Positions 1-64,000 are shown, counted from the first letter of the stretch. The stretch is DNA of 64,000 nt from Candidatus Latescibacterota bacterium (GCA_965248355.1 OZ252098.1:128001-192000), one strand, 5' to 3'. The notes: generated by a model not told the origin, from the letters alone. Numbers and translations: made by a program.

Positions 1-619
1 CCTTGGGGCGGCTGGAGGAGCGCTCCTTGATCACCAGCTGGCGCTCGGAGACGTCGTTCATGATGGTATAGCCGGCCACGTAGCGGAGGGCGTTGGCGGA
101 CTTGATGGCCTTGCCCCGCCGGCCCATGACCACGGCCAGCTCTCCCTCCCAGTCGATGGCGCGGGCCACGGGCGGCACCAGGATCCGGTCGCCCGGACCG
201 ACGACGGTCGTGGTGGGCGGCTTCATGAAGACCCGCGGGGTCTCCTTGTCCTGGGCCGCCATGCGGCCCCCGCCCTCCTCGATGTGGTCCTGGTAGTTGC
301 CGGCCAGGCAGAACAGCTTGGCGGGGTTCGGCACCGGGGCGCGCAGTTTCACGCCCCGCAGAAGGTGCGTGCTCCGGCCGTCGGCCCTGGGCTCGTCGCC
401 GAGCTTGGCGGAGACGTCCTTCACGAGCCGGCGGGCGGCGGCCATGCCCTTGGCGCCGGCTTGCAGGAAGGTGATCATGTCGCCGTAGAAGGCGTTGGCC
501 TTGCGCTTCTCGCGGCGGGCGGCGGAGCGTTCGGCCGCGGCCAGGTCGATGACGATGTCGTCACCGGCCATGGCGCCGAGGCGCTGCTGCTTGTTGACGG
601 CGAAAGTGGTGAGCTTCAT
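1..619 (-). CDS. Fumarylacetoacetate (FAA) hydrolase family protein, 3' end outside window
   Basis: Not in the ORF track because it runs off the window. Manual minus-strand translation from ATG 619 gives MKLTTFAVNKQQRLG...KLFCLAGNYQDH...PRVFMKP...IDWEGELAVVMG...VAGYTIMNDVSER, the typical FAA-hydrolase motifs. Confidence 0.9.
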   Translation of the reverse strand, partial: MKLTTFAVNKQQRLGAMAGDDIVIDLAAAERSAARREKRKANAFYGDMITFLQAGAKGMAAARRLVKDVSAKLGDEPRADGRSTHLLRGVKLRAPVPNPAKLFCLAGNYQDHIEEGGGRMAAQDKETPRVFMKPPTTTVVGPGDRILVPPVARAIDWEGELAVVMGRRGKAIKSANALRYVAGYTIMNDVSERQLVIKERSSSRPK

Positions 620-721
620 CTGAGTTCTGCCTTTCCCGAGGTGTCTGTCGAGGCGCCGCGGCATAGCCGCTGCCGAAGGGCGCCCGTATATTGCAGCCGC
701 CGCTAGAGGACGGCGTCATTC

Positions 722-1300
722 ATGGGAGCACAACCCTTCGTACACGAGACCGCCGTCGTCGACGAGCTGGTCGAGATCGGCGAGGACACCAGGATCTGGC
801 ATTTCACCCATGTCATGCCCGGAGCCCGGATCGGCCGATTCTGCATCCTCGGCCAGAACGTCTACGTCGACCGGGACGTCGTCATCGGCGACGGATGCAA
901 GGTGCAGAACAACGTCTCGGTGTACAAAGGAGTGACCCTGGAGGCCGACGTGTTCTGCGGTCCCTCCATGGTCTTCACCAATGTAATGAATCCCCGGGCC
1001 TTCATCGAGCGCAAGCACGAGTTCCAGCCCATCCTCGTGAAGAGGGGGGCCACCCTTGGCGCCAACAGCACCGTTCTCTGCGGTGTGACGATCGGCGAGT
1101 ACGCCCTGATCGGGGCCGGAGCGGTGGTCACCCGCGACGTGCCGGCGTACGCCGTCGTCTACGGGGTGCCCGGCCGCCAGGCCGGGTGGGTGAGCGAGGA
1201 GGGCCACCCGCTGCAGAGCGCCGGCTCCGGCGCGCTGCGCTGTCCCCGCACCGGGAAGCGCTACCGCCTGGGGAACGGTACCCTCGCCCCGGTGGACTGA
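722..1300 (+). CDS. Hexapeptide-repeat N-acetyltransferase (WbpD/WlbB-like sugar-nucleotide acetyltransferase)
   Basis: LbH repeats IGEDTRIWHFTHVMPGARIG..GQNVY..KVQNNVSVYKGVTLE..VFCGPSMVFTNVMNPRA; C-terminal CPRTGKRY. Confidence 0.85.
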   Translation: MGAQPFVHETAVVDELVEIGEDTRIWHFTHVMPGARIGRFCILGQNVYVDRDVVIGDGCKVQNNVSVYKGVTLEADVFCGPSMVFTNVMNPRAFIERKHEFQPILVKRGATLGANSTVLCGVTIGEYALIGAGAVVTRDVPAYAVVYGVPGRQAGWVSEEGHPLQSAGSGALRCPRTGKRYRLGNGTLAPVD

Positions 1301-1337
1301 TCCTCCCACCCGGCCGGTGCCCCGGCCCGACGCTCCA

Positions 1338-2033
1338 TCAGGACCGCCCGTGCTCCTTCTCGCAGGGCAGGGGATCGGCGGCGTCGTTGGCGGCGAAGGC
1401 GGCCAGCCGCTCGCTGCAGGCGTCGCACCGGCCGCAGGCCGGGCGCCGTCCCGTGTAGCAGGTGTGGGTCAGCTCCCAAGGCACCCCCAGCCCCATGCCG
1501 AGGGCCACGACCTCCGTCTTGGTGCGCTCCACGAAAGGCGTGTGGATGCGGAAGGCCAGCTCCCGCGCGGCGCCGAGCCGCAGGGTCTGCTCCAGGCTGT
1601 CGTAGAACTCCCGCCTGCAGTCGCGGTACGCCTCGTGGTCGTCGCGCACGGGGGCCAGGTAGAGATCGGGGGCCCCCAGTCTCTCGGCGCAGGCGGCGGC
1701 GAGGGTGACGAACAGGAGATTGCGGAAGGGAACCACCGTGTCGATCTGGCGGTCCTCGGACGCGGCGGGAACCTCGAGAGCGGCCTCGGTGAGGGGGCTG
1801 CCGCCGATGGCGCCCGGATCGAGGGGCAGGACCTGGTGCGAAGCGGCGCCGGCGCGGCGCGACAGGACGGCCGCCGACTCCAGCTCGATCCGGTGCCGCT
1901 GTCCGTAGTCGATGGAGAGGGTGTGCAGGGGGCGGTCCCGCCCCTCGGCGCGCAGGTGCCACAACAGGGTGGTGGAGTCCATGCCGCCGCTCAGGAGGAG
2001 GACGGCCGGCCCGGGGGTGAGCGTGGCGGACAT
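1338..2033 (-). CDS. queC: 7-cyano-7-deazaguanine synthase
   Basis: SGGMDSTT PP-loop, YGQRH..E, VPFRNL, YRDCR and C-terminal Zn motif TCY..ACGRCDAC. Start taken at ATG 2033 rather than 2159. Confidence 0.92.
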   Translation of the reverse strand: MSATLTPGPAVLLLSGGMDSTTLLWHLRAEGRDRPLHTLSIDYGQRHRIELESAAVLSRRAGAASHQVLPLDPGAIGGSPLTEAALEVPAASEDRQIDTVVPFRNLLFVTLAAACAERLGAPDLYLAPVRDDHEAYRDCRREFYDSLEQTLRLGAARELAFRIHTPFVERTKTEVVALGMGLGVPWELTHTCYTGRRPACGRCDACSERLAAFAANDAADPLPCEKEHGRS

Positions 2034-2150
2034 GACGGAGGGCGATGGTACGGGGGAGGGTATCCGGGTGTCAAAGGACGGGGCGGCCTCCGGCGCTTGC
2101 CGCCGCGGCGCATCCCGGCTGTTCACCGGGTCCGCTCGGACCATCCCTTC

Positions 2151-2179
2151 TTGACACATTTTCGAGGCCTGGGTAGGTT
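2151..2179 (+). promoter_or_regulatory. Sigma70-type promoter upstream of the DUF502 gene
   Basis: TTGACA (2151-2156), 17-bp spacer, TAGGTT (2174-2179). Confidence 0.55.
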
Positions 2180-2200
2180 GAGCTTTCTGGCCCGTTCTCC

Positions 2201-2968
2201 GTGAAGAGCCCGTCCCCCGTGATGAAACAAGAGCCCAGACCCCACAGGCCCAACCGCCTGCACCGGCTGCGCAACACCCTCATGGCGGGCGTCACCGTGA
2301 TCGCCCCTTTGTGGATCACGGGCTGGGTCCTGTGGACGCTGTTCAACTGGGCGGACCGGTTCTCCCGCCCCCTCATACGTCCCTTCGCCGCCATCGCCGG
2401 CGACCCGGACTGGTACTACCGGGGGATCGGGTTCCTGCTCACCATCCTCATCCTCTGGGTCGTCGGCAAGGTGACCACCAACGTGCTCACCCGCCGCCTG
2501 CTGCACGACGTGCGCGAGGCCATCGAGCGGCTGCCCCTGGTGCGCACCATCTACAGCCCCGTGCGCAAGCTGATGGAGACGATGACCTCTCCCGACAAGG
2601 CGGGGTTCAAGCAGGTCGTCCTCTTCGAGTACCCCCGCAAGGGCCTGTGGACTCTCGGGTTCCTGGCCGGCGAGGTGCCCTTCGAGGACGGCCGGCCTCC
2701 GGCCCACAGCATCTTCGTGCCCACGGCGCCCAACCCGACCACCGGGTTCATGCTCATCGTGCCGCGTCACGAGATCGAGCCCACGGGGCTGAGCGTCGAG
2801 GCGGCCTTCCAGATGATCGTGTCGGCGGGCGTCGCCGTGCCGCCGACCCTGCGGCTGCCGGCGAACGTGGCCCGTCCGGACGAGCCTGCGGGCGGCGGGT
2901 CCGTGGAAAGGCAGGTGAGGGTGGCCTCCGAGGCGCCGCCGCCGCGATGGACGGAGACGCCGACCTGA
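2201..2968 (+). CDS. DUF502 family membrane protein
   Basis: Two N-terminal TM segments, RLPLVRTIYS, EYPRKGLW.LGF and FVPTAPNPTTGF motifs. Start may be ATG 2222. Confidence 0.88.
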   Translation: MKSPSPVMKQEPRPHRPNRLHRLRNTLMAGVTVIAPLWITGWVLWTLFNWADRFSRPLIRPFAAIAGDPDWYYRGIGFLLTILILWVVGKVTTNVLTRRLLHDVREAIERLPLVRTIYSPVRKLMETMTSPDKAGFKQVVLFEYPRKGLWTLGFLAGEVPFEDGRPPAHSIFVPTAPNPTTGFMLIVPRHEIEPTGLSVEAAFQMIVSAGVAVPPTLRLPANVARPDEPAGGGSVERQVRVASEAPPPRWTETPT

Positions 2969-3103
2969 ACCCCCCTCCCGGGGGACGGGAGGCGGCCGGA
3001 CCTTGCACGAATCCGGCGGACGGTTCGGCTGCGTATATTCCGGCAAGGGCGTGCCGGCGAGTCCGGCCGGACCCCACCGGCAACCGACACACAGGAGGTT
3101 GAG

Positions 3104-3784
3104 GTGTTCTTCGATTCGACCATCATCCTGCTGATCCCCTGCTTCGTCCTGGCCATGTACGCCCAGTCCAGGGTGCGCAGCGCCTACTCCAAGTACAGCC
3201 AGGTCGGCTCCGACGCCGGCCTCACCGGCGCCGAGACGGCCCGCCGCCTGCTGCGCGCGCAGGGCATCGTCGACGTGGCCGTCGAGGAAACGGGCGGCAC
3301 CCTCTCCGACCATTACGATCCACGGTCCAAGGTGGTGCGACTCTCCTCCGGCATCTATCACGGCCGCCATCTCGCCGGCCTGGCGGTGGCCGCCCACGAG
3401 GTGGGGCACGCCATCCAGCACGCCACCGGCTACTTCGCCCTGAACCTGCGCCACAGCTTCCTGCCGGTGGCCAACATCGGCTCCTGGGCGGCCTTCCCCC
3501 TGTTCTTCATCGGCTTCTTCTTCCAGTCGCCGGGGATGGTCGACATCGGCATCTGGCTCTACGCCGGCGTCGTCGCCTTCCAGGTGATCACCCTGCCCGT
3601 GGAGTTCAACGCCAGCTCCCGCGCCATGGCCCAGTTGGTGGACGGGCGTTATCTGCGCGCCGACGAGGCCCGCGACGCCCGGCGCGTGCTCAACGCCGCC
3701 GCCCTCACCTACGTGGCGGCCACGGCCACGGCCCTCATGCACCTCGTGCGGTTGCTGATCCTGCGCCAGAGCATGCGCGACTGA
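3104..3784 (+). CDS. Neutral zinc metallopeptidase (YugP/Zn_peptidase_2-like membrane protein)
   Basis: LSDHYDP, AAHEVGHAIQH (HExxH), TLPVEFNASSRA, AAALTYVAA; GGAGG RBS before the GTG. Confidence 0.9.
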   Translation: MFFDSTIILLIPCFVLAMYAQSRVRSAYSKYSQVGSDAGLTGAETARRLLRAQGIVDVAVEETGGTLSDHYDPRSKVVRLSSGIYHGRHLAGLAVAAHEVGHAIQHATGYFALNLRHSFLPVANIGSWAAFPLFFIGFFFQSPGMVDIGIWLYAGVVAFQVITLPVEFNASSRAMAQLVDGRYLRADEARDARRVLNAAALTYVAATATALMHLVRLLILRQSMRD

Positions 3785-4274
3785 CCGTCTCCGGGAGTCG
3801 CCCCGACTCTTGACGGGGGCGGCCTTCAGGCAGCGTCAAGTCCCGCGAGCGGACGGACCGACCCGGACGCCCAGTCACCCCGGTCGCTTGGGGAGCGGCG
3901 AACCATGCCGGTGATCGGAGTGCCGCAGTGGGGCAGCCGCTCTCCGTGAGTTCCCGGCGCCTGGGCACTTACCAGTCCGCGCCGGCGACGATGCCCCCGC
4001 ATGTGGGGACGATGGTTCCGCCCCCGACCTCTCGATTCTCTCGCTTGAAGGGATCTCGCCGGACTTGTGGATGGTGAGGTTGTCCAGGGCGTGAATCGCC
4101 TGGTCGGCGGGATCCTCGCGAACCAACTCCGGCGCTCCTGGCGCATGGGGTCCGGATGGATGCCCTTCGAGAGGTCTTGAGCACTGGGCGGTCTCCTGCT
4201 GCCGGCGGCCATATAGGGGGTCGGACATCCCGTCGATCAGGGGCGGTGGGGGGTGGCGCCGGGCCGGTCCGGAG

Positions 4275-4303
4275 TTGTGGGTGCCGGGGGTTTGCCATAG
4301 AAT
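4275..4303 (+). promoter_or_regulatory. Possible sigma70 promoter for the DUF4838 cluster
   Basis: TTGTGG (4275-4280), 17 bp, TAGAAT (4298-4303), lying upstream of a GGGAG RBS and ATG 4365. Confidence 0.35.
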
Positions 4304-4364
4304 CCGCGTCGCACGTCTCCCCACGGGGGGGCTCTGATCTACAGCCCCCGAACAGGGAGCCCCG

Positions 4365-6491
4365 ATGTTCGATCGCCACCGCCGGCGGCTGTATCCCAAG
4401 GGCCTCTCCGGCCCCCCCGGCTATCAGGGCGCCCGTGGGACGTGGTGGCCCCCCTCGTTCATCAAGAGCAGACACGGTCCCGGAATCCGCGCCATGGTGG
4501 CCGCTGTCGTCGGGCTCCTGCTGCCCCTCTCCGGCGAGGCGCAGGTTCGCATCGTCGAGGACGGCAGGGCTCGCGCCGTCGTGGTCACCGCCGATGAACC
4601 GACGCCGACGGCGAGCTACGCGGCGGAGGAGCTGGTCCGGCACATCGCCAGGGCGACGGGCGTGTCGCTGCCGACCGTGCCCGAGTCCGAGGTCCCCGAA
4701 GACGTGCACAGTCGGGTGTACGTGGGGGACAGCGAGACGGGCCGGACCTTCGGGCTCGATCCGGAACGGCTTCCGCGGGAGACTTTCGTCCTTCGCTCCG
4801 TGGGGAACGATCTGTTCATCACGGGCCGGGAGTCCGACGGCGACCCCTTCGCCGAGCACAATCCCGACGTGGGACCCCTCTTCGGCGTGTACGAGATCCT
4901 CGAGAGGGTCCTCGGCGTGCGCTGGCTCTGGCCTGGCGACCTGGGCACCTATGTCCCCAGGACCGACGTCGTCCGGATTTCCGCCATAGACGAGACGTCG
5001 TCGCCCGCCCTTCGATTCCGGCACTTCTCCTGGGGCCCGATCCGCTCCGTCGCCCTCGGATCGGCGCCGCTGGATCCAGCGGACGAGAAGCTCGGCTTCA
5101 GCCACGACGTCGCCGTGGAGTACGGCAAGGCCGTGCAGGTGCTCCTGCGCCGGCACCGGATCGGCGGCATGGACGCCAAGCCACCGTCGGGCCATGCCTT
5201 CAGCGGCTGGTGGCAGCGCTACGGACGCGAGCACCCGGAGTGGTTCCAGCTGCGCAGGGACGGCGTGCGCGGCGATCCCGACAGCACCTACGCGCACGTC
5301 GCCATGTGCGTATCCAACGAGGAGCTGCAGGACTTCGTGGTCAGCCAGTGGGACGGCGAGAGCGTGCTGCTCCTCGGCCCGGTGGACCGTCCGGGACGCT
5401 GCACCTGCGATCGCTGCCAGGCCTGGGACGCGCCCCAGCCGGAGGAGCCGCCGTGGTTCGCCGAACGGGTCTACGCCACGGACCACCGGGCCCAGGAGGA
5501 GTTCTCCGGGGTGACCTCGGACCGCTACGCCCGGTTCTGGAAGGCGATCCACGAGAAGGCCAGAAAGCGGAATCCCCATGCCATGGTCTCGGTCTCCTTC
5601 ATCTATGAGAATGAGTTCCCGGCGCCCCTCTTCGACATCCACCTCGGCAAGAACCTCTACGGCGAGTTCGTCCAGTGGCAGGATCCTCACCTCCGTTACT
5701 TTCCCATGCCCCCCGAGGCCTATGAGTGGGTGAAGGCGCAGTGGCTGGGATGGCGGAAGACGGGCATTCGCATGGGCTACCGGCCCAACTACCTGCACGA
5801 CGGGTACGTGCTGCCCCACTTCGACACGCGCCAGTCCGGGGAGTTCTTCAAGTTCGCGTACGAGAACGGCATGGAAGGGGGCAGCTTCGACTCCCTCACC
5901 GGGCAGTGGGGGGTCCACGGCCTGCGGCTCTACATGCACCTGCGCCTCCTGAGCGATCCCACCCTGGAGGTGGACGCCATCCGCGCCGAGTACTGCTCGG
6001 CCTTCGGTCCCGCCGCAGGAACCATGGCCCGCTACTTCGAGTACTGGGAGGACTACTCCTTCGAGAACCACATGCGGTTCATCGAGTTGTTCTGGGAATT
6101 CGGCTGGCGCTACCGCTCCTATGCCCGCAAGGCGCACCTGGCCTTCCCGCCGGAGTCCTTCGGCCCCGCCGACCGGCTGCTGGAGCAGGCGGCGTCGGAA
6201 GCCGGGGCACCGGGTGTGCTGCCGGAATTCGCCGAGCGCGTCGGGTTCGTCCGGGCCGGTCTCGAGCATGCCCGGCTGACCCTGAGGCTGACAGCCCTCT
6301 TCGAAATACAGGAAGAGGTTCCGGACACGGTCCCGGAGGCGAACCGGGCGGAGGCGGAGTCGGCGTTGCGCGACCTGGTCGCCTTCCGCAAGCGGAACCA
6401 GCGTCTGTTCTTCTCCGATCTCCTGTGGGTCACCAGCTTCTGGGAGCGGCCCAAGCTGGCCGTGGACGATCTCGCGGCCGCCCTCGACTAG
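4365..6491 (+). CDS. Secreted DUF4838-domain protein (putative glycoside hydrolase-like), paralog 1
   Basis: Signal peptide ending LSGEAQ; N-terminal domain AAEEL..H...TGV.LP..GVYE.LE..LGVRWLWPG; HPEWF; CVSNEEL; CTCDRC; AFGPAA. Start could be ATG 4494. Confidence 0.8.
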   Translation: MFDRHRRRLYPKGLSGPPGYQGARGTWWPPSFIKSRHGPGIRAMVAAVVGLLLPLSGEAQVRIVEDGRARAVVVTADEPTPTASYAAEELVRHIARATGVSLPTVPESEVPEDVHSRVYVGDSETGRTFGLDPERLPRETFVLRSVGNDLFITGRESDGDPFAEHNPDVGPLFGVYEILERVLGVRWLWPGDLGTYVPRTDVVRISAIDETSSPALRFRHFSWGPIRSVALGSAPLDPADEKLGFSHDVAVEYGKAVQVLLRRHRIGGMDAKPPSGHAFSGWWQRYGREHPEWFQLRRDGVRGDPDSTYAHVAMCVSNEELQDFVVSQWDGESVLLLGPVDRPGRCTCDRCQAWDAPQPEEPPWFAERVYATDHRAQEEFSGVTSDRYARFWKAIHEKARKRNPHAMVSVSFIYENEFPAPLFDIHLGKNLYGEFVQWQDPHLRYFPMPPEAYEWVKAQWLGWRKTGIRMGYRPNYLHDGYVLPHFDTRQSGEFFKFAYENGMEGGSFDSLTGQWGVHGLRLYMHLRLLSDPTLEVDAIRAEYCSAFGPAAGTMARYFEYWEDYSFENHMRFIELFWEFGWRYRSYARKAHLAFPPESFGPADRLLEQAASEAGAPGVLPEFAERVGFVRAGLEHARLTLRLTALFEIQEEVPDTVPEANRAEAESALRDLVAFRKRNQRLFFSDLLWVTSFWERPKLAVDDLAAALD

Positions 6492-6555
6492 GAGATCGGG
6501 TCCCGGCGCGGAACCGCCCTTAGGGCACCGCATGACGGGGGAAAGAGAGAAAGCC

Positions 6556-9500
6556 ATGTCTTCACGCGCAGCGGTTCTGATCCTGGCGCTGATCTGCGGC
6601 CTGGCCATCCCGGCCCAGGCGGTGGAGCCGTGGCCATCGCCAGAGCAGCAGTGGCGCTACGAGTCGAAGGGCCTGAGCAACCCGGTTCCCTACCCGTCGG
6701 TGCCGCGGATCGAGGGCATCCTGATGGGTGAAGGCACCGACCTGGTGCGGCTGGACACGAAGGGCCGGGAGGTGTGGCGGACGCCGCTGATCAGCTTGGC
6801 CAAGGTGGCCGGACAGGTGCAGTGGGCCAGGGAGCGGATCAAGGCGCCGGTGGTGGTGGACCTGGACGGCGAGGGAGCGCCGGAGATCGTGGCCCAGGCC
6901 TCCTACGGCGAGGTCTTCGCCCTGGACGGCGACGGGCAGGTGCTCTGGCGCTGGCCGGGGCTCGGGCCGGTGGACTTCCGCATGTTCGTCACGGCCGGCG
7001 ACGTCGACGGCGACGGCCGCGCCGAGATCGTGGTCCCCTCCAAGGCCGGCTGGGTGGGATGTCTGGACCGGCAGGGGCGGGTGCTCTGGCAGTTCAGCGC
7101 CGGCTGGGAGATGGCCTCTGCGCCGGTGGTGGCGGACCTGGACGGCGACGGCAGGGAAGAGGTGGTCTATGGCAGCGGCTCGCGGGTCCTGGCCCTGTCG
7201 GGTTCGGGCCGGCTGCTCTGGCAGACCGAGCTGTCGGCGTACGAGGCCGTCTTCAGCCGCAACCGGCCCTTGGTCATGGACGGGGACGGAGACGGCCGCA
7301 CGGAGGTCTACATCCTGGACTGCGTGCGCAACCTGGTGGTGCGGCTGGATGGTCCGACAGGCGCCGTGGCGTGGGTCGAGCCGCAGCCGAGCTACTACGG
7401 ATACCTGGGGCTGAGCGCGGCCGATCTGGAGGGCGACGGCGTCTTCGATCTGATCGTCACGGGCAAGTCGACCCTGGTGGCGCGCATGAGCCTGTCCGGC
7501 GGCAGCACCCTCTGGGGCACGCAACTCGGTGGACGGGGGATCTTCTTCGCGCCGGCCGTGGCCGACCTGAACGGCGACGGGGCGCAGGAGGTCGTGGTGG
7601 GCGTGCGGGGTCACTCGCCGGACGAGCGGCGCACGGCGTGGTACGTGGTCGATCCCTCGGGGGAGATCCTGGCCGCCGTGGCGCAGGAGGACGGCGGCAT
7701 CCACGCGCCGCTGGTGGCGGACCTGGACAGGGACGGCCGCCTGGAGGTGGTCTCGGGCGAGAGGCATCTGACGGCGTGGGAGTTCCCCTTCGAGGGCGGC
7801 GCCATCGCCGCCGGCCACATGTGGGGCGGGGACGAGCTGCCGAGCTCGCGCCTGGCGCCGTCCGAGGCCCGCCCCGCCGGAGAGAAAGGCGTGCTGGTGA
7901 GGTCCTTCCCGCCGCCGCACTACGGGTACAACCTTCTCGAGCTCGATTCGCCCGACACCGAGCCGGGCGATCATGTGGAGGTCTCGGTGCTCGGTCCTTC
8001 CGGGGTGCGCTGGAGCCGCGTCCACCCGGTCCGGGCCGGAGATCCGCCGGCCTTGCGGTATCCCGTACGGCGGCCCGGGCGCCACCAGGTGGAGGTGCGG
8101 CTGCTGGATGGGGCCGGAGTCGTGAAGCGCTATCAGCGCCGGGCGGTGAAGGTGGGGGACCTGCTCGGGCCGGTGGCCCGGCAGATGGAGACGGTGGTGG
8201 GACAGGCGCGGCAACTGGCGGGAGAGCTGGCCGACCGGCAGCCCCGGGCGGCGCGCTTTGCGCTGCATCAGGCCGCCAGGCTCCAGGGGGACCTGGCCTT
8301 GCTGGAAGCCCGGACGAAGGGCGTGGAGTCGTTCACCTGGAGGGAGCACGAGGCCCTGGCCGACCAGGTCCGGCTGCTGCTGAAGACGGCGCGGCGCACG
8401 GCGGGCCTGGCGGCGCTGACGGGGCGGCAGGCGTCGGCGCGGGCGAACACGGACCTGGTCGTCTGGGAGGATCCCAATCCCTGGGACCTGGTCAACCCGC
8501 TGGATGAGTTGCCGGCCGACCTCGGTTCTCCCGTGGTGGAGGTGTGGGGGTACGGCAACGAGGTGGAGAACCGCGCCGTGCACGTGCTGAACACCTCGCC
8601 GGCGGGCCTGGTGGTGCGGCTGGAGCCGGGATCGATCGCAACGGCGGACACCAGCGTCGAGCTGGAGCGCGAGGCGGACGAGGTCGTCCGGTTCTCGCAG
8701 GTCGTCTCCCTGTCGTCGAAGCACGCCTACCGCGTGCTGGGAACGGAGACCGACGAGCGGGTGCCGGAGCTGCTGCCGGAGCTGGGTCCGGAGAAGCTCC
8801 TGTCGGTGGCTCCCGGGGAGGTGGAGGACCTGTGGCTGGAGGTGAGCACCTACGGGCTGGCCTCCGGGGAATACATCCTCAAGTGGCCCCTCACGACCCT
8901 GGAGCCGGCGCCGTACCGGGACACGCTGACGGTGCGCCTGCGCGTCTCGGAGGTGGCCCTGCCGGAGCGCGCCTGGGAGCGGCCCTACGTCTTCCATCCA
9001 TGGACCTACCCCCTGCACCAGGGCCCTGAACGGATGCGGCGGCTGGCGGTCCACCTGAAGCGTTCGGGGGTCAACGCGGCCGTCCTGAACCTGCCCTATG
9101 TCCACGTCGACACGACCGGGACCCGGTTGATCAAACCGCTGGACTGGTCGGCCTTCGACCGGATGTGGGAGACGATCGGCCCCCTGAAGCACCTGCTGTT
9201 CCAGAACTACCACATCTACTGGCCCGAGGGAGTGGAGCCGGGCGAGGAGCAGTTGCTCGCGGCTTACGGGACCTATGCCGACGCCGTCTTCCCGCGGCTG
9301 GATTCCCTCGGCATCGGCGCCGACCGGTTCTCCGTGTACCCGCAGGACGAGCCGGGACTCACCGGAGAGGGGTCGGTGCAGACCTACATCGCCAAGGCGC
9401 GCCGATTCGTCGACAGCGATCCGCGATGGCGGGTCTACAGCAACTACGCCGGCACCACGACGGCGGAGCAGGTCGAGAGGATGGCCGAGGTGACCCACGT

Positions 9501-10005
9501 CTGGCAGCCGGCCATGAAGGTCCTCAAGCGCTTGTACGAGCAGGCCATCCCCGCGATGCGGCGGCGGGAGGGGAGCCCGGTCTGGTGGTTCGTCGCCGAG
9601 GGGAACGGGATCGTTCTCGATCCGCTGGGGTTCTACCGGGGCTCGGGCTGGGAGACCTTCCGCCTCGGAGTGGAGGGCTGGGGTTTCTGGAGCCTGCGCA
9701 TGGGCCCGCCCCTGTGGAAGACCCGCCCCGAGGAGGAGCCCGATTACGTCACCATCGGGGACGACGGCGTGCACTTCACCAGCAACCGGCGCTGGCAGGC
9801 CGTTCGCGACGGCACCGAGGACTTCACCGCCTTCACCATGCTCGCGGAGCGCGCGGCCGAGACCGGGGACCCCCAAGCCGAGGCCCTGCTCGAGGAACTG
9901 CGCCCCTCCTCCACCTTCCTGCTCTACCGCGAGTCTCCGGACTGGGAACGCGTGCAGGAGATCTGCCGGGCCGTGGAGAGGACCCTGGTCCGGCTGCAGC
10001 CATAG
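6556..10005 (+). CDS. Secreted FG-GAP/PQQ-like beta-propeller fused to a C-terminal GH123/DUF4091-like TIM-barrel domain
   Basis: Signal peptide; repeated DLDGDGxxE motifs; C-terminal YPQDEPG and SNRRWQAVRDGTEDF. Confidence 0.65.
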   Translation: MSSRAAVLILALICGLAIPAQAVEPWPSPEQQWRYESKGLSNPVPYPSVPRIEGILMGEGTDLVRLDTKGREVWRTPLISLAKVAGQVQWARERIKAPVVVDLDGEGAPEIVAQASYGEVFALDGDGQVLWRWPGLGPVDFRMFVTAGDVDGDGRAEIVVPSKAGWVGCLDRQGRVLWQFSAGWEMASAPVVADLDGDGREEVVYGSGSRVLALSGSGRLLWQTELSAYEAVFSRNRPLVMDGDGDGRTEVYILDCVRNLVVRLDGPTGAVAWVEPQPSYYGYLGLSAADLEGDGVFDLIVTGKSTLVARMSLSGGSTLWGTQLGGRGIFFAPAVADLNGDGAQEVVVGVRGHSPDERRTAWYVVDPSGEILAAVAQEDGGIHAPLVADLDRDGRLEVVSGERHLTAWEFPFEGGAIAAGHMWGGDELPSSRLAPSEARPAGEKGVLVRSFPPPHYGYNLLELDSPDTEPGDHVEVSVLGPSGVRWSRVHPVRAGDPPALRYPVRRPGRHQVEVRLLDGAGVVKRYQRRAVKVGDLLGPVARQMETVVGQARQLAGELADRQPRAARFALHQAARLQGDLALLEARTKGVESFTWREHEALADQVRLLLKTARRTAGLAALTGRQASARANTDLVVWEDPNPWDLVNPLDELPADLGSPVVEVWGYGNEVENRAVHVLNTSPAGLVVRLEPGSIATADTSVELEREADEVVRFSQVVSLSSKHAYRVLGTETDERVPELLPELGPEKLLSVAPGEVEDLWLEVSTYGLASGEYILKWPLTTLEPAPYRDTLTVRLRVSEVALPERAWERPYVFHPWTYPLHQGPERMRRLAVHLKRSGVNAAVLNLPYVHVDTTGTRLIKPLDWSAFDRMWETIGPLKHLLFQNYHIYWPEGVEPGEEQLLAAYGTYADAVFPRLDSLGIGADRFSVYPQDEPGLTGEGSVQTYIAKARRFVDSDPRWRVYSNYAGTTTAEQVERMAEVTHVWQPAMKVLKRLYEQAIPAMRRREGSPVWWFVAEGNGIVLDPLGFYRGSGWETFRLGVEGWGFWSLRMGPPLWKTRPEEEPDYVTIGDDGVHFTSNRRWQAVRDGTEDFTAFTMLAERAAETGDPQAEALLEELRPSSTFLLYRESPDWERVQEICRAVERTLVRLQP

Positions 10006-10033
10006 ACCGTGGCCTCACTCATGGAGGTGTGAC

Positions 10034-11260
10034 ATGCCGATCCACCAAGGCAGCCGCTGTGGCGCCATCGCCGCCGCCTGCATCGCGACGTTCCTCCTGC
10101 CGTTGGGAGCCGCGTCCGATTCGGACCCTGCCCCCGGCCCGGGGCGTTCGGTTCTCTCTCGCGACGGGGAGCCGCTCTTCGCCCTGGGGATGTACGAGCG
10201 CCCCCGGAACGACGACGAGTGGCGCCGCTGGAAGGAGGCGGGCATCAACATCGTCAAGGCCGGGAACCGGCAGCAGCTCGACGAGAACCGGGAGTGGGGG
10301 ATGTCCGCCACGGTTCACGCCTCCATGATCCTGGCCGACGATGACGACGGCTCGGCCCTCGTCGCCTTCGTCAACGAGCTCAAGGATCACCCGGCGCTGG
10401 CGGTGTGGGAAGCCCCGGATGAGGCGATCTGGTGGGCCTGGCGCCTGGAGCGCGCCCAGCCGCCGCGTTTCTGGGGTCCCCATAAGGACGTCGCCGAGGA
10501 GCGGATCGCGCGGATGGATGCGCTCGTTCGAGGGCTGACCCGGGGCGCCGCGTTGATCCGCGAGCACGATCCCGGGCGCCGCCTGTGGCTGAACGAGGCC
10601 TGCCAGAGCAGCCAGGCGTCGCTGGCCCGTTGCGCGCCGTCGCTGGACATCATCGGATTCGACTACTACCCGATCCCCGCCCGCGACAGTCGTCCCATGC
10701 AGTACATGGGGCTCTACACGGACCGCTTCCACAAGACGGCGCCGCGGTGCGACCTGTGGATCGTGCAGCAGGCCTTCTCCTGGAGCTCCCTGCCCGAGCG
10801 CGAGGGCCCGCACCTCCTGCCGACCCTGGAGCAGATACGCTTCATGGCGTGGCAGTCCATCGCCTACGGCGCCACCGGCGTCTTCTGGTGGGGCTCAGCC
10901 TATGAGGAGGACCGGGAGGCCCTCATGGCGAACCTCCTGCCCGTGGTGTCCGAGCTGTCGCAGCTGCACCCGTTCCTGACGTCGGCCACCATCCACAGCG
11001 TGCGGGCCGTCAACGAACCCAACCGCTATCCGTGGCTGCTCGGCGGGACCGCCGTGGCGCGGCGGCACGGCGAGCGCACGATGCTCGTGCTCATCAACGA
11101 GGACGGGACCCCCGCGGACCTCATCATCCAGGGGCTCGACTGGCTGAATGCCGAGGATCTGCGCCCATTGACGCCGGTCTCGTCCGACCTGACGACGATC
11201 GAAGACGGGATCATCACCATGATGGAGGGCTTCGAGGTGCGGATCTACGTGGATGGTTGA
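10034..11260 (+). CDS. Secreted TIM-barrel glycoside-hydrolase-like protein
   Basis: Signal peptide; GINIV, DHPALAVWEAPDE, DIIGFDYYP, GATGVFWW motifs reminiscent of clan GH-A; GGAGG RBS. Confidence 0.55.
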   Translation: MPIHQGSRCGAIAAACIATFLLPLGAASDSDPAPGPGRSVLSRDGEPLFALGMYERPRNDDEWRRWKEAGINIVKAGNRQQLDENREWGMSATVHASMILADDDDGSALVAFVNELKDHPALAVWEAPDEAIWWAWRLERAQPPRFWGPHKDVAEERIARMDALVRGLTRGAALIREHDPGRRLWLNEACQSSQASLARCAPSLDIIGFDYYPIPARDSRPMQYMGLYTDRFHKTAPRCDLWIVQQAFSWSSLPEREGPHLLPTLEQIRFMAWQSIAYGATGVFWWGSAYEEDREALMANLLPVVSELSQLHPFLTSATIHSVRAVNEPNRYPWLLGGTAVARRHGERTMLVLINEDGTPADLIIQGLDWLNAEDLRPLTPVSSDLTTIEDGIITMMEGFEVRIYVDG

Positions 11261-11335
11261 CCGCGCGAAGAGATCCTCGGCCCGGACCACCAGAGCCTGG
11301 CCGCCTCTCCTGGGCTGAGCGGCGGAGCTGCTCTC

Positions 11336-11827
11336 ATGGGGCCTCTCGACTCTCTGCAAGTCGTCCTGTCGCCCGAGCAGTCGAGTTGGCTCAAGTCCTT
11401 TGCCTTTACGCTGACCATCGAGGGGCCGGTCTTCGTCTGGATGGCGAGGAGACACAGGGCCGACTCCCGCATAACCGTCCGGCGGGCGGCCGCGGCCGGG
11501 GCGTGGGGCACGTGCATGACCCACCCGGTGCTCTGGTTCCTCTGGCCCAGGTTCTACGTGGCCGCCCTCAGCCTCCTGCTCGCGCCGGAGAGCCTCAGGG
11601 AGGAGTACGGGCGACGGGCGATCTTCTTCGTCATGGATCAGCCCCACATCTTCTGGTCCGGAGTCGCCGTCGCCGAGTTGCTCATCGCCTGTATCGAGGG
11701 TTTCACCTTCTGGCTCGCGGCGAGGAGGATACCGCTGTCGAGGGCCATGCTGGCCTCCTTCCTCGCCAACGGGGCGAGCTACGGGCTGGGGCAGCTGGTC
11801 CGGCACCTCTGGCCGGATCTCCTGTGA
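11336..11827 (+). CDS. Small polytopic membrane protein of unknown function
   Basis: Several hydrophobic segments; TLTIEGP, THPVLW, AELL..IEG, SFLANGASY pattern; co-oriented within the operon. Confidence 0.65.
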   Translation: MGPLDSLQVVLSPEQSSWLKSFAFTLTIEGPVFVWMARRHRADSRITVRRAAAAGAWGTCMTHPVLWFLWPRFYVAALSLLLAPESLREEYGRRAIFFVMDQPHIFWSGVAVAELLIACIEGFTFWLAARRIPLSRAMLASFLANGASYGLGQLVRHLWPDLL

Positions 11828-11879
11828 CCATGGGAGGACCACGTCTTCCGACTCGGCCGCAAGCGCCCCGAGGTCATGT

Positions 11880-13769
11880 ATGCTGAATCGAACGTCCCTC
11901 CTGGCACTCTCCGTGACCGTGCTGGCGACAGAACCGGCTTCTGCCGATCCCCTGCCACTGGTGGTCGTGGGAGAACCCGCTTCCATCCTGGTGCTGGCCG
12001 ACGAGCCAACGGCGTCGGCGCGGGATGCCGCCGAAGCCCTGCGGACGTGGATCGAGAAGATGAGCGGCGCCCGCCTGCCCGTCCTGCGGGAGAGCGACGT
12101 CGCCCCGAACCCGGAGTCCGTCCTCATCCTAGTGGGAGATACGGAACGGACCCGCGCTCTGGGCATCGATCCGGAACGGCTCGATCTCGAGCAGGTGCGC
12201 ATCCAGACCTTCCCTGGCGCGGTGGCGGTCCTGGGCGACGACCTCCGTGCGGACGGGCTCCCGCTCAGGGGGACGCTCTTCGCGGCCGGTCTCTTCGCGC
12301 GGGAGGTTCTCGGGATCCGCTGGCTCTGGCCGGACACGCTGGGGGAGATCGTGCCGCGGCGCCAGGAGATCCTGGTGGACGAGGTGCGCATTCGGCAGAC
12401 CCCCCGCTTTCGCCGGCGGGACATGTTCAACCAGGCCTACAACGGCGTATGCCATACCAGGATCGATGCCCTGGGGTGGGACCACGAGCCTTTTCTCGAG
12501 TTCCAGAGGAGAACGGACGAGTGGCAGGCCTTCCACGGCGGGGGCGGCAGCTACAACGGCAGCTTCGGCCACGCCTTCGGGCACTACTGGGACCTCTACC
12601 ACGAGGAACACCCCGACTGGTTCGCCCTGCAGCCGGACGGGACGCGCGACAATGAGGGACCGGCCAACGAGGGCTACCCCAGTCACCGGCTCTGCGTTTC
12701 CAATCCCGGTCTGATCGAACGGATCGCAAGGGACAAGATCGAGCAGCTGAAGCGGAATCCGTCCCTCGACGCCGCCTCGGTCTCCCCCAACGACGGGGGC
12801 CCGCAGACCTTCTGTCTGTGCGAGCGCTGCGAGTCCTGGGACGCCCCCCAGGGGGAGATGATCCGGATGCGCGGCCAGGACGGCCCCATTCCCCACGTCA
12901 CCCTGAGCGATCGTTTCGTCCGCTTCTACAGCGAGATCGCCCGGATCGTGGCGGGGGAACTGCCGGACCGCAACATCGGAGCCTACGCGTACCACTACTA
13001 CACGACTCCACCGATTCAGGCCGACCTCCATCCCAACGTGGTGATCGGCTTCGTGACCGCCATGAGGATGTACGTCAACGAGGACCTGCGTGAGAAGATG
13101 CGCGTCGAGTGGGGGCAGTGGGCCGCCAGGGCCCACCAGCTCTTCCTCTACTCCAACTCCACCTACGCGCTCAACGCCTTCCCCAGTGTGTACGTGCACC
13201 GCCTGGCCGAGGACCTCAGGTTCTACGCGGACAACAACATCGTCTTCGCCCAGTACGACTGCGTGACGGGCCACTGGGGGACCAACGGGCTGAACTACTA
13301 CGTCCTCGCACGCCTGCTCTGGGACCCCTGGCAGGACGTGGACGCCCTCGTGGCGGAGTACTGCACCGCCGCTTTCGGACCGGCCGCGGAGCAGGTGCGC
13401 GGGTATTTAGAAGAGATTGAGCGCATCACCACTTCCGTGGCCGAGGAACGACAGCGCCCCGGCGCGGAGGCGATGGCGCGCCACTACAGCGACGCGACGG
13501 TGGCGGCCCTCACGGCAATGCTCGACGCAGCGGATCGGGCCGCCGCAGGCGACCCCACGATCGAGGCCCGGATCCGGTTCCTGCGCCAGGGACTCGACTA
13601 CGCGCCCATCTGCCGGGACTACATGCTGGCCAGGAAGGCGCTGGAAGGCGGAAACAAGTGGGATTGGCGGGCGTATCGCGAGCAATCGGTCCGGCGCACG
13701 ACCTGGTTCCATCAACTCGGCCCGTCCTGGTCGATCCACGTGCCCTGGCTGATGTACCGGGAACTCTGA
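11880..13769 (+). CDS. Secreted DUF4838-domain protein, paralog 2 (more divergent)
   Basis: Signal peptide; LGIRWLWP, HPDWFAL, LCVSNP, SPNDG..FCLCERC, YAYHYY..PP, YVLARLLWDP, AFGPAA. Confidence 0.82.
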   Translation: MLNRTSLLALSVTVLATEPASADPLPLVVVGEPASILVLADEPTASARDAAEALRTWIEKMSGARLPVLRESDVAPNPESVLILVGDTERTRALGIDPERLDLEQVRIQTFPGAVAVLGDDLRADGLPLRGTLFAAGLFAREVLGIRWLWPDTLGEIVPRRQEILVDEVRIRQTPRFRRRDMFNQAYNGVCHTRIDALGWDHEPFLEFQRRTDEWQAFHGGGGSYNGSFGHAFGHYWDLYHEEHPDWFALQPDGTRDNEGPANEGYPSHRLCVSNPGLIERIARDKIEQLKRNPSLDAASVSPNDGGPQTFCLCERCESWDAPQGEMIRMRGQDGPIPHVTLSDRFVRFYSEIARIVAGELPDRNIGAYAYHYYTTPPIQADLHPNVVIGFVTAMRMYVNEDLREKMRVEWGQWAARAHQLFLYSNSTYALNAFPSVYVHRLAEDLRFYADNNIVFAQYDCVTGHWGTNGLNYYVLARLLWDPWQDVDALVAEYCTAAFGPAAEQVRGYLEEIERITTSVAEERQRPGAEAMARHYSDATVAALTAMLDAADRAAAGDPTIEARIRFLRQGLDYAPICRDYMLARKALEGGNKWDWRAYREQSVRRTTWFHQLGPSWSIHVPWLMYREL

Positions 13770-13814
13770 CGGGTTTCGAGCGGAGGATACCCGGCCACGC
13801 GCCGGGAGGGCCTG

Positions 13815-13837
13815 CTGAGCGGGGAGGGGCCGCTCAG
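13815..13837. terminator. Possible hairpin between convergent genes
   Basis: CTGAGCGG-7 nt-CCGCTCAG inverted repeat; no clear U-tract. Confidence 0.3.
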
Positions 13838-15267
13838 TCGAGGGCCATGATCTGACAGCTTCCTTCGAGCCGCGGCACGCGGAGGACCCGGCCGTCGACC
13901 TCGAGCTCCACCACGGCATCGGTGTCGGTGAAGTCGGTGCGCCGCACCAGCACGCGGTCGTCCCAGCGCAGGGCCGACACCACGGGCCCCGGTTCTTTCG
14001 GTACGGTGAAGGAGACCGGTGTTCCATTGGCCAGGAAGTCCCGGTAGACGTGCGATTCCGCGTACACCTGGTGGGCGAGCTGGGACTCCTTCAGGGCCTG
14101 GTTCTGCGGACTCCACATGAACAGCGCGTCATGGCCGCGCAGCAGCAGGTGCCAGAGCAGCTCGCGGTACTTCTCTTCGCTGAACTGCGGGTGGTCCGGC
14201 GGGGGATCGGAGAGGATCACGGTGTGCCAGTGGACGAAGGTGATCAGCGGAATGTGGGCCGGCGTCGACTTCCCGGCGTTGCTGCCCACCAGCAGCATGT
14301 TGTAGAACCATCGATAGTCGGGCACGTCGAAGTCGTACCAGCCATAGATGTCCTGCCAGGTGTAGACCACCGGCATGGCGAAGGTGTAACCCGTGCCGTC
14401 GAACTCGGGGTACCACTGGCGGTAGCGGGCGCCGCCTTCCACCCGATGGGGCGTGCCCGGGGTGTGCTTCTCGAAGTAGTCGAACCAGTACCGGTACCCG
14501 TTATGGGGATAGACGGCATAGTTGCCCACCAGGGCGCGGGGGAACCGCGCCAGCACGGGCTCGGCGAGCATGTGTCGTTGCAGGTAGCTGCGCTGGCGCC
14601 GGAGGGCGCCCTGGAAGGCGCTGAAGTCGTCGATCTCGGGGATGCGGGCCCGGCAGCGCATGCAGCGGCGCGAGTGGTCCCAGGCCTCGTTCCACTCGAT
14701 GGGGCCGTCGATCTCCCAGTCGGCGAAGATCATGTGGATGTCGAGACCGGCGTCGTCATAGGCCGTGGCGGGCTCGGCGATGCGGCGGCGCATCTCGGTC
14801 GTGCGAGAGTCCACGGCGAAGGGACACCCCATGTGTTGGGGGCCGAAGGAGGGATCGAAGAAGGGCTGGCCGTCGCTGTCCACGTGCGCCGTGCCCTCGT
14901 CGCCATTGAAGAAGGAATAAGTGCAGGAGGTGGCATTGACGGTGATGGGCAGTCCCAGACGCTGCTGGATGGCTCCCAGGCGCAGGGCCCGGTCCAGGGC
15001 CTCGGTGTCGTCGGCGCGCCAGTTCGCGATGGCGGCGATGCCGCGCGCCTCCAGCTGGCGCAGCAGGGTCTCCAGTTCCGCCTCGTCGTCGGTGCCCAGG
15101 TTGTGAGCCGGCCACAGGTAGAGGGGCAGGCGCTCGCCCCGCGGTTGCTCCAGCGGGGCGGTGGTGCGAATGATTTCCTGGATGAGCTGGTCGCTTGTCT
15201 GTGCCATGGTGCGCGTCAAGGCCGCCAGGATGAGCCCAGCGGTCGCGAGGAGCCGGATCGTCGTCAT
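13834..15267 (-). CDS. Secreted hypothetical protein (possible TIM-barrel hydrolase)
   Basis: ATG 15267 with GGAGG RBS; signal peptide MTTIRLLATAGLILAALTRTMAQ; aromatic-rich; DWEIDGP and CMRC motifs. Confidence 0.7.
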   Translation of the reverse strand: MTTIRLLATAGLILAALTRTMAQTSDQLIQEIIRTTAPLEQPRGERLPLYLWPAHNLGTDDEAELETLLRQLEARGIAAIANWRADDTEALDRALRLGAIQQRLGLPITVNATSCTYSFFNGDEGTAHVDSDGQPFFDPSFGPQHMGCPFAVDSRTTEMRRRIAEPATAYDDAGLDIHMIFADWEIDGPIEWNEAWDHSRRCMRCRARIPEIDDFSAFQGALRRQRSYLQRHMLAEPVLARFPRALVGNYAVYPHNGYRYWFDYFEKHTPGTPHRVEGGARYRQWYPEFDGTGYTFAMPVVYTWQDIYGWYDFDVPDYRWFYNMLLVGSNAGKSTPAHIPLITFVHWHTVILSDPPPDHPQFSEEKYRELLWHLLLRGHDALFMWSPQNQALKESQLAHQVYAESHVYRDFLANGTPVSFTVPKEPGPVVSALRWDDRVLVRRTDFTDTDAVVELEVDGRVLRVPRLEGSCQIMALD

Positions 15268-15529
15268 GGTGCCTCCCACCGCATGGCTGGCGCGGGACCG
15301 AGGGGCTGTATTCCGTTGACATTCCCAAGATAGGTGGTGGCGGGAGTGGTGCAAGCCGCCACCTGAGCCGCGGCCTCGAGGCAGGGATCGCCGGCAACCC
15401 GGAGGGAGGCCATCAGGTGTGGGCACGTCGTCCGTCACCGCGAGGCGGCTCGCGGATCGGGTTGTCGCAGCGGCGGGCCTCGAATACGTTGACGCAAGTC
15501 GCCACAACCCGATCTGCACCGGATCGCCC

Positions 15530-17482
15530 ATGTCCCCGGGCCCACATCACGATGTGACATTTCGCGCCATCGCACTCGGTGCGTTGCTGGCCCTGGCGAT
15601 CAACCTGGCCTGCCCGTACAGCGTCCTCGTCCTGCAGAACGCGGGGTTGACCTCGGACTACATCGCGGCCGGCGCCATGATGCTGTTCCTGGTGCTCGTG
15701 GGACTGATCAATCCCGTCCTGAAGTTCGTCCGTACGGGCTGGGGGCTGAGCAGCGCCGAGCTCATCGTGGTCTACGTCATGATGCTCGTGGCCTGCGCGG
15801 TCCCGACATGGGGGCTGGTGACCAACCTGTTCCACATACTCACCCGGCCCTTCTACTACGCCACCCCGGAGAACGGCTGGGTGGATCTGGTGCATCCGCT
15901 CATACCAAGCTGGCTGGCGCCCCGGGACCCCGACGTGGCGCGCTACTTCTACGAGGGGCTCCCGGCAGGCCAGGGGATCCCGTGGAGCCAGTGGGCGGTG
16001 CCCCTGCTGGCGTGGGGGAGCGCCATGCTCGCCGTCTTCCTCCTCATGGTGTGCACCATGGTCATCCTGCGCCGCCCCTGGGTGGAGCAGGAGCGACTGG
16101 TCTTTCCCCTGACCCAGCTTCCCCTCGAGATGCTTCGCGGCGTCGACGACCAGATGGTGCCGTCGCTGTTCAGAAGCCCCCTCATGTGGGCGGGCTTCGC
16201 GCTCCCCTTCGCACTGCAGATGCTCCGCGGTCTGCACCACTACTACTTCTTCATCCCGGAGGTCGAGACCTATCTCGACCCGATCCACCTGTTCCGCAAC
16301 AGTGTCCACCTGCGCATCTTCATCAACTTCGCGATCATCGGCCTCAGCTACTTCCTCAATCTGCAGGTCGCCTTCTCGGTGTGGTTCTTCCACCTGCTGG
16401 GGCGTTTCCAGACCGGCGTGTTCTCGGTCGTGGGCTACGAGCTCCCCGGCCGACACGAGTCGTTGACCGGATCGTCCATCGCCCTGTCCCATCAGGGCAT
16501 GGGGGCCATAATCGTCCTGGTGGCGGCCATCCTCTGGACGGCTCGCGGGCACCTCGCGCGCGTTCTGCGCGCCGCCGTCCGGTGGCGGCGTGACGCCGCC
16601 GACGCCGAGGAGATCCTGTCCTATCGGGCCGCCGTCTGGCTGTGGGTCGCGTGCGCCGCCTACTACTTCGCCTGGCTGCTGCTGACCGGGCTGCCGCCGG
16701 TGGCCGCCGTGGTCTTCCTCCTGGGAGCCCTCACGATCTTCGTGGCCGTCAGCCGGGTGATCGCGCAGGGAGGGGTAGGCTTCACGGCCTCCACCATGGT
16801 ACCCCAGCCCTTTGCGGTCTACACGCTGGGGACGGACCTCATCGGCTGGAAGGGCCTGGCCAGCCTGAGCCTGAGCTATTCATGGGCGGGGGAGATGCGC
16901 ACCACCGTGATGGCTTCCACGGCCAACGGCCTCAAGCTGGCCCACAGCGGCGGCCTGTCGGCGTGCCGGCATCCACGGCGCCTGTTCTGGGCGATCCTGA
17001 TCGCCATCGTCGTCAGCATGGCGGGGGCCACGTGGATCACGTTGCACCTCAACTACACCTACGGCGGCATCAACCTGCGGCAGTTCGGCGTGCCCACCAT
17101 CGCCTACCGGTTCCTCGAGGACAAGCTGCTCAACCCCGTTGGCTGGGATCACATTCAACCGCGCCTGCTCTTCACGGCGGTCGGCGCCGGAGCCATGGGG
17201 TTGCTCATCCATCTGCAGCACCGCCTCCCCTGGTGGCCCCTGCACTACATCGGCCTGCCCATCGGCGACAGCTGGGTGATGGGCTGGGCCTGGTTCTCCG
17301 TATTCCTGGGCTGGCTGATGAAGGGCGTCATCTTCAGGTTCTGGGGAAGTCGAGGGTATCACTTCTTGAAGCCCGTGTTTCTCGGGTTCGTGGCCGGACA
17401 GCTCATGGGCGGCGCCGTGTGGATGGTGGTGGACGCCATCCTGGGGGAGACCGGGAATGTGGTGTACATCGGCGTCCGTTGA
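15530..17482 (+). CDS. Polytopic membrane protein, DUF6785/DUF6784-like (putative transporter)
   Basis: Many TM segments; AELIVVYVM, YYATPEN, W..PL..W, RRPWVEQERLVFPL, WWPLH, KPVFLG motifs. Start taken at ATG 15530. Confidence 0.7.
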   Translation: MSPGPHHDVTFRAIALGALLALAINLACPYSVLVLQNAGLTSDYIAAGAMMLFLVLVGLINPVLKFVRTGWGLSSAELIVVYVMMLVACAVPTWGLVTNLFHILTRPFYYATPENGWVDLVHPLIPSWLAPRDPDVARYFYEGLPAGQGIPWSQWAVPLLAWGSAMLAVFLLMVCTMVILRRPWVEQERLVFPLTQLPLEMLRGVDDQMVPSLFRSPLMWAGFALPFALQMLRGLHHYYFFIPEVETYLDPIHLFRNSVHLRIFINFAIIGLSYFLNLQVAFSVWFFHLLGRFQTGVFSVVGYELPGRHESLTGSSIALSHQGMGAIIVLVAAILWTARGHLARVLRAAVRWRRDAADAEEILSYRAAVWLWVACAAYYFAWLLLTGLPPVAAVVFLLGALTIFVAVSRVIAQGGVGFTASTMVPQPFAVYTLGTDLIGWKGLASLSLSYSWAGEMRTTVMASTANGLKLAHSGGLSACRHPRRLFWAILIAIVVSMAGATWITLHLNYTYGGINLRQFGVPTIAYRFLEDKLLNPVGWDHIQPRLLFTAVGAGAMGLLIHLQHRLPWWPLHYIGLPIGDSWVMGWAWFSVFLGWLMKGVIFRFWGSRGYHFLKPVFLGFVAGQLMGGAVWMVVDAILGETGNVVYIGVR

Positions 17483-17512
17483 GGGCGGCGGCCGCAGAAG
17501 AGGAGGAATACC

Positions 17513-19495
17513 GTGACCAGGCATCCTGAAAGACACCTCGCCACTGCTCTGGTGGCTCTCGCGGCTTTCCTGCCCCCGGTGGCCCGGGCGCAGGTCACCG
17601 TGGTAGTGGACGGGGAACCGCGGGCCGTGGTGGTCACGGCCGAAGTGCCCACGAAGACGGCTGCCTATGCGGTGGAAGAGCTGGTGGAGCACGTACGACT
17701 CGCCACCGGCGTCACTCTGGATGTCGTTCCCGAATCGAAGACGCCGACAGACGTGAACACGCGCATCTACGTGGGGGAGACGGCATCCGCTCTCCGCCAG
17801 GGGATCGACGTGGAGCGCCTGCCCAGGGAGACGTTGGTCATGCGGTCCGTGGGCAACGACCTCTACATCCTGGGAAGGGAGAGCGACGCCGATCCCCTGG
17901 ACCTGGGCAACCCGGACGTGGGCACCCTCTTCGGCGTCTACGAGTTCCTGGAGGAGTTCGTGGGAGTGCGCTGGCTGTGGCCCGGCGAGCTGGGCACGGA
18001 TGTGCCCAGGACAAGGACGATCACGATTCCGGCCGTCAGGCGTATGGAGCAGCCGGCCCTCCTATTCCGCTACATGAGGATTCCCCCGCACGACGTCGAG
18101 GAGGGCAGTGCTGTTGCACGATTGGGGTTCTCACCCCATGTGGCGCGCGACTACGACACGGCGCTGAGGGTGCTCTATCGAAGACACCGGCTGGGCGGAA
18201 GGGATGCGCACCCCCGGGGGGATCACAAATCGATCAGCTGGAACAAGTACGGCGAGAAGCACCCGGAGTGGTTCGTCCTTACCCGGGACGGGAGACGGGG
18301 GAATCCGAAACCGGGGAGGCCGCATCCGTATGTATCGCTGTGTGTGACCAACGAGGAGTTGCAGGACTTCATCGTCGAGCAATGGGATGGGAAGAGGGGC
18401 CTCGTCGTAAGGCCGGTGGACCGGCCGGGCCGGTGCACGTGCGACCCGTGCCGGGCATGGGATGGTCCCCAGCCCGAACCGCCGCCATGGTTTGCCAGGC
18501 TGATGTATGAGGACGACCACGATCCCCAGGTCTTCTACGGTCAGACCTCCGACCGGTACGTCCGTTTCTGGCAGGTGATTCGGGAGAAAGCGGCAAGGCG
18601 GAATCCGAACGTGCGGATCTTCGTCATGTCTCTGTACGAGAACGAGTTCACCGCACCGGTCAACAATGTATACCTCGGCCCGAACTACTACGGCGAGTTC
18701 GTTCAGTGGAGGGATCCTCACCTGCGCTACTTCCCGATGCCCACGGCGGCATTCGAGTGGATGAAGGAGCAGTGGCTTGGCTGGAAGAAGACCGGTATGA
18801 GGATGGGGTACCGGCCCAACTACCTTCTTGACGGCTACGTGTTGCCCCACTTTGAAACCGATCAGTCCGGCGCCTTCTTCAAGTTCGCTTACGAGAACGG
18901 AATGGAAGGCACGGACTTCGACATGAACACCGGGCAGTGGGCGGTGCAGGGGCTCCGGCTCTACATGCACCTGCGGCTGAACAACGATCCGGAACTGGAG
19001 ATCGACGCGATTCGCGACGAGTACTTCTCAGCCTTCGGCCCGGCGGCTGAGAGCGTCAGGCGCTACTGCGACTACTGGGAGGGCTATGCGGTGGAGAACA
19101 CCTTGAACTTCATCCAGGACCTGGAGGTGCGCCGGTACGCGAAATACCCTCTTCAGGCCCACCATGCCTTCCCTCCGGAGGTCTTCGATCCGGCCGTCCC
19201 CATTCTGAAGCAGGCGTTGCACGAGGCGGGCACCAGCCCCCGGCCCGGGTTCGCGGGGCGAGTCAGGTTCCTCCAGGTGGGTCTGGAACACGCCCTTCTG
19301 ACGATCGCCTTCACCGCCATCCACGATGGCAATGCGGAGGTGCCGGAGCAGCGGGTGGACGAAGCCAGGGAGGCCCTGCGCGAGTTGGTGCAGTTCCGAA
19401 AGGATCACCAGCATCTGTTCTTCTCGGACCTCGCCCATGTGACGGGGTACATGGAGAACCGACACCTGGATCTGAGCTACTTCTCCGGGTTGTAG
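17513..19495 (+). CDS. Secreted DUF4838-domain protein, paralog 3 (close to paralog 1)
   Basis: GAGGAGG RBS and GTG start; shares long blocks with 4365..6491, e.g. YGEFVQW.DPHLRYFPMP, QWLGW.KTG.RMGYRPNYL.DGYVLPHF, FFKFAYENGMEG; CTCDPC. Confidence 0.82.
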   Translation: MTRHPERHLATALVALAAFLPPVARAQVTVVVDGEPRAVVVTAEVPTKTAAYAVEELVEHVRLATGVTLDVVPESKTPTDVNTRIYVGETASALRQGIDVERLPRETLVMRSVGNDLYILGRESDADPLDLGNPDVGTLFGVYEFLEEFVGVRWLWPGELGTDVPRTRTITIPAVRRMEQPALLFRYMRIPPHDVEEGSAVARLGFSPHVARDYDTALRVLYRRHRLGGRDAHPRGDHKSISWNKYGEKHPEWFVLTRDGRRGNPKPGRPHPYVSLCVTNEELQDFIVEQWDGKRGLVVRPVDRPGRCTCDPCRAWDGPQPEPPPWFARLMYEDDHDPQVFYGQTSDRYVRFWQVIREKAARRNPNVRIFVMSLYENEFTAPVNNVYLGPNYYGEFVQWRDPHLRYFPMPTAAFEWMKEQWLGWKKTGMRMGYRPNYLLDGYVLPHFETDQSGAFFKFAYENGMEGTDFDMNTGQWAVQGLRLYMHLRLNNDPELEIDAIRDEYFSAFGPAAESVRRYCDYWEGYAVENTLNFIQDLEVRRYAKYPLQAHHAFPPEVFDPAVPILKQALHEAGTSPRPGFAGRVRFLQVGLEHALLTIAFTAIHDGNAEVPEQRVDEAREALRELVQFRKDHQHLFFSDLAHVTGYMENRHLDLSYFSGL

Positions 19496-19498
19496 GGC

Positions 19499-22375
19499 CT
19501 ACTCCTCGAAGCCCAGGATGACCCGCATGAAGGCGGAGGTGATGTCGAGGTCATCCCTCTCCCGCGCGGGATCGCCGTATTGGCGCCGGCTCCACTTGAC
19601 CCCCAGGTTGGTGGCGATGTCATACCCGAAGTAGGGGGACCAGTTCGTCAGCTGCACCACCCGCACGACCTCCTCGTAGCTGTCGCGGCCGTCGGCCAGG
19701 TCCTCCTTGCGCAGGGGCAGGCCCGGCAGCCCCTGGGTGCCGAGCCAGAGATGGGTGCGCGGCGTGATGTGATACGACGTCTTGAGGATCGGTATGAAGG
19801 TCCACTCGTTGGCCAGGTCCACGGCCAGGCTCTGCCGGGTCCGGCGCAGCACCAGCCCCTTGGTCTGGGCGATCAGCTGCCACCGGTCCGACAGCTCCCG
19901 CACGTACTCGGCCCGGACCACCATCGTCAGCCGGGTGATGGTGTCGGCGGCCTGGTCGCTGCCGTCGGCCAGGGTCGCCTCCTGCTGCTCGTTGACCGCA
20001 TAGCGCAGGTTGCCGCCGAGGCGCAGACCGCCGGCGGCGGTGAGGTCGGCCTCGACGTAGTGCTGACGATCCAGGCTGTCCCGGTACTCCAATAGATCCA
20101 GCATCGTGGTGGGGGCGTAGGTCCGCTGCCGGTTGGGATAGCGGCCCCACGCCTCGTCGAAGACGACGTAGTTGTCGACGATGTCATCATGAAGCCGCCG
20201 GAGGCGGGTCTCGGCCCGGACCGAGCCCCACCGGGGGCTGTGGCGGCGGAAGTGGGCCACGCCGTAGGTGCTCTCGTTGCGGCCGCCGCCGACGATCCCC
20301 CCGGCCTGCAGCCGGCCCGCCGTGAGGCGGAAGCCGCCCGGCAGATGCAGCGTCCCGAAGAGGTGGTGCCCGCGCTGGTCCACCTCGTAGGGGTAGTCCG
20401 AATCCAGGTCGTCCTCGCGGTGGTCCGCAATCCCGTTGTTGTTGGCGTCCCGTCCATAGGCATACGCCAACGGCTCCACGTCGTACAGCAGGAACGCCTC
20501 CAGGTAGTCGGGCACCTGGTTGCCGTTGCGGTTGGTGTCCGGAATCCGGTCGTTGTCCCGGTCGTTGCCCGGAAACACCCCGTCCGGGTCGAAGGGGGTG
20601 CCTGTGTCCGCACTCATGGGGCGATGTCCGGGGCCGATGTCGGGATAGCGGTCGTCGTCGTCGTTGTCCTGCACGAAGCCGCTGTCGTACTCCTCGGCGA
20701 TGGAGAACAGCTCCCCGCCCACCTCCATCCGGCCCCGGCGCCACTGCCCGTTCACGTACCAGGCCCCCGCCCCCGTGCTGCTGCGCGCCCCGTTCCAGCG
20801 GCGGATCCCCCGGACCTCCCGGTCCTGGCGGTACCCCGGCCGGCCGTCGGGAAACTCCCGGTATTCCATGCCGCGGGCGTATTCCCAGCGCACCTCGGCG
20901 TCGCCCCACTCCCAGGCCCCGTTGAGACCCCACAGGGCCCGGCCCGTCCACTCCCCCAGATCCAGACGCACCCACTCCAGGTTCGACATGTCCTGCACGT
21001 TGCCCCGGGACCGGCGGGCGGCGGTCACCCCCGGCGTCTCCCTTTCCACGAAGTAGCCCTGCCCCGGCACCAGGGCATTGCCGCCGACGCGATAGTGGAA
21101 CTCGTAGTTCTCCACCGCCGGGGCCGAGACGAAAAGGGGCAGCACCTCGACCCGGTAGTCGTTGCCCACCAGCGCCTCCACCTGCACCTGGCGGATGAAG
21201 GGCTCCTGACTCACGTCGAAGACGGCGATGATCTGCTCGTGGCCGTCGGCCCGCAGCCCCGGAACGTCCGGCAGGGCCTCCACCCAGCGCAGCAGCTCCT
21301 CCAGGTTGACCTTGTCCGACACGTCCTCCCCCTGCAGGTGATCGCGCAGGTAGAGCACGTCCGCGAAGCGCGTGCCCCGATCCAGATAGGCCACGCGCCG
21401 GAACTGACCCGTGAGCCGGTTGGTGGAGCCCACCGCCGTGGGGTTCTGGCCGTTGATCCGGGCCAGGAACGGCCGCAGGTCCGGCCGGTCCTCCCCGTTG
21501 ATCTTCAGACGGACCTCGGAGACCACGGCGCCGGCCTGCAGGTCCTCCGGCGTATCGTCGGAGAACCGCACCAGGTAGGCCACCGGCAGCACCTGCTCGG
21601 CCTGCAGCCCCCCGCGCAGCACGAAGCGCTCCTGCTCCGCGTCGAAGATGTGGAAGTTCACCCCCGTCGCCCCCAGGGTCAGCGCCCCCAGCTCGACATC
21701 GCCGTGGGCCCCCAGAAGCATCAGCGAGCTCCGCCTGTGCTCGGTGAAGTCCCAGTCGGTCCAGACCGGACCTTCGCCGTAGCGGCCGGCGGTGAAGTGG
21801 CCGGTGTAGCGCTGGCCGATGACGGCCCCCCGCGCGTTGCCCACCTGGCTGTCCAGGCGGATGCCGTCGTACCCCGGCAGGGCCAGCGTCAGCGGCGTGA
21901 ACATCGTGCGGATCTCCTCCCCGTAGATCAGGCTCGCCGCCCACCGCGCGTGCGACTCCCGGGCCACCAGGTTGCGCTCGAAGCGCCCCCAACGGGGGAT
22001 CGTGCGGAAGGACTTGGGCAATGCCGACGTCGCCGACGACCGCGTCTCCCGCCACTCGTACACGTCGTAGCCCTGGATCAGGAAGTTGCCCAGGGGGCCG
22101 TAGTAGTTGCGCCGCGTGAAGCTCGTGAACTCCGGCAGCGTGTAGTCCTCGAAACCGTAGTTGAGGTAGGAGGGATCCGACCGGTAGAGAAAGGAGCGGC
22201 CGGAGACGTCCTGGGTGAACCCCAGGCGCGGCTCCGTCGCTCGCACCGGCCCGCACAACCCGCCCCCGGCCGCCAGAAGCGACCACAGGACCACATGACG
22301 GCAGCTTGACAACCAAACCCTCTCTTGTAGGTTCCGATCCCTTGGTCCAGTGACTGAGCGACGCACCGCGCTCAT
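19499..22375 (-). CDS. Large exported protein with Asp/Asn Ca-binding-like repeats and a beta-strand-rich C-terminus (putative OM barrel), copy A
   Basis: ATG 22375 with GAGGTG RBS; near-identical to 32858..35668; QDNDDDDRYPD..GVFPGNDRDNDRIPDTNRNGNQVPDY; ends SAFMRVILGFEE. Confidence 0.8.
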   Translation of the reverse strand: MSAVRRSVTGPRDRNLQERVWLSSCRHVVLWSLLAAGGGLCGPVRATEPRLGFTQDVSGRSFLYRSDPSYLNYGFEDYTLPEFTSFTRRNYYGPLGNFLIQGYDVYEWRETRSSATSALPKSFRTIPRWGRFERNLVARESHARWAASLIYGEEIRTMFTPLTLALPGYDGIRLDSQVGNARGAVIGQRYTGHFTAGRYGEGPVWTDWDFTEHRRSSLMLLGAHGDVELGALTLGATGVNFHIFDAEQERFVLRGGLQAEQVLPVAYLVRFSDDTPEDLQAGAVVSEVRLKINGEDRPDLRPFLARINGQNPTAVGSTNRLTGQFRRVAYLDRGTRFADVLYLRDHLQGEDVSDKVNLEELLRWVEALPDVPGLRADGHEQIIAVFDVSQEPFIRQVQVEALVGNDYRVEVLPLFVSAPAVENYEFHYRVGGNALVPGQGYFVERETPGVTAARRSRGNVQDMSNLEWVRLDLGEWTGRALWGLNGAWEWGDAEVRWEYARGMEYREFPDGRPGYRQDREVRGIRRWNGARSSTGAGAWYVNGQWRRGRMEVGGELFSIAEEYDSGFVQDNDDDDRYPDIGPGHRPMSADTGTPFDPDGVFPGNDRDNDRIPDTNRNGNQVPDYLEAFLLYDVEPLAYAYGRDANNNGIADHREDDLDSDYPYEVDQRGHHLFGTLHLPGGFRLTAGRLQAGGIVGGGRNESTYGVAHFRRHSPRWGSVRAETRLRRLHDDIVDNYVVFDEAWGRYPNRQRTYAPTTMLDLLEYRDSLDRQHYVEADLTAAGGLRLGGNLRYAVNEQQEATLADGSDQAADTITRLTMVVRAEYVRELSDRWQLIAQTKGLVLRRTRQSLAVDLANEWTFIPILKTSYHITPRTHLWLGTQGLPGLPLRKEDLADGRDSYEEVVRVVQLTNWSPYFGYDIATNLGVKWSRRQYGDPARERDDLDITSAFMRVILGFEE
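19506..22235 (-). repeat. Arm A of a ~2.7-kb inverted duplication (partner ~32934..35660)
   Basis: The reverse complement matches the + strand of 32934..35660 over long stretches including synonymous sites; boundaries approximate. Confidence 0.92.
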
Positions 22376-22462
22376 TGGGATCACCTCTCGGCGCGTGCCA
22401 TTCACTCGAGCACGCAGATACTCCTTGACATCGACAGTCCCCCAGAGACCGGCAGGATCCGA

Positions 22463-22960
22463 ATGCGAGCCGCACTAACCATCACAGTCTTGATTCTCGG
22501 CGTGTCCTGCTCCCGGGAGCCGACGCCGTTGGATGTGCATGAGGTTCTCGGCAAGAGCGAGGCCGAACTCATCGAGCGCTGGGGAGAACCCATGCAACAC
22601 GTCCAGGCTTCGGGAGGGAGGTTCGGGCATTTGCTGTGGAAAGATGTGCTGAATACGGGGGTCCGGGTCTTTGTGGTAATAAAGGAGGGGGAGGCGAGTT
22701 ATGTCAGCTACAGATTCGAGGAGATGAGACCCTTCGATGAGGACGAGGCCCTTCGGATGATCGGCGTCGAGCGGCCGGACGCCGAGCCCCAGACCATGAC
22801 CACCCCTGGGGCCAAACGCTGGCAGCCCTTCGAGGCGTACGAAAAGCTCACGCTCAACCCGCGGACCAGATTCATCTCGGTCGGGTCCGACCCGGTGAGA
22901 ATCCGCGCCGACCAGGCAGGAATCGGGGTCCGATCCCGAGTGAAGTCTCGTAGAGAGTAA
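22463..22960 (+). CDS. Small lipoprotein of unknown function
   Basis: Lipobox-like signal MRAALTITVLILGVSC; AGGA RBS; divergent from copy A. Confidence 0.65.
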   Translation: MRAALTITVLILGVSCSREPTPLDVHEVLGKSEAELIERWGEPMQHVQASGGRFGHLLWKDVLNTGVRVFVVIKEGEASYVSYRFEEMRPFDEDEALRMIGVERPDAEPQTMTTPGAKRWQPFEAYEKLTLNPRTRFISVGSDPVRIRADQAGIGVRSRVKSRRE

Positions 22961-23045
22961 AAAGCGTCTCATAAGCGGGGCATAAGCGTATATCTGTGGC
23001 CGCGTCCTCTCGGGCAGCAGGGGGATGTGGGACTCTTGTTTTCTC

Positions 23046-23125
23046 TTGACTTCCGTGAGAAAGCGCCGTACTTATCTGCCGTACTTTCTAGTGAACGTAA
23101 GGCCATATTTAAGCTGTGAACGTAA
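23046..23125 (+). promoter_or_regulatory. AT-rich promoter/operator region of the envelope operon
   Basis: TTGACT (23046) -17 bp- TACTTA (23069); direct repeats GCCGTACTT (23065, 23078) and GTGAACGTAA (23091, 23116); strong AAGGAG RBS before ATG 23243. Confidence 0.5.
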
Positions 23126-23242
23126 TTTATTTCTGGCCTCCTTGGGCCCTGTCGAGACCCGGCAGGTCGAGGTAGGCCAGCAACCAGTCTCACTCCGGAC
23201 CGAACAAGGCTCGGCTTCGGGGGCGGAGAAAAGGAGTAACTC

Positions 23243-25090
23243 ATGAAGAAGGCGATCCTGCTGCTGTGTTCCGGACTGGTCGGGACGGCCGCGGCAAACG
23301 ACTTCGGCCAGTCGAACCCCGACTGGCAGGGTTTCGACGTCCACTGGAAGGGTGGTGCGCCGACGGTGCTGAAGCTCTCGACCCAGGACATGAACCACAC
23401 CTTTGACGGTTCCCCGGTCGAGATCCCCTTCACCATCGAAGGCGTTCCCACGGCCATGGTCTATCTCGCCGTGTACACCCTGGATGCCAATCCCCAGTAC
23501 GGCGGAGAGCCTTTTGGGGTGGGAGGCATCGAACAAAGCCTGATCCGCGCCGCCGGCGTGGATACCATGGTCTACATCAGTGCCGGAGATCGGTTCGACG
23601 CGGGCTCGAACACCATCACCTGGGACGGCACGGATTACAACGGCAGCCAGGTGGCTGCCGGCGTCTACAGGACCTACCTGTTTGCCATCGACGTCGACTC
23701 CCCGCCCACCTACGCGGGCGGGACCATGGCCCCGTGGCAGAACTCGGTGATCGACGACCAGAAGAGTCCCCCGGAAATCTGGTTCGCCCAACAGTTGGAG
23801 GGCGCGTGGCACATCAGGGTGAGCGAGATGGGCACCGACCTGCTCGCCAACCCCGAGGCATTTGAGACCTTCGCCATCCCGTGGGTCAACGCGGTCCCCC
23901 AGGAGAGTGGTGCTGACTGGAAGGACGTCGGCTACTTGCAGATGGATCCGGCCGAGGATAACGTGGCCTACGTCATCCGCTTCCAGAACCCGCCGGGCGG
24001 CCTGTACCGGGCGATCATCGATCGCGAGGCGGGCACCGCGCTGCTCGACGAGAGCTGGGAGAACTCCGACGGCGGGTACATCGCCATGGAGGTTCGCGGC
24101 ATCACCACCATGGTGACCAACGCCCGCCATCATCCCTGGGTGGCCGACGACGGCTTGCTCTACGCCACCGTCGCCGACCACGTGGAGCCCTACGGTTCGC
24201 CAGGTCCGGCGGTGCAGAGATTCGACCGCGCCACGGGGGAGCTGGTGGACGTCCTGTCGTTCCTCGACTACTTCCCCCAGGCTTACAACGACGAAGGCGC
24301 CCCCAGGAACTTCAAGTCGATAGCGGGGTTTGACGTCGACGAGACAGGCTACTACGGGACCAGTTACCTCGGCCGCCCGGGAGCGGGTCCGACGAAGACC
24401 GATCTCGACCTCAACCTGGTCTGGAAGAACCAGAACGGCGACTTCTACCTCGATTACTACACCAGTGACGAGAGGGAGGCCCTGGGGATCCCTTCAAACA
24501 TCCCGATAAGCATATTGGCCGCCCGCTGGGGGATCAGCTTCGTCGGCGGCTGGGAGGCGCCTGAATGGGCCACGGTCCTCGGACCCGACGGGTTTGGTCT
24601 GTTCAAGCTCAACCTGGGAATCCATATGCCCCCGGGCGCACTCGGCGGCATCGCGATGTTGATGGACAACGACAACGAGGCCGACGGTCTGTACATCGGC
24701 GTGGGAGCTGGGCCGTATCTGGCACACTTCCCCATGGACATCGCCCGGGCGAGGGTGGGGGAGGGCCTGACCACGGACGTCCAGGAGCTGGAGGGGGCGG
24801 CAACGCCCGGCGCCTTCGCGCTGGGTGATGCTTTCCCGAACCCCTTCAACCCTGAGACGACCGTCCGCATCGCCGTCCCCGAACTCGACGAGTCTGTGAC
24901 CCTGACCGTGCACAATGTGGCCGGTCAGGAAGTGGCCAGATTGGTGGACCAGGTGCTGGATGCCGGTTCCTACCACGTCACTTGGGACGGCACGGATTCT
25001 CAGGGCGTCAAGGTCGGCAGCGGGGTCTATGTCTTCCGGATGGTCGCCGGGAGTTTTACCGAGAGCAGGCGCGTAACTCTGCTGAAGTAA
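23243..25090 (+). CDS. Secreted protein with N- and C-terminal FlgD-Ig-like motifs and a T9SS type-A-like C-terminal domain
   Basis: Signal peptide; TITWDGTDYNGSQVAAGVY near the N-terminus; C-terminal AFPNPFNPET..HNVAGQEVARLV..VTWDGTDSQGVKVGSGVYVFRM..RRVTLLK. Confidence 0.82.
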   Translation: MKKAILLLCSGLVGTAAANDFGQSNPDWQGFDVHWKGGAPTVLKLSTQDMNHTFDGSPVEIPFTIEGVPTAMVYLAVYTLDANPQYGGEPFGVGGIEQSLIRAAGVDTMVYISAGDRFDAGSNTITWDGTDYNGSQVAAGVYRTYLFAIDVDSPPTYAGGTMAPWQNSVIDDQKSPPEIWFAQQLEGAWHIRVSEMGTDLLANPEAFETFAIPWVNAVPQESGADWKDVGYLQMDPAEDNVAYVIRFQNPPGGLYRAIIDREAGTALLDESWENSDGGYIAMEVRGITTMVTNARHHPWVADDGLLYATVADHVEPYGSPGPAVQRFDRATGELVDVLSFLDYFPQAYNDEGAPRNFKSIAGFDVDETGYYGTSYLGRPGAGPTKTDLDLNLVWKNQNGDFYLDYYTSDEREALGIPSNIPISILAARWGISFVGGWEAPEWATVLGPDGFGLFKLNLGIHMPPGALGGIAMLMDNDNEADGLYIGVGAGPYLAHFPMDIARARVGEGLTTDVQELEGAATPGAFALGDAFPNPFNPETTVRIAVPELDESVTLTVHNVAGQEVARLVDQVLDAGSYHVTWDGTDSQGVKVGSGVYVFRMVAGSFTESRRVTLLK

Positions 25091-25130
25091 GCGGCCAGCG
25101 GGCGTCTCTGTTGAGAGCAGCCTGATTCGG

Positions 25131-25170
25131 AAATGGGTGGCCGGTGAAAGCCGGCCACCCATTTGTTTCT
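25131..25170 (+). terminator. Intrinsic terminator or stabilising hairpin after the first operon gene
   Basis: Perfect 14-bp stem AAATGGGTGGCCGG / CCGGCCACCCATTT, TGAAAG loop, 3' end running into T-rich TTTGTTTCT. Confidence 0.75.
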
Positions 25171-25190
25171 ATCGGCAAGGGAAACCGCCT

Positions 25191-27263
25191 GTGACGTCTA
25201 TCCGCTTCACCTTTCTGATCGGGCTCTGCTGCACGGGTGCGGTGACCGCGCAGACGTGGGAGCAGAGTTCGTGGCGCAGCATCACCTACTACCGTTCCAA
25301 CTTCGTTTCCGCCGCCGCTCTCGAGGGCCAGCTCCACGTGGCCGCCGTGGACAGCTACGAGGTCTACTTCAACGGCGTGCTCCTCGGCGGGGATTCTCTC
25401 GGTACCCGGATGCAGGCCTATGCCGTCCAGGTCCAGGACGGATCGTCGGGGAATGACCTCGCCGTGAAGGTCGTCAACCACGGCGGCGGCACCGGCAACG
25501 GCCTGATCGCCGCGGTGGCCACCGACGAGTACCGGATCGAGACGACCACGAACCAGGTGGTGCAGAGGTGGTACTGGACGGCTGGGGAGCAGCAGGGCCT
25601 CGAGTGGACGACGGCCGATCCCGAGGACGATCCGGCGTGGCAGACCGTGCAGCAGGGATGGGTCGAGCGCGATCGGATCCAGGACCTGCTCGACGCGGAG
25701 ATCGAGATCGTCTCCGGGTTTCTGTCGGGGATCGACGCGGGGGCCCGGCAGGGAAGCCTGGTTCTCAGTCAGATCCGCGGCCAGAACCTGGCCCTCGACA
25801 AACCGGGCAACCGTCTCGAGGTCGTGGACGGAAAGCTGAACACCTCCTGGGACCCGCCCACCACTGCCCTCAACTACTCAGCCAGTGTGGACCTGCAAGT
25901 CCGGCGCAACGTAAGCAGCGTCCGCGTCATCACCAGAGGAAGCAACCCCGGGCAGCTGGAGGAGAATTCGCTGAGGGGCTACTCGGTGCAGGTCAGCGAC
26001 GACCGGGTCCGCTGGACCGAGGTGGGCGTCATCCACGATATCGAGAAGTTCGACTGGACCGAGGTGCGCTTTACGCCGGTCTGGACCCGGTATGTACGTA
26101 TCGTAATAGTTGATATCAACTCCGTGAGCCCTCCCAAGGTCGCCGAGGTGGAGATCTACGGAGACGGGTACACCGATGAGGGCACATACCTCTCCGAGCC
26201 GCTCTCCCTGGGCGCGCCCGACCAGGCCAAGAATTTCGGCCGCGTGCGCTGGGATGCCGAGGTCCCCGAGCGTACGGACCTCTTCGTTCAGTTCCGGACG
26301 GGGACCTCCCCGGCGGACTTCGAGGATCCCGAGCGGGGGTGGAGCACCCCCCTGTCAGGCGGAGACGTCTGGTTCCCCGCCTCGGAGCCGGGAGCCTGGC
26401 TCCAGTATCGGGTCGCCATGGAATCCAGGGACCAGCGGCGCACGCCGGCCTTGCACAGCATCGAGCTGGACTACACTACCGCGGAGATCGCCGTTTCCGG
26501 CGCCCACTCGCGGGTCTCGCCCAACCGCGTGTCCATGGGTGCGGACACCCTCTTCGTGTGCACTCTGGACCTGGTCTTTGCCCCCGGTGACGCGGGGATC
26601 GAGCGGCTCCGCATCGACGTCCCCAGCGAGGCCCGGCTGGTCGACGACGGTCAGCTCCAGGGGATCCTGGCGGACTGGACCTCCACGCAGGATGCGCTGG
26701 AGCTCACCTTCTCCGAGCCGGTGCGCGACATCGACCAGTTGCTGATACCCTTTCGGGCCCGCTCCCATGCGAACAGCCACGAGTTCCGCGTGTTTCTCTT
26801 CAGCCCCGGGTCGGACAACCCCGTCAACGTGGCCGAGAGCGTCGGTCTGGACGAGACCACGGGTGATCCCTTCTCCTGGGCGGTGGTTCCCACGACCTCC
26901 CGCAAGGATGCCCTGTCGAGTGTCCGTGCCAATCCCTCCGTCTTCACACCCAACGGCGACGACATCAACGACGATACCGTCATCGAGTTCATTCTCAGCA
27001 AGGTCGACACGCCCCGTGACCTGGGACTGCGCATCTTCGACCTCCGGGGCGCCCTGGTGCGCGATCTGAAGCCGGCCCCCCTGGCGGCTGGTGTCTACCT
27101 GCGCCTCACCGGCAGCGGGGCGCGAGGCATCGTCCCCGGATACTGGGACGGCAGGGACGACGAGGGCCGGCTGGTGCCGCCGGGCAACTACATCTACCGC
27201 GTCCAGGTGGAGCTCGATGCCGCGAGCGAAACCGGCACCGGCGTCGTAGGGGTGGTTTACTGA
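25191..27263 (+). CDS. Secreted protein with a discoidin (F5/8C)-like domain and a T9SS type-B/CHU_C-like plus FlgD-Ig C-terminus
   Basis: GTG 25191; signal peptide; NLALDK..VVDG..TSW, VDL, YSVQVSDD..W, TRYVRI..AEVEIYG; C-terminal NPSVFTPNGDDIND..RIFDLRG..WDGRDDEGRLVPPGNYIYRV. Confidence 0.78.
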   Translation: MTSIRFTFLIGLCCTGAVTAQTWEQSSWRSITYYRSNFVSAAALEGQLHVAAVDSYEVYFNGVLLGGDSLGTRMQAYAVQVQDGSSGNDLAVKVVNHGGGTGNGLIAAVATDEYRIETTTNQVVQRWYWTAGEQQGLEWTTADPEDDPAWQTVQQGWVERDRIQDLLDAEIEIVSGFLSGIDAGARQGSLVLSQIRGQNLALDKPGNRLEVVDGKLNTSWDPPTTALNYSASVDLQVRRNVSSVRVITRGSNPGQLEENSLRGYSVQVSDDRVRWTEVGVIHDIEKFDWTEVRFTPVWTRYVRIVIVDINSVSPPKVAEVEIYGDGYTDEGTYLSEPLSLGAPDQAKNFGRVRWDAEVPERTDLFVQFRTGTSPADFEDPERGWSTPLSGGDVWFPASEPGAWLQYRVAMESRDQRRTPALHSIELDYTTAEIAVSGAHSRVSPNRVSMGADTLFVCTLDLVFAPGDAGIERLRIDVPSEARLVDDGQLQGILADWTSTQDALELTFSEPVRDIDQLLIPFRARSHANSHEFRVFLFSPGSDNPVNVAESVGLDETTGDPFSWAVVPTTSRKDALSSVRANPSVFTPNGDDINDDTVIEFILSKVDTPRDLGLRIFDLRGALVRDLKPAPLAAGVYLRLTGSGARGIVPGYWDGRDDEGRLVPPGNYIYRVQVELDAASETGTGVVGVVY

Positions 27264-27291
27264 GAAGCTTCCGCTTCCTGTCTGGCTTGAC

Positions 27292-30147
27292 TTGGCAACC
27301 GAGGTCTCCGAGACGACGAACGGGACGGGTGATGAGCCTGGAGGGGTCGCGCCTGTCCTGGAGGTCGGCACCCGGGACGCCCACCGAACCGCGCTCTCGG
27401 TACCGCCGAGCGTCGAGCAGATCACCGCGGATCGTGCGGGCATCCTGATCGCCCGTGGCAGCCGCCCAGCCGGTCTGGAGCCCGCCGCCGGAGGCGGCGG
27501 ACGGACCGCGCGCAGGGCGGTGGCGGGTCTTGCCCTCTGGATGCTGGCGGGCAGCTTGGCCGAGCCCTGCCTGGCGCAGCGCTCCCCCGAGGACTACTGG
27601 TCGGGCCAGCAGGAGTTCCTGAACCGGGAGCTGCGTCCGCTCTGGGAGGAGCGCTACGAGAACTACAGCTTCCTCAGCTACCGGGACTACGGATTCCGGC
27701 CGGAGCGTCCCACCTACGATCCCTTCGGCTCCTACCTGGTCGACGGGGTGGAGATCCTGCGGATCGAGGAGTACGGCACCCTGGACCCCGCACGCAGCAG
27801 CAGGGTGCCCGGTTGGGGGCTGGGCCAGTTCCGCAACATGGTGGTCCTGCGCGACGCCTTCGGCGGCTGGTCGACCCGATTCATGATCGGCAACCTCCTG
27901 GACGGCCGGTTCACTCCCCTGACCCTGAACCTGTCCCGTCTGGAGGGGCTCCGCTGGGACGCGTCCTCCCACCGCAACAGCTTCTCCCTGATCTCGTCCC
28001 GCGTGCCCCGGCCGCTGACGGGTGCCCGACACTTCACCCACTACCTCTTCGGAGGACACTGGAGCAGCCAGTTCGGCGACGTCCTGACCTTCGGCGCCTC
28101 CTACGTGAACCTCCACCTGCAGGATGCCTCCCGGCGAAACACGAGCCTGCGCGGAGACGTCCCTTCGCGCCTGACCGGCACCTCGTCATTCTACCTGGTC
28201 ATCAGCGACGATTCGCCGGAGGACGACCACGGTGTCGATGTGTACGCCGTGGAGCTGTACGCCGATCAGCAGCGGCTGGACGTGGACCCCGAGGTGAAGC
28301 TGATCCCTCACGTGGTGGAGGTGAGTGAGGTCTCCCATATCCGCCGGGACGGAGCGTGGGCACCCCGGATCTTCAACGCCGACCGGATTTTCGTCGAGCG
28401 CACGGGGCTCTTCGCCAGGGAGGGCATCCCCCTCGTCGGGCCGTTCCCGCTCCAGGTGGGCGGCACGGACCTGCTGGTACTGCGCTACGAGGTGCCCGGT
28501 GATCCGCAGAGCCTGCAGTTCCGGGTGCAGGTGGCCGGAGACTACAGCCTGGACGTGGGCGCCGCCTATGGCTTCTTCGGCGGCGGCACGTCGCTCTGGA
28601 GCGACTGGCACAACGTCGAGCGGGCGCCTGGCAATGTGCAGGACGGGTCCAACATGGGCTGGGTCACCGTCGACTACGGCTTCCCCACGGGGATGGTCCA
28701 GTTCGGCAGCACGGTGGAGGCGGAGATCGGCGGCGCGAACCTGGAGGCGGAGTACATCAGCAACGTCCAGCACGCCCGTTTCCCCTTCGTGGGCCGCCGC
28801 GACAGCCGCGCCACGAGCGCCTGGTACGTGCGTCTCCTGCAGGAATGGTCCCTCGCGGACGTGGGGTTGGAGCTATTCGACGTCCCTCCGACCTACCAGG
28901 TCTCGTTGCCCGTGTGGTCCGAAGGCGAGCAGGCTGTCCTGCCGTGGGAGCTGGTGGAGGACAACGACGACAATGACGAGTGGCCGGACAAGGTGGAACA
29001 CTGGGATCCTCTGGACCCCGTCTACGTCGCCTATGCCAACGCCTCGGGAATCGACGTGGACGCCCTCCGACCCGATGCGGCCGGCGACTATGGTCTGGGC
29101 GGAGGGCACGGGGTCTTCCCGGGCCTGGATCAGGACGAGGACGGGGTGGTGGACACCAACGTCAACCGCAACCAGTTCCCGGACTATCTCGAGCCCTTCC
29201 TCATGTACTATGTCGAGCCGGACGACTTCGTGTACGGGGAGGACTTCAACAACAACGGCGTGGTCGACGTGCGCGAGAACGACAACAAGCCCGACCTCCC
29301 CTACGACCTGGACAGTCGGGGCTACCACGGCTTTGCCTCCCTGCAACCCCTCGAGGAAGTAGGGTTGCGTCTCGGACGGTACCAGGTCCGGCAGCGAGCG
29401 GCGGCTGGCAGGAACGAGGTGACCTACGGCGAGCTGGCCTACACGGCAGAGGGGAGACAAGCGGGCCGGTTTATCGCCCGCTGGCGCCTCAAGCGTATTC
29501 GCGACGACATAGCCAATCCCCTCTACGAGGCGGTGATCGAGCCCCTGACCCAGGTCAATGTGGCCATTCGACCGCGGCCCGATCTCATGCTGATGGAAAA
29601 CAGCCTCGTGAGCACCTTCTTCGGAAAAGGGCATTACACCGGCATCGAAGGCCTGAACGTGATCCAGGCGGCCAAGGTCGAGTGGAACAACCGCAGGGAC
29701 AGCCGGCCGGGACTGGGGGACGATATCGTGGACTGGAGCCTCGTGAGCAAGGCCGACTACGCCCTTGTCAGGGGCGGGCTGACCCTGAGCCCGATGGTGA
29801 AGTTCACCCTGCGGCGGAGGTCGGCGCCCGATGATCTCCTCATGCCCCTGCAGAGCCAGGAGATCATCCCCATTCTCCGGGCCGACTATGCGCTGAGTGA
29901 GCACACAACCCTCCGCGCAGGCGTGCAGGGACTGCCGTGGCACCACCGGTTCCGCGATGCCAAGGCGCCGTCAAGGGACTTCGACGCCCGCCACTACATC
30001 GTGGTCATCCAGAACCTGAGCAACTACACCGGGTACGACGTGAGCACGAATCTCGGATTCCGGTCCAGCCGCTCGGAGTTCGTCAAACTGCCGAGCCGGC
30101 GGACCCAGCGGCTCAGCGAGTTCTTCATCCAGGCGCGGATCCTCTAG
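27292..30147 (+). CDS. Large exported protein of the same family as copies A/B (putative OM barrel with Ca-binding-like insert)
   Basis: YDPFGSYLVDG, RFTPLTL, GNVQDGSN, EDNDDNDEWPD..GVFPGLDQDEDG..DTNVNRNQFPDYLEPF; ends FFIQARIL. True start uncertain (signal-like segment near 27510-27580). Confidence 0.75.
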   Translation: MATEVSETTNGTGDEPGGVAPVLEVGTRDAHRTALSVPPSVEQITADRAGILIARGSRPAGLEPAAGGGGRTARRAVAGLALWMLAGSLAEPCLAQRSPEDYWSGQQEFLNRELRPLWEERYENYSFLSYRDYGFRPERPTYDPFGSYLVDGVEILRIEEYGTLDPARSSRVPGWGLGQFRNMVVLRDAFGGWSTRFMIGNLLDGRFTPLTLNLSRLEGLRWDASSHRNSFSLISSRVPRPLTGARHFTHYLFGGHWSSQFGDVLTFGASYVNLHLQDASRRNTSLRGDVPSRLTGTSSFYLVISDDSPEDDHGVDVYAVELYADQQRLDVDPEVKLIPHVVEVSEVSHIRRDGAWAPRIFNADRIFVERTGLFAREGIPLVGPFPLQVGGTDLLVLRYEVPGDPQSLQFRVQVAGDYSLDVGAAYGFFGGGTSLWSDWHNVERAPGNVQDGSNMGWVTVDYGFPTGMVQFGSTVEAEIGGANLEAEYISNVQHARFPFVGRRDSRATSAWYVRLLQEWSLADVGLELFDVPPTYQVSLPVWSEGEQAVLPWELVEDNDDNDEWPDKVEHWDPLDPVYVAYANASGIDVDALRPDAAGDYGLGGGHGVFPGLDQDEDGVVDTNVNRNQFPDYLEPFLMYYVEPDDFVYGEDFNNNGVVDVRENDNKPDLPYDLDSRGYHGFASLQPLEEVGLRLGRYQVRQRAAAGRNEVTYGELAYTAEGRQAGRFIARWRLKRIRDDIANPLYEAVIEPLTQVNVAIRPRPDLMLMENSLVSTFFGKGHYTGIEGLNVIQAAKVEWNNRRDSRPGLGDDIVDWSLVSKADYALVRGGLTLSPMVKFTLRRRSAPDDLLMPLQSQEIIPILRADYALSEHTTLRAGVQGLPWHHRFRDAKAPSRDFDARHYIVVIQNLSNYTGYDVSTNLGFRSSRSEFVKLPSRRTQRLSEFFIQARIL

Positions 30148-30149
30148 CC

Positions 30150-32861
30150 ATGGCGGTGAACAAGGGCCTTGGCGCTGCCGCTCTGCTGACCGGGTGGCTG
30201 ATGCTGTCCCCGACGCCCGGTGTGAGCCAGCTCCTCTACGAGCCGGTCCGAGACTATGAGCAATACTACGCCCGCACAGGGTACAGGGAGTACACCGCCT
30301 CCTTGTGGTCCCAGGTTCGGGCCCCCGTCTTCGACGAACTGGGCAACTTCCTCCTCGACGGCACCGAGATCTGGCGCAGCCAGGAGACGCGTCCCATGGA
30401 GCGGGACCCCGGGAGCCTGTTGAACAAGGACCCCCAGTTCCGGTCCCTCGTGGGCAACCTCGTAGTGGCCCATGATACCCACAAGGACTGGGCCAGCCGG
30501 CTGATGGTGGGGAACCGGATACGGACCAAGTTCACTCCCTTGACCCTGGACCTGGCCCAGTTGAACGGGATCCGCTGGGACGTGGATCTCGGAGGCACAC
30601 AGGCCACCTTGGTGTCGTCGCGCTTCGACTGGCCGATCTACAACGACGACGACAACGCCTTCCACATGTCGAGGAACGAACCGACCAACCTGCTGGGCGG
30701 TCACCTCGCGCACAGGGCGGGAGCCCTCAGGGTGAGCCTCTCCTACGCCAACCTCCTGCGCACCGACAGCTTCGTCGGCTTTGGCGACAACAGCCTCAAG
30801 GGCGTGCTGCCTTCGCGGCTGAAGAATCCGCCCGCCTACCTCGCCGTCAAGATCAGCGATGGCTCGGAGGACGACGGCCGTGGCGCGCGGGTCTACGATG
30901 TTCGCATCGAGGGGCCCCTCAACGACCGCGTGGAAGTCAGCGTGACGCGCCACGACGCCGATGTGGTGAATCCGAACTTCCCGAATGGGGACAGGCTCTT
31001 CCGGCCGGGCTTCACGATTCCTCCCTACGTCGAGTTCCTCAAGGGGGACCTGACCCTGGAGGACCCCGGCGCCCAGGGCTTCCTGGAGGCCAACGGGAGA
31101 GAGTACCTCATCTACTGGTTCAAGATCCCCCAGGAGATGCGCGACGAGGTCGAGTCCGTTCGCTTCAACGCCATGGTGGCCAACGACTACCGCATCAGTC
31201 TGTCCGAGGTCTTCCTGCCCGCGGCGACGGCCACCACCAGCAATCCGGACATCCGGATCGTGCGGGCCACGTTCTTCCGCGACGTGGCGGCCCAGGAGGG
31301 GAACGTGGGCGACATGGGCAATCTGCGCCGCGTCTCCTTCGAGTACGGCCGCCAGAGCGGCCGTACCACGGGCAGCCTGCGCCTGGAGCTGGACCGTGAG
31401 GGATTCCAGGTGCGCGGGGAGTACGCTCGCAGCTTCAATTACCTCCAGTATCCGAGCACGATCGGGCGGAGCCGCTGGCGCCGGGAGACGGCGGATGCCT
31501 TCTTCGTCCACGCCAAGAAGCAGCTCGGATGGTTTCGCCTGGCCGGCGAGTACTTCCGGATGGACCCCCTGTACAGCACTTCCCTCTCCGTCCAGAGCAG
31601 GGAATACTGGACCTATTCCGATGACCTCGGCAGTCCCTTCATCGGAGAGGTCTTTCCCAACTGGCAGGACGGGTACAACGACACCGTCATCCTCGACACG
31701 GTGGACGACAACGACGACAAGGACCTGTGGCCCGATTTCCATTTCCTCAACAAGCACTTCGGCGATCGGGACGGCGTCTTCCCGGGACTCGACCGGGACC
31801 AGGACGGCCGGACCGATGTCAACGAGAACGGCAACGGCGACCCCGACTACAACGAGCCCTTCCTGCTCTACAATGTCGATCCGCTGGAGTACGACTACGG
31901 CGACGACATGAACAACAACGGGGTGATCGATCACCGCGAGGACGACTTCCGGCCGGACTACCCCTATCCGACGGACAGAAAGGGGTATCACCTCTTCGGC
32001 TCCATCGAGCCTGTGGAGGCCCTGGACCTGAGCCTGGGGCGCTACCATGTCCGCGAGATGTGGGGACCGGGCGAGAACCGCGTCAACTACGCGCGCCTGA
32101 ACTATCGGCGTACCCTCTTCCCCTATGCCTCGATCGACTTCTCCGACTTCCTCAAGCGGGTCCACGACGACATCGCCGACGATTCGCCCCAGTTCGGCTT
32201 CTTCACGCCCCACGGGCTGCCGGTCGATCCCACCTCGATCGCGAGCGTCCGCGGTGTGACGGAGGTCGAAGACCCGCTGCTGATGAGGAACAGCGTCGTC
32301 AACACGGCCCACCTCGACGCCACCTTCATCCGGGTGAAGGGCCTGGAGATCAACAGCCGCCTCAAGCACACGGTCAATCTCCAGCGTGCTTCCGTCCTTC
32401 AGCCCGCCGACACGATCCAGGAATGGGCGTGGGTACTGCGCAGCGGCTACACCTGGAAGCGGGACCGGTGGACGGTCACGCCCAGGGCCAAGTACATGGC
32501 CTACCGGCGCCGCGGCGGCGACGTGCAGGTCCATCCCGTTTCCGAACGCTACTTCTACCCCATGGTGGTGGCCACGGTGGCCCTGTCGCCCCAGACCAGC
32601 CTGAGCGCGGGGGCCCAGGGTTTCCCGTTTCTGTCCAGCACCTACAGGAACCTGATCAACGACAAGGTCGACTACGGCAGCAGGGACTACATCGTCTCGA
32701 TCACCAACCGCACCACGTACGAGGGCTACTACCTGACCCTGAACGCCGGATACCTCGCCAAGACGCTTCGATTCGAGGACAGGAGCCGGAAGCCGCTCGA
32801 TATCGAGCGCTCGCTGCTCTATGTCCGGCTGCTGCTGGGACTGGAGCCCTTCGAAGGATGA
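30150..32861 (+). CDS. Large exported protein of the same family (putative OM barrel with Ca-binding-like insert)
   Basis: ATG 30150 two bases after the upstream stop; signal peptide; FDELGNFLLDG, KFTPLTL, DDNDDKDLWPD..GVFPGLDRDQDG..NENGNGDPDYNEPF; ends LYVRLLLGLEPFEG. Confidence 0.8.
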   Translation: MAVNKGLGAAALLTGWLMLSPTPGVSQLLYEPVRDYEQYYARTGYREYTASLWSQVRAPVFDELGNFLLDGTEIWRSQETRPMERDPGSLLNKDPQFRSLVGNLVVAHDTHKDWASRLMVGNRIRTKFTPLTLDLAQLNGIRWDVDLGGTQATLVSSRFDWPIYNDDDNAFHMSRNEPTNLLGGHLAHRAGALRVSLSYANLLRTDSFVGFGDNSLKGVLPSRLKNPPAYLAVKISDGSEDDGRGARVYDVRIEGPLNDRVEVSVTRHDADVVNPNFPNGDRLFRPGFTIPPYVEFLKGDLTLEDPGAQGFLEANGREYLIYWFKIPQEMRDEVESVRFNAMVANDYRISLSEVFLPAATATTSNPDIRIVRATFFRDVAAQEGNVGDMGNLRRVSFEYGRQSGRTTGSLRLELDREGFQVRGEYARSFNYLQYPSTIGRSRWRRETADAFFVHAKKQLGWFRLAGEYFRMDPLYSTSLSVQSREYWTYSDDLGSPFIGEVFPNWQDGYNDTVILDTVDDNDDKDLWPDFHFLNKHFGDRDGVFPGLDRDQDGRTDVNENGNGDPDYNEPFLLYNVDPLEYDYGDDMNNNGVIDHREDDFRPDYPYPTDRKGYHLFGSIEPVEALDLSLGRYHVREMWGPGENRVNYARLNYRRTLFPYASIDFSDFLKRVHDDIADDSPQFGFFTPHGLPVDPTSIASVRGVTEVEDPLLMRNSVVNTAHLDATFIRVKGLEINSRLKHTVNLQRASVLQPADTIQEWAWVLRSGYTWKRDRWTVTPRAKYMAYRRRGGDVQVHPVSERYFYPMVVATVALSPQTSLSAGAQGFPFLSSTYRNLINDKVDYGSRDYIVSITNRTTYEGYYLTLNAGYLAKTLRFEDRSRKPLDIERSLLYVRLLLGLEPFEG

Positions 32862-35668
32862 GACGGGTGAGGCTTGCGGTCTGGACGCTGGTCTTCATGC
32901 TGACCTGGGGGGACCCGGGTCGGGTGGGGGCCGAGGAGCCGCATCTGGGGTTCGCGCAGGACGTCTCCGGCCGCTCCTTCCTCTACCGGTCGGATCCCTC
33001 CTACCTGAACTACGGTTTCGAGGACTACGCGCTGCCGGAGTTCACGCGGTTCTCGCGGCGCAACTACTACGGTCCCCTGGGCAACTTCCTGATCCAGGGC
33101 TACGACGTGTACGAGTGGCGGGAGACGCGGTCGTCGGCGACGTCGGCATTGCCCAAGTCCTTCCGCACGATCCCCCGTTTCTCGCGCTTCGAGCGCAACC
33201 TGGTGGCCCGGGAGTCGCACGCGCGGTGGGCGGCGAGCCTGATCTACGGGGAGGAGATCCGCACGATGTTCACGCCGCTGACGCTGGCCTTGGCGGGGTA
33301 CGACGGCATCCGCCTGGACAGCCAGGTGGGCAACACGCGGGTGGCGGTCATCGGCCAGCGCTACACCGGGCCCTTCGCCGACAGCCGCTACGGCGGCGGT
33401 CCCACCTGGCACCACTGGGACTCCGCCGAAGAGATCCGCAGCTCGGCGATGCTTCTGGGGGCCCACGGCGATGTCGAGCTGGGGGCGCTGACCCTGGGGG
33501 CGACGGGGGTGAACTTCCACATCTTCGACGCGGAGCAGGAGCGCTTCGTTCTGCGCGGGGGGCTGCAGGCCGAGCAGGTGCTGCCGGTGGCCTACCTGGT
33601 GCGGTTCTCCGACGATACGCCGGAGGACCTGCAGGCCGGCGCCGTGGTCTCCGAGGTCCGTCTGAAGGTCAACGGGGAGGATCGGCCGGACCTGCGGCCG
33701 TTCCTGGCCCGGATCAACGGCCAGAACCCCACGGCGGTGGGCTCCACCAACCGGCTCACGGGTCAGTTCCGGCGCGTGGTCTACCTGGATCGGGGCACGC
33801 GCTTCGCGGACGTGCTCTACCTGCGCGATCACCTGCAGGGGGAGGACGTGTCGGAGAAGGTCAACCTGGAGGAGCTGCTGCGCTGGGTGGAGGCCCTGCC
33901 GGACGTTCCGGGGCTGCGGGCCGACGGCCACGAGCAGATCATCGCCGTCTTCGACGTGAGCCAGGAGCCCTTCATCCGCCAGGTGCAGGTGGAGGCGCTG
34001 GTGGGCAACGACTACCGGGTCGAGGTGCTGCCCCTCTTCGTCTCGGCCCCGGCGGTGGAGAACTACGAGTTCTACTACCGCGTCGGCGGCAATACCCTGG
34101 TGTCCACGAGCGGCTACCTGGAGAGAAAGGAGACGCCGGGCATCACCGCCGTCCGCCGGTCCCGGGGCAACGTGCAGGACATGTCGAACCTGGAGTGGGT
34201 GCGTCTGGATCTGGGGGAGTGGACGGGCCGGGCCCTGTGGGGTCTCGACGGGGCCTGGGAGTGGGGCGACGCCGAGGTGCGCTGGGAATACGCCCGCAAC
34301 GTGGAGTATCGGGAGTTTCCCGACGGCCGGCCGGGGCACCGCCAGGACCGGGAGGTCCGGGGGATCCGCCGCTGGAACGGGGCGCGCAGCAGCACGGGGG
34401 CGGGGGCCTGGTACGTGAACGGGCAGTGGCGCCGGGGCCGGATGGAGGTGGGCGGCGAGCTGTTCTCCATCGCCGAGGAGTACGACAGCGGCTTCGTGCA
34501 GGACAACGACGACGACGACCGCTATCCCGACATCGGCCACGGCCATCGGCCGAGTCCCCACTACACCACGATCCCCTACGACCCGGACGGGGTGTTTCCG
34601 GGCAACGACCGGGACAACGACCGGATTCCGGATACCAACCGCAACGGCAACCAGGTGCCCGACTACCTGGAAGCGTTCCTGCTGTACGACGTGGAGTCGG
34701 AGGCGTATGCCTATGGACGGGACGCCAACAACAACGGGATCCCCGACCACCGCGAGGACGACCTGGCTTCGGACTACCCCTACGAGCTGGACCAGCGCGG
34801 GCACCACCTCTTCGGGACGCTGCATCTGCCGGGCGGCTTCCGTCTCACGGCGGGCCGTCTGCAGGCCGGGGGGATCGTCGGCGGCGGCCGCAACGAGAGC
34901 ACCTACGGCGTGGCCAGCTTCCGCCGCCACAGCCCCCGGTGGGGCTCGGTCCGGGCGGAGACCCGCCTCCAGCGGCTCCATGATGACATCGTCGACAACT
35001 ACATCACCTACGGCGAGGTCCTGGGCGGGCACGAGTTCTGGCCCACCTACGCCCCCACCAGGGTGACGGATCAGTTGGAGTATCGCGACAGCCTGGACCG
35101 GCAGCACTACGTCGAGGCCGACCTCACCGCCGCCGGCGGTCTGCGCCTCGGCGGCAACCTGCGCTATGCGGTCAACGAGCAGCAGGAGGCGACCCTGGCC
35201 GGCGGCAGCGACCAGGCCGCCGACACCATCACCCGGCTGACGATGGTGGTCCGGGCCGAGTACGTGCGGGAGCTGTCGGACCGGTGGCAGCTGATCGCCC
35301 AGACCAAGGGGCTGGTGCTGCGCCGGACCCGGCAGAGCCTGGCCGTGGACCTGGCCAACGAGTGGACCTTCATACCGATCCTCAAGACGTCGTATCACAT
35401 CACGCCGCGTACCCACCTGTGGCTCGGCACCCAGGGGCTGCCGGGCCTGCCCCTGCGCAAGGAGGACCTGGCCGACGGCCGCGACAGCTACGAGGAGGTG
35501 GTGCGGGTGGTGCAGCTGACGAACCGGTCTCCCTACTTCGGGTACAACATCGCCACCAACCTGGGGGTGAAGTGGAACCGGCGCCACTTCGGCGATCCCG
35601 CCCGGCAGAGGAACGACCTCGAAATCACCTCCGCCTTCCTGCGCGTCATCCTGGGCTACGATGGGTGA
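32858..35668 (+). CDS. Large exported protein of the same family, copy B
   Basis: ATGA overlap with the upstream stop; signal peptide MRRVRLAVWTLVFMLTWG; near-identical to copy A; ends SAFLRVILGYDG. Confidence 0.82.
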   Translation: MRRVRLAVWTLVFMLTWGDPGRVGAEEPHLGFAQDVSGRSFLYRSDPSYLNYGFEDYALPEFTRFSRRNYYGPLGNFLIQGYDVYEWRETRSSATSALPKSFRTIPRFSRFERNLVARESHARWAASLIYGEEIRTMFTPLTLALAGYDGIRLDSQVGNTRVAVIGQRYTGPFADSRYGGGPTWHHWDSAEEIRSSAMLLGAHGDVELGALTLGATGVNFHIFDAEQERFVLRGGLQAEQVLPVAYLVRFSDDTPEDLQAGAVVSEVRLKVNGEDRPDLRPFLARINGQNPTAVGSTNRLTGQFRRVVYLDRGTRFADVLYLRDHLQGEDVSEKVNLEELLRWVEALPDVPGLRADGHEQIIAVFDVSQEPFIRQVQVEALVGNDYRVEVLPLFVSAPAVENYEFYYRVGGNTLVSTSGYLERKETPGITAVRRSRGNVQDMSNLEWVRLDLGEWTGRALWGLDGAWEWGDAEVRWEYARNVEYREFPDGRPGHRQDREVRGIRRWNGARSSTGAGAWYVNGQWRRGRMEVGGELFSIAEEYDSGFVQDNDDDDRYPDIGHGHRPSPHYTTIPYDPDGVFPGNDRDNDRIPDTNRNGNQVPDYLEAFLLYDVESEAYAYGRDANNNGIPDHREDDLASDYPYELDQRGHHLFGTLHLPGGFRLTAGRLQAGGIVGGGRNESTYGVASFRRHSPRWGSVRAETRLQRLHDDIVDNYITYGEVLGGHEFWPTYAPTRVTDQLEYRDSLDRQHYVEADLTAAGGLRLGGNLRYAVNEQQEATLAGGSDQAADTITRLTMVVRAEYVRELSDRWQLIAQTKGLVLRRTRQSLAVDLANEWTFIPILKTSYHITPRTHLWLGTQGLPGLPLRKEDLADGRDSYEEVVRVVQLTNRSPYFGYNIATNLGVKWNRRHFGDPARQRNDLEITSAFLRVILGYDG
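32934..35660 (+). repeat. Arm B of the ~2.7-kb inverted duplication
   Basis: Matches the reverse complement of ~19506..22235; boundaries approximate. Confidence 0.92.
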
Positions 35669-35747
35669 GATCTTCCTCCCGGTGGCGACAGGGCGGGCCG
35701 CAGCGGGGCGGCGCGTCTCAACCGCACGCAGTCCGAGGTAACAGCCC

Positions 35748-38700
35748 ATGGTTGCGTTGATCACCCTGGTAGGCCTGACGGCGATGATCGCCGTCACCCG
35801 GTCGGTGCCCACGGCTCCGGAGATGCAGGCGACCTTCGCCGACGCGCAGAAGTTCTACGCCTCGGGAGCCTACGACCAGGCGATCGAGGGCTATCGGCAC
35901 ATCATCCGGAGCGAGAGCCGTTTCCTGCAGATGAGGGACGTGGAGGTGACCGTCGGCGAGATCACGGCGCCGCTGCAGGAGGTGGCCCGGTACCAGACGG
36001 GCAATGCGTACTTCAAGTCCGCCGAAGAGGCCCTCGCCAGTGCGGCCAGGAGCCGCGACCCGGCACGGCGCTCCCGCTACCAGGACCGTGCCAGGTCGCT
36101 CTTCGGCGAGGCGGCCGCCGCCTTCGTGGAGACCGAGGACCTGTCGACCGTTCCCGTCCTGAAGGCCCTGGCACGCAGCCGCGCGGTGGCTTGCTGGTAC
36201 GCGATCCAGGACTACGGCCGCACCATCGAGGGGGCCAGCCTGCTCATCGAGCGCTATCCCTCCAGCGCCTATGTCGAGCAAGCCATGTACGATGTGGGCT
36301 GGGCCTACTATGACATGGAGGACTATGTCAACAGCATAACGTCCTTCGAGCGTCTCGTTGAGCGCTTTCCCGGCGGCTACCGCGGCAGCCGGGCCCTGTT
36401 CCAGATCGGCGAAGCCCACTTCGCGCTGGAGAACTTCGAAGAAGCCATCCCCTTCTACCAGCGGCTGGTCGACTCTCAGCGCATCGAGGAGATGTCGGAA
36501 CGCGAGATCCTGCTGATGAAGCGGCAGAAGATCGCCGGCCTCGTGGATGAGACGGCTCTCGACCTGGCGGCCAAGGCCCTCATCCGCGTCGGGGAGTGCC
36601 ACGAGAAGACGGGGCAGTATGCGCAGGCCGAGGAGGCCTTCCAGCTGGTGGCCTCCCGCTTTGCCGACGAGCAGCGGCTGGCCGAAGAGGCGTACTTGCG
36701 CCAGGCGGACATGCACTACCGGCGGGGGGATTTCGCTGCCGTGGTCGCCGTGTACGACCAGGCCATCGAGGCGACCGACGATGCGGTGCAGAAGGCGCGC
36801 ATGCAGCTCCTGCTGGCCAACCGCTACTTCGAGACCGAGCACTACGAGGAGGCGGTGCGTGCGTACGAGGTGTACCGGGCCAGCTACGAGGCCGCGGCCA
36901 CCCAGGCCGGCCTCCCGGTGGAGGGCGTGGCGCTGCAGATCGCCCGGGCCTGGTTCCGGGTGGCGGAGAAGCATCCGGAAGAGGAGCGTCTGGACTACTA
37001 TCGCCGGGCGGAGAGCGAGTTGCGCGCCACGCTGGCGGCGTATCCGGGATCACCCTACGACGTGGAGTTGCGGTTCAACCTGGGGCTGGCCCTTCAGTTG
37101 CAGGACCAGCAGGACAAGATGGACGAGGCCCTGGCCTTCCTGCGCAGCGTGGCCGAAGCCCCCAACGCCGAGGGGTACCGCCAGAGCGCCCTCTTCCAGA
37201 TCGCCCGGATCCACCATGGCCGCGGCGCCCACGCCAGGGCGGCCGAGACCTATCGCACGGTGATCGAAGAGCTGGAGGACAAGCCGGAACAGGATGTGGC
37301 CCGCTTCGAGCTGGGGATCGCGGAGAAGGACGCGGGAAACCGGGAGCGGGCCCTGACGGAGCTCCTGGCGGTCCGAAGGGAAGCGGCGCTGTTCGCCAGA
37401 TCACGCCTGGAGGCCGGGCAGCTCCTGGTGCAGCACGGAGAGCACCGCCGGGCGGCGGCGGTGCTGCAGGACGGCCTGGAGGCGAAGGACCCGCCGGAGA
37501 GGCAGGCTCTCCACTACCTGCTGGCCTCCGCCTCCATGCAGCTGGGAGAGAACGAGAACGCCCTGACGCACTTCGCCGCCGTCATCGACCAGGGCGAGCC
37601 CGACCTGCGGGAACGGGCGGCCTACAGCCGCGGCTCCCTGCTCTTCCGCCTGAAGCGATACGGTGAGGCCGTCGAGGATCTGGCCTGGGACTGGAGCGCC
37701 CCGGCGCTGGCCACTTCGGCCCGGCGCCTCCTGGCGGCAGCCTACGCCAACCTCGGCCAGTTCGACCGCGCCCAGGACATCTACCGGCAGATGGCGCACG
37801 CGGCGACCGGCCCCCTCGAACGCGCGGAGCACCTGCTGGCGGAGGCGGAGATCGCCAACCGGCAGGGCCGCTACGCCGAGGCCTTCGCCGCCTGCGAGGA
37901 GATCATCGGGCTGGATTGGAAGGAGGACTCCCTCCCGGAGGAACGGCCGTACCACCTGCGCGAGAAGGCCTGGTTCCTGCAGGCGGAGTCTGCGGTGCGA
38001 ACAGAGGACTTCACGCGGGCCTTCGACCGGGCCGACGCGGGTCTGCGGGCCTTCCCGACGGGCTTCTACGCCGCCGACCTCCTGTTCCTGCGCGGCCTGG
38101 CGGCCCTCCAGACCGACCGGGCCGACCTGGCCGTCCCCAGCCTCGGCCGGATGATCTCCGAACACCCCGACCATCCCAACGCCGGGTACGCGCACTACTA
38201 CCTGGCCTACGCGCACTTCAACAAGGCCCGCTTCAGCAAGGCCGTCCCCTTCTTCCAAAGGGTGGTGGACCAGTACCCGGATCTGGATGTGGCCGCCGAT
38301 GCCCTCTTCCGTCTGGCCGAGTGCCGCTACAACTCGGGGGCTTACGCCGAGGCCAGAGAGACCTACCGGCGGGTGATCCGGCGCTTCCCCGACACCGGGC
38401 TGGCCGAGGACGCCCTCTACAACATCGCCTGGTGCCTGCTCAACGAGGCGCCTGCGGAACCTTCGGCGGAGCACCAGGCCGCGGTGCGACAGGCCATGGA
38501 GGAATACCTGACCCGCTATCCCGGGGGACGCCGCGTTCCCACGGCCAGGTATACCTTGGCCGAGATGAGCTACAACGCCGGCGACTACGACCAGGCCTAC
38601 GGGTTGTTCCAGGGACTCCAGGCCGACTTCCCGGAATCCGAGGCGGCCCGGGAAGCCGAGGGGGTGATTCTGGACCTGCAGGAGGCCGTCGCCTTTCGGG

Positions 38701-38999
38701 AGTACAGCGGCGCCATGGAGGCCTTCAACCGGGCCCTGGCGGAAGACGACCTCGACTTGGTCCGTGAGGCCATCGGGCCCCTCGAAGCCGTGTGGCGGCA
38801 GTACCCGATGACCTCCAGCGGCCTGGCGGCGAAGATGAACGTGGGGGTTGGCTATCAGCAGCTGAGGGAATGGCGGAAGGCCGTGGATGCCTTCAGCGAT
38901 GTCATCGCCCAGGGAGAACAGGGCAACGTCCAGGTGACGATCCGGATGATGGAGTTCTGTCAAGGGCGTCGTCACACCATCGAGAGGAAGCACCTGTGA
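35748..38999 (+). CDS. Large membrane-anchored or periplasmic tetratricopeptide-repeat protein
   Basis: N-terminal hydrophobic segment; many TPR_6/BamD-like repeats (A.Y..G.AY...A...F..LV.RFP, ALFRLAEC.Y..G.Y.EA...Y..VI.RFP); GAGG RBS. Confidence 0.88.
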   Translation: MVALITLVGLTAMIAVTRSVPTAPEMQATFADAQKFYASGAYDQAIEGYRHIIRSESRFLQMRDVEVTVGEITAPLQEVARYQTGNAYFKSAEEALASAARSRDPARRSRYQDRARSLFGEAAAAFVETEDLSTVPVLKALARSRAVACWYAIQDYGRTIEGASLLIERYPSSAYVEQAMYDVGWAYYDMEDYVNSITSFERLVERFPGGYRGSRALFQIGEAHFALENFEEAIPFYQRLVDSQRIEEMSEREILLMKRQKIAGLVDETALDLAAKALIRVGECHEKTGQYAQAEEAFQLVASRFADEQRLAEEAYLRQADMHYRRGDFAAVVAVYDQAIEATDDAVQKARMQLLLANRYFETEHYEEAVRAYEVYRASYEAAATQAGLPVEGVALQIARAWFRVAEKHPEEERLDYYRRAESELRATLAAYPGSPYDVELRFNLGLALQLQDQQDKMDEALAFLRSVAEAPNAEGYRQSALFQIARIHHGRGAHARAAETYRTVIEELEDKPEQDVARFELGIAEKDAGNRERALTELLAVRREAALFARSRLEAGQLLVQHGEHRRAAAVLQDGLEAKDPPERQALHYLLASASMQLGENENALTHFAAVIDQGEPDLRERAAYSRGSLLFRLKRYGEAVEDLAWDWSAPALATSARRLLAAAYANLGQFDRAQDIYRQMAHAATGPLERAEHLLAEAEIANRQGRYAEAFAACEEIIGLDWKEDSLPEERPYHLREKAWFLQAESAVRTEDFTRAFDRADAGLRAFPTGFYAADLLFLRGLAALQTDRADLAVPSLGRMISEHPDHPNAGYAHYYLAYAHFNKARFSKAVPFFQRVVDQYPDLDVAADALFRLAECRYNSGAYAEARETYRRVIRRFPDTGLAEDALYNIAWCLLNEAPAEPSAEHQAAVRQAMEEYLTRYPGGRRVPTARYTLAEMSYNAGDYDQAYGLFQGLQADFPESEAAREAEGVILDLQEAVAFREYSGAMEAFNRALAEDDLDLVREAIGPLEAVWRQYPMTSSGLAAKMNVGVGYQQLREWRKAVDAFSDVIAQGEQGNVQVTIRMMEFCQGRRHTIERKHL

Positions 39000-40228
39000 G
39001 CCCTCGGCAGAGCGGGTCCCTGACGGTCCTGTCGCGCAATCGGCGCCTCTTCCATGCCGGTCTGGCGGCCTCGGTGGCGCTCCACGCGCTGGCCCTCTCG
39101 CTCTACCTGTTGCCCCAGGTAGAGGAAGAGGAGGAGGTGGTGGCCCGCATCGAGTGGGACGAGGAGAAGACCCCCTTCTTCCTGCCAGAGCCGCAGCTGA
39201 CGCGCGAGTTCGCCTTCAGGAAGGAGGCCGTTCCCGAGGGCATCCCCGTCGTTCGCTCCAGCGGCGACCGCACGACAACCACGGTCAGGGGGCGGCGCAT
39301 GGTGGGCGGAGCGGGCATGCCGGTGGGCACGCGCATGTGGAGCAGGACGGGGGGAAGCGCGGAGTTCACGGTTGCCACGGGCACTGGCCTGGGCGACGCC
39401 GTGGTGGCCATGCCGCGGTTCGAGGCGGTCAGCATCGCCAGCATGAAGGAGCCCGAGAGACGGATCGACATGCAGGCGGAGTTCCTGGACCTGTCGGCCA
39501 TCAACACCGGCCGGTACAAGGGGATGGTGATCCAGGACCCAACGGACAAGACCAACGTCACCGGCTTCGTCTACCTGGCGCGCGCCTGGGGGACCATCCT
39601 CGAGCCGTCGCGGCCCCGGGCGCTGCTCCAGCTGGCCCGCTGGATCAACAACTGGACCCGGATCGAGGCCAAGGTGGACGAGCAGATGTACCTCGACTCC
39701 CAGGCCCTTTTCAAGGCGCCCTTCGTGTACATCACTACCGGGTCGGCCTTCGAGCTGACCAAGCACGAGGCGGCCAACCTGGGGAAGTACCTGCGCAACG
39801 GCGGCTTCGTGCTGGCGGACAACGACGCTCCGCGCCTGGAATACGGACCTGCCGAGGCCTCGATCAAGGCCATGTTCAAGCAGGCCCTGGGGCGGGATGC
39901 CCGCTTGGTACCGTTGCGAAACGACAACCCCATCTACCGCGTCTTCTTCGATTTCGACGGCGGCCCCCCCCTGGGCGGGGAGGTGCTCAACACGTCCAAC
40001 CAATACGCGGCTACCCGCCGACCTTCCTACTGGCTGGAGGGCATCTACCTCCGGGACCGGCTGGTGGCCGTCTACTCGGACAAGGGCTACGGAGCGCTCT
40101 GGGAACGGGAGACGGAGAATGAGCCCCAGCTGAAGCTCGGCGTCAACCTGGTGGTCTTCGCCCTCACCCAGAAGGGCTCCATCGCGCAGCAGCAGATCGA
40201 CTTCTACAACCAGGCCGGCCGCCAATGA
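38996..40228 (+). CDS. DUF4159-domain protein with a TonB/TolA-like N-terminal TM anchor
   Basis: GTGA overlap; TM AGLAASVALHALALSL (SxxxH); C-terminal PFVYITT..F.L...EAANLGKYLRNGGFVLAD..LEGI..KLGVNLVVFALT. Confidence 0.8.
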   Translation: MSPRQSGSLTVLSRNRRLFHAGLAASVALHALALSLYLLPQVEEEEEVVARIEWDEEKTPFFLPEPQLTREFAFRKEAVPEGIPVVRSSGDRTTTTVRGRRMVGGAGMPVGTRMWSRTGGSAEFTVATGTGLGDAVVAMPRFEAVSIASMKEPERRIDMQAEFLDLSAINTGRYKGMVIQDPTDKTNVTGFVYLARAWGTILEPSRPRALLQLARWINNWTRIEAKVDEQMYLDSQALFKAPFVYITTGSAFELTKHEAANLGKYLRNGGFVLADNDAPRLEYGPAEASIKAMFKQALGRDARLVPLRNDNPIYRVFFDFDGGPPLGGEVLNTSNQYAATRRPSYWLEGIYLRDRLVAVYSDKGYGALWERETENEPQLKLGVNLVVFALTQKGSIAQQQIDFYNQAGRQ

Positions 40229-40262
40229 CCCGGCCTCCTCGAAGGGGGGTGCTCCAACGACC

Positions 40263-41510
40263 ATGAGACACTTCTGCCGAAGCCTCCCGGCGCCACTTCT
40301 GGCCGTCCTCGTGCCGGCCCTTCTCAGTTGCAGCGTCATCTACCCGCCGATCTATCAGCGTACCTCCTCGCTCACTCCACGTGGGGACCAGGGAGACAGC
40401 TACTCGGTCGGAGAGGGGAGCACCGTCTCCTATGGGCTGGAGGGCCTGCGGATCGACGTCGAGCACATGACCGACAAGGAGTTGAACGACCTCTTCCCGG
40501 CCGAGTCCGGCCTGGGCGAGTACTCGACGAATCCCTACACCCATGGCGACTACATCGACCCGGCCGTCGGCTACGTGCGCAACCGGTTCACCGTCTTCCG
40601 GGTCACCGTGCACAACTACTCCTTCGCCAAGGTCGAGCTGCAGCCGCTGCGATCGTTCCTGACCACCGACCGGCCCGGAGAGCTCCTCGAGCCGTACGGT
40701 GTCCTGGCCGGTTCGTCGCCGAGGAACTTCGAGTCCTACTACCGGAGTCTGAGGGGACCCAGCGGCAACGAGTACTACCGATTCAACATGCGCATGGGTC
40801 TCGTGCGGACCAACAACTACGGCGTAGGGGAGCGGATCTTCCGGGGCGAGGAATACGGGGGATTCGTCGTCTTCGATCCACTGGACTCCGAGGTCGAGCG
40901 GGTCCGGTTCAACCTGAGGGACTTCGTCCTCAAGTTCAACACCTTCGGCAAGCCGCTGGAGACGATCGACATCGGTTTCGACTTCGACCGTCAGATCGAG
41001 GTGGCGGCCTACCAGGAGCAGCGGAGGGTCGCCTCCAGGGAGGTGTCGCGCGCCGACCTGAGGCCGGGCACCCGGGTGATCGGGAACGTCACGGGGGACA
41101 TCACGCGGGACGTGACCGCCGTCGAGGCCCACATCAAGTCCCGCCTGGACGAACTCAACCAGTGCTTTGCGCGGGAGTCCATTGCCGGCCGGGCCTCCGA
41201 AGGGGAGGTCTCGGTCAGGTTCGTCATCCTGCCTCCCGGGGGGGTCGAGGAGGCGAAGGTGCTCTCCTCGACGGTGGTCAGCGGGGCCGTGGGCGAGTGC
41301 ATCGCGGCCCGGATCGGCGGTTGGCGCTTCCGCCCCTCGGGCGGCCCCATGAGGGGAGAGGGCGCTGCGGCAGACACGGCGGAGGCGGGCCAGCCCGGTG
41401 GCCGGCCGGCGCCGGGTCTGGTCTCGCAGGTCATGCAGGGGCTGTCCGCGCGAGTGACGGTGGACTGCACCCTCGAATTCATCGACACACGCTCCGAGAC
41501 CGCGTTCTGA
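40263..41510 (+). CDS. Lipoprotein with an AgmX/PglI-like (TonB-C-related) C-terminal domain
   Basis: Lipobox PALLSC; C-terminal I..RLDELNQCF....EGEVSVRFVI...G.VE...V..ST...VGECIAARI..WRFRP. Confidence 0.72.
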   Translation: MRHFCRSLPAPLLAVLVPALLSCSVIYPPIYQRTSSLTPRGDQGDSYSVGEGSTVSYGLEGLRIDVEHMTDKELNDLFPAESGLGEYSTNPYTHGDYIDPAVGYVRNRFTVFRVTVHNYSFAKVELQPLRSFLTTDRPGELLEPYGVLAGSSPRNFESYYRSLRGPSGNEYYRFNMRMGLVRTNNYGVGERIFRGEEYGGFVVFDPLDSEVERVRFNLRDFVLKFNTFGKPLETIDIGFDFDRQIEVAAYQEQRRVASREVSRADLRPGTRVIGNVTGDITRDVTAVEAHIKSRLDELNQCFARESIAGRASEGEVSVRFVILPPGGVEEAKVLSSTVVSGAVGECIAARIGGWRFRPSGGPMRGEGAAADTAEAGQPGGRPAPGLVSQVMQGLSARVTVDCTLEFIDTRSETAF

Positions 41511-41512
41511 CC

Positions 41513-42355
41513 ATGCCTTCGGTGGCAAGCAGGATGGGAATGCTGGTCTTGGGGACCCTCGGACTGGGCTGCGGCGCGCAAGAGGGGGGCGTGGGGGACG
41601 CGGGCGGCCGCCCCCTTCTGGTGGCGGAGCTGCCGGGCGGCGTGGAGATGGAGTTCGTGCGGATCGACTCCGGCGCTTTCCTCAGGGGCTCCCCCGTTAC
41701 GGAGCCGGGGAGGGACGCGGACGAGAGCCCTCTCAGGGAAGTGAGGATTTCCGGACCCTTCCATCTGGGGCGCACCGAGATCACCCAGGCCCAGTGGGAG
41801 GCCGTCATGGGCAGCCGGCCGTGGGCAGGCCTGGACTTCGTGCAGGAGGGGCCGGAGTACCCGGCCGTGAACGTCTCCTGGCACGAGGTGCAGGGGTTCG
41901 CGGCCAGGATGAACACCTTGGCCGGTGCGGACCTCTACCGTCTCCCTACCGAGGCGGAGTGGGAGTACGCCTGCCGGGCCGGGACCACGACACGCTGGTC
42001 CTTCGGCGACGACCCGTCGATGCTGGGCGACTACGCCTGGCACACGGGCAACACCTGGGACGCGGGAGAGCGCTACGCCCACGCTGTGGCTACCCGGAGT
42101 CCCAATCCGTGGGGGCTCCACGACATGCATGGAAATGTGAGCGAGTGGGCACAGGACTGGTACGTCGCCGACTACTATGGCCATGCCTCTCCCACGGATC
42201 CCCAGGGCCCGGTCACCGGTGAGCAGCGGGTCTATCGTGGCGGGTACTTCCACCACAACGGGGTTCGGCGTCTGCGTTCGGCCAACCGCTTCTTTGCGTG
42301 GCCGCAGGCTCGTGCCGCCTCTGTCGGGGCCCGCCTGTTCCGGAGCAGTCCCTGA
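41513..42355 (+). CDS. FGE-sulfatase (SUMF1/PvdO/GldK-like) domain lipoprotein
   Basis: LGLGC lipobox; F.RGSP..E..R..DE, TEITQAQW, PAVNVSW, YRLPTEAEWEYACRAG, PNPWGLHDMHGNVSEW, RVYRGG, GARL. Confidence 0.9.
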   Translation: MPSVASRMGMLVLGTLGLGCGAQEGGVGDAGGRPLLVAELPGGVEMEFVRIDSGAFLRGSPVTEPGRDADESPLREVRISGPFHLGRTEITQAQWEAVMGSRPWAGLDFVQEGPEYPAVNVSWHEVQGFAARMNTLAGADLYRLPTEAEWEYACRAGTTTRWSFGDDPSMLGDYAWHTGNTWDAGERYAHAVATRSPNPWGLHDMHGNVSEWAQDWYVADYYGHASPTDPQGPVTGEQRVYRGGYFHHNGVRRLRSANRFFAWPQARAASVGARLFRSSP

Positions 42356-42362
42356 TTCCGCC

Positions 42363-45300
42363 ATGGCGTCGCAGATGCGGTCGTGGACGTCGAAGCTGGC
42401 GGCCGTCGCTCTGGGCTTCGGCATCCTGGCGGCTGCAGAGGCAGGGCTGCGGCTCACGAACGCCGGAGGGCCGCCGTCGTTCCTGGTGACCTTGTCCGAG
42501 CACGGGGGGCAGCGGTTGCGCAGCGTCAACCCGTCGTACCCGAAGCGATACTTCCTCGATCGCCACCAGGGCCAACTCATCGCCAGGGGGCGCATGGATG
42601 CCCACCCCTTCCTTGAACCCGCGTCCCCCGGCTGCTTCCGGGTCGCCTTCGTGGGCGCTTCCACGGTAAGGGGCTTTCCCCATCCCCGCTCCCTGTCGGC
42701 CGCCGCTTTCGTGGAAGCCATGCTGGCGGACGCCTGGCCCGGACGAGATGTGCAAGTCTTCAATCTGGGCATCCCTGCCCTGGCCAGCTTCGCGGTGGCC
42801 CAGGTGCTGGAGGACGCCATGGGGCTGGAGCCCGACCTGGTGGTGGTCTACGCGGGGCACAACGAGTACTACGGCATCGACGGCGCGGTCGACCAGTGGG
42901 GTCCCCTGCGCAATCGCCTCCGCCACGCCCTGGTGGAGGGCCGCATCCCCTGGATGATGTACGCTCTGCGTGATCGCGTCCTCGGCACGGAGGTCACCGG
43001 TGCCGACCTGATCCAGGTGCTGGGTGAGCGCGGCTCGCTATCGCCTGGAGACCATCGCCGGCAGTCGGCTCCGGCCTACCTTGGTGACAATCTCTCCCGC
43101 ATGGCCGGGATCTGCCGGAGTGCACAGGTTCCCGTGATCCTGTGCACCCTGGCTGCCAACGATGCCGGCTTCGCCCCCGCCGGCTCCGAGAGCCCGGGGC
43201 TGCCCGCCGAGGAGCTCTCCCTCTGGCAGGGAGGGCTCGTATTGGCCGCCGAGGCGCTGCTCCAGGATGCGGTCAGCCCCGAGGCGGCCGCCGAGGCCCT
43301 GGCCCGGATCGAGGGCGCCGAAGCCCTGGAGGTCCGCAGCGCGTGGCTGCAGTACCTGAAAGGGCGGGCCCTTCTGGAGCTCGGCGACGCAGGCAAGGCG
43401 CGCTCCGCCTTCGCCATGGCCCGCGAGTTGGACACCATGCCCTGGCGCGCCCCCGAAAGCCACAACCGGGCCATTCGCGCGGCGGCCGGGGAGAGCGGCG
43501 CGGTGCTGGCCGATGTGGCCCACGCCTTCGCGGAGGTTGCGCCGCCGGAGGGCGTGGGCTGGGGACTGATGGTCGACCACGTACATCCCTCCATCGCCGG
43601 GCAGCTCCTGATGGCCCGCACCATCGCGGCCGCCATATCCCAGGTCCCGGCTGCCACCGTGCCCCCCGTGGACGCCCGACGTCTCCGGGGGGATGAGGAG
43701 TACCGGCGGCTCCTGGGCGACGTTCCGGTGCTGCGGTGGCAGGTGGACCACAACATGGCCGAGCTCCTGGCGAGCCCTCCCCTGGACCGCTACAACGCCC
43801 ATAACGCCATCCGTTTCCAGCGTTTGGCCGCACAGGGCTGGCGGCAGCTGACCAGGGCAGAGCAGCAGGGGGTCATCGGGCCCACGCGGCATCCGGTAGA
43901 CGTTCCGCTGGTCCTGAAGGTGGCGGACCGGCTCTTCGCCGCCGAGGACATGTCCCGGGCCCGGATCTACTACGCCGCATCCCGGCGCCAGGCCCCCTTT
44001 GCGGCAGTGGGAGACCTGTGGGCGGCCGCGCGGTGGGCTCAAGCCATACGGCGGTCGGGGCGCGACCTGACGCCGGTGGAGCAGGCGCGCCTGGAGGAGT
44101 GCCTGGCGCGTCTGCCCTTTGTCGTTCCGGCGCCGGAGCTCGACTCGTCTTTCATGGCAAGGGTCGAGAGGCAGCTGAAGGACCTGTTGGGACGCCCCCA
44201 ACAGGCGCCGCAAGGGCTTGGGTACCAGCCCGCCGTGGGCGACCGTGTTTCCCTACGGTCGCCACAGAGTCGCGGCGAGGTAGCGCTCGCTCTCGGGCCG
44301 GTCGCAGAAATAGTAGACCGTCACCACGGTGCCGTCCGGCCGCTGCACGGTACGGGGGTAGCCGATATCGTGGCATCCGGCGCGGTCGCGCAGCACGATG
44401 GGCTCTCCCCACGTGGTCCCTTCGTCCTCGCTCAACCGGGCGTGAATCTGGTGGGGTGCATCGCGGTATCCGCAGATCAGGCACAGGCGGCCGTCGTGGA
44501 GCCGGTTGAGGGTGGGGGGATTGCCTCCTGTTCCCGTGTTCTCCACGGGGCGGTTCATCAGGGCCCAGGTGAGTCCCTCGTCATTGGAAGCGTAGAGGTC
44601 GATCCAGTTGCGGTCCGGGCCCGCATCCTCGGGGCCGCGGCAGCGCACGGCGACCAGCAGGCGAGATGGCGAGATCCGCAGACTTGCGGGCATGATGCTG
44701 AAGCCCTCGGGCTCGCGGCCGATCCACGCCCGCAGAGGAAAGGTGCGCCCGCCGTCGTCGGTGCGCGCACAGAACACGCGTCCCTCCCTTCCGTCGGCCT
44801 TGGTGGCCGTCAGGAAGAGGGTGCAGGTGAGCCCATTGTCGACGAGGTAGTCCGTGCGTGCTTCCACGCCCGTGGGGCTGTACATGGGGAGACGGAAGGG
44901 TCCCTGCCACGAGGCACACCGATCGGTGGAGGTGTAGAAGAACGAGACGGTGCCTGCGTCCAGTCCCGTCTTGGCGCACATGAGGGCGAAGTCGGGATGG
45001 GAGAAGTCGATGCCGCCGGGAGACTCGGCCAGCAGGTTCTGTGCGCCGAGGGCTTCGCCCACGCGCAGGCCTGCGGTCATATGCTCGTCGGCGGACAGGC
45101 CGCGGCCTCCGGGCGTTCGGCACGGGGTCGGCTCCGCGGTCCACGTGACGCCGCCGTCGCGGCTGCGGGCCTGCATGCTGACGAAGGGCCGCGAGCGATC
45201 CCGCGCGTGAAAGCCGCCATCGGTGTCGTGGTAGCCGAGGGTGAAGCCGACGACGATCTCGTCGCCCCACGACCAGATGCCGTAGTTGGCGGGCCAGCCG

Positions 45301-45365
45301 GCGTAGCGCCCGGGCTCGCGGTAGATGACGACGTGCTTCATTTGCGCCAAGCCAGATGCTCGTGA
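42363..45365 (+). CDS. Membrane-anchored SGNH/GDSL-like protein with TPR-like inserts; ORF runs on antisense across the next gene
   Basis: TM with AAAEAGLRL; RVAFVGASTVRGFP, VFNLGI, PDLVVVYAGHNEYYG, MVDHVHP. Recognisable sequence ends ~44250; the remaining ~370 codons are antisense to 44253..45341. Confidence 0.7.
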   Translation: MASQMRSWTSKLAAVALGFGILAAAEAGLRLTNAGGPPSFLVTLSEHGGQRLRSVNPSYPKRYFLDRHQGQLIARGRMDAHPFLEPASPGCFRVAFVGASTVRGFPHPRSLSAAAFVEAMLADAWPGRDVQVFNLGIPALASFAVAQVLEDAMGLEPDLVVVYAGHNEYYGIDGAVDQWGPLRNRLRHALVEGRIPWMMYALRDRVLGTEVTGADLIQVLGERGSLSPGDHRRQSAPAYLGDNLSRMAGICRSAQVPVILCTLAANDAGFAPAGSESPGLPAEELSLWQGGLVLAAEALLQDAVSPEAAAEALARIEGAEALEVRSAWLQYLKGRALLELGDAGKARSAFAMARELDTMPWRAPESHNRAIRAAAGESGAVLADVAHAFAEVAPPEGVGWGLMVDHVHPSIAGQLLMARTIAAAISQVPAATVPPVDARRLRGDEEYRRLLGDVPVLRWQVDHNMAELLASPPLDRYNAHNAIRFQRLAAQGWRQLTRAEQQGVIGPTRHPVDVPLVLKVADRLFAAEDMSRARIYYAASRRQAPFAAVGDLWAAARWAQAIRRSGRDLTPVEQARLEECLARLPFVVPAPELDSSFMARVERQLKDLLGRPQQAPQGLGYQPAVGDRVSLRSPQSRGEVALALGPVAEIVDRHHGAVRPLHGTGVADIVASGAVAQHDGLSPRGPFVLAQPGVNLVGCIAVSADQAQAAVVEPVEGGGIASCSRVLHGAVHQGPGESLVIGSVEVDPVAVRARILGAAAAHGDQQARWRDPQTCGHDAEALGLAADPRPQRKGAPAVVGARTEHASLPSVGLGGRQEEGAGEPIVDEVVRACFHARGAVHGETEGSLPRGTPIGGGVEERDGACVQSRLGAHEGEVGMGEVDAAGRLGQQVLCAEGFAHAQACGHMLVGGQAAASGRSARGRLRGPRDAAVAAAGLHADEGPRAIPRVKAAIGVVVAEGEADDDLVAPRPDAVVGGPAGVAPGLAVDDDVLHLRQARCS
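44253..45341 (-). CDS. BNR/Asp-box sialidase-like protein
   Basis: MKHVVIYREPGRYAGWPANYG start; Asp boxes SRDGGVTW, STDRCASW, TDDGGRTF, SNDEGLTW, SEDEGTTW; DIGYP. Confidence 0.88.
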   Translation of the reverse strand: MKHVVIYREPGRYAGWPANYGIWSWGDEIVVGFTLGYHDTDGGFHARDRSRPFVSMQARSRDGGVTWTAEPTPCRTPGGRGLSADEHMTAGLRVGEALGAQNLLAESPGGIDFSHPDFALMCAKTGLDAGTVSFFYTSTDRCASWQGPFRLPMYSPTGVEARTDYLVDNGLTCTLFLTATKADGREGRVFCARTDDGGRTFPLRAWIGREPEGFSIMPASLRISPSRLLVAVRCRGPEDAGPDRNWIDLYASNDEGLTWALMNRPVENTGTGGNPPTLNRLHDGRLCLICGYRDAPHQIHARLSEDEGTTWGEPIVLRDRAGCHDIGYPRTVQRPDGTVVTVYYFCDRPESERYLAATLWRP

Positions 45366-46768
45366 GCTGTCCATGGTGCAGTGAATGGGTCCTGTGGCTG
45401 CTGGCCGCCGTGGCCGGAGGCACGGCCTGGCTGGTGGGACGGAGCGGGGCTGAGGGCATCGCCCGGCCCATGGGCTGGGGGTCCTTCGTCCTGTTCACCA
45501 TGGGGGCCGGCTTCTGGATGTTCAGCGATACGTACGCCTACTACTACGCCGAGAAGGAGTCGGCCCTGCGCTTTGCCTACTGGGGCTCCTATCGCGAGCA
45601 CCAGATGTGGGGAGAGATCATCCAGGCCTTCAGGCAGCGCTACCCGGAGATCGGCGTCAAGCGGGAGTACATCACGGACCGCTACAGCGAGAAGATCCAG
45701 CAGCTGTTGCTGGCCGACGAGGCGCCGGACGTCATGATGTTCCAGGACGAGCCCTTCCCGCGCTTTGTCTCCAGCGGCAAGTTCGAGGCCCTCGATGCGT
45801 ACTGCCGGCAACCGGACCGGCCGCTGGACCTGGAGAACCACTTCTTCAAGACCTCGGTGCCCCACTTCCAGGTGGATGGCCGGACCTATGGGATCCCGGT
45901 GTTCGGCGGCAACTGCCTGATTCTCTACAACCGCGATGCCTTCCGGGAGGCCGGGTTGCCGGAGCCGCCGGATCGCTGGACCATGGATGAGTTCCTTGCC
46001 ACCTGCCAACGCATCACCGCGGACACCAACGCCGATGGCAGGATGGACCGGTACGCTTTCCTGGTTCCCTCCTGGGTCTACTGGATGCCCTTCCACTTCG
46101 CCTACGGCGGCCGGTACCTCGACCGGACGCGGCGCCACTGGCGCCTGTGGGGCCCCGAGGCCGAGACCTCCTTCGCCTTCTGGCAGGATCTGCGTCATCG
46201 TCACCACGTGGCGCCCCACCGGGACGAACTGGGGGAGACCGGCGGGGTGGCCTTCATGACGGGTCGAGTGGCGATGCAGGTGAACGGGCCGTGGGCGATG
46301 CCGCCGCTCAACGCGGCCGGGGTGAGCTACGATGTGGCCCACACACCGTCCGGTCCGGGGGGGCGGGCCACCCGGGTGACGTGGGACGCGCTGGTGATGT
46401 TCGGCGGATCCCGGAAGAAGGACCAGGCCTGGAAGTTCATCCACTTCGCCCTCGGTCTCGAGGCCCAGGAGATCGTGGCCCGGTACCAGCGCTCGATTCC
46501 CGCCCTCAAGGCGGCCGGACAGGCCTTCATCGACGCCAACCCGGAGGTTCGTGCCGGACGGTTCATCGAGGCCCTCGAGTACTCGCGCTTCCAGCCGATC
46601 ACGGCGAACTGGGCCCTCATGTCCCGGGAGGTGTCCAGCGAGACCGACCTGATGCTCGATGACCGGCAGACGCCGCGCCAGACCCTGCTGGACCTGGTGC
46701 GCAACGTGCACCTGTCCGAGCGATTCATCATGCCCCAGGCGGGATCGGCCGGGGAGACCGGCCGGTAA
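45356..46768 (+). CDS. Carbohydrate ABC transporter substrate-binding protein (SBP_bac_1-like) with an unusual hydrophobic N-terminus
   Basis: LRFAYWG, F...YPEI.V, APDV, YGIP...LYNRDAF.EAG, WT.DEF, F.TGRVAM...GPW, AWKFI; start uncertain. Confidence 0.85.
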   Translation: MLVSCPWCSEWVLWLLAAVAGGTAWLVGRSGAEGIARPMGWGSFVLFTMGAGFWMFSDTYAYYYAEKESALRFAYWGSYREHQMWGEIIQAFRQRYPEIGVKREYITDRYSEKIQQLLLADEAPDVMMFQDEPFPRFVSSGKFEALDAYCRQPDRPLDLENHFFKTSVPHFQVDGRTYGIPVFGGNCLILYNRDAFREAGLPEPPDRWTMDEFLATCQRITADTNADGRMDRYAFLVPSWVYWMPFHFAYGGRYLDRTRRHWRLWGPEAETSFAFWQDLRHRHHVAPHRDELGETGGVAFMTGRVAMQVNGPWAMPPLNAAGVSYDVAHTPSGPGGRATRVTWDALVMFGGSRKKDQAWKFIHFALGLEAQEIVARYQRSIPALKAAGQAFIDANPEVRAGRFIEALEYSRFQPITANWALMSREVSSETDLMLDDRQTPRQTLLDLVRNVHLSERFIMPQAGSAGETGR

Positions 46769-46777
46769 GAGGGCGCC

Positions 46778-47713
46778 ATGAGTCTGCGGACCCGGACCCG
46801 CGAGAGCCTGACGGGCTACCTCTTCGCCATGCCCTGGCTCGTCGGCTTCTTCGGCCTGGCCCTGGGCCCCATGATCGCCTCCTTCCTGCTGGCCTTCATT
46901 CGCTGGGACGGGATCAGCGCGGAGACCATCGGCTGGGTGGGACTGGGCAACTACGCTCGGGCCGCCGCTGATCCCGACGTGGCCATCGCCCTTTGGAACA
47001 CCGCCTACTACAGCTTCATCAGCGTCCCCATGGGTCTGGCCGTGGCCCTGTTTCTGGCCCTCCTCCTGAACCAGCCACTGCGCGGCATCTCCTTCTTCCG
47101 CACCATTTTCTACATGCCGGCCCTGGTAGGGGGGGTGGCGACCATCATGATGTGGCTCTGGGTCTTCAACCCGGAGTACGGGCTGCTCAACTCGATGCTC
47201 CTGCGGGCCGGTCATCTGCTCGCGGCCCTGGGCCTGGAACAGGCGGCCGGGTGGCCCCTTCCCAAGTGGATCTTCAGCGACCTGTGGGCCAAGCCGGCCC
47301 TCATCCTGATGAGCCTGTGGGGCACCGGCTCCTCGATGTTGATCTTCCTGGCGGCCCTGCAGAATGTGCCTGAGTCTCTGTACGAAGCCGCCGAGCTGGA
47401 CGGTGCCGGAAGCTGGAGGAAGTTCGTCTTCATCACCTTGCCCCAGATCTCTCCGGCCCTCTTCTTCAACCTCGTCATGGGCATCATCGGCTCCTTCCAG
47501 GTCTTCACACAAGCCTTCCTGATGACCCAGGGCGGGCCCAACAAGGCTACCCTGTTCTACGTGCTGTATCTGTACAACAAGGCCTTCGGCGACTTCGAGA
47601 TCGGCTACGCGAGCGCCCTGTCGTGGATCCTCTTCGTCATCATCATGGCCTTCACCGCCCTCGTCTTCCGATCGAGCAAGTTCTGGGTCTACTACGAAGG
47701 AGAGGGGCGTTGA
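46778..47713 (+). CDS. Carbohydrate ABC transporter permease
   Basis: GYLFAMPW, GL.NY, FFRTIFYMP, EAA loop LYEAAELDGA, GYASAL. Confidence 0.93.
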   Translation: MSLRTRTRESLTGYLFAMPWLVGFFGLALGPMIASFLLAFIRWDGISAETIGWVGLGNYARAAADPDVAIALWNTAYYSFISVPMGLAVALFLALLLNQPLRGISFFRTIFYMPALVGGVATIMMWLWVFNPEYGLLNSMLLRAGHLLAALGLEQAAGWPLPKWIFSDLWAKPALILMSLWGTGSSMLIFLAALQNVPESLYEAAELDGAGSWRKFVFITLPQISPALFFNLVMGIIGSFQVFTQAFLMTQGGPNKATLFYVLYLYNKAFGDFEIGYASALSWILFVIIMAFTALVFRSSKFWVYYEGEGR

Positions 47714-48588
47714 CTGCCGTGAGCCGGCACCGCATGAGGTCGAGCAGGTACTACCGCCTGCAGCGCGGGCTGCTGCGGGGTGCCCTGTACTCCGTGGCCA
47801 TCGGCCTGTCGATCGTGTTCCTCTTTCCCCTGTTGTGGGCCGTGGGGGCGTCCTTCAAGCCCCTCATCGAGGTCTACCGCTTTCCCCCCACTTTCTTCCA
47901 CTGGCCGCCGCAACTGGGCAACTACTCCGAGGCCCTCTCCAAGCTGCCCTTCCTGCGTTTTCTCGGCAACACCCTGGTGATCACCTTGGCCGTCACCGTC
48001 GGCCAGTTGTTGTCCGGTTCCCTCGTGGGCTATGCCTTTGCCCGCCTGCGGTGGCCAGGCCGCGACCTGTGGTTCGCATGCCTCCTGGGCACCCTGATGC
48101 TCCCGGGGCAGGTCCTGCTGATCCCTCACTACCTGATCTTCAAGAACTTCGGGTGGATCAACACCTACAAGCCCCTCATCGTCCCGGCGTGGCTGGGGGG
48201 CAGCGCCTTCTTCATCTTCCTCTTCCGCCAGTTCTTCAAGGGAGTCCCCGGCGATCTGATCGATGCGGCGAGGATCGACGGCGCCAGCGAGTTGCGCATC
48301 TACGCGAACCTCTTCGTGCCCCTGGCCAAGCCCGTGATGATCACGGTCGGCGTGTTGTGCTTCATACAACAATGGCAGGAGTTCATGATGCCTCTCATCT
48401 ACCTGTCCGACTACGAGCGCTATCCTATTTCACTGGGACTGCGCATGTATCAGCAGGTAGAGGGCGGCGCATTCGTGCATTACCTGATGGCGGCCAGCGC
48501 CGTGGCCCTGGCGCCGCTGCTGGTCCTCTTCTTCCTGGCCCAGCGATTCATCGTCAGGAACCTGCTCTTCACCGGATCGAGAACCTAA
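47710..48588 (+). CDS. Carbohydrate ABC transporter permease
   Basis: GYAFARL, IFLFRQFF, LIDAARIDGAS, PLAKP, FFLAQR. Start may be TTG 47710, GTG 47719 or ATG 47734. Confidence 0.92.
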   Translation: MTAVSRHRMRSSRYYRLQRGLLRGALYSVAIGLSIVFLFPLLWAVGASFKPLIEVYRFPPTFFHWPPQLGNYSEALSKLPFLRFLGNTLVITLAVTVGQLLSGSLVGYAFARLRWPGRDLWFACLLGTLMLPGQVLLIPHYLIFKNFGWINTYKPLIVPAWLGGSAFFIFLFRQFFKGVPGDLIDAARIDGASELRIYANLFVPLAKPVMITVGVLCFIQQWQEFMMPLIYLSDYERYPISLGLRMYQQVEGGAFVHYLMAASAVALAPLLVLFFLAQRFIVRNLLFTGSRT

Positions 48589-48605
48589 CCAGAGAGGGTG
48601 GTCTC

Positions 48606-49298
48606 ATGGAACTGATCAGCGAGCTGTGGAACGCGATGGCCTTCACCGGCAAGACGGTGGTGGTCGTGCTGGCCGTGCTCTCCATCTACTCCTACGCCGT
48701 GATGATCGACCGGGCCCTGGCCCTGCGCTGGGCGCGCGAGAGGTCGGAGGCGCTGGCTGCGGAGTTCGAGGCTGTCATCGACCACAGTGTCGATGTGGGA
48801 GAGCTGAGCAACCATGTGCAGCAGGCCGTGGAGGCGGGTCACAATCCGCTGGGCACGGTGCTGCAGGGGGCCCTGAAGGAGTACGTCATGCTCACAGGTG
48901 AAGAGGAGTCCCACGAGTTGGTGACGGAGGGGGTGGAAGTCGAGGTGGGCCGCGGACTGGACGTGGCCGTGGCCAACCTGCGAGTGCGCTTGCCCGGCAT
49001 GGCCACGATTGTGGGCGTGGCACCGTTCCTGGGGCTCTTCGGAACGGTCACGGGACTGATCTCGGCCTTCAGGGGGATCGCCACCGGCGGCGGCGGGGGA
49101 CTGGCGGCGGTCTCCGCCGGCATCTCGGAGGCGCTGGTGACCACCGTCATCGGCCTCTTCGTAGCCATGCCGGCCCTGTGGGCCTACAACGTCTTCATGC
49201 ACCGGGTGGACAACCTGGCCATCGGGCTTCACAACTCCGCCTCCCGCCTCACGGGCCACTGTGTCCGTCGATTGCTCCGCGCCAGCCGGGCGGCCTGA
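48606..49298 (+). CDS. exbB: MotA/TolQ/ExbB proton channel protein
   Basis: ATIVGVAPFLGLFGTVTGLISAF, VSAGISEALVTTVIGLFVAMPA. Confidence 0.92.
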   Translation: MELISELWNAMAFTGKTVVVVLAVLSIYSYAVMIDRALALRWARERSEALAAEFEAVIDHSVDVGELSNHVQQAVEAGHNPLGTVLQGALKEYVMLTGEEESHELVTEGVEVEVGRGLDVAVANLRVRLPGMATIVGVAPFLGLFGTVTGLISAFRGIATGGGGGLAAVSAGISEALVTTVIGLFVAMPALWAYNVFMHRVDNLAIGLHNSASRLTGHCVRRLLRASRAA

Positions 49299-49313
49299 AG
49301 GGAGGCCCGGGCG

Positions 49314-49754
49314 ATGGCCAAGAAGAGGGTCTTCCACAGCCTGACATTGCGGGCGAGACCGCGCAAGAGCCCCTTGCCCGACGTGACCCCCCTGGTGAAC
49401 GTGGCGCTGGTCCTGCTCATCGTGTTCATGGTGGTCATGCCCATCATCCAGGAGGGCATCCGCGTCGATACGCCGGAAGCCGTGAACCTGACCGAGATCA
49501 CCGAGCAGGGCCAGGAGCACGTCGTCATCTCCTGCAAGGAAGACGGGAGGCTGTACCTGAACATGCGCGAAGTGCCCCTCGAAGGCCTGCGGGAAGAGCT
49601 GGCCAGGGAGTACCGGGGCAAGGAGCACCTTCCCGTCGTCATCAAGGGTGCTCGCAACCGTCCCTACAGCGATATCCTCCAGCTGATCGAGATCTGCCAG
49701 AACGCGGGCGCCTCCGGCGTCGAGCTCATGGCCAGGAAGAAGGGGGGAGGCTGA
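49314..49754 (+). CDS. exbD: ExbD/TolR family protein (TM Asp replaced by Asn)
   Basis: PDVTPLVNVALVLLIVFMV, then VDTPEA, VVIKG...PY.....I. Confidence 0.88.
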   Translation: MAKKRVFHSLTLRARPRKSPLPDVTPLVNVALVLLIVFMVVMPIIQEGIRVDTPEAVNLTEITEQGQEHVVISCKEDGRLYLNMREVPLEGLREELAREYRGKEHLPVVIKGARNRPYSDILQLIEICQNAGASGVELMARKKGGG

Positions 49755-49755
49755 C

Positions 49756-50148
49756 ATGTACACGACGAAGAGCACCCAGTCCGAGTCGACGATCAACGTC
49801 ACCCCTCTGGCGGATGTATCACTCTCCCTCCTGCTCGGGTTCATGGTCATCACGCCGATCATCTTCCAGACGCTCTCGGCAACCCTCCCCCAGGGGGCGG
49901 GCACGGCTTCGGGCCAGGTCAAGCCGGACCCGATCGTGGAGTATACGGCGGACAAGCGCATCCTCCTGGATACGAAGGAGGTCACCATGGAGGAGCTCCT
50001 GCGCAAGATCGACGAACTCTACCCACCTGGATCCAAGGCCAGCCGCAAGGTGATGTTCACGGGCTCCGGCGAGCTTCCGTACGACGAGATCATCACCTTC
50101 CTGGACCAACTTCGGGACCACGGGGTCGAGACCATCGGCATACGATGA
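49756..50148 (+). CDS. exbD: ExbD/TolR family protein (canonical TM Asp)
   Basis: INVTPLADVSLSLLLGFMV, LPYDEII..LD....GV..IG. Confidence 0.88.
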   Translation: MYTTKSTQSESTINVTPLADVSLSLLLGFMVITPIIFQTLSATLPQGAGTASGQVKPDPIVEYTADKRILLDTKEVTMEELLRKIDELYPPGSKASRKVMFTGSGELPYDEIITFLDQLRDHGVETIGIR

Positions 50149-50549
50149 GAGATCATGGGCCGCCCATGGAAGTCCCTTGCCACCGCCTTCGGGGATGGCT
50201 CTCCGAGGGAGACCCCAAGCCGGCCCGTGCCCCGCGGGACGGAGAGAAGGCCTCCACCTCGGCACGGGCTTTGCGGGGCTGCCGGGCGACGAGGCGCCAT
50301 GGCCGCCCTTCCATGGCCAGGACTCCCCCGGCCGGCCCGGAGACGACGCGACCCGCGACCGGTTCGCCGCCCGCCATGGCAGCCTGTGCGACGGTGGCGG
50401 CCCCCCTTAGCGCGACGCGTCGACCACCAGGACCGGCGGCGCGACCGCTCCAAGGCTCCCACCCTTCCTTGTTGCCTCTCCCCGGGTTGCCCCCTGCAGG
50501 ATCGAAAGTGCCTTAGATTCTCTGTCTCCACTCTTCGACGGAGTCGCGC

Positions 50550-51374
50550 ATGAGGCAGCTCCACTGGGCGGTTGCGTTGCTGGCCGGCGTCTGTGCGGCC
50601 CAGGCCGACGTGTACTACGAGGAGGAGGTCGTCCACCCCGGCGTCGGTCCCGCCAAGCGCGGCGCCCGGCGCACGCTCTACAAGGTCTACATCCAGGGAT
50701 CCAGGCAGCGGGTCAGCGCCGATATCGAGACCTCGGAGCAGATGGCCAAGGTGCTGCTGAACCAGGGCAAGAGCCTGCGGACGACGACGATCCTGCACCT
50801 CGATCAGGGCCGGCTCTACGACATCGACCGCACCGCCCTGACTTGGCGTCAGGCGGCTCTGCCGGCCCCGAAGCCGGCGGCCGCCGCCCCCCCGGAAGAC
50901 CCCGAGCGCGAGATCGCCTTCCGAACGCGCGCCCTGCCCGACACCAGGAAGATCGCCGGGATCCTCTGCCGACGGGTGGCGGCGGAGATGACCGCCCGCC
51001 ACTTCCGGACCGGTACCCGGGAGGTGGCGCGCACCAACCGCTACCTCTACCAGGCTTGGATGGCCGAGGGCTTCCCCGGCTACGACGAGATCCAGGCCTT
51101 CCTCCAGATGCAGAAGGCGCGCACCTCGCTGCCGCCCCTCGCCCTCGGCGGCAGCGGTCTGGGCGATACCCTGGAGAGTCCCGAGCGCCTCGAGGACGAG
51201 CTGGAATCCCTCGAGGGATTCCCCATGAGCTCCCGACTGGAGGTCTTCACCGCCACCGGCTCCAGCGCCGAGAAGCAGATCCTGCGCCTCTCGCGCCGGA
51301 TCCTTCAGCTCGCGCACGAACCCCTTCCCGACTCGCTCTTCCAGCCCTCGGCTCAGCTGAAGAGGCTGCGCTGA
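50550..51374 (+). CDS. Secreted DUF4412-like protein
   Basis: Signal peptide ending AAQA; TI..LD.G..Y.ID, TRKIAGILC, W, GFP, PLPDSLFQP pattern. Confidence 0.6.
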   Translation: MRQLHWAVALLAGVCAAQADVYYEEEVVHPGVGPAKRGARRTLYKVYIQGSRQRVSADIETSEQMAKVLLNQGKSLRTTTILHLDQGRLYDIDRTALTWRQAALPAPKPAAAAPPEDPEREIAFRTRALPDTRKIAGILCRRVAAEMTARHFRTGTREVARTNRYLYQAWMAEGFPGYDEIQAFLQMQKARTSLPPLALGGSGLGDTLESPERLEDELESLEGFPMSSRLEVFTATGSSAEKQILRLSRRILQLAHEPLPDSLFQPSAQLKRLR

Positions 51375-51393
51375 GCCGCGGCTGACCCCTCCG

Positions 51394-54300
51394 TTGGCTC
51401 CCCGTCTCCTGGCCGTACTCGGTGCGCTGGCCGCGGCGGCGGTCCTGCTGCTGGCGACCCCGGCCGGCGTGTGGCTCGCGGCCCGCGCGGCCGAGTGGGC
51501 GGCCGGCTCCCGAGGTTACTCCCTGCTCATCGGCGAGACCGGCGGCGCGCTCGTCGCGTCGCCGCGGTTCGGCGATCTGCAGGTGGGGATCTCCGAGGGG
51601 CTCGAGGCCCGGGTGGAGGAGCTGGTCCTGCACCCGTGGGACCGGCGCCTGTCGCTGCGGTCGCCCACGGTCCGCTGGCGCCCGGAGGCCGGAGCGGCCG
51701 GCGCCGACACGGCCGGAGCTCCCGCCCCCGGCGCGGCGCCGCTCCTGCCGCTGGCCGGCCTGCCGGAGATCGACATCTCCGGGGGAGTCCTGGAGCTCAA
51801 GTCCGGCGACGGCCCGTCCCTGGAGCTCCGGGGCATCGAGGCCCACCTCGGGGCCGCGGGACCGTCGGAAGCCGGGCTCGACCTCTCGGCCGAGTCCTGG
51901 TCGATGGTCTCCGGCTCGATCTCGGCCGAAGGCCGCTTGCGCTCGCGCTGGCGGCTGGGGGAGAGACAGGTGCAACTGGACGAGGCGCGGGTCGACTGGG
52001 CGGCCGCCGGCGTGGGCGAGGGCACGGTGCGAGGCCGCGGGAGAGTCGATCTCGGTCCCGGCATGGACGTGGACGCCCACCTGACGCTGGAGGGCCGGGT
52101 TGGATCGCTGCAGGTGGGTCGGCTCGAGGTGAGCGCCCGGGGACCGGCGTCCCCGGCGCGGCTCCAGGTGCGCGCCCTCGGAGAGGGGAGCGAAGCGGCT
52201 CTCGGGGAGATCGGCCTGGTCCTGGCGGGTCTCGTGGACACCTCGGGAATCCGGGCCGACTCGCTCCGGCTGCAGGTCGCCGGCGGCACCCTCCTGGGCC
52301 GCGGCGGCTACCGGCCTGGGCCCGCGAGCCTGGGAGTGGAGGTGGAGCTCCGGGACATCGATCTGGGGCGCCTGCCCATGGAAGGCTGCGCCGGCATCGT
52401 GAACGGCCTGGTGACCGTGGACGGGACCGTCGCCGACCCGCGGGTCTCCGTGGCGCTGAGGTCTGCGGGGCTGGAGGGGGTCGCCCCCGAGCCCGTCGAT
52501 CTGACCCTCGGCGGATCGCTCGAGGGCGGAGAGCTGAGGCTGACGGCGCGCAGCCGCCGTCTCGGTGAGCTGACCGCCTCGGGGGACCTGTCGCCGCAGA
52601 CCGGGCGCTACGACCTGCAGCTGTCCGGCGATCTGGACCTCGGCCCCTGGCTCGGTTCGGCCCTGCCCGCGTCGGTGCGCGGTCGCTGGCGGCCGGAAAC
52701 CCTGGACGTGCGGCTGCAGTCGGAGCGGCTGCCCTTCGGGCTCGGCCTGCCCGGCCCCCTGGTGGCAGACGCGACCCTGCGCGATTTCCGCCACCTCGAC
52801 CTCACGCTGAGCCTCGGTACGGGCCAGTTGAGCGCCCGTCTGGGCACCGACCTGAGCTCTCCGCAACTCGACACCCTCTCCGCCGCGGCCCTGGGTGTGG
52901 ACCTGTCCCAACTGGCCGCGATGGTCGAGGGAGAGGCGTCGGGAAGCGCCGCTGTCGACGGTCTGCTCGGGGAGGACGGCCGGGGCGGCCTGCAGCTGCA
53001 GGTGGACGATCTGCGCCTGGCCGGATGGAGCCTGGGCCCAACGAGCCTGGCCGCCGACTACGTTCGGGGCGCCATCGAGCTGTCGGCCGAGGCTCCGGGC
53101 GTCGATATGCAGGCCCGGGTCGACACGGCGGGGCAGACCCGGGTGCAGGCCTCCCTGCAGGACGCGGTCCTGCGGCGGGTCGGCGCCTCGGATTCCGTGC
53201 GGGTCCGCGGCCGGGCGTCCGCCGCCGGCAACCTGCACGACCCGCTGGCCGGTTCCCTCGATGTGCGCATCGACGAGGCGGCGGCTTCCGTCGGCGGCTG
53301 GCCTCTGGCGCTGAGCCCCTCCGTCCTCGAGTACGCGGACGGCCGGGGCCTCCTGCATCCCAGCCTCCTGCGCACGCCCCTGGGCGAGGTTCGCCTGTGG
53401 GGAGAGGTCGACGACGGCCATCTCGACCTGACGGCGGCCCTGGACTCCGTCGAGTCCACGGGCCTCGCGGACCTCACGGCCCGGGGGCGCGCCACCCTGC
53501 GGCTGGAGGGCGCTCCCCTGGCGCCGGACCTCGCCCTGCGGGCGGACCTCGAGGACCTCGCTCTTCACGGACGCCCGATCGGCGCCCTGAGCGCGGCCCT
53601 GGACCTGCGCGACAGCCTGCGCGCCTCCCTCGAGCTGCGGCAGGACACCTCCCGAGCCGTTCAGCTGGACCTTCGTCTGGAGTCCCCGGCGACGGCTGTC
53701 CGCGGAGGGCCTGCCGGGGGCGGCGACAGTCTGAGGATGCGGCTGCGGGCCGAGGGGCTCGACGCATCCTGGCTGGCGACCCACGTCCTCGAGGACTCCA
53801 CCGGTCTCAGGGTGAGCGCCGAGGCGGATCTCTCCCTGCCGGCGGGACAGGTGCTCGAGGGGTTCAACTGGGTCGATCTGGCGGGGAGCCTCCGTCTGAG
53901 CGAGCTGACCATGGACCGGGAGCGCCTGCGCCTGCGTCTCCCCGAACCGGCCGCCGCGCACCTGGCGCGCGGCGAGGCCCGAATCGATGGGCTCGAGCTC
54001 CCCGTCCTGCTCTTCCGGCGGGACCCCGGCCGCTTCGAGAAGGCCGGCGCCCTGAGTCTGGAGGCTGGACCCGGGGAGGGTGGAGAAGGGGTCCGGCTTC
54101 GCCTGACGGACCTGGATCTGGAGGCGGTGTCCATGGCGATTCCGGGCCGGCCCGACCTGCCGGCGGGCCGGATCGACGGGAGCCTGGAGCTGATCCTCCT
54201 CGACGCAGGGGCCTCCGTGGGCGCTCAGGCCTGCGCCGACCTGGAGGGCCTGGGCTACCTGGAGGCGCGTCTGTGGTCCGGCGCCGGGCGCTGGACCGCC

Positions 54301-55698
54301 CGCGGCGCCTGGGTGACTCCGGTGGAGGACAGCCTGGTGGTGACGGCCGCCGTCCCCCTCGCCGAGGGCCAACCCTCGTGGGAGGGCCTGTCCCTGGCGG
54401 CGCGTTCCGACGGCATCGATCTGCTGATCCTGCTCGACCAGGTACCCCTCGAGAGCCTGTCGGGCCGGGTCCGGCTCGATCTGAAAGCCGATTCTCTCCA
54501 TGCCCGGCCGAGGATCGCCGGCCAGGTGGAGGTCGAGGACCTGGGGTTCTCCCTGATCGACATCCGCCCGGGGTACCGCTTCCCCCGGGGCCGTCTCGTC
54601 CTGGAGCCGAAGGCCGGGGGCGGGACCCGGGGCGATCTGGTCGGCCTCCAGGGCGGCCCCACCCGGGGGCCCGGGCGCCTGCAGCTGCAGGGATGGATCG
54701 ACGTGGCCACCCTGGAGGATATCGACTACGAGCTGCGCCTGGGGGTGGACGACCTGACCAGCAGTTACAGCGATATCTTCGAGGCCCAGAAGGTCGATCT
54801 CGACCTGGCGCTGACGGGCGAGCCGCAGGGCTCCCTGCTGAAGGGAAGCATCGGGCTCCACCGGGCCGTGGCGGAGGTCCAGCTCGTGGACCTGACCGAC
54901 CCGGTGCCCCCGCCGCCGGCCGTGCGGAACCCGCTCCTCGGGGGGGTCGGGATGGACGTCTACGTCGACATCGTGGAACTGAAGTCGCGGTCCGAGCTCT
55001 CCGACATCGACGTGGATGGGCGGGTGCGGGTCTACGGGACGTTCTACAAGCCCCGGTTCCAGGGAGAGCTGGAGGTCACCGAAGGCACGGTGATCCTCCT
55101 CAGCCGTCCCTTCACCTTCACCCGGGGGCGCGTCGTCCTCGACCGCCTGGTGCCGACCCATTCGATCCTCGACCTGGTCTACGACCCCGTCCTCCTCGAT
55201 CCAGAGCTCGACCTGGAGGCGGTCACTCGCGTGCAGGTCGCCGGCGAGGACGAGGAGCGGGTGGTGACCCTGAATCTCCAGGGGACGGTGCTGGCCCCTG
55301 CTCCGGAGCTGACCTCTGACCGTCTCGCGCAACCGCAGATCATCGGGCTCCTCGCCTTCGGCACCATCAACCAGAACCAGTACAACTACTCGGGAGCCCT
55401 GTACACGGCGGCCGGGCAGTTGCTGCTCGGCCGGGTGCAGAAGGCCGGTCTCGACGAGTTCCTGCTGCTGCCCTCGGGGACCGCCCAGGGCACCATCGGG
55501 GAGACCACCATCCGCATCGGCAAGCGTCTGACCTGGCCCCTGCCCATGTGGGTCCGCTACGAGGCGATCACCAAGGACCCCTCCCTCGGCCAGTTCGAGG
55601 TCGAGTACGGCATCACTTCCTGGCTCCAGCTCGAGGCCACCGCCCACTCCCAGTACGAGCTCTACGGCATGGGTCTGGGGGTGAGCAAGGACTTCTGA
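51394..55698 (+). CDS. tamB: Translocation/assembly module TamB-like protein
   Basis: N-terminal TM; long amphipathic beta-repeat body; C-terminal L.L.G...P..G.L.V..G...F...G.V..DPELDLEA..L.G...PEL.S; directly upstream of an Omp85 gene. Confidence 0.8.
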   Translation: MAPRLLAVLGALAAAAVLLLATPAGVWLAARAAEWAAGSRGYSLLIGETGGALVASPRFGDLQVGISEGLEARVEELVLHPWDRRLSLRSPTVRWRPEAGAAGADTAGAPAPGAAPLLPLAGLPEIDISGGVLELKSGDGPSLELRGIEAHLGAAGPSEAGLDLSAESWSMVSGSISAEGRLRSRWRLGERQVQLDEARVDWAAAGVGEGTVRGRGRVDLGPGMDVDAHLTLEGRVGSLQVGRLEVSARGPASPARLQVRALGEGSEAALGEIGLVLAGLVDTSGIRADSLRLQVAGGTLLGRGGYRPGPASLGVEVELRDIDLGRLPMEGCAGIVNGLVTVDGTVADPRVSVALRSAGLEGVAPEPVDLTLGGSLEGGELRLTARSRRLGELTASGDLSPQTGRYDLQLSGDLDLGPWLGSALPASVRGRWRPETLDVRLQSERLPFGLGLPGPLVADATLRDFRHLDLTLSLGTGQLSARLGTDLSSPQLDTLSAAALGVDLSQLAAMVEGEASGSAAVDGLLGEDGRGGLQLQVDDLRLAGWSLGPTSLAADYVRGAIELSAEAPGVDMQARVDTAGQTRVQASLQDAVLRRVGASDSVRVRGRASAAGNLHDPLAGSLDVRIDEAAASVGGWPLALSPSVLEYADGRGLLHPSLLRTPLGEVRLWGEVDDGHLDLTAALDSVESTGLADLTARGRATLRLEGAPLAPDLALRADLEDLALHGRPIGALSAALDLRDSLRASLELRQDTSRAVQLDLRLESPATAVRGGPAGGGDSLRMRLRAEGLDASWLATHVLEDSTGLRVSAEADLSLPAGQVLEGFNWVDLAGSLRLSELTMDRERLRLRLPEPAAAHLARGEARIDGLELPVLLFRRDPGRFEKAGALSLEAGPGEGGEGVRLRLTDLDLEAVSMAIPGRPDLPAGRIDGSLELILLDAGASVGAQACADLEGLGYLEARLWSGAGRWTARGAWVTPVEDSLVVTAAVPLAEGQPSWEGLSLAARSDGIDLLILLDQVPLESLSGRVRLDLKADSLHARPRIAGQVEVEDLGFSLIDIRPGYRFPRGRLVLEPKAGGGTRGDLVGLQGGPTRGPGRLQLQGWIDVATLEDIDYELRLGVDDLTSSYSDIFEAQKVDLDLALTGEPQGSLLKGSIGLHRAVAEVQLVDLTDPVPPPPAVRNPLLGGVGMDVYVDIVELKSRSELSDIDVDGRVRVYGTFYKPRFQGELEVTEGTVILLSRPFTFTRGRVVLDRLVPTHSILDLVYDPVLLDPELDLEAVTRVQVAGEDEERVVTLNLQGTVLAPAPELTSDRLAQPQIIGLLAFGTINQNQYNYSGALYTAAGQLLLGRVQKAGLDEFLLLPSGTAQGTIGETTIRIGKRLTWPLPMWVRYEAITKDPSLGQFEVEYGITSWLQLEATAHSQYELYGMGLGVSKDF

Positions 55699-55699
55699 G

Positions 55700-57766
55700 G
55701 TGAGGCGCGGCGCCCTCCTTCTGTGTCTGGTCCTGTGGGGGCGGGCCGAGGCCCAGGGCTCCCTGCGGGCGGTACAGCTGCGCGATCTCGGCGAGCCGGT
55801 GGTGGAGCGCATCCACTTCGAGCATCTGCAGGTCAAGCCGATCACCAACCACGAGTTGCGGGCGGCGATGACGACGCGGGAAGGGGAACGCTTCCAGGCC
55901 CGGTTCTACCGCGCCGACCTGTCGGAGATCGAGAACCTCTACCGCAGCCGCGGGTTCATGGACGTGGACATCGTCCGGCGCCGGTACTACCTCGACGACA
56001 AGGGCCGCCTGCAGCTGCACCTGTGGATCGACAGCGGCCGGCAATGGCGGCTCTCCGCGGTCGATATCGAGGTGGCCCCGGGGAAGGCGGCGCTGCCCGA
56101 CCTGGAGTCGCGGGTGGGCCTGCGAGCCGGGGACGTGCTGCGCTACGGCGACGTGCTGCGCGACGAGCGCGCCCTGCTGGGGCTGCTCAACGCGGAGGGA
56201 TTCCCCCATGCCGCGGTGCGCAACCGGCTGGACTTCGACGCCCGGCGGCACCTGGGCTCGGTCACCTTCGAGGTGACTCCGGGGCCGAGGATGTACTTCG
56301 GCCCCATCCGCTTGACGGGGGAGGATCTCCAGACCCGCCGGTCGCTGATCGAAAGCAGAATCACCTTCCGCGAGGGAGCCCTCTACGACCCGGAGGCCGT
56401 GCGCGCATCGAGGAACAACCTGGCCCGCACCGGCCTGTTCCGCTCGGTGACCCTGGAGACGCCGGAGCAGGCCGCCGGGGACAGTGTGCAGCCCGTGGTC
56501 CTGCAGCTGCAGGAGCGCCCCTTCCGGCACCTGGGGGCCCGGGCCTTCATCAACAACAACGAGCCCGGCCTGTCGGCAAAGGTGCTGCACTCGAACTTCC
56601 TCGGCCGGGGCAACCCCATCGGCACGGAGGCCAATCTGGGCCGACCCCGGCAGGGCCTGACCCTGTTCCTGACGGAGAACGGCCTGCTGGGATCCGACCT
56701 CGATCTGACCTTTACGGCGGGGATGACCGACGACTGGGGCCGCACCCGTGTGGAAGCCGATCCCGGCGACTCGGTGCAGTTCGAGCTCCTGGCGGCCAAT
56801 CACTCCAACGTCAACGAGTTGAACCTGAGTCCGTTCGCCGGCCCGCTGGAGGCGGCCGCCTTCGTATCCCTTCTGGAGTACCGCTACCCCTCGGTGAAGC
56901 GGCTCTGGCAGGCGAAAGCGAGCCTGGCGCGCCGCCGCCATGCCGAAGGGGTGAGGGTCTACCAGGCGTCGTTGACCGCGGACTGGACGCGCTTTCGCGT
57001 TCAGCCCCTCGCCGGAAGGCGGATCGACCTGGACGTGGGCGAGGTGGAGGAGGTCGAGGACGACGGCTTCGACGATGGCTTGGGCGACGATCCCTTCGGC
57101 GACTTCTCCGGGCGCCGCGCCCAGGGCGGGAGCGCCTTCCCCTACGACGACGGCTGGATCCCCATCGACGCCACGTGGCAGCGGCTGCTGACGGACCGCG
57201 CCAACACCCTGAACTTCGGGATCGACCTGCTGCGCGACACCCGCGACAACCAGATCGCACCGACGCGGGGCGACTTCGTGCGCCTGGCGGGCCTCTTCGC
57301 CTGGGAGTTCAGCAGGGACAGGACCCGGGTCCTGGCGGGCGAGGTCGAGGCCCGCAACTACCTGCGCATCCGTCCCTGGCTGGTGTGGGCCCACGCGCTG
57401 CGGGGGCGGGTGACCGGATCCCTGCGCCGCGACCGGGAGTTGCCCCAGCCGTACTGGATCGAGTTCGGGGGCGAGGGCTCGGTGCGCGGCGTCAACCGGG
57501 GCACGATCGCGGCCGTGGGCGGCGGCCGGGCCGGGATCAACCTGCGCAACGAGCTGCGCCTGCACCGGGGACAGTTCGGGCTCGTCGCCTTCTGGGACCG
57601 CGCCGGCGTCTGGCGCCGTCCCCGGGAGGCCGGCTGGGCCGGCATGGTCGACGGCTACGGCGGGGGCCTGCGCTGGGACCCGGGCCTGCCCATGCGGCTG
57701 GACGTGGGCTGGGGGAAGCGGTTCTCCAAGCCGTCGCCGTACCTCTCGGTGGGACACGCCTTCTAG
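55700..57766 (+). CDS. Omp85 (TamA/BamA) family outer-membrane assembly protein with POTRA domains
   Basis: POTRA-like motifs (Y.SRGF, GF..A.V, L.RTGLF.SV); DTRDN...PTRG; GG..SVRG; terminal YLSVGHAF. Confidence 0.88.
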   Translation: MRRGALLLCLVLWGRAEAQGSLRAVQLRDLGEPVVERIHFEHLQVKPITNHELRAAMTTREGERFQARFYRADLSEIENLYRSRGFMDVDIVRRRYYLDDKGRLQLHLWIDSGRQWRLSAVDIEVAPGKAALPDLESRVGLRAGDVLRYGDVLRDERALLGLLNAEGFPHAAVRNRLDFDARRHLGSVTFEVTPGPRMYFGPIRLTGEDLQTRRSLIESRITFREGALYDPEAVRASRNNLARTGLFRSVTLETPEQAAGDSVQPVVLQLQERPFRHLGARAFINNNEPGLSAKVLHSNFLGRGNPIGTEANLGRPRQGLTLFLTENGLLGSDLDLTFTAGMTDDWGRTRVEADPGDSVQFELLAANHSNVNELNLSPFAGPLEAAAFVSLLEYRYPSVKRLWQAKASLARRRHAEGVRVYQASLTADWTRFRVQPLAGRRIDLDVGEVEEVEDDGFDDGLGDDPFGDFSGRRAQGGSAFPYDDGWIPIDATWQRLLTDRANTLNFGIDLLRDTRDNQIAPTRGDFVRLAGLFAWEFSRDRTRVLAGEVEARNYLRIRPWLVWAHALRGRVTGSLRRDRELPQPYWIEFGGEGSVRGVNRGTIAAVGGGRAGINLRNELRLHRGQFGLVAFWDRAGVWRRPREAGWAGMVDGYGGGLRWDPGLPMRLDVGWGKRFSKPSPYLSVGHAF

Positions 57767-57768
57767 CG

Positions 57769-58782
57769 ATGACGAGCCGGGGTCCGACGGATACTCACGA
57801 GACTGGCCAGGGAATCCTGGCCTGGTACCTGGGCGGTCTGGGCGTCAGGATGAGCGAGAACCACCTCTTCCTGTTCGCCGGCGGCCTGGCCTTCGCCACC
57901 CTCCTGAGCCTCGTCCCCCTGGTCTTCCTCATCTTCTTCGTCCTCGGCGCGGTCCTGGAGACGGCCTCCCTGGCCTGGCTGGTGAACCGCACGGTGGAGG
58001 TCTTCATCCCCTATGAAGAAGAGTCCGCCTTCCTGAAGGACGCCCTCTCTACCCGCATCCCGGACGTGGTCGAGTTCAAGAAGGCTTACGGGTTCTCGGG
58101 AATCTCGATCCTCATGCTGAGCGTCAGCGGCTTGTTCACCAGCATGAGGACCATCCTCGACACGGTCTTCCAGGCGTCCGGACACGAGCCGGGCGTGGTG
58201 GCCAGAGCGTTCCGCCAGTGGCCCGCCGCGTTGGACCGGCTGAGGGAGATGGGTACCTCGGAGAAACTCGTGGGCTTCCTTCGCGCCGCCCTGCCGGCCG
58301 CGGTGGGCAAGCTGAAGGATCTCGCCCTGGTGCTGGTGGTGCTGTCCACCTTCCTGCTCTCCGTCCTGTCCCTGCCCATCCTGGCCGCGGTCCTGGAGGC
58401 CGTCCTCACCCCCATCCATTCCCACCTGACCCATTTCTACGACCTCGCCTCCATGGCCCTGATCCTGGCCGTGTTCCTCGGCCTGTACTGGCTCGTTCCC
58501 GCCCGGAGGCCGCGGATGAAGGCGCTGGCCACCGGCGCTTTCTGGGCCGCCCTGTTGTGGAAGCTCGCCGAATGGCTCTTCGGCTACTACCTGGGACACT
58601 TCGCCTCCATCTGGTACCTCTACGGGGCCTACGTCCTGTCCGTGGTCCTGGCCCTGTGGCTCTACTTTGCGGCCATCGTCTTCATCGTGGGCGCCGAGAT
58701 CGCCCAGCTCTGCCACGAGAGGGGCCCGGCCGCTCCCCGGGCTGGGCCAGGGCCACCTCCTGGAGGGGCAGCACGGCCGTGA
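57769..58782 (+). CDS. YihY/virulence factor BrkB family membrane protein
   Basis: AGGLAF.TLLSLVPL, LY.LVP, GAFWAALLW, YGA...LWLY....F..GAE. Confidence 0.88.
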   Translation: MTSRGPTDTHETGQGILAWYLGGLGVRMSENHLFLFAGGLAFATLLSLVPLVFLIFFVLGAVLETASLAWLVNRTVEVFIPYEEESAFLKDALSTRIPDVVEFKKAYGFSGISILMLSVSGLFTSMRTILDTVFQASGHEPGVVARAFRQWPAALDRLREMGTSEKLVGFLRAALPAAVGKLKDLALVLVVLSTFLLSVLSLPILAAVLEAVLTPIHSHLTHFYDLASMALILAVFLGLYWLVPARRPRMKALATGAFWAALLWKLAEWLFGYYLGHFASIWYLYGAYVLSVVLALWLYFAAIVFIVGAEIAQLCHERGPAAPRAGPGPPPGGAARP

Positions 58783-59099
58783 GTTGCCCGCCGCCGTCGA
58801 CCACGCACAGGTCGTGGATGCGCCGTTGCGGAAAGGACCGGATGCGGTCCAGGGCCTCGCCGGCGGTCTCGTCGGCGCGGAAGACGGTCACCGCCGTGTC
58901 CATGAGCCGGCCCGCCGATCCGGCCGGGTAGCGCATCAGCTCCTCCATCTCGGCGGCCAGCTCCCGGGGCAGGGCGGCCAGGCGGGAGGGCCGGGCCTCG
59001 GGGTCCAGCCGGGCCAGGAGGGCGGCGCCGACGCCCGGGTCCACCAGAGCCGCCGGAAGAGGTCCTCCGGGCCTGGGAGGCCCCGGCGTTGTCGGTCAT
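58740..59099 (-). pseudogene. mgtE: Truncated, frameshifted MgtE-like (MgtE_N/CBS) fragment
   Basis: ATG 59099 coupled to the upstream stop (ATGA) is out of frame with LMRYPAGSAGRLM..TAGEALDRIR..LCVVD..L.AVL.L. The fragment has one CBS domain and no TM domain, and runs into the yihY 3' end. Confidence 0.7.
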
Positions 59100-61519
59100 G
59101 GGGTGTCCACCTCTTCTCTGTCGTTCCCGTGCTCCCTCAGAACCAGGGCCAGGGCTCCGGCCAGGCAGACCCCGGCGAGCAGGAGGAGCCCCTTCCGCAG
59201 GGGCGATAGCCGCGCCCGGATCGCGATGTCGTGCTCGCCGGCCTCCAGCGGTATGGCCATGAAGCGGCCGGCCGTCTCCATGGGCTCGACCGGACTCCCG
59301 TCGACGGTGACCTGGAGATACGGGAAGTAGCCGTAGGCCAGCCGCGCGTGGCACCTGGCGGAGACCGCCACCCGCATCTCCACCTGCTGGTGGTCGACCC
59401 GGTGGGCCAGGACCCGCGCCGTGGGCGTGGTCCCCAGATCGAGTTCGCCCTCGAGGCCCCGGATGAGGATGCGCTCGCAGGAAAGGCCGCGGCCCGGGTG
59501 CAGGCCGGTCCGGAGGATGATTCCCAGCACCTTGACCGCGGGCCCGTCCAGCTCCCCGCCGAAGCGCGCGTTGATGCCGTCGAGGTCGGCTCTCCCTTCG
59601 TCGTAGCCCGCCAGGCGTCCGGAGACGACGATGGGGCTGTTCTCCAGGGAAAAGGCGAAGCCGGATCCGCGTTGGTTCGAGGTGGCGATCACGTAGCGCG
59701 TGTCGAGGAGCTGGAAACCGGCCAGGAGCGCGTCGAGGCGGGCGGCCTCGAGCCCTTCGAGCGAGTCGATCCGCGGCAACAACCCCTGCGCCCAATCGGT
59801 GAAGGGCTTCGTGAAGGCGTTGAGGGTCCGCAGCTCCCCGGGGTGAAAGGCCTCCGCAATCGGCGTCTTCCCCATGTAGAGCATCCGGGCCCGCCGCTTG
59901 TACGCGTACACGCCTTCGCCGATCCAGTGGGCCCGGTAGTTGGGCAGCTCGCCCCGCTCCTGGAAGGGCGCCGCCGCCTCCGCGGCTTCGGCGAACGTCT
60001 CCGGCCGCCAACCCGTGGGCAGGTAGTTCCCACCGGGGTAGTAGGGCTGAAGGAAGGTGGTGGGAAAGAGATCGATACCGAGGGCCAGCAGCAGCAGCGT
60101 GCACCGGCGGCTCCGCCCGGGCCCGCCGGGAACCCGCTGCAGGAGCAGATGGGCGCCGATGCCCGCGGCCAGGGCCAGGAAGAAGGCCAGGAAGAGCAGG
60201 TAGCGGGAGGCGTTGAAGGCATGGATGAGCGGCAGGGTGCTGATGGGCGGCAGCCGGTAGCCGACGACGACCAGCAGGGTGAGGACCAGGCAGACCCAGC
60301 AGGCGGCGAAGCGGCCTTCCCGCCGCCGCAGCGCGGCCGCTCCCCCGGCCAGAGCCATGACGCACAGCGAGATCCCCAGGTACCCCCCGTGCCAGTGATA
60401 GGGCTCCGGGGGGATCAGCCAGAAGCGGAAGTTCGACCAGCCCAGCAGGTGCCGCCAGGTGGGGTCGGGGACGCTCGACAGGTCCATGGCGAAGTCGTGC
60501 AGGCCCGTGTACCCGCGCTCGAAGTACATCCCCACGTTCATGTAGGAACCGAAGACGGTCCCCAGGACGAAGAGCAGGACGCCGGCGCGCAGGACTGGCC
60601 CCGTATCCGGGCGGCCCCGGCAGGACCACAGGCGCACGAGGCCGTAGCAGCCCGCCAGGGCCATGGCGAAGGCTCCGTACCCGGGGTGGGTGAAACCGAG
60701 CAGGGCGAGGCTCACCCCGCCCAGCAGGGCCGCCCGCATCCGGCGCCGGGAATCGACGACCTGCTCGATCCAGTAGAACGCCCACGGCAGGAGCGCGTAG
60801 AACAGGGACAGGGGCAGGCGGCCCATGATGAGCACGTGCTGGGCATGCCAGAAGCAGAGGGCGTAGCCCAGCCCGGCGATGAACCCGGCGGGGCGCGAGC
60901 GGCACAGGGTGGACGCCAGGTGGTACATGCCGAGGCCCGAGACCAGGTGGCCGGCGGCCATGACCAGCTTCAAGGACAGGAAGATGTCGCCGAAGACCAG
61001 GTCGGCGAGCCCCACGAGGTAGAAGAAGGCGAAGCCGTAGGTCTGGAAGACGGGCGATCCGGTGCCGATGAAGAACGTCCAGACCGGCACCTGGCCGTCG
61101 GCGATGGCTTGGGCGGCCAGCCACGAGTGGGCGATGTGGTGGGAGGCGTCGGCGGACCAGCTCAGCTCGCCGCGGGACAGGTAGTAGCGGAGGCTGACCA
61201 GCAGGCAGCCGGCGAGCAGCCACAAGGTCCTGAGCGGGCTGTCGAAGCAGTCCTGCAGGAAGCCGGTGAGGGCCCGGTGGCGCGCCTCTCCATACAGGAG
61301 CAGGGCGGCGGCCAGGAGGAACAGGGCGGCGAGCAGGCCATCGAGAAGGCCGAAGGAGATCTCCTGCTCGACGGCGCGCAGGAAACCGGTGAGGCGGACA
61401 TGGCTGGAGCCCGGCGCGAAGACCGAGAACTTCACCACCGTCACGTGCTGGATGCAGACGGACAGGGCGCCCAGGAAGACCAGCAGCCAGACCGTGGGGA
61501 AGGGACGTCCGGCGCTCAC
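59096..61519 (-). CDS. Polytopic membrane protein, PTPS-related/YfhO-like (GT-C-fold glycosyltransferase-like)
   Basis: GGAGG RBS and GTG; many TMs; D..HH..W..G.P.W....G.P.F..Y; GYLG; C-terminal YFP..V.VDG....G.F....L.AGEH. Confidence 0.7.
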   Translation of the reverse strand: MSAGRPFPTVWLLVFLGALSVCIQHVTVVKFSVFAPGSSHVRLTGFLRAVEQEISFGLLDGLLAALFLLAAALLLYGEARHRALTGFLQDCFDSPLRTLWLLAGCLLVSLRYYLSRGELSWSADASHHIAHSWLAAQAIADGQVPVWTFFIGTGSPVFQTYGFAFFYLVGLADLVFGDIFLSLKLVMAAGHLVSGLGMYHLASTLCRSRPAGFIAGLGYALCFWHAQHVLIMGRLPLSLFYALLPWAFYWIEQVVDSRRRMRAALLGGVSLALLGFTHPGYGAFAMALAGCYGLVRLWSCRGRPDTGPVLRAGVLLFVLGTVFGSYMNVGMYFERGYTGLHDFAMDLSSVPDPTWRHLLGWSNFRFWLIPPEPYHWHGGYLGISLCVMALAGGAAALRRREGRFAACWVCLVLTLLVVVGYRLPPISTLPLIHAFNASRYLLFLAFFLALAAGIGAHLLLQRVPGGPGRSRRCTLLLLALGIDLFPTTFLQPYYPGGNYLPTGWRPETFAEAAEAAAPFQERGELPNYRAHWIGEGVYAYKRRARMLYMGKTPIAEAFHPGELRTLNAFTKPFTDWAQGLLPRIDSLEGLEAARLDALLAGFQLLDTRYVIATSNQRGSGFAFSLENSPIVVSGRLAGYDEGRADLDGINARFGGELDGPAVKVLGIILRTGLHPGRGLSCERILIRGLEGELDLGTTPTARVLAHRVDHQQVEMRVAVSARCHARLAYGYFPYLQVTVDGSPVEPMETAGRFMAIPLEAGEHDIAIRARLSPLRKGLLLLAGVCLAGALALVLREHGNDREEVDTP

Positions 61520-61538
61520 CGGCGATCCTCCATGCTTC

Positions 61539-62298
61539 CTAGGGTCGATCCGTACCCGCCGGGGAGGAACCGCGGCGCTCGGTCTCGAGGGCGCTCCTGA
61601 CCAGGGCCGTCAGACCGATGCGGTACAGCTCGCCGAGGGCCGTGTCCACCTGAGCGGGGCGGGCCCGGTCCGGCCCGCCGGCCTGCCGGCGAAGGGTCTT
61701 GTGGCGCAGGGCGCCGGCGAACAGCCCCTGTTCGTCGAGCACGGGCAGGACGTGGAAGTCCAGCCATCCGGGATGGACCCGCACCGAGGCCAGGGAATCG
61801 TCCATGCGCAGGCAGACCACGTCCCGGCGCATGAGGGCGGAGACCGGGGCCTGGGCCCGTCCGGCCATCAGCTCTCTCAGGCTGAGGACCCCGGCCAGGC
61901 TCTGGTCGCGTTCGACCACGAAGGTGTAGTGCAGGGCGTGCTCCGCCTGGGCGCGCACCCGGGCGAGGGCCTCGGCGGCGGTCACCTCGGGCGGCAGGGT
62001 GAGCACCCGGGGATCCATCAGCGCCCCGGCCGTATCCTCGCGGCAACTCAGCAGGAGGTCGAGGTCCTGGCCGGGGCCCGGGGGCAGCAGCGGCTGGATG
62101 GCCTGGCGCGCCTCCGGGAGCAGACGGCGCAGGAGCAGGGCGGCGCGTTCCAGGGGGACCCCTGCCAGGGCCTCGGCGGCCCGGCCCGCCTCCATGCGCT
62201 CCAGGCAGCTCGTCGAGCGAGCAGTTCTCCAGTACGCGGGCGGCCTCGCGGGGGTGGCCGCGGATGAAGCGGTCGATCAGGACCGGGACTTCCTCCAC
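61539..62298 (-). pseudogene. Frameshifted MgtE_N/CBS-domain protein
   Basis: GTG 62298 VEEVPVLIDRFIRGHPREAARVLE continues in another frame near 62205 as MEAGRAAEAL..EDTAGALMDP..two CBS domains. Confidence 0.68.
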
Positions 62299-62302
62299 CG
62301 GC

Positions 62303-62890
62303 TCACCTCCTCTCCCCCAGCAGGACCGAGGTCTCCTCGCCGAAGACCGAGGCCGGCACCGATACCCTGCCTTCCTCGGCCTCCAGCACCACCGTGGTGG
62401 CCGTGATCTCGACGATCTCGCCCTGGAACCCGCCGACGCGCACTCGGTGGCCCAGCTTGTACGTCTTCTGCAGGTAGTGGCAGGCCAGGATATTGGCCAC
62501 CGTCGTCCGCGCTCCGAGGGCAAAGGTCAGGACCCCGCCCAGCACCGCTTCCGAGGAACCCCGCCTGGTCCACGGCGACGAGCACACTCACCACGAAGAT
62601 CGCCATCTGACCCAGTCGGGCCAGGGCGGTCCCGTACGCGACCCCGCGGAGGCGGCCGCCGAGAGGACGAGGTCCCTGAGGAAGTGGCCGCCCAGCACAC
62701 CCGCGAACAGGATGAGGACGGCGGCGAGAAACCGGGGCAGGTAGGTGACGAGACCGCTGAGCCAGAACAGCAGGACCATCCAGAAGAGGACCCGGCCGGC
62801 CCCGTGCCGAAAATCGGCTCCCCGTCCGAGGCGGGGCCCCAGGCCTGGGGCGAGGCGGTCCAGCTCGCCCATCAGCTGCTCGTATGACAT
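62303..62890 (-). pseudogene. Degraded small-conductance mechanosensitive channel (MscS/CmpX-like)
   Basis: Homology split over three frames: YLPRFLAAVLILFAG, VSVLVAVDQAG, FALGARTTVANILA.HY...GHRVRVGGFQGEIVEI..T.V......PAS.F. Confidence 0.7.
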
Positions 62891-62927
62891 GGGGTCTCTC
62901 TCCCGCCGGGTGGCGGCGGTGTCGAAT

Positions 62928-64000
62928 CTAGGCTTCGGGCACCCCCGGCGGTCCCTGGTAGCCGATGCTCCCCCAGCCGGCCACGTCGCCGCCGTACATG
63001 CGGTACGGGTGGGGGAACAGCCGCAGGGAGCGGTCCTCCAGGGGCAGGTGGACGCGCTCGTGATCCCGGCTCGCCGACAGGGTCAGGGCCAGGGCGACCT
63101 CGAGCACGTGCAGGTAGTCCCGGCCGCTGCACGCCACCTCGCCGCCTTCCCGGGCCGCCCGCAGCAGGCGCTCGATGACCAGGGTGAAGGCGCCGGCCCG
63201 GGGACCGCCGTCCAGGAAGTCGGGGAGGACCGGCGATTCCCGGGCGCCGGTCCCCTGCAGAAGCACCGGCCGCGGCCCCCCGAGGAAGACCCGGCCCCGC
63301 TCGCCGGTGGCGGAGACGGTGCAGGCCACGGGCCGGTCCGGGACCGGCTCGGCGATCTCGCAGACGATGCCCCCCGACAGCCCCAGCCGGCCGTACGCCG
63401 GGCAGTCGACCTCGTGGTCGGCGGCCGCCTCGGGCGAGGCGTAGGGGCCCACCGGAGGCAGGGTCCAACCCTCGGCCCATTCCACCTCCATCCCCGTCAG
63501 GTGCCCCATGACGATCAGGGTGGCGCAGCCGCCGCCGGAGACCTCCGTGGGCAGGCCGGCGGGGATGGCGGCGCCGGTGAGGGCCCCGATGTGGCCCCGG
63601 CGCACCCAGTCGACGACCTCCCCCTGGTACGGCAGCTGCCAGTGACTCGTGCCGCAGCCCAGGGCCGTGCCGCGCTCGCGGCAGACGCGGATCATCTCGT
63701 CCGCCTTGGACAACTGCGCGGCGATCGGTTTCTCGATCGACACCACCCGCACCCCGGCCTCGGCGCAGGCCAGCACGGCGGGATGGGACTGGGCCACCGG
63801 CAGGATGGCCGACACCACGTCCGGCACCTCGCGGCGCAGGAGTTCCTCCACGTCGTCGAAGGTGGCGGGCACACCGTAGCGCTCGGCGAAGGCCTGGCGG
63901 CGGCCTCTGGCGCGGTCGACGAGGGCGATCACCTCGCAGTCGGGGTGGTCGGCGTAGGCGCGCAGGTAGAAGCGCCCCCAGGTGCCGGCGCCGCCCACGA
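62928..64000 (-). CDS. Gfo/Idh/MocA family oxidoreductase, 5' end outside window
   Basis: VGGAGTWG Rossmann motif, DVEELL...PDVV, H...LA.AEAG...IEKP, G.IG. Confidence 0.88.
   Translation of the reverse strand, partial: VGGAGTWGRFYLRAYADHPDCEVIALVDRARGRRQAFAERYGVPATFDDVEELLRREVPDVVSAILPVAQSHPAVLACAEAGVRVVSIEKPIAAQLSKADEMIRVCRERGTALGCGTSHWQLPYQGEVVDWVRRGHIGALTGAAIPAGLPTEVSGGGCATLIVMGHLTGMEVEWAEGWTLPPVGPYASPEAAADHEVDCPAYGRLGLSGGIVCEIAEPVPDRPVACTVSATGERGRVFLGGPRPVLLQGTGARESPVLPDFLDGGPRAGAFTLVIERLLRAAREGGEVACSGRDYLHVLEVALALTLSASRDHERVHLPLEDRSLRLFPHPYRMYGGDVAGWGSIGYQGPPGVPEA

Follow-up and report, generated by a model that had tools for sequence, protein, structure and literature searches.

A cassette of eight genes, located at positions 23243-41510 of the window (the whole stretch of 64,000 nucleotides of Candidatus Latescibacterota DNA that was analyzed), encodes two T9SS-tailed surface proteins, three barrel paralogs, a TPR protein, a DUF4159 protein and a lipoprotein, and is real and conserved. 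It is apparently an unpublished gene set, repeated in uncultured Latescibacterota, that couples a membrane motor run on protons to very large outer-membrane pores of a new family, and its function is most likely the capture and import of nutrients. The fuller reading, that the cassette is an ExbBD-powered outer-membrane capture-and-import machine working like SusC/SusD with other parts, is given about an even chance of being correct.

Layout of the locus

The genes named in the original prediction were confirmed where it had placed them (Table 1). Barrel D, the 165-aa lipoprotein and the hairpin after the first gene had been missed. The prediction had also described a co-oriented run with several ATGA/GTGA overlaps. 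Only two such overlaps are present (B/C and TPR/DUF4159), together with one TTGA within the ABC genes, and the other junctions of the stretch are mostly small gaps. The run as a whole does not represent one co-oriented machine: the FGE gene, a GDSL-like gene, a minus-strand BNR gene and the ABC genes stand between lipoprotein and exbB, and the tam block starts only after a gap of 401 nt behind exbD2. A sigma-70-like promoter was looked for at the locus and none was found.

Table 1. Features of the locus and their positions in the window.
Feature	Coordinates	Strand	Description
Barrel D	19499-22405	-	Second C-type barrel, stand-alone, divergent from the cassette; start approximate
Small predicted lipoprotein, 165 aa	22463-22960	+	No family; no Pfam match
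Surface protein 1, 615 aa	23243-25090	+	Ig domain, six-bladed NHL-like propeller, type-A-like T9SS tail
Terminator-like hairpin	25131-25164	+	Between surface proteins 1 and 2
Surface protein 2	25191-27263	+	CBM32/F5-8C lectin-like domain, type-B-like (CHU_C-like) tail ending V-x-Y
Barrel A	27292-30147	+	Homologous to B and C; start approximate, first in-frame TTG used
Barrel B	30150-32861	+	Core type; ~24 predicted strands, two inserts
Barrel C	32858-35668	+	Putative variable subunit; C/D-diagnostic patches
TPR scaffold, 1083 aa	35748-38999	+	TPR families; N-terminal hydrophobic helix
DUF4159 protein	38996-40228	+	Candidate TonB-like transducer; PF13709, E 1.5e-27; membrane helix, linker, DUF4159 domain
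Lipoprotein, conserved	40263-41510	+	C-terminal AgmX/TonB_C-like domain (AgmX/PglI tail)
FGE gene	41513-42355		Neighbor of cassette
GDSL-like gene			Between lipoprotein and exbB
BNR gene	44253-45374	-	Between lipoprotein and exbB
Sugar ABC transporter, three genes			Between lipoprotein and exbB
ExbB/TolQ	48606-49298	+	PF01618
ExbD1	49314-49754	+	PF02472; Asn replaces conserved membrane Asp
ExbD2	49756-50148	+	PF02472; membrane Asp retained
TamB	51394-55698		Neighbor, non-member
TamA/Omp85	55700-57766		Neighbor, non-member

Sequence and fold of the barrels

None of the four barrels matched a Pfam family at E 0.01, and A, B and C were also without an NCBIfam match. Barrel B was modeled with AlphaFold2 (pLDDT 88, pTM 0.87), with low confidence at residues 15-55. 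In the DSSP string of the model, residues 104-898 hold 23 long strands; with N-terminal strands the total is about 24, although closure of the barrel is not countable from the string. One insert is beta-rich (205-400) and the other Asp-rich (472-609). The fold matches are outer-membrane barrels, the top one being SlpA (Z 13.8, rmsd 7.5, 414 residues aligned). No close relative was among the matches of the fold searches, which does not in itself prove a new fold, and a sequence-profile search of solved structures with barrel B and its first insert returned nothing meaningful. In the ESM Atlas, barrel B led to unnamed clusters and the lipoprotein to leads below 0.9 only.

On the strength of the model, barrel B is confidently predicted to be an outer-membrane barrel of about 24 strands that belongs to no known family. 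A soluble, non-barrel fold for the ~900-aa paralogs, which had been named as an outcome that would speak against the proposed system, was not obtained. Computation supports A, B and C as fixed subfamilies of large outer-membrane barrels that together make up a new family.

Barrel C versus barrel D

Barrel D is 89% identical to C in amino acids and 94% in DNA, and the pair was found also in two genomes of the same genus. Synonymous sites diagnostic of the genome number 19, 23 and 23, against 2 that are diagnostic of the gene. There are 37 gene-diagnostic residues, and 34 of them fall in four patches (C residues 172-192, 416-432, 561-574 and 716-739). Differences between the two proteins occupy 28 of 139 outer-loop positions versus 17 of 307 strand positions. 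By this pattern of sites, gene conversion keeps C and D alike everywhere but in four surface patches. Computation supports C as the variable subunit, the type that was duplicated and diversified at the surface, and one barrel looks like a swappable part that chooses the substrate.

C-type barrels also occur by themselves. Of the 69 fetched loci, 25 have C-type barrels only, and these come from five assemblies that rank in the top 80 of 586 candidates; CBM32 cargo, DUF4159, lipoprotein and exbB were each found at 0/25 of these loci, and a propeller protein adjoins in 10/25. One genome (G052) has 64 barrel matches, 41 of them spanning at least 700 of 895 positions, versus 2 tails and 1 lipoprotein. 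Catabolic genes adjoin stand-alone C barrels, an observation made without a background control.

Surface proteins and type IX secretion

Surface protein 1 contains FlgD_ig (E 6.6e-19), and its tail scores over the type A cut-off (TIGR04183, 26.3 bits, cut-off 23). Its model (pLDDT 77.7) matches a propeller (Z 20.6, rmsd 3.6, 261 residues aligned), and the top Foldseek match is PorZ. Surface protein 2 carries PF00754 (E 9e-14), with profile matches to CBM32 and lectins, and its tail scores below both type B cut-offs (CHU_C 26.4 vs 27 bits; TIGR04131 18.8 vs 35). The hairpin between their genes has a 15-bp stem and a T-rich tail (z -4.32 vs 200 shuffles), and a hairpin with T-run is found at the same position in 5/5 class I cassettes. 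Because of the hairpin behind its gene, the propeller protein is probably made in excess. Contigs from sponge metatranscriptomes (four runs, one study) covered 24-26 of 30 bins over 22400-42399. Depth figures were higher on the first gene and contigs ended near the hairpin in three runs, while one contig crosses it; such contigs can neither rank genes nor show transcription.

The original prediction proposed that the locus itself may export or anchor the tailed proteins, having seen no SprA, PorL/M or TonB-dependent receptor. The absence of SprA and of a TonB-dependent receptor is true of the window but not of the genome, which has 22 TBDT barrel matches and, over cut-off and outside the window, SprA, five PorV-family and two PorU genes. 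A search of the genome for T9SS genes, which the prediction had called for, was positive in part. PorK/GldK gave no match over cut-off in this genome. PorL, PorM and PorN gave 0 matches there, but no control genome matched either and divergent forms are possible; GldM was over cut-off in 0/121 genomes, likewise with no control genome matched. SprA was detected in 119 of the 121 genomes of the phylum, including 52/52 without barrels, and its match is missing in two barrel-positive genomes, G015 (96% complete) and G038 (80%). Because SprA, PorV and PorU are encoded elsewhere in the genome, the tailed proteins are probably exported by SprA and not by the cassette barrels. Release of T9SS cargo from the translocon needs energy input, according to passages of one paper (PMC10994853). 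The cassette was rejected as a general T9SS motor, given the 52 SprA-positive genomes that lack it.

Two neighbors that had been counted as parts of the system were discarded. The FGE protein, proposed to be PorK-like, reached 73.9 bits against a PorK/GldK cut-off of 350, over its C-terminal part only, and FGE was found in 2/69 loci. The tamBA genes were within 10 kb at 0/69 loci and lie far from cassettes in other genera. The sugar ABC transporter is likewise a neighbor only.

Scaffold, candidate transducer and motor

The TPR protein is present in 25/31 A-B-C loci and in 8/8 single-B loci, and the DUF4159 protein in 26/31 A-B-C loci. The SxxxH anchor noted earlier is present in the N-terminal helix of the window DUF4159 protein, as S-V-A-L-H, but is no general feature, as it was found in only 13/35 DUF4159 rows (one row mis-windowed). 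The conserved lipoprotein scored 53 bits with NF033768 (cut-off 40) and gave profile matches to TonB C-domains (E 3.5e-5).

For exbB-exbD-exbD the best scores were with TolQ/TolR, under cut-off. Of this ExbB subfamily, 9 copies spread over 6 genomes sit at distances of 7-41 kb from the gene of a lipoprotein with an AgmX tail. The membrane Asn of ExbD1 was found in 7/7 examined copies of the subfamily, and ExbD2 keeps the Asp; the role of Asp25 is treated in parts of PMC11658791. Within this genome exbB lies in 3/5 class I cassettes, and it is also found in the KSB1 and Zixibacteria versions. The three genes are linked to the cassette, loosely but repeatedly.

Distribution

The core cassette is present in five copies in this genome and is found in related phyla too. 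The order A-B-C was observed at 31/69 loci; 25-26 of these 31 also have the TPR, DUF4159 and lipoprotein genes, and 14 have a homolog of the 165-aa lipoprotein. Single-barrel cassettes are B-type (8 loci). Together with the barrel fold and the presence of exbBD inside or near the cassettes, this conserved gene order supports the earlier suggestion of a distinct trans-envelope system, in which an ExbBD motor is combined with barrels other than TBDTs, a scaffold of TPR type and a protein resembling TonB. Across the phylum, 69/121 genomes are barrel-positive, and the tail and the lipoprotein family are each found in 68/121 and in none of the 52 barrel-negative genomes, these genomes being related and not independent samples.

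TBDTs were found in 121/121 genomes, and no barrel/TBDT trade-off is visible over them. At 8/13 barrel loci, a gene for a DUF6785 membrane protein is found no more than 15 kb away, a number reached by 1/1097 shifts. Nevertheless, DUF6785 was rejected as an obligate partner, being absent in 11 barrel-positive genomes of family f10 and present in barrel-negative families. DUF4838 and sulfatase genes showed no enrichment near the barrels of this genome. A search of the open full-text literature gave no paper on the system and none that joined Latescibacter and T9SS; for DUF4159 it gave one Pfam paper.

Proposed mechanism and alternatives

In the proposed capture-and-import machine, the two tailed proteins would leave via the SprA/PorV/PorU T9SS of the genome, and the propeller and CBM32 proteins would bind ligands, probably glycans, on the surface. 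A and B are envisaged as a core accepting one of several C-type barrels, with specificity set by the outer loops of C. The ExbB and ExbD(Asn)/ExbD(Asp) pair would drive the DUF4159 protein, which may act via the TPR scaffold and the lipoprotein such that a barrel is opened or loaded. Against the import reading, the barrels have no plug or TBDT family match that would account for gating. A wider version is offered only tentatively, as a possibility that is more probably wrong than right. It would add the cassette to Ton, Tol and Agl as a further class of envelope machine driven by an ExbBD-type motor, with hetero-oligomeric A-B-C giant barrels, an exchangeable C receptor gene-converted save for its ligand-binding loops, and lectin-like proteins delivered by a T9SS without known PorL/M, serving as the main selective nutrient uptake route in several uncultured FCB lineages.

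The barrels might instead take the place of PorP/SprF as large counterparts, picking up type-B-like cargo after its export by SprA and anchoring it on the cell surface, with the motor loading or moving them. This is rather unlikely, but it accommodates several observations. In this genome, a barrel is found no more than 10 kb away from 27/29 type-B-like tails, compared with 8/96 type-A-like tails, and genomes across the phylum that have the tail also have the barrels. PorP/SprF (PF11751) matched neither the barrels nor the genome, the genome search being without a positive control match. Cognate barrels anchor type B cargo in Bacteroidota, as set out in parts of two papers (PMC9143113; PMC12618676). 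Display is also the better fit for the genome's eight loci that are class II or partial, which are mostly without exbBD and have several tailed proteins per barrel. On the other hand, loci L024, L025 and L041 have a PorV-like gene between cargo and barrel, and the carrier role is therefore already taken there. C-type barrels, moreover, expand without type-B-like cargo, and one genome (G003) has barrels and no tail match.

An engine for gliding or surface transport, in which motor, TPR protein and three barrels move surface adhesins, is improbable. The logic is shared with Agl-Glt, as portrayed in parts of PMC11761067 (a TolQ-like and two TolR-like subunits, TPR, three barrels and a TonB_C-like domain), the AgmX/PglI tail is over cut-off, and a PorL/M motor was not detected. 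Membership in Agl-Glt was not supported, however: the only Glt match is GltG, limited to the tail (35 bits, cut-off 650). No Glt models were listed on the TPR protein or barrels, many cassette lipoproteins lack the AgmX-type tail, and five parallel cassettes with dozens of dispersed C barrels fit one motility engine poorly.

Secretion of the tailed proteins through the barrels using ExbBD, independent of SprA, is more doubtful still. Ton-powered protein secretion through a barrel has a precedent in Oar/PopC, according to parts of PMC6434023, and the two barrel-positive genomes without a SprA match would be in keeping with it. Against it stand the SprA, PorV-family and PorU genes of this genome, the SprA-positive genomes without barrels, and the location of 88/96 type-A-like tails far from barrels. 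Least probable of all is a passive role, with SlpA-like large porins organizing a calcium-stabilized surface layer and the motor used for assembly only: the top fold match is Deinococcus SlpA, six relatives scanned have a weak SlpA_C match (E 8e-7 to 4e-5, 22-28 bits vs cut-off 35) that is absent from the window proteins, and the Asp-rich insert is invariant, but the SlpA match is generic (TM 0.21, rmsd >7) and the maintained C/D patches and stand-alone C expansion are left unexplained.

Comparison with known systems

SlpA of Deinococcus, MtrB and FimD-type proteins are the nearest folds to barrel B (Z 12.7-13.8 for SlpA and FimD), but with ~10% identity and an rmsd of 6-7.5 over less than half of the chain, the likeness is that of barrels in general. 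With Agl-Glt of Myxococcus the cassette has in common a TolQ-like and two TolR-like subunits, TPR, three barrels and an AgmX/TonB_C-like domain, a layout not unique to Agl. It differs in having no Glt homologs save the tail, which is optional and sits on a lipoprotein, and in being multi-copy. Type B T9SS with PorP/SprF (SprB-SprF, PG1035-PorP) likewise combines a distinct tail class closely linked to cognate barrel genes with SprA, PorV and PorU in the genome, whereas the cassette barrels are ~900 aa long, gave no PorP match, expand without cargo and have their own motor genes, and PorK/L/M/N were not detected. SprA is present in 119/121 genomes, none with a detected PorM, which poses the question of how type IX secretion is energized outside Bacteroidota.

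The Ton/TBDT systems and the SusC/SusD utilisomes of Bacteroidota resemble the cassette in their ExbB/ExbD motor, large barrel and surface binding proteins. A protonatable membrane Asp in ExbB/ExbD is provided through ExbD2 (PF01618, PF02472). Both also have a single-pass transducer, with SxxxH in some copies, and many receptors per motor. The TBDT barrel is 22-stranded; the cassette barrels have no TBDT (PF00593) or plug match, come in three fixed types and carry two large inserts, with a provisional count of ~24 strands. Unlike in Ton, the cassette anchor carries DUF4159 and the TonB_C-like domain sits on the lipoprotein. A giant TPR protein is a further difference, and surface binding falls to T9SS cargo in place of lipoproteins. 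To our knowledge, TonB-dependent transporters are essentially the sole known route of selective, energized uptake through the outer membrane. If the proposal is true, a second ExbBD-wired barrel family with modular receptors would widen this picture and give DUF4159 a role, and the C/D pair, two near-identical proteins with four different loops, offers a direct test.

Extent and conservation of the cassette

The source genome (G000) is a single contig of 5.50 Mb (68.9% G+C, 95.7% complete). Every gene listed in the original prediction is present in the window, and the cassette is a real, conserved system, smaller than the interval that had been proposed as one machine. The FGE, GDSL-like, BNR and sugar ABC genes and then exbB-exbD-exbD follow 3' of the conserved core; beyond a 401-nt gap lie a 274-aa gene and tamB-tamA. 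Barrel D, the fourth barrel, is upstream of the core.

Positions of features in the window (counted from its first base) and on C1, the contig of G000
Feature	Position	Strand	Remark
Cluster beside barrel D	4365-19495		Three DUF4838 proteins, FG-GAP protein, DUF6785/6784 membrane protein
Barrel D	19499-22405	-	
Conserved core	22463-41510		Small lipoprotein, surface proteins 1 and 2, barrels A, B and C, TPR, DUF4159, lipoprotein
Surface protein 1	23243-25090		Type-A-like tail
Surface protein 2	25191-27263		Type-B-like tail
Barrel A	27292-30147	+	
Barrel B	30150-32861	+	
Barrel C	32858-35668	+	
Lipoprotein	40263-41510		AgmX tail
FGE gene	41513-42355		FGE-sulfatase-like lipoprotein, not PorK
GDSL-like ORF	42363-45365	+	
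BNR gene	44253-45374	-	
Sugar ABC genes	45356-48588		Binding protein, two permeases, no ATPase gene
exbB-exbD-exbD	48606-50148		
274-aa secreted protein	50550-51374		No family match; flanks tamBA
tamB-tamA	51394-57766		
YihY/BrkB membrane protein	57769-58782		Flanks tamBA
Class I cassettes of G000	151k, 495k, 549k, 1574k, 1954k		Five in all, of the type seen in the window
PorV-like pair	C1:233334-234194, 909376-910236		Identical at 860/861 bases
Single-barrel cassette	C1:2469301-2473399		Barrel gene split by an ORF
Splitting ORF	C1:2470775-2472046		Near-identical copy at C1 1925992
Receptor-like loci	C1:4121189-4128701, 4773860-4780405		Large receptor-like gene, large secreted protein, PorV-family gene, consecutive

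G000 has 13 loci with 29 barrel ORFs. The class I cassettes at 549k, 1574k and 1954k contain exbB, two of them exbD as well. The ORF splitting the single-barrel cassette is probably an insertion sequence.

Gene order is kept in relatives, as predicted for a single system: among 69 loci from other genomes, drawn from the best 80 of 586 candidates, 31 show the A-B-C order, and surface proteins 1 and 2, TPR, DUF4159 and the lipoprotein each lie within 10 kb in 25–29 of these 31. A total of 363 representatives matched the barrel profile with E no higher than 1e-30. Relatives of the barrel proteins are mostly from Candidatus Latescibacterota, some from Gemmatimonadota, with one locus each in KSB1 and Zixibacteria; the latter two have a minimal form comprising surface protein 2, a PorV-like protein, one B-type barrel, TPR, ExbB, ExbD, DUF4159 and the lipoprotein. 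Of 121 mutually related phylum genomes, 69 carry the barrel, and the type-B-like tail (scored on 38 candidates per genome only) and the lipoprotein each turn up in 68; the remaining 52 had none of the three.

Barrel fold and variation

Barrels A–D gave zero Pfam and zero NCBIfam family matches. Barrel B, modelled on a 118-sequence alignment (pLDDT 88, pTM 0.87), has 23 long strands over residues 104–898 plus N-terminal strands, about 24 in total, with a beta-rich insert (205–400) and an Asp-rich insert (472–609). Both inserts are predicted to be extracellular by back-counting from the last strand and usual barrel topology, not from coordinates. Because this fold and its leading matches are outer-membrane barrels, none of them near (SlpA, Z 13.8, rmsd 7.5, 414 aligned; FimD, Z 12.7), the paralogs do not appear to be soluble proteins.

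C and D share 94% DNA identity, and three genomes have the pair. Synonymous changes, counted in 708 columns with an invariant residue, cluster by genome (19, 23 and 23) and not by gene (2), a signature of homogenization by gene conversion. At 37 residues every C copy nevertheless differs from every D copy, and four patches hold 34 of these; mapped onto B, the differences are densest in outer loops (28/139, against 17/307 in strands). C-type barrels stand without A or B at 25 of the 69 loci (five assemblies; best 80 of 586 candidates), where surface protein 2, DUF4159, the lipoprotein and exbB are each found at 0/25 and the propeller protein at 10/25. In one related genome (G052), 64 barrel matches, 41 of them nearly full-length, stand against two tails and one lipoprotein. 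C is thus the variable part of the cassette.

Motor and neighboring genes

The window ExbB subfamily has 23 matches in 16 of 45 genomes. Nine copies in six genomes lie 7–41 kb from an AgmX-tail lipoprotein gene, and in two cases ExbB is about 2–3 kb from the first cassette gene; the other 14 matches, 3 of them weak, fall on contigs for which no partner is listed. The subfamily is absent at E 1e-30 from several cassette-bearing genomes. The proposed membership of exbB-exbD-exbD holds in part: the motor is best counted as a loosely linked component. In ExbD1, Asn replaces the conserved Asp in 7/7 copies examined, which suggests from sequence a heterodimer in which a single site can be protonated. 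The sugar ABC genes directly 5' of exbB recur in that arrangement in G098.

Two further proposed components were rejected. The FGE gene is found at 2/69 loci; a gene like it comes after that of a tailed protein at G000:C1:4414300. TamA and tamB are ordinary genes found at 0/69 loci. TamA occurs in 41/45 family genomes, tamB-tamA is mostly single-copy there, and TamA adjoins the cassette in two genomes of the same genus and is distant or on a different contig in G047, G069, G070, G074 and G078.

In G000 as in G098 and G119, the GDSL-like ORF is open antisense across the entire BNR gene (~1.1 kb); GC by codon position suggests that the tail of the ORF shadows that gene. The cluster beside barrel D looks like a glycan-use island; two of its three DUF4838 genes share DNA patches 74–77% identical.

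Type IX secretion and tailed proteins

The search for T9SS genes elsewhere in the genome was partly successful. Outside the window, G000 encodes SprA, five PorV-family proteins over cut-off and two PorU; GldK had no match over cut-off, and GldL, GldM, GldN and PorP were not detected in a search without a positive control. SprA is present in 119 of 121 phylum genomes, and the translocon of the tailed proteins therefore does not depend on the cassette. GldM is over cut-off in 0/121.

Of the type-B-like tails, 27/29 have a barrel no more than 10 kb away; of the type-A-like tails, 8/96 do. The model of surface protein 1 comprises an Ig domain, a propeller of six blades and the tail; surface protein 2 carries a CBM32/F5-8C domain. 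Since a hairpin with a T-run follows gene 1 in 5/5 class I cassettes, the propeller protein may be made in excess.

One of the PorV-like pair lies within a cassette, where the lipoprotein and TPR genes flank it; the pair is a candidate dedicated shuttle of the type-B-like tail. Twenty-two C1 ORFs end in [ST]WGx[ILV]K, a possible third sorting signal; several adjoin class II barrel loci, one is at 200360 (72 kb in window coordinates) and others are genome-wide. At the receptor-like loci, T9SS-type proteins pair with ordinary TonB-dependent transporters (TBDTs), paralleling the cassette.

Proposed function

Import is the most likely reading, at about an even chance. T9SS-exported binding proteins would capture a ligand, a C-type barrel would select it, and ExbBD would drive the DUF4159 protein, with the TPR scaffold and lipoprotein, so that the pore is opened or loaded. 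DUF6785 membrane proteins, presumably transporters, lie near 8/13 barrel loci (1/1097 shifts as high; 1/19 TBDT loci) and give modest context for import, although they are not obligate barrel partners. Counting against an importer, the barrels show no plug, no substrate was found, no barrel/TBDT trade-off was seen across genomes, and class II loci carry several cargoes per barrel, mostly without a motor.

A display platform for tailed cargo is possible but unlikely. In TBDT expansions, many dispersed receptors are served by one motor set; the cassette's one motor set and many dispersed C-type barrels resemble this, which argues against a one-to-one cargo anchor. An Agl-like motility machine is improbable, and direct export of tailed proteins by the barrels, against which the independent SprA-based translocon stands, is more doubtful still. 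A structural surface layer is the least probable.

Comparison with known systems

The cassette is apparently undescribed, a variant among ExbBD-powered envelope machines; no description was found in a literature search of open full text. As an importer it would work like Ton/SusCD systems, but it lacks the TBDT barrel family and TonB architecture. The comparison also drew on PMC10994853, PMC4454575, PMC11658791 and PMC6434023. Type B cargo-shuttle pairs (PMC9143113, PMC12618676) and Agl-Glt (PMC11761067) share a logic with the cassette, in which no homologs of either were found, the AgmX tail aside.
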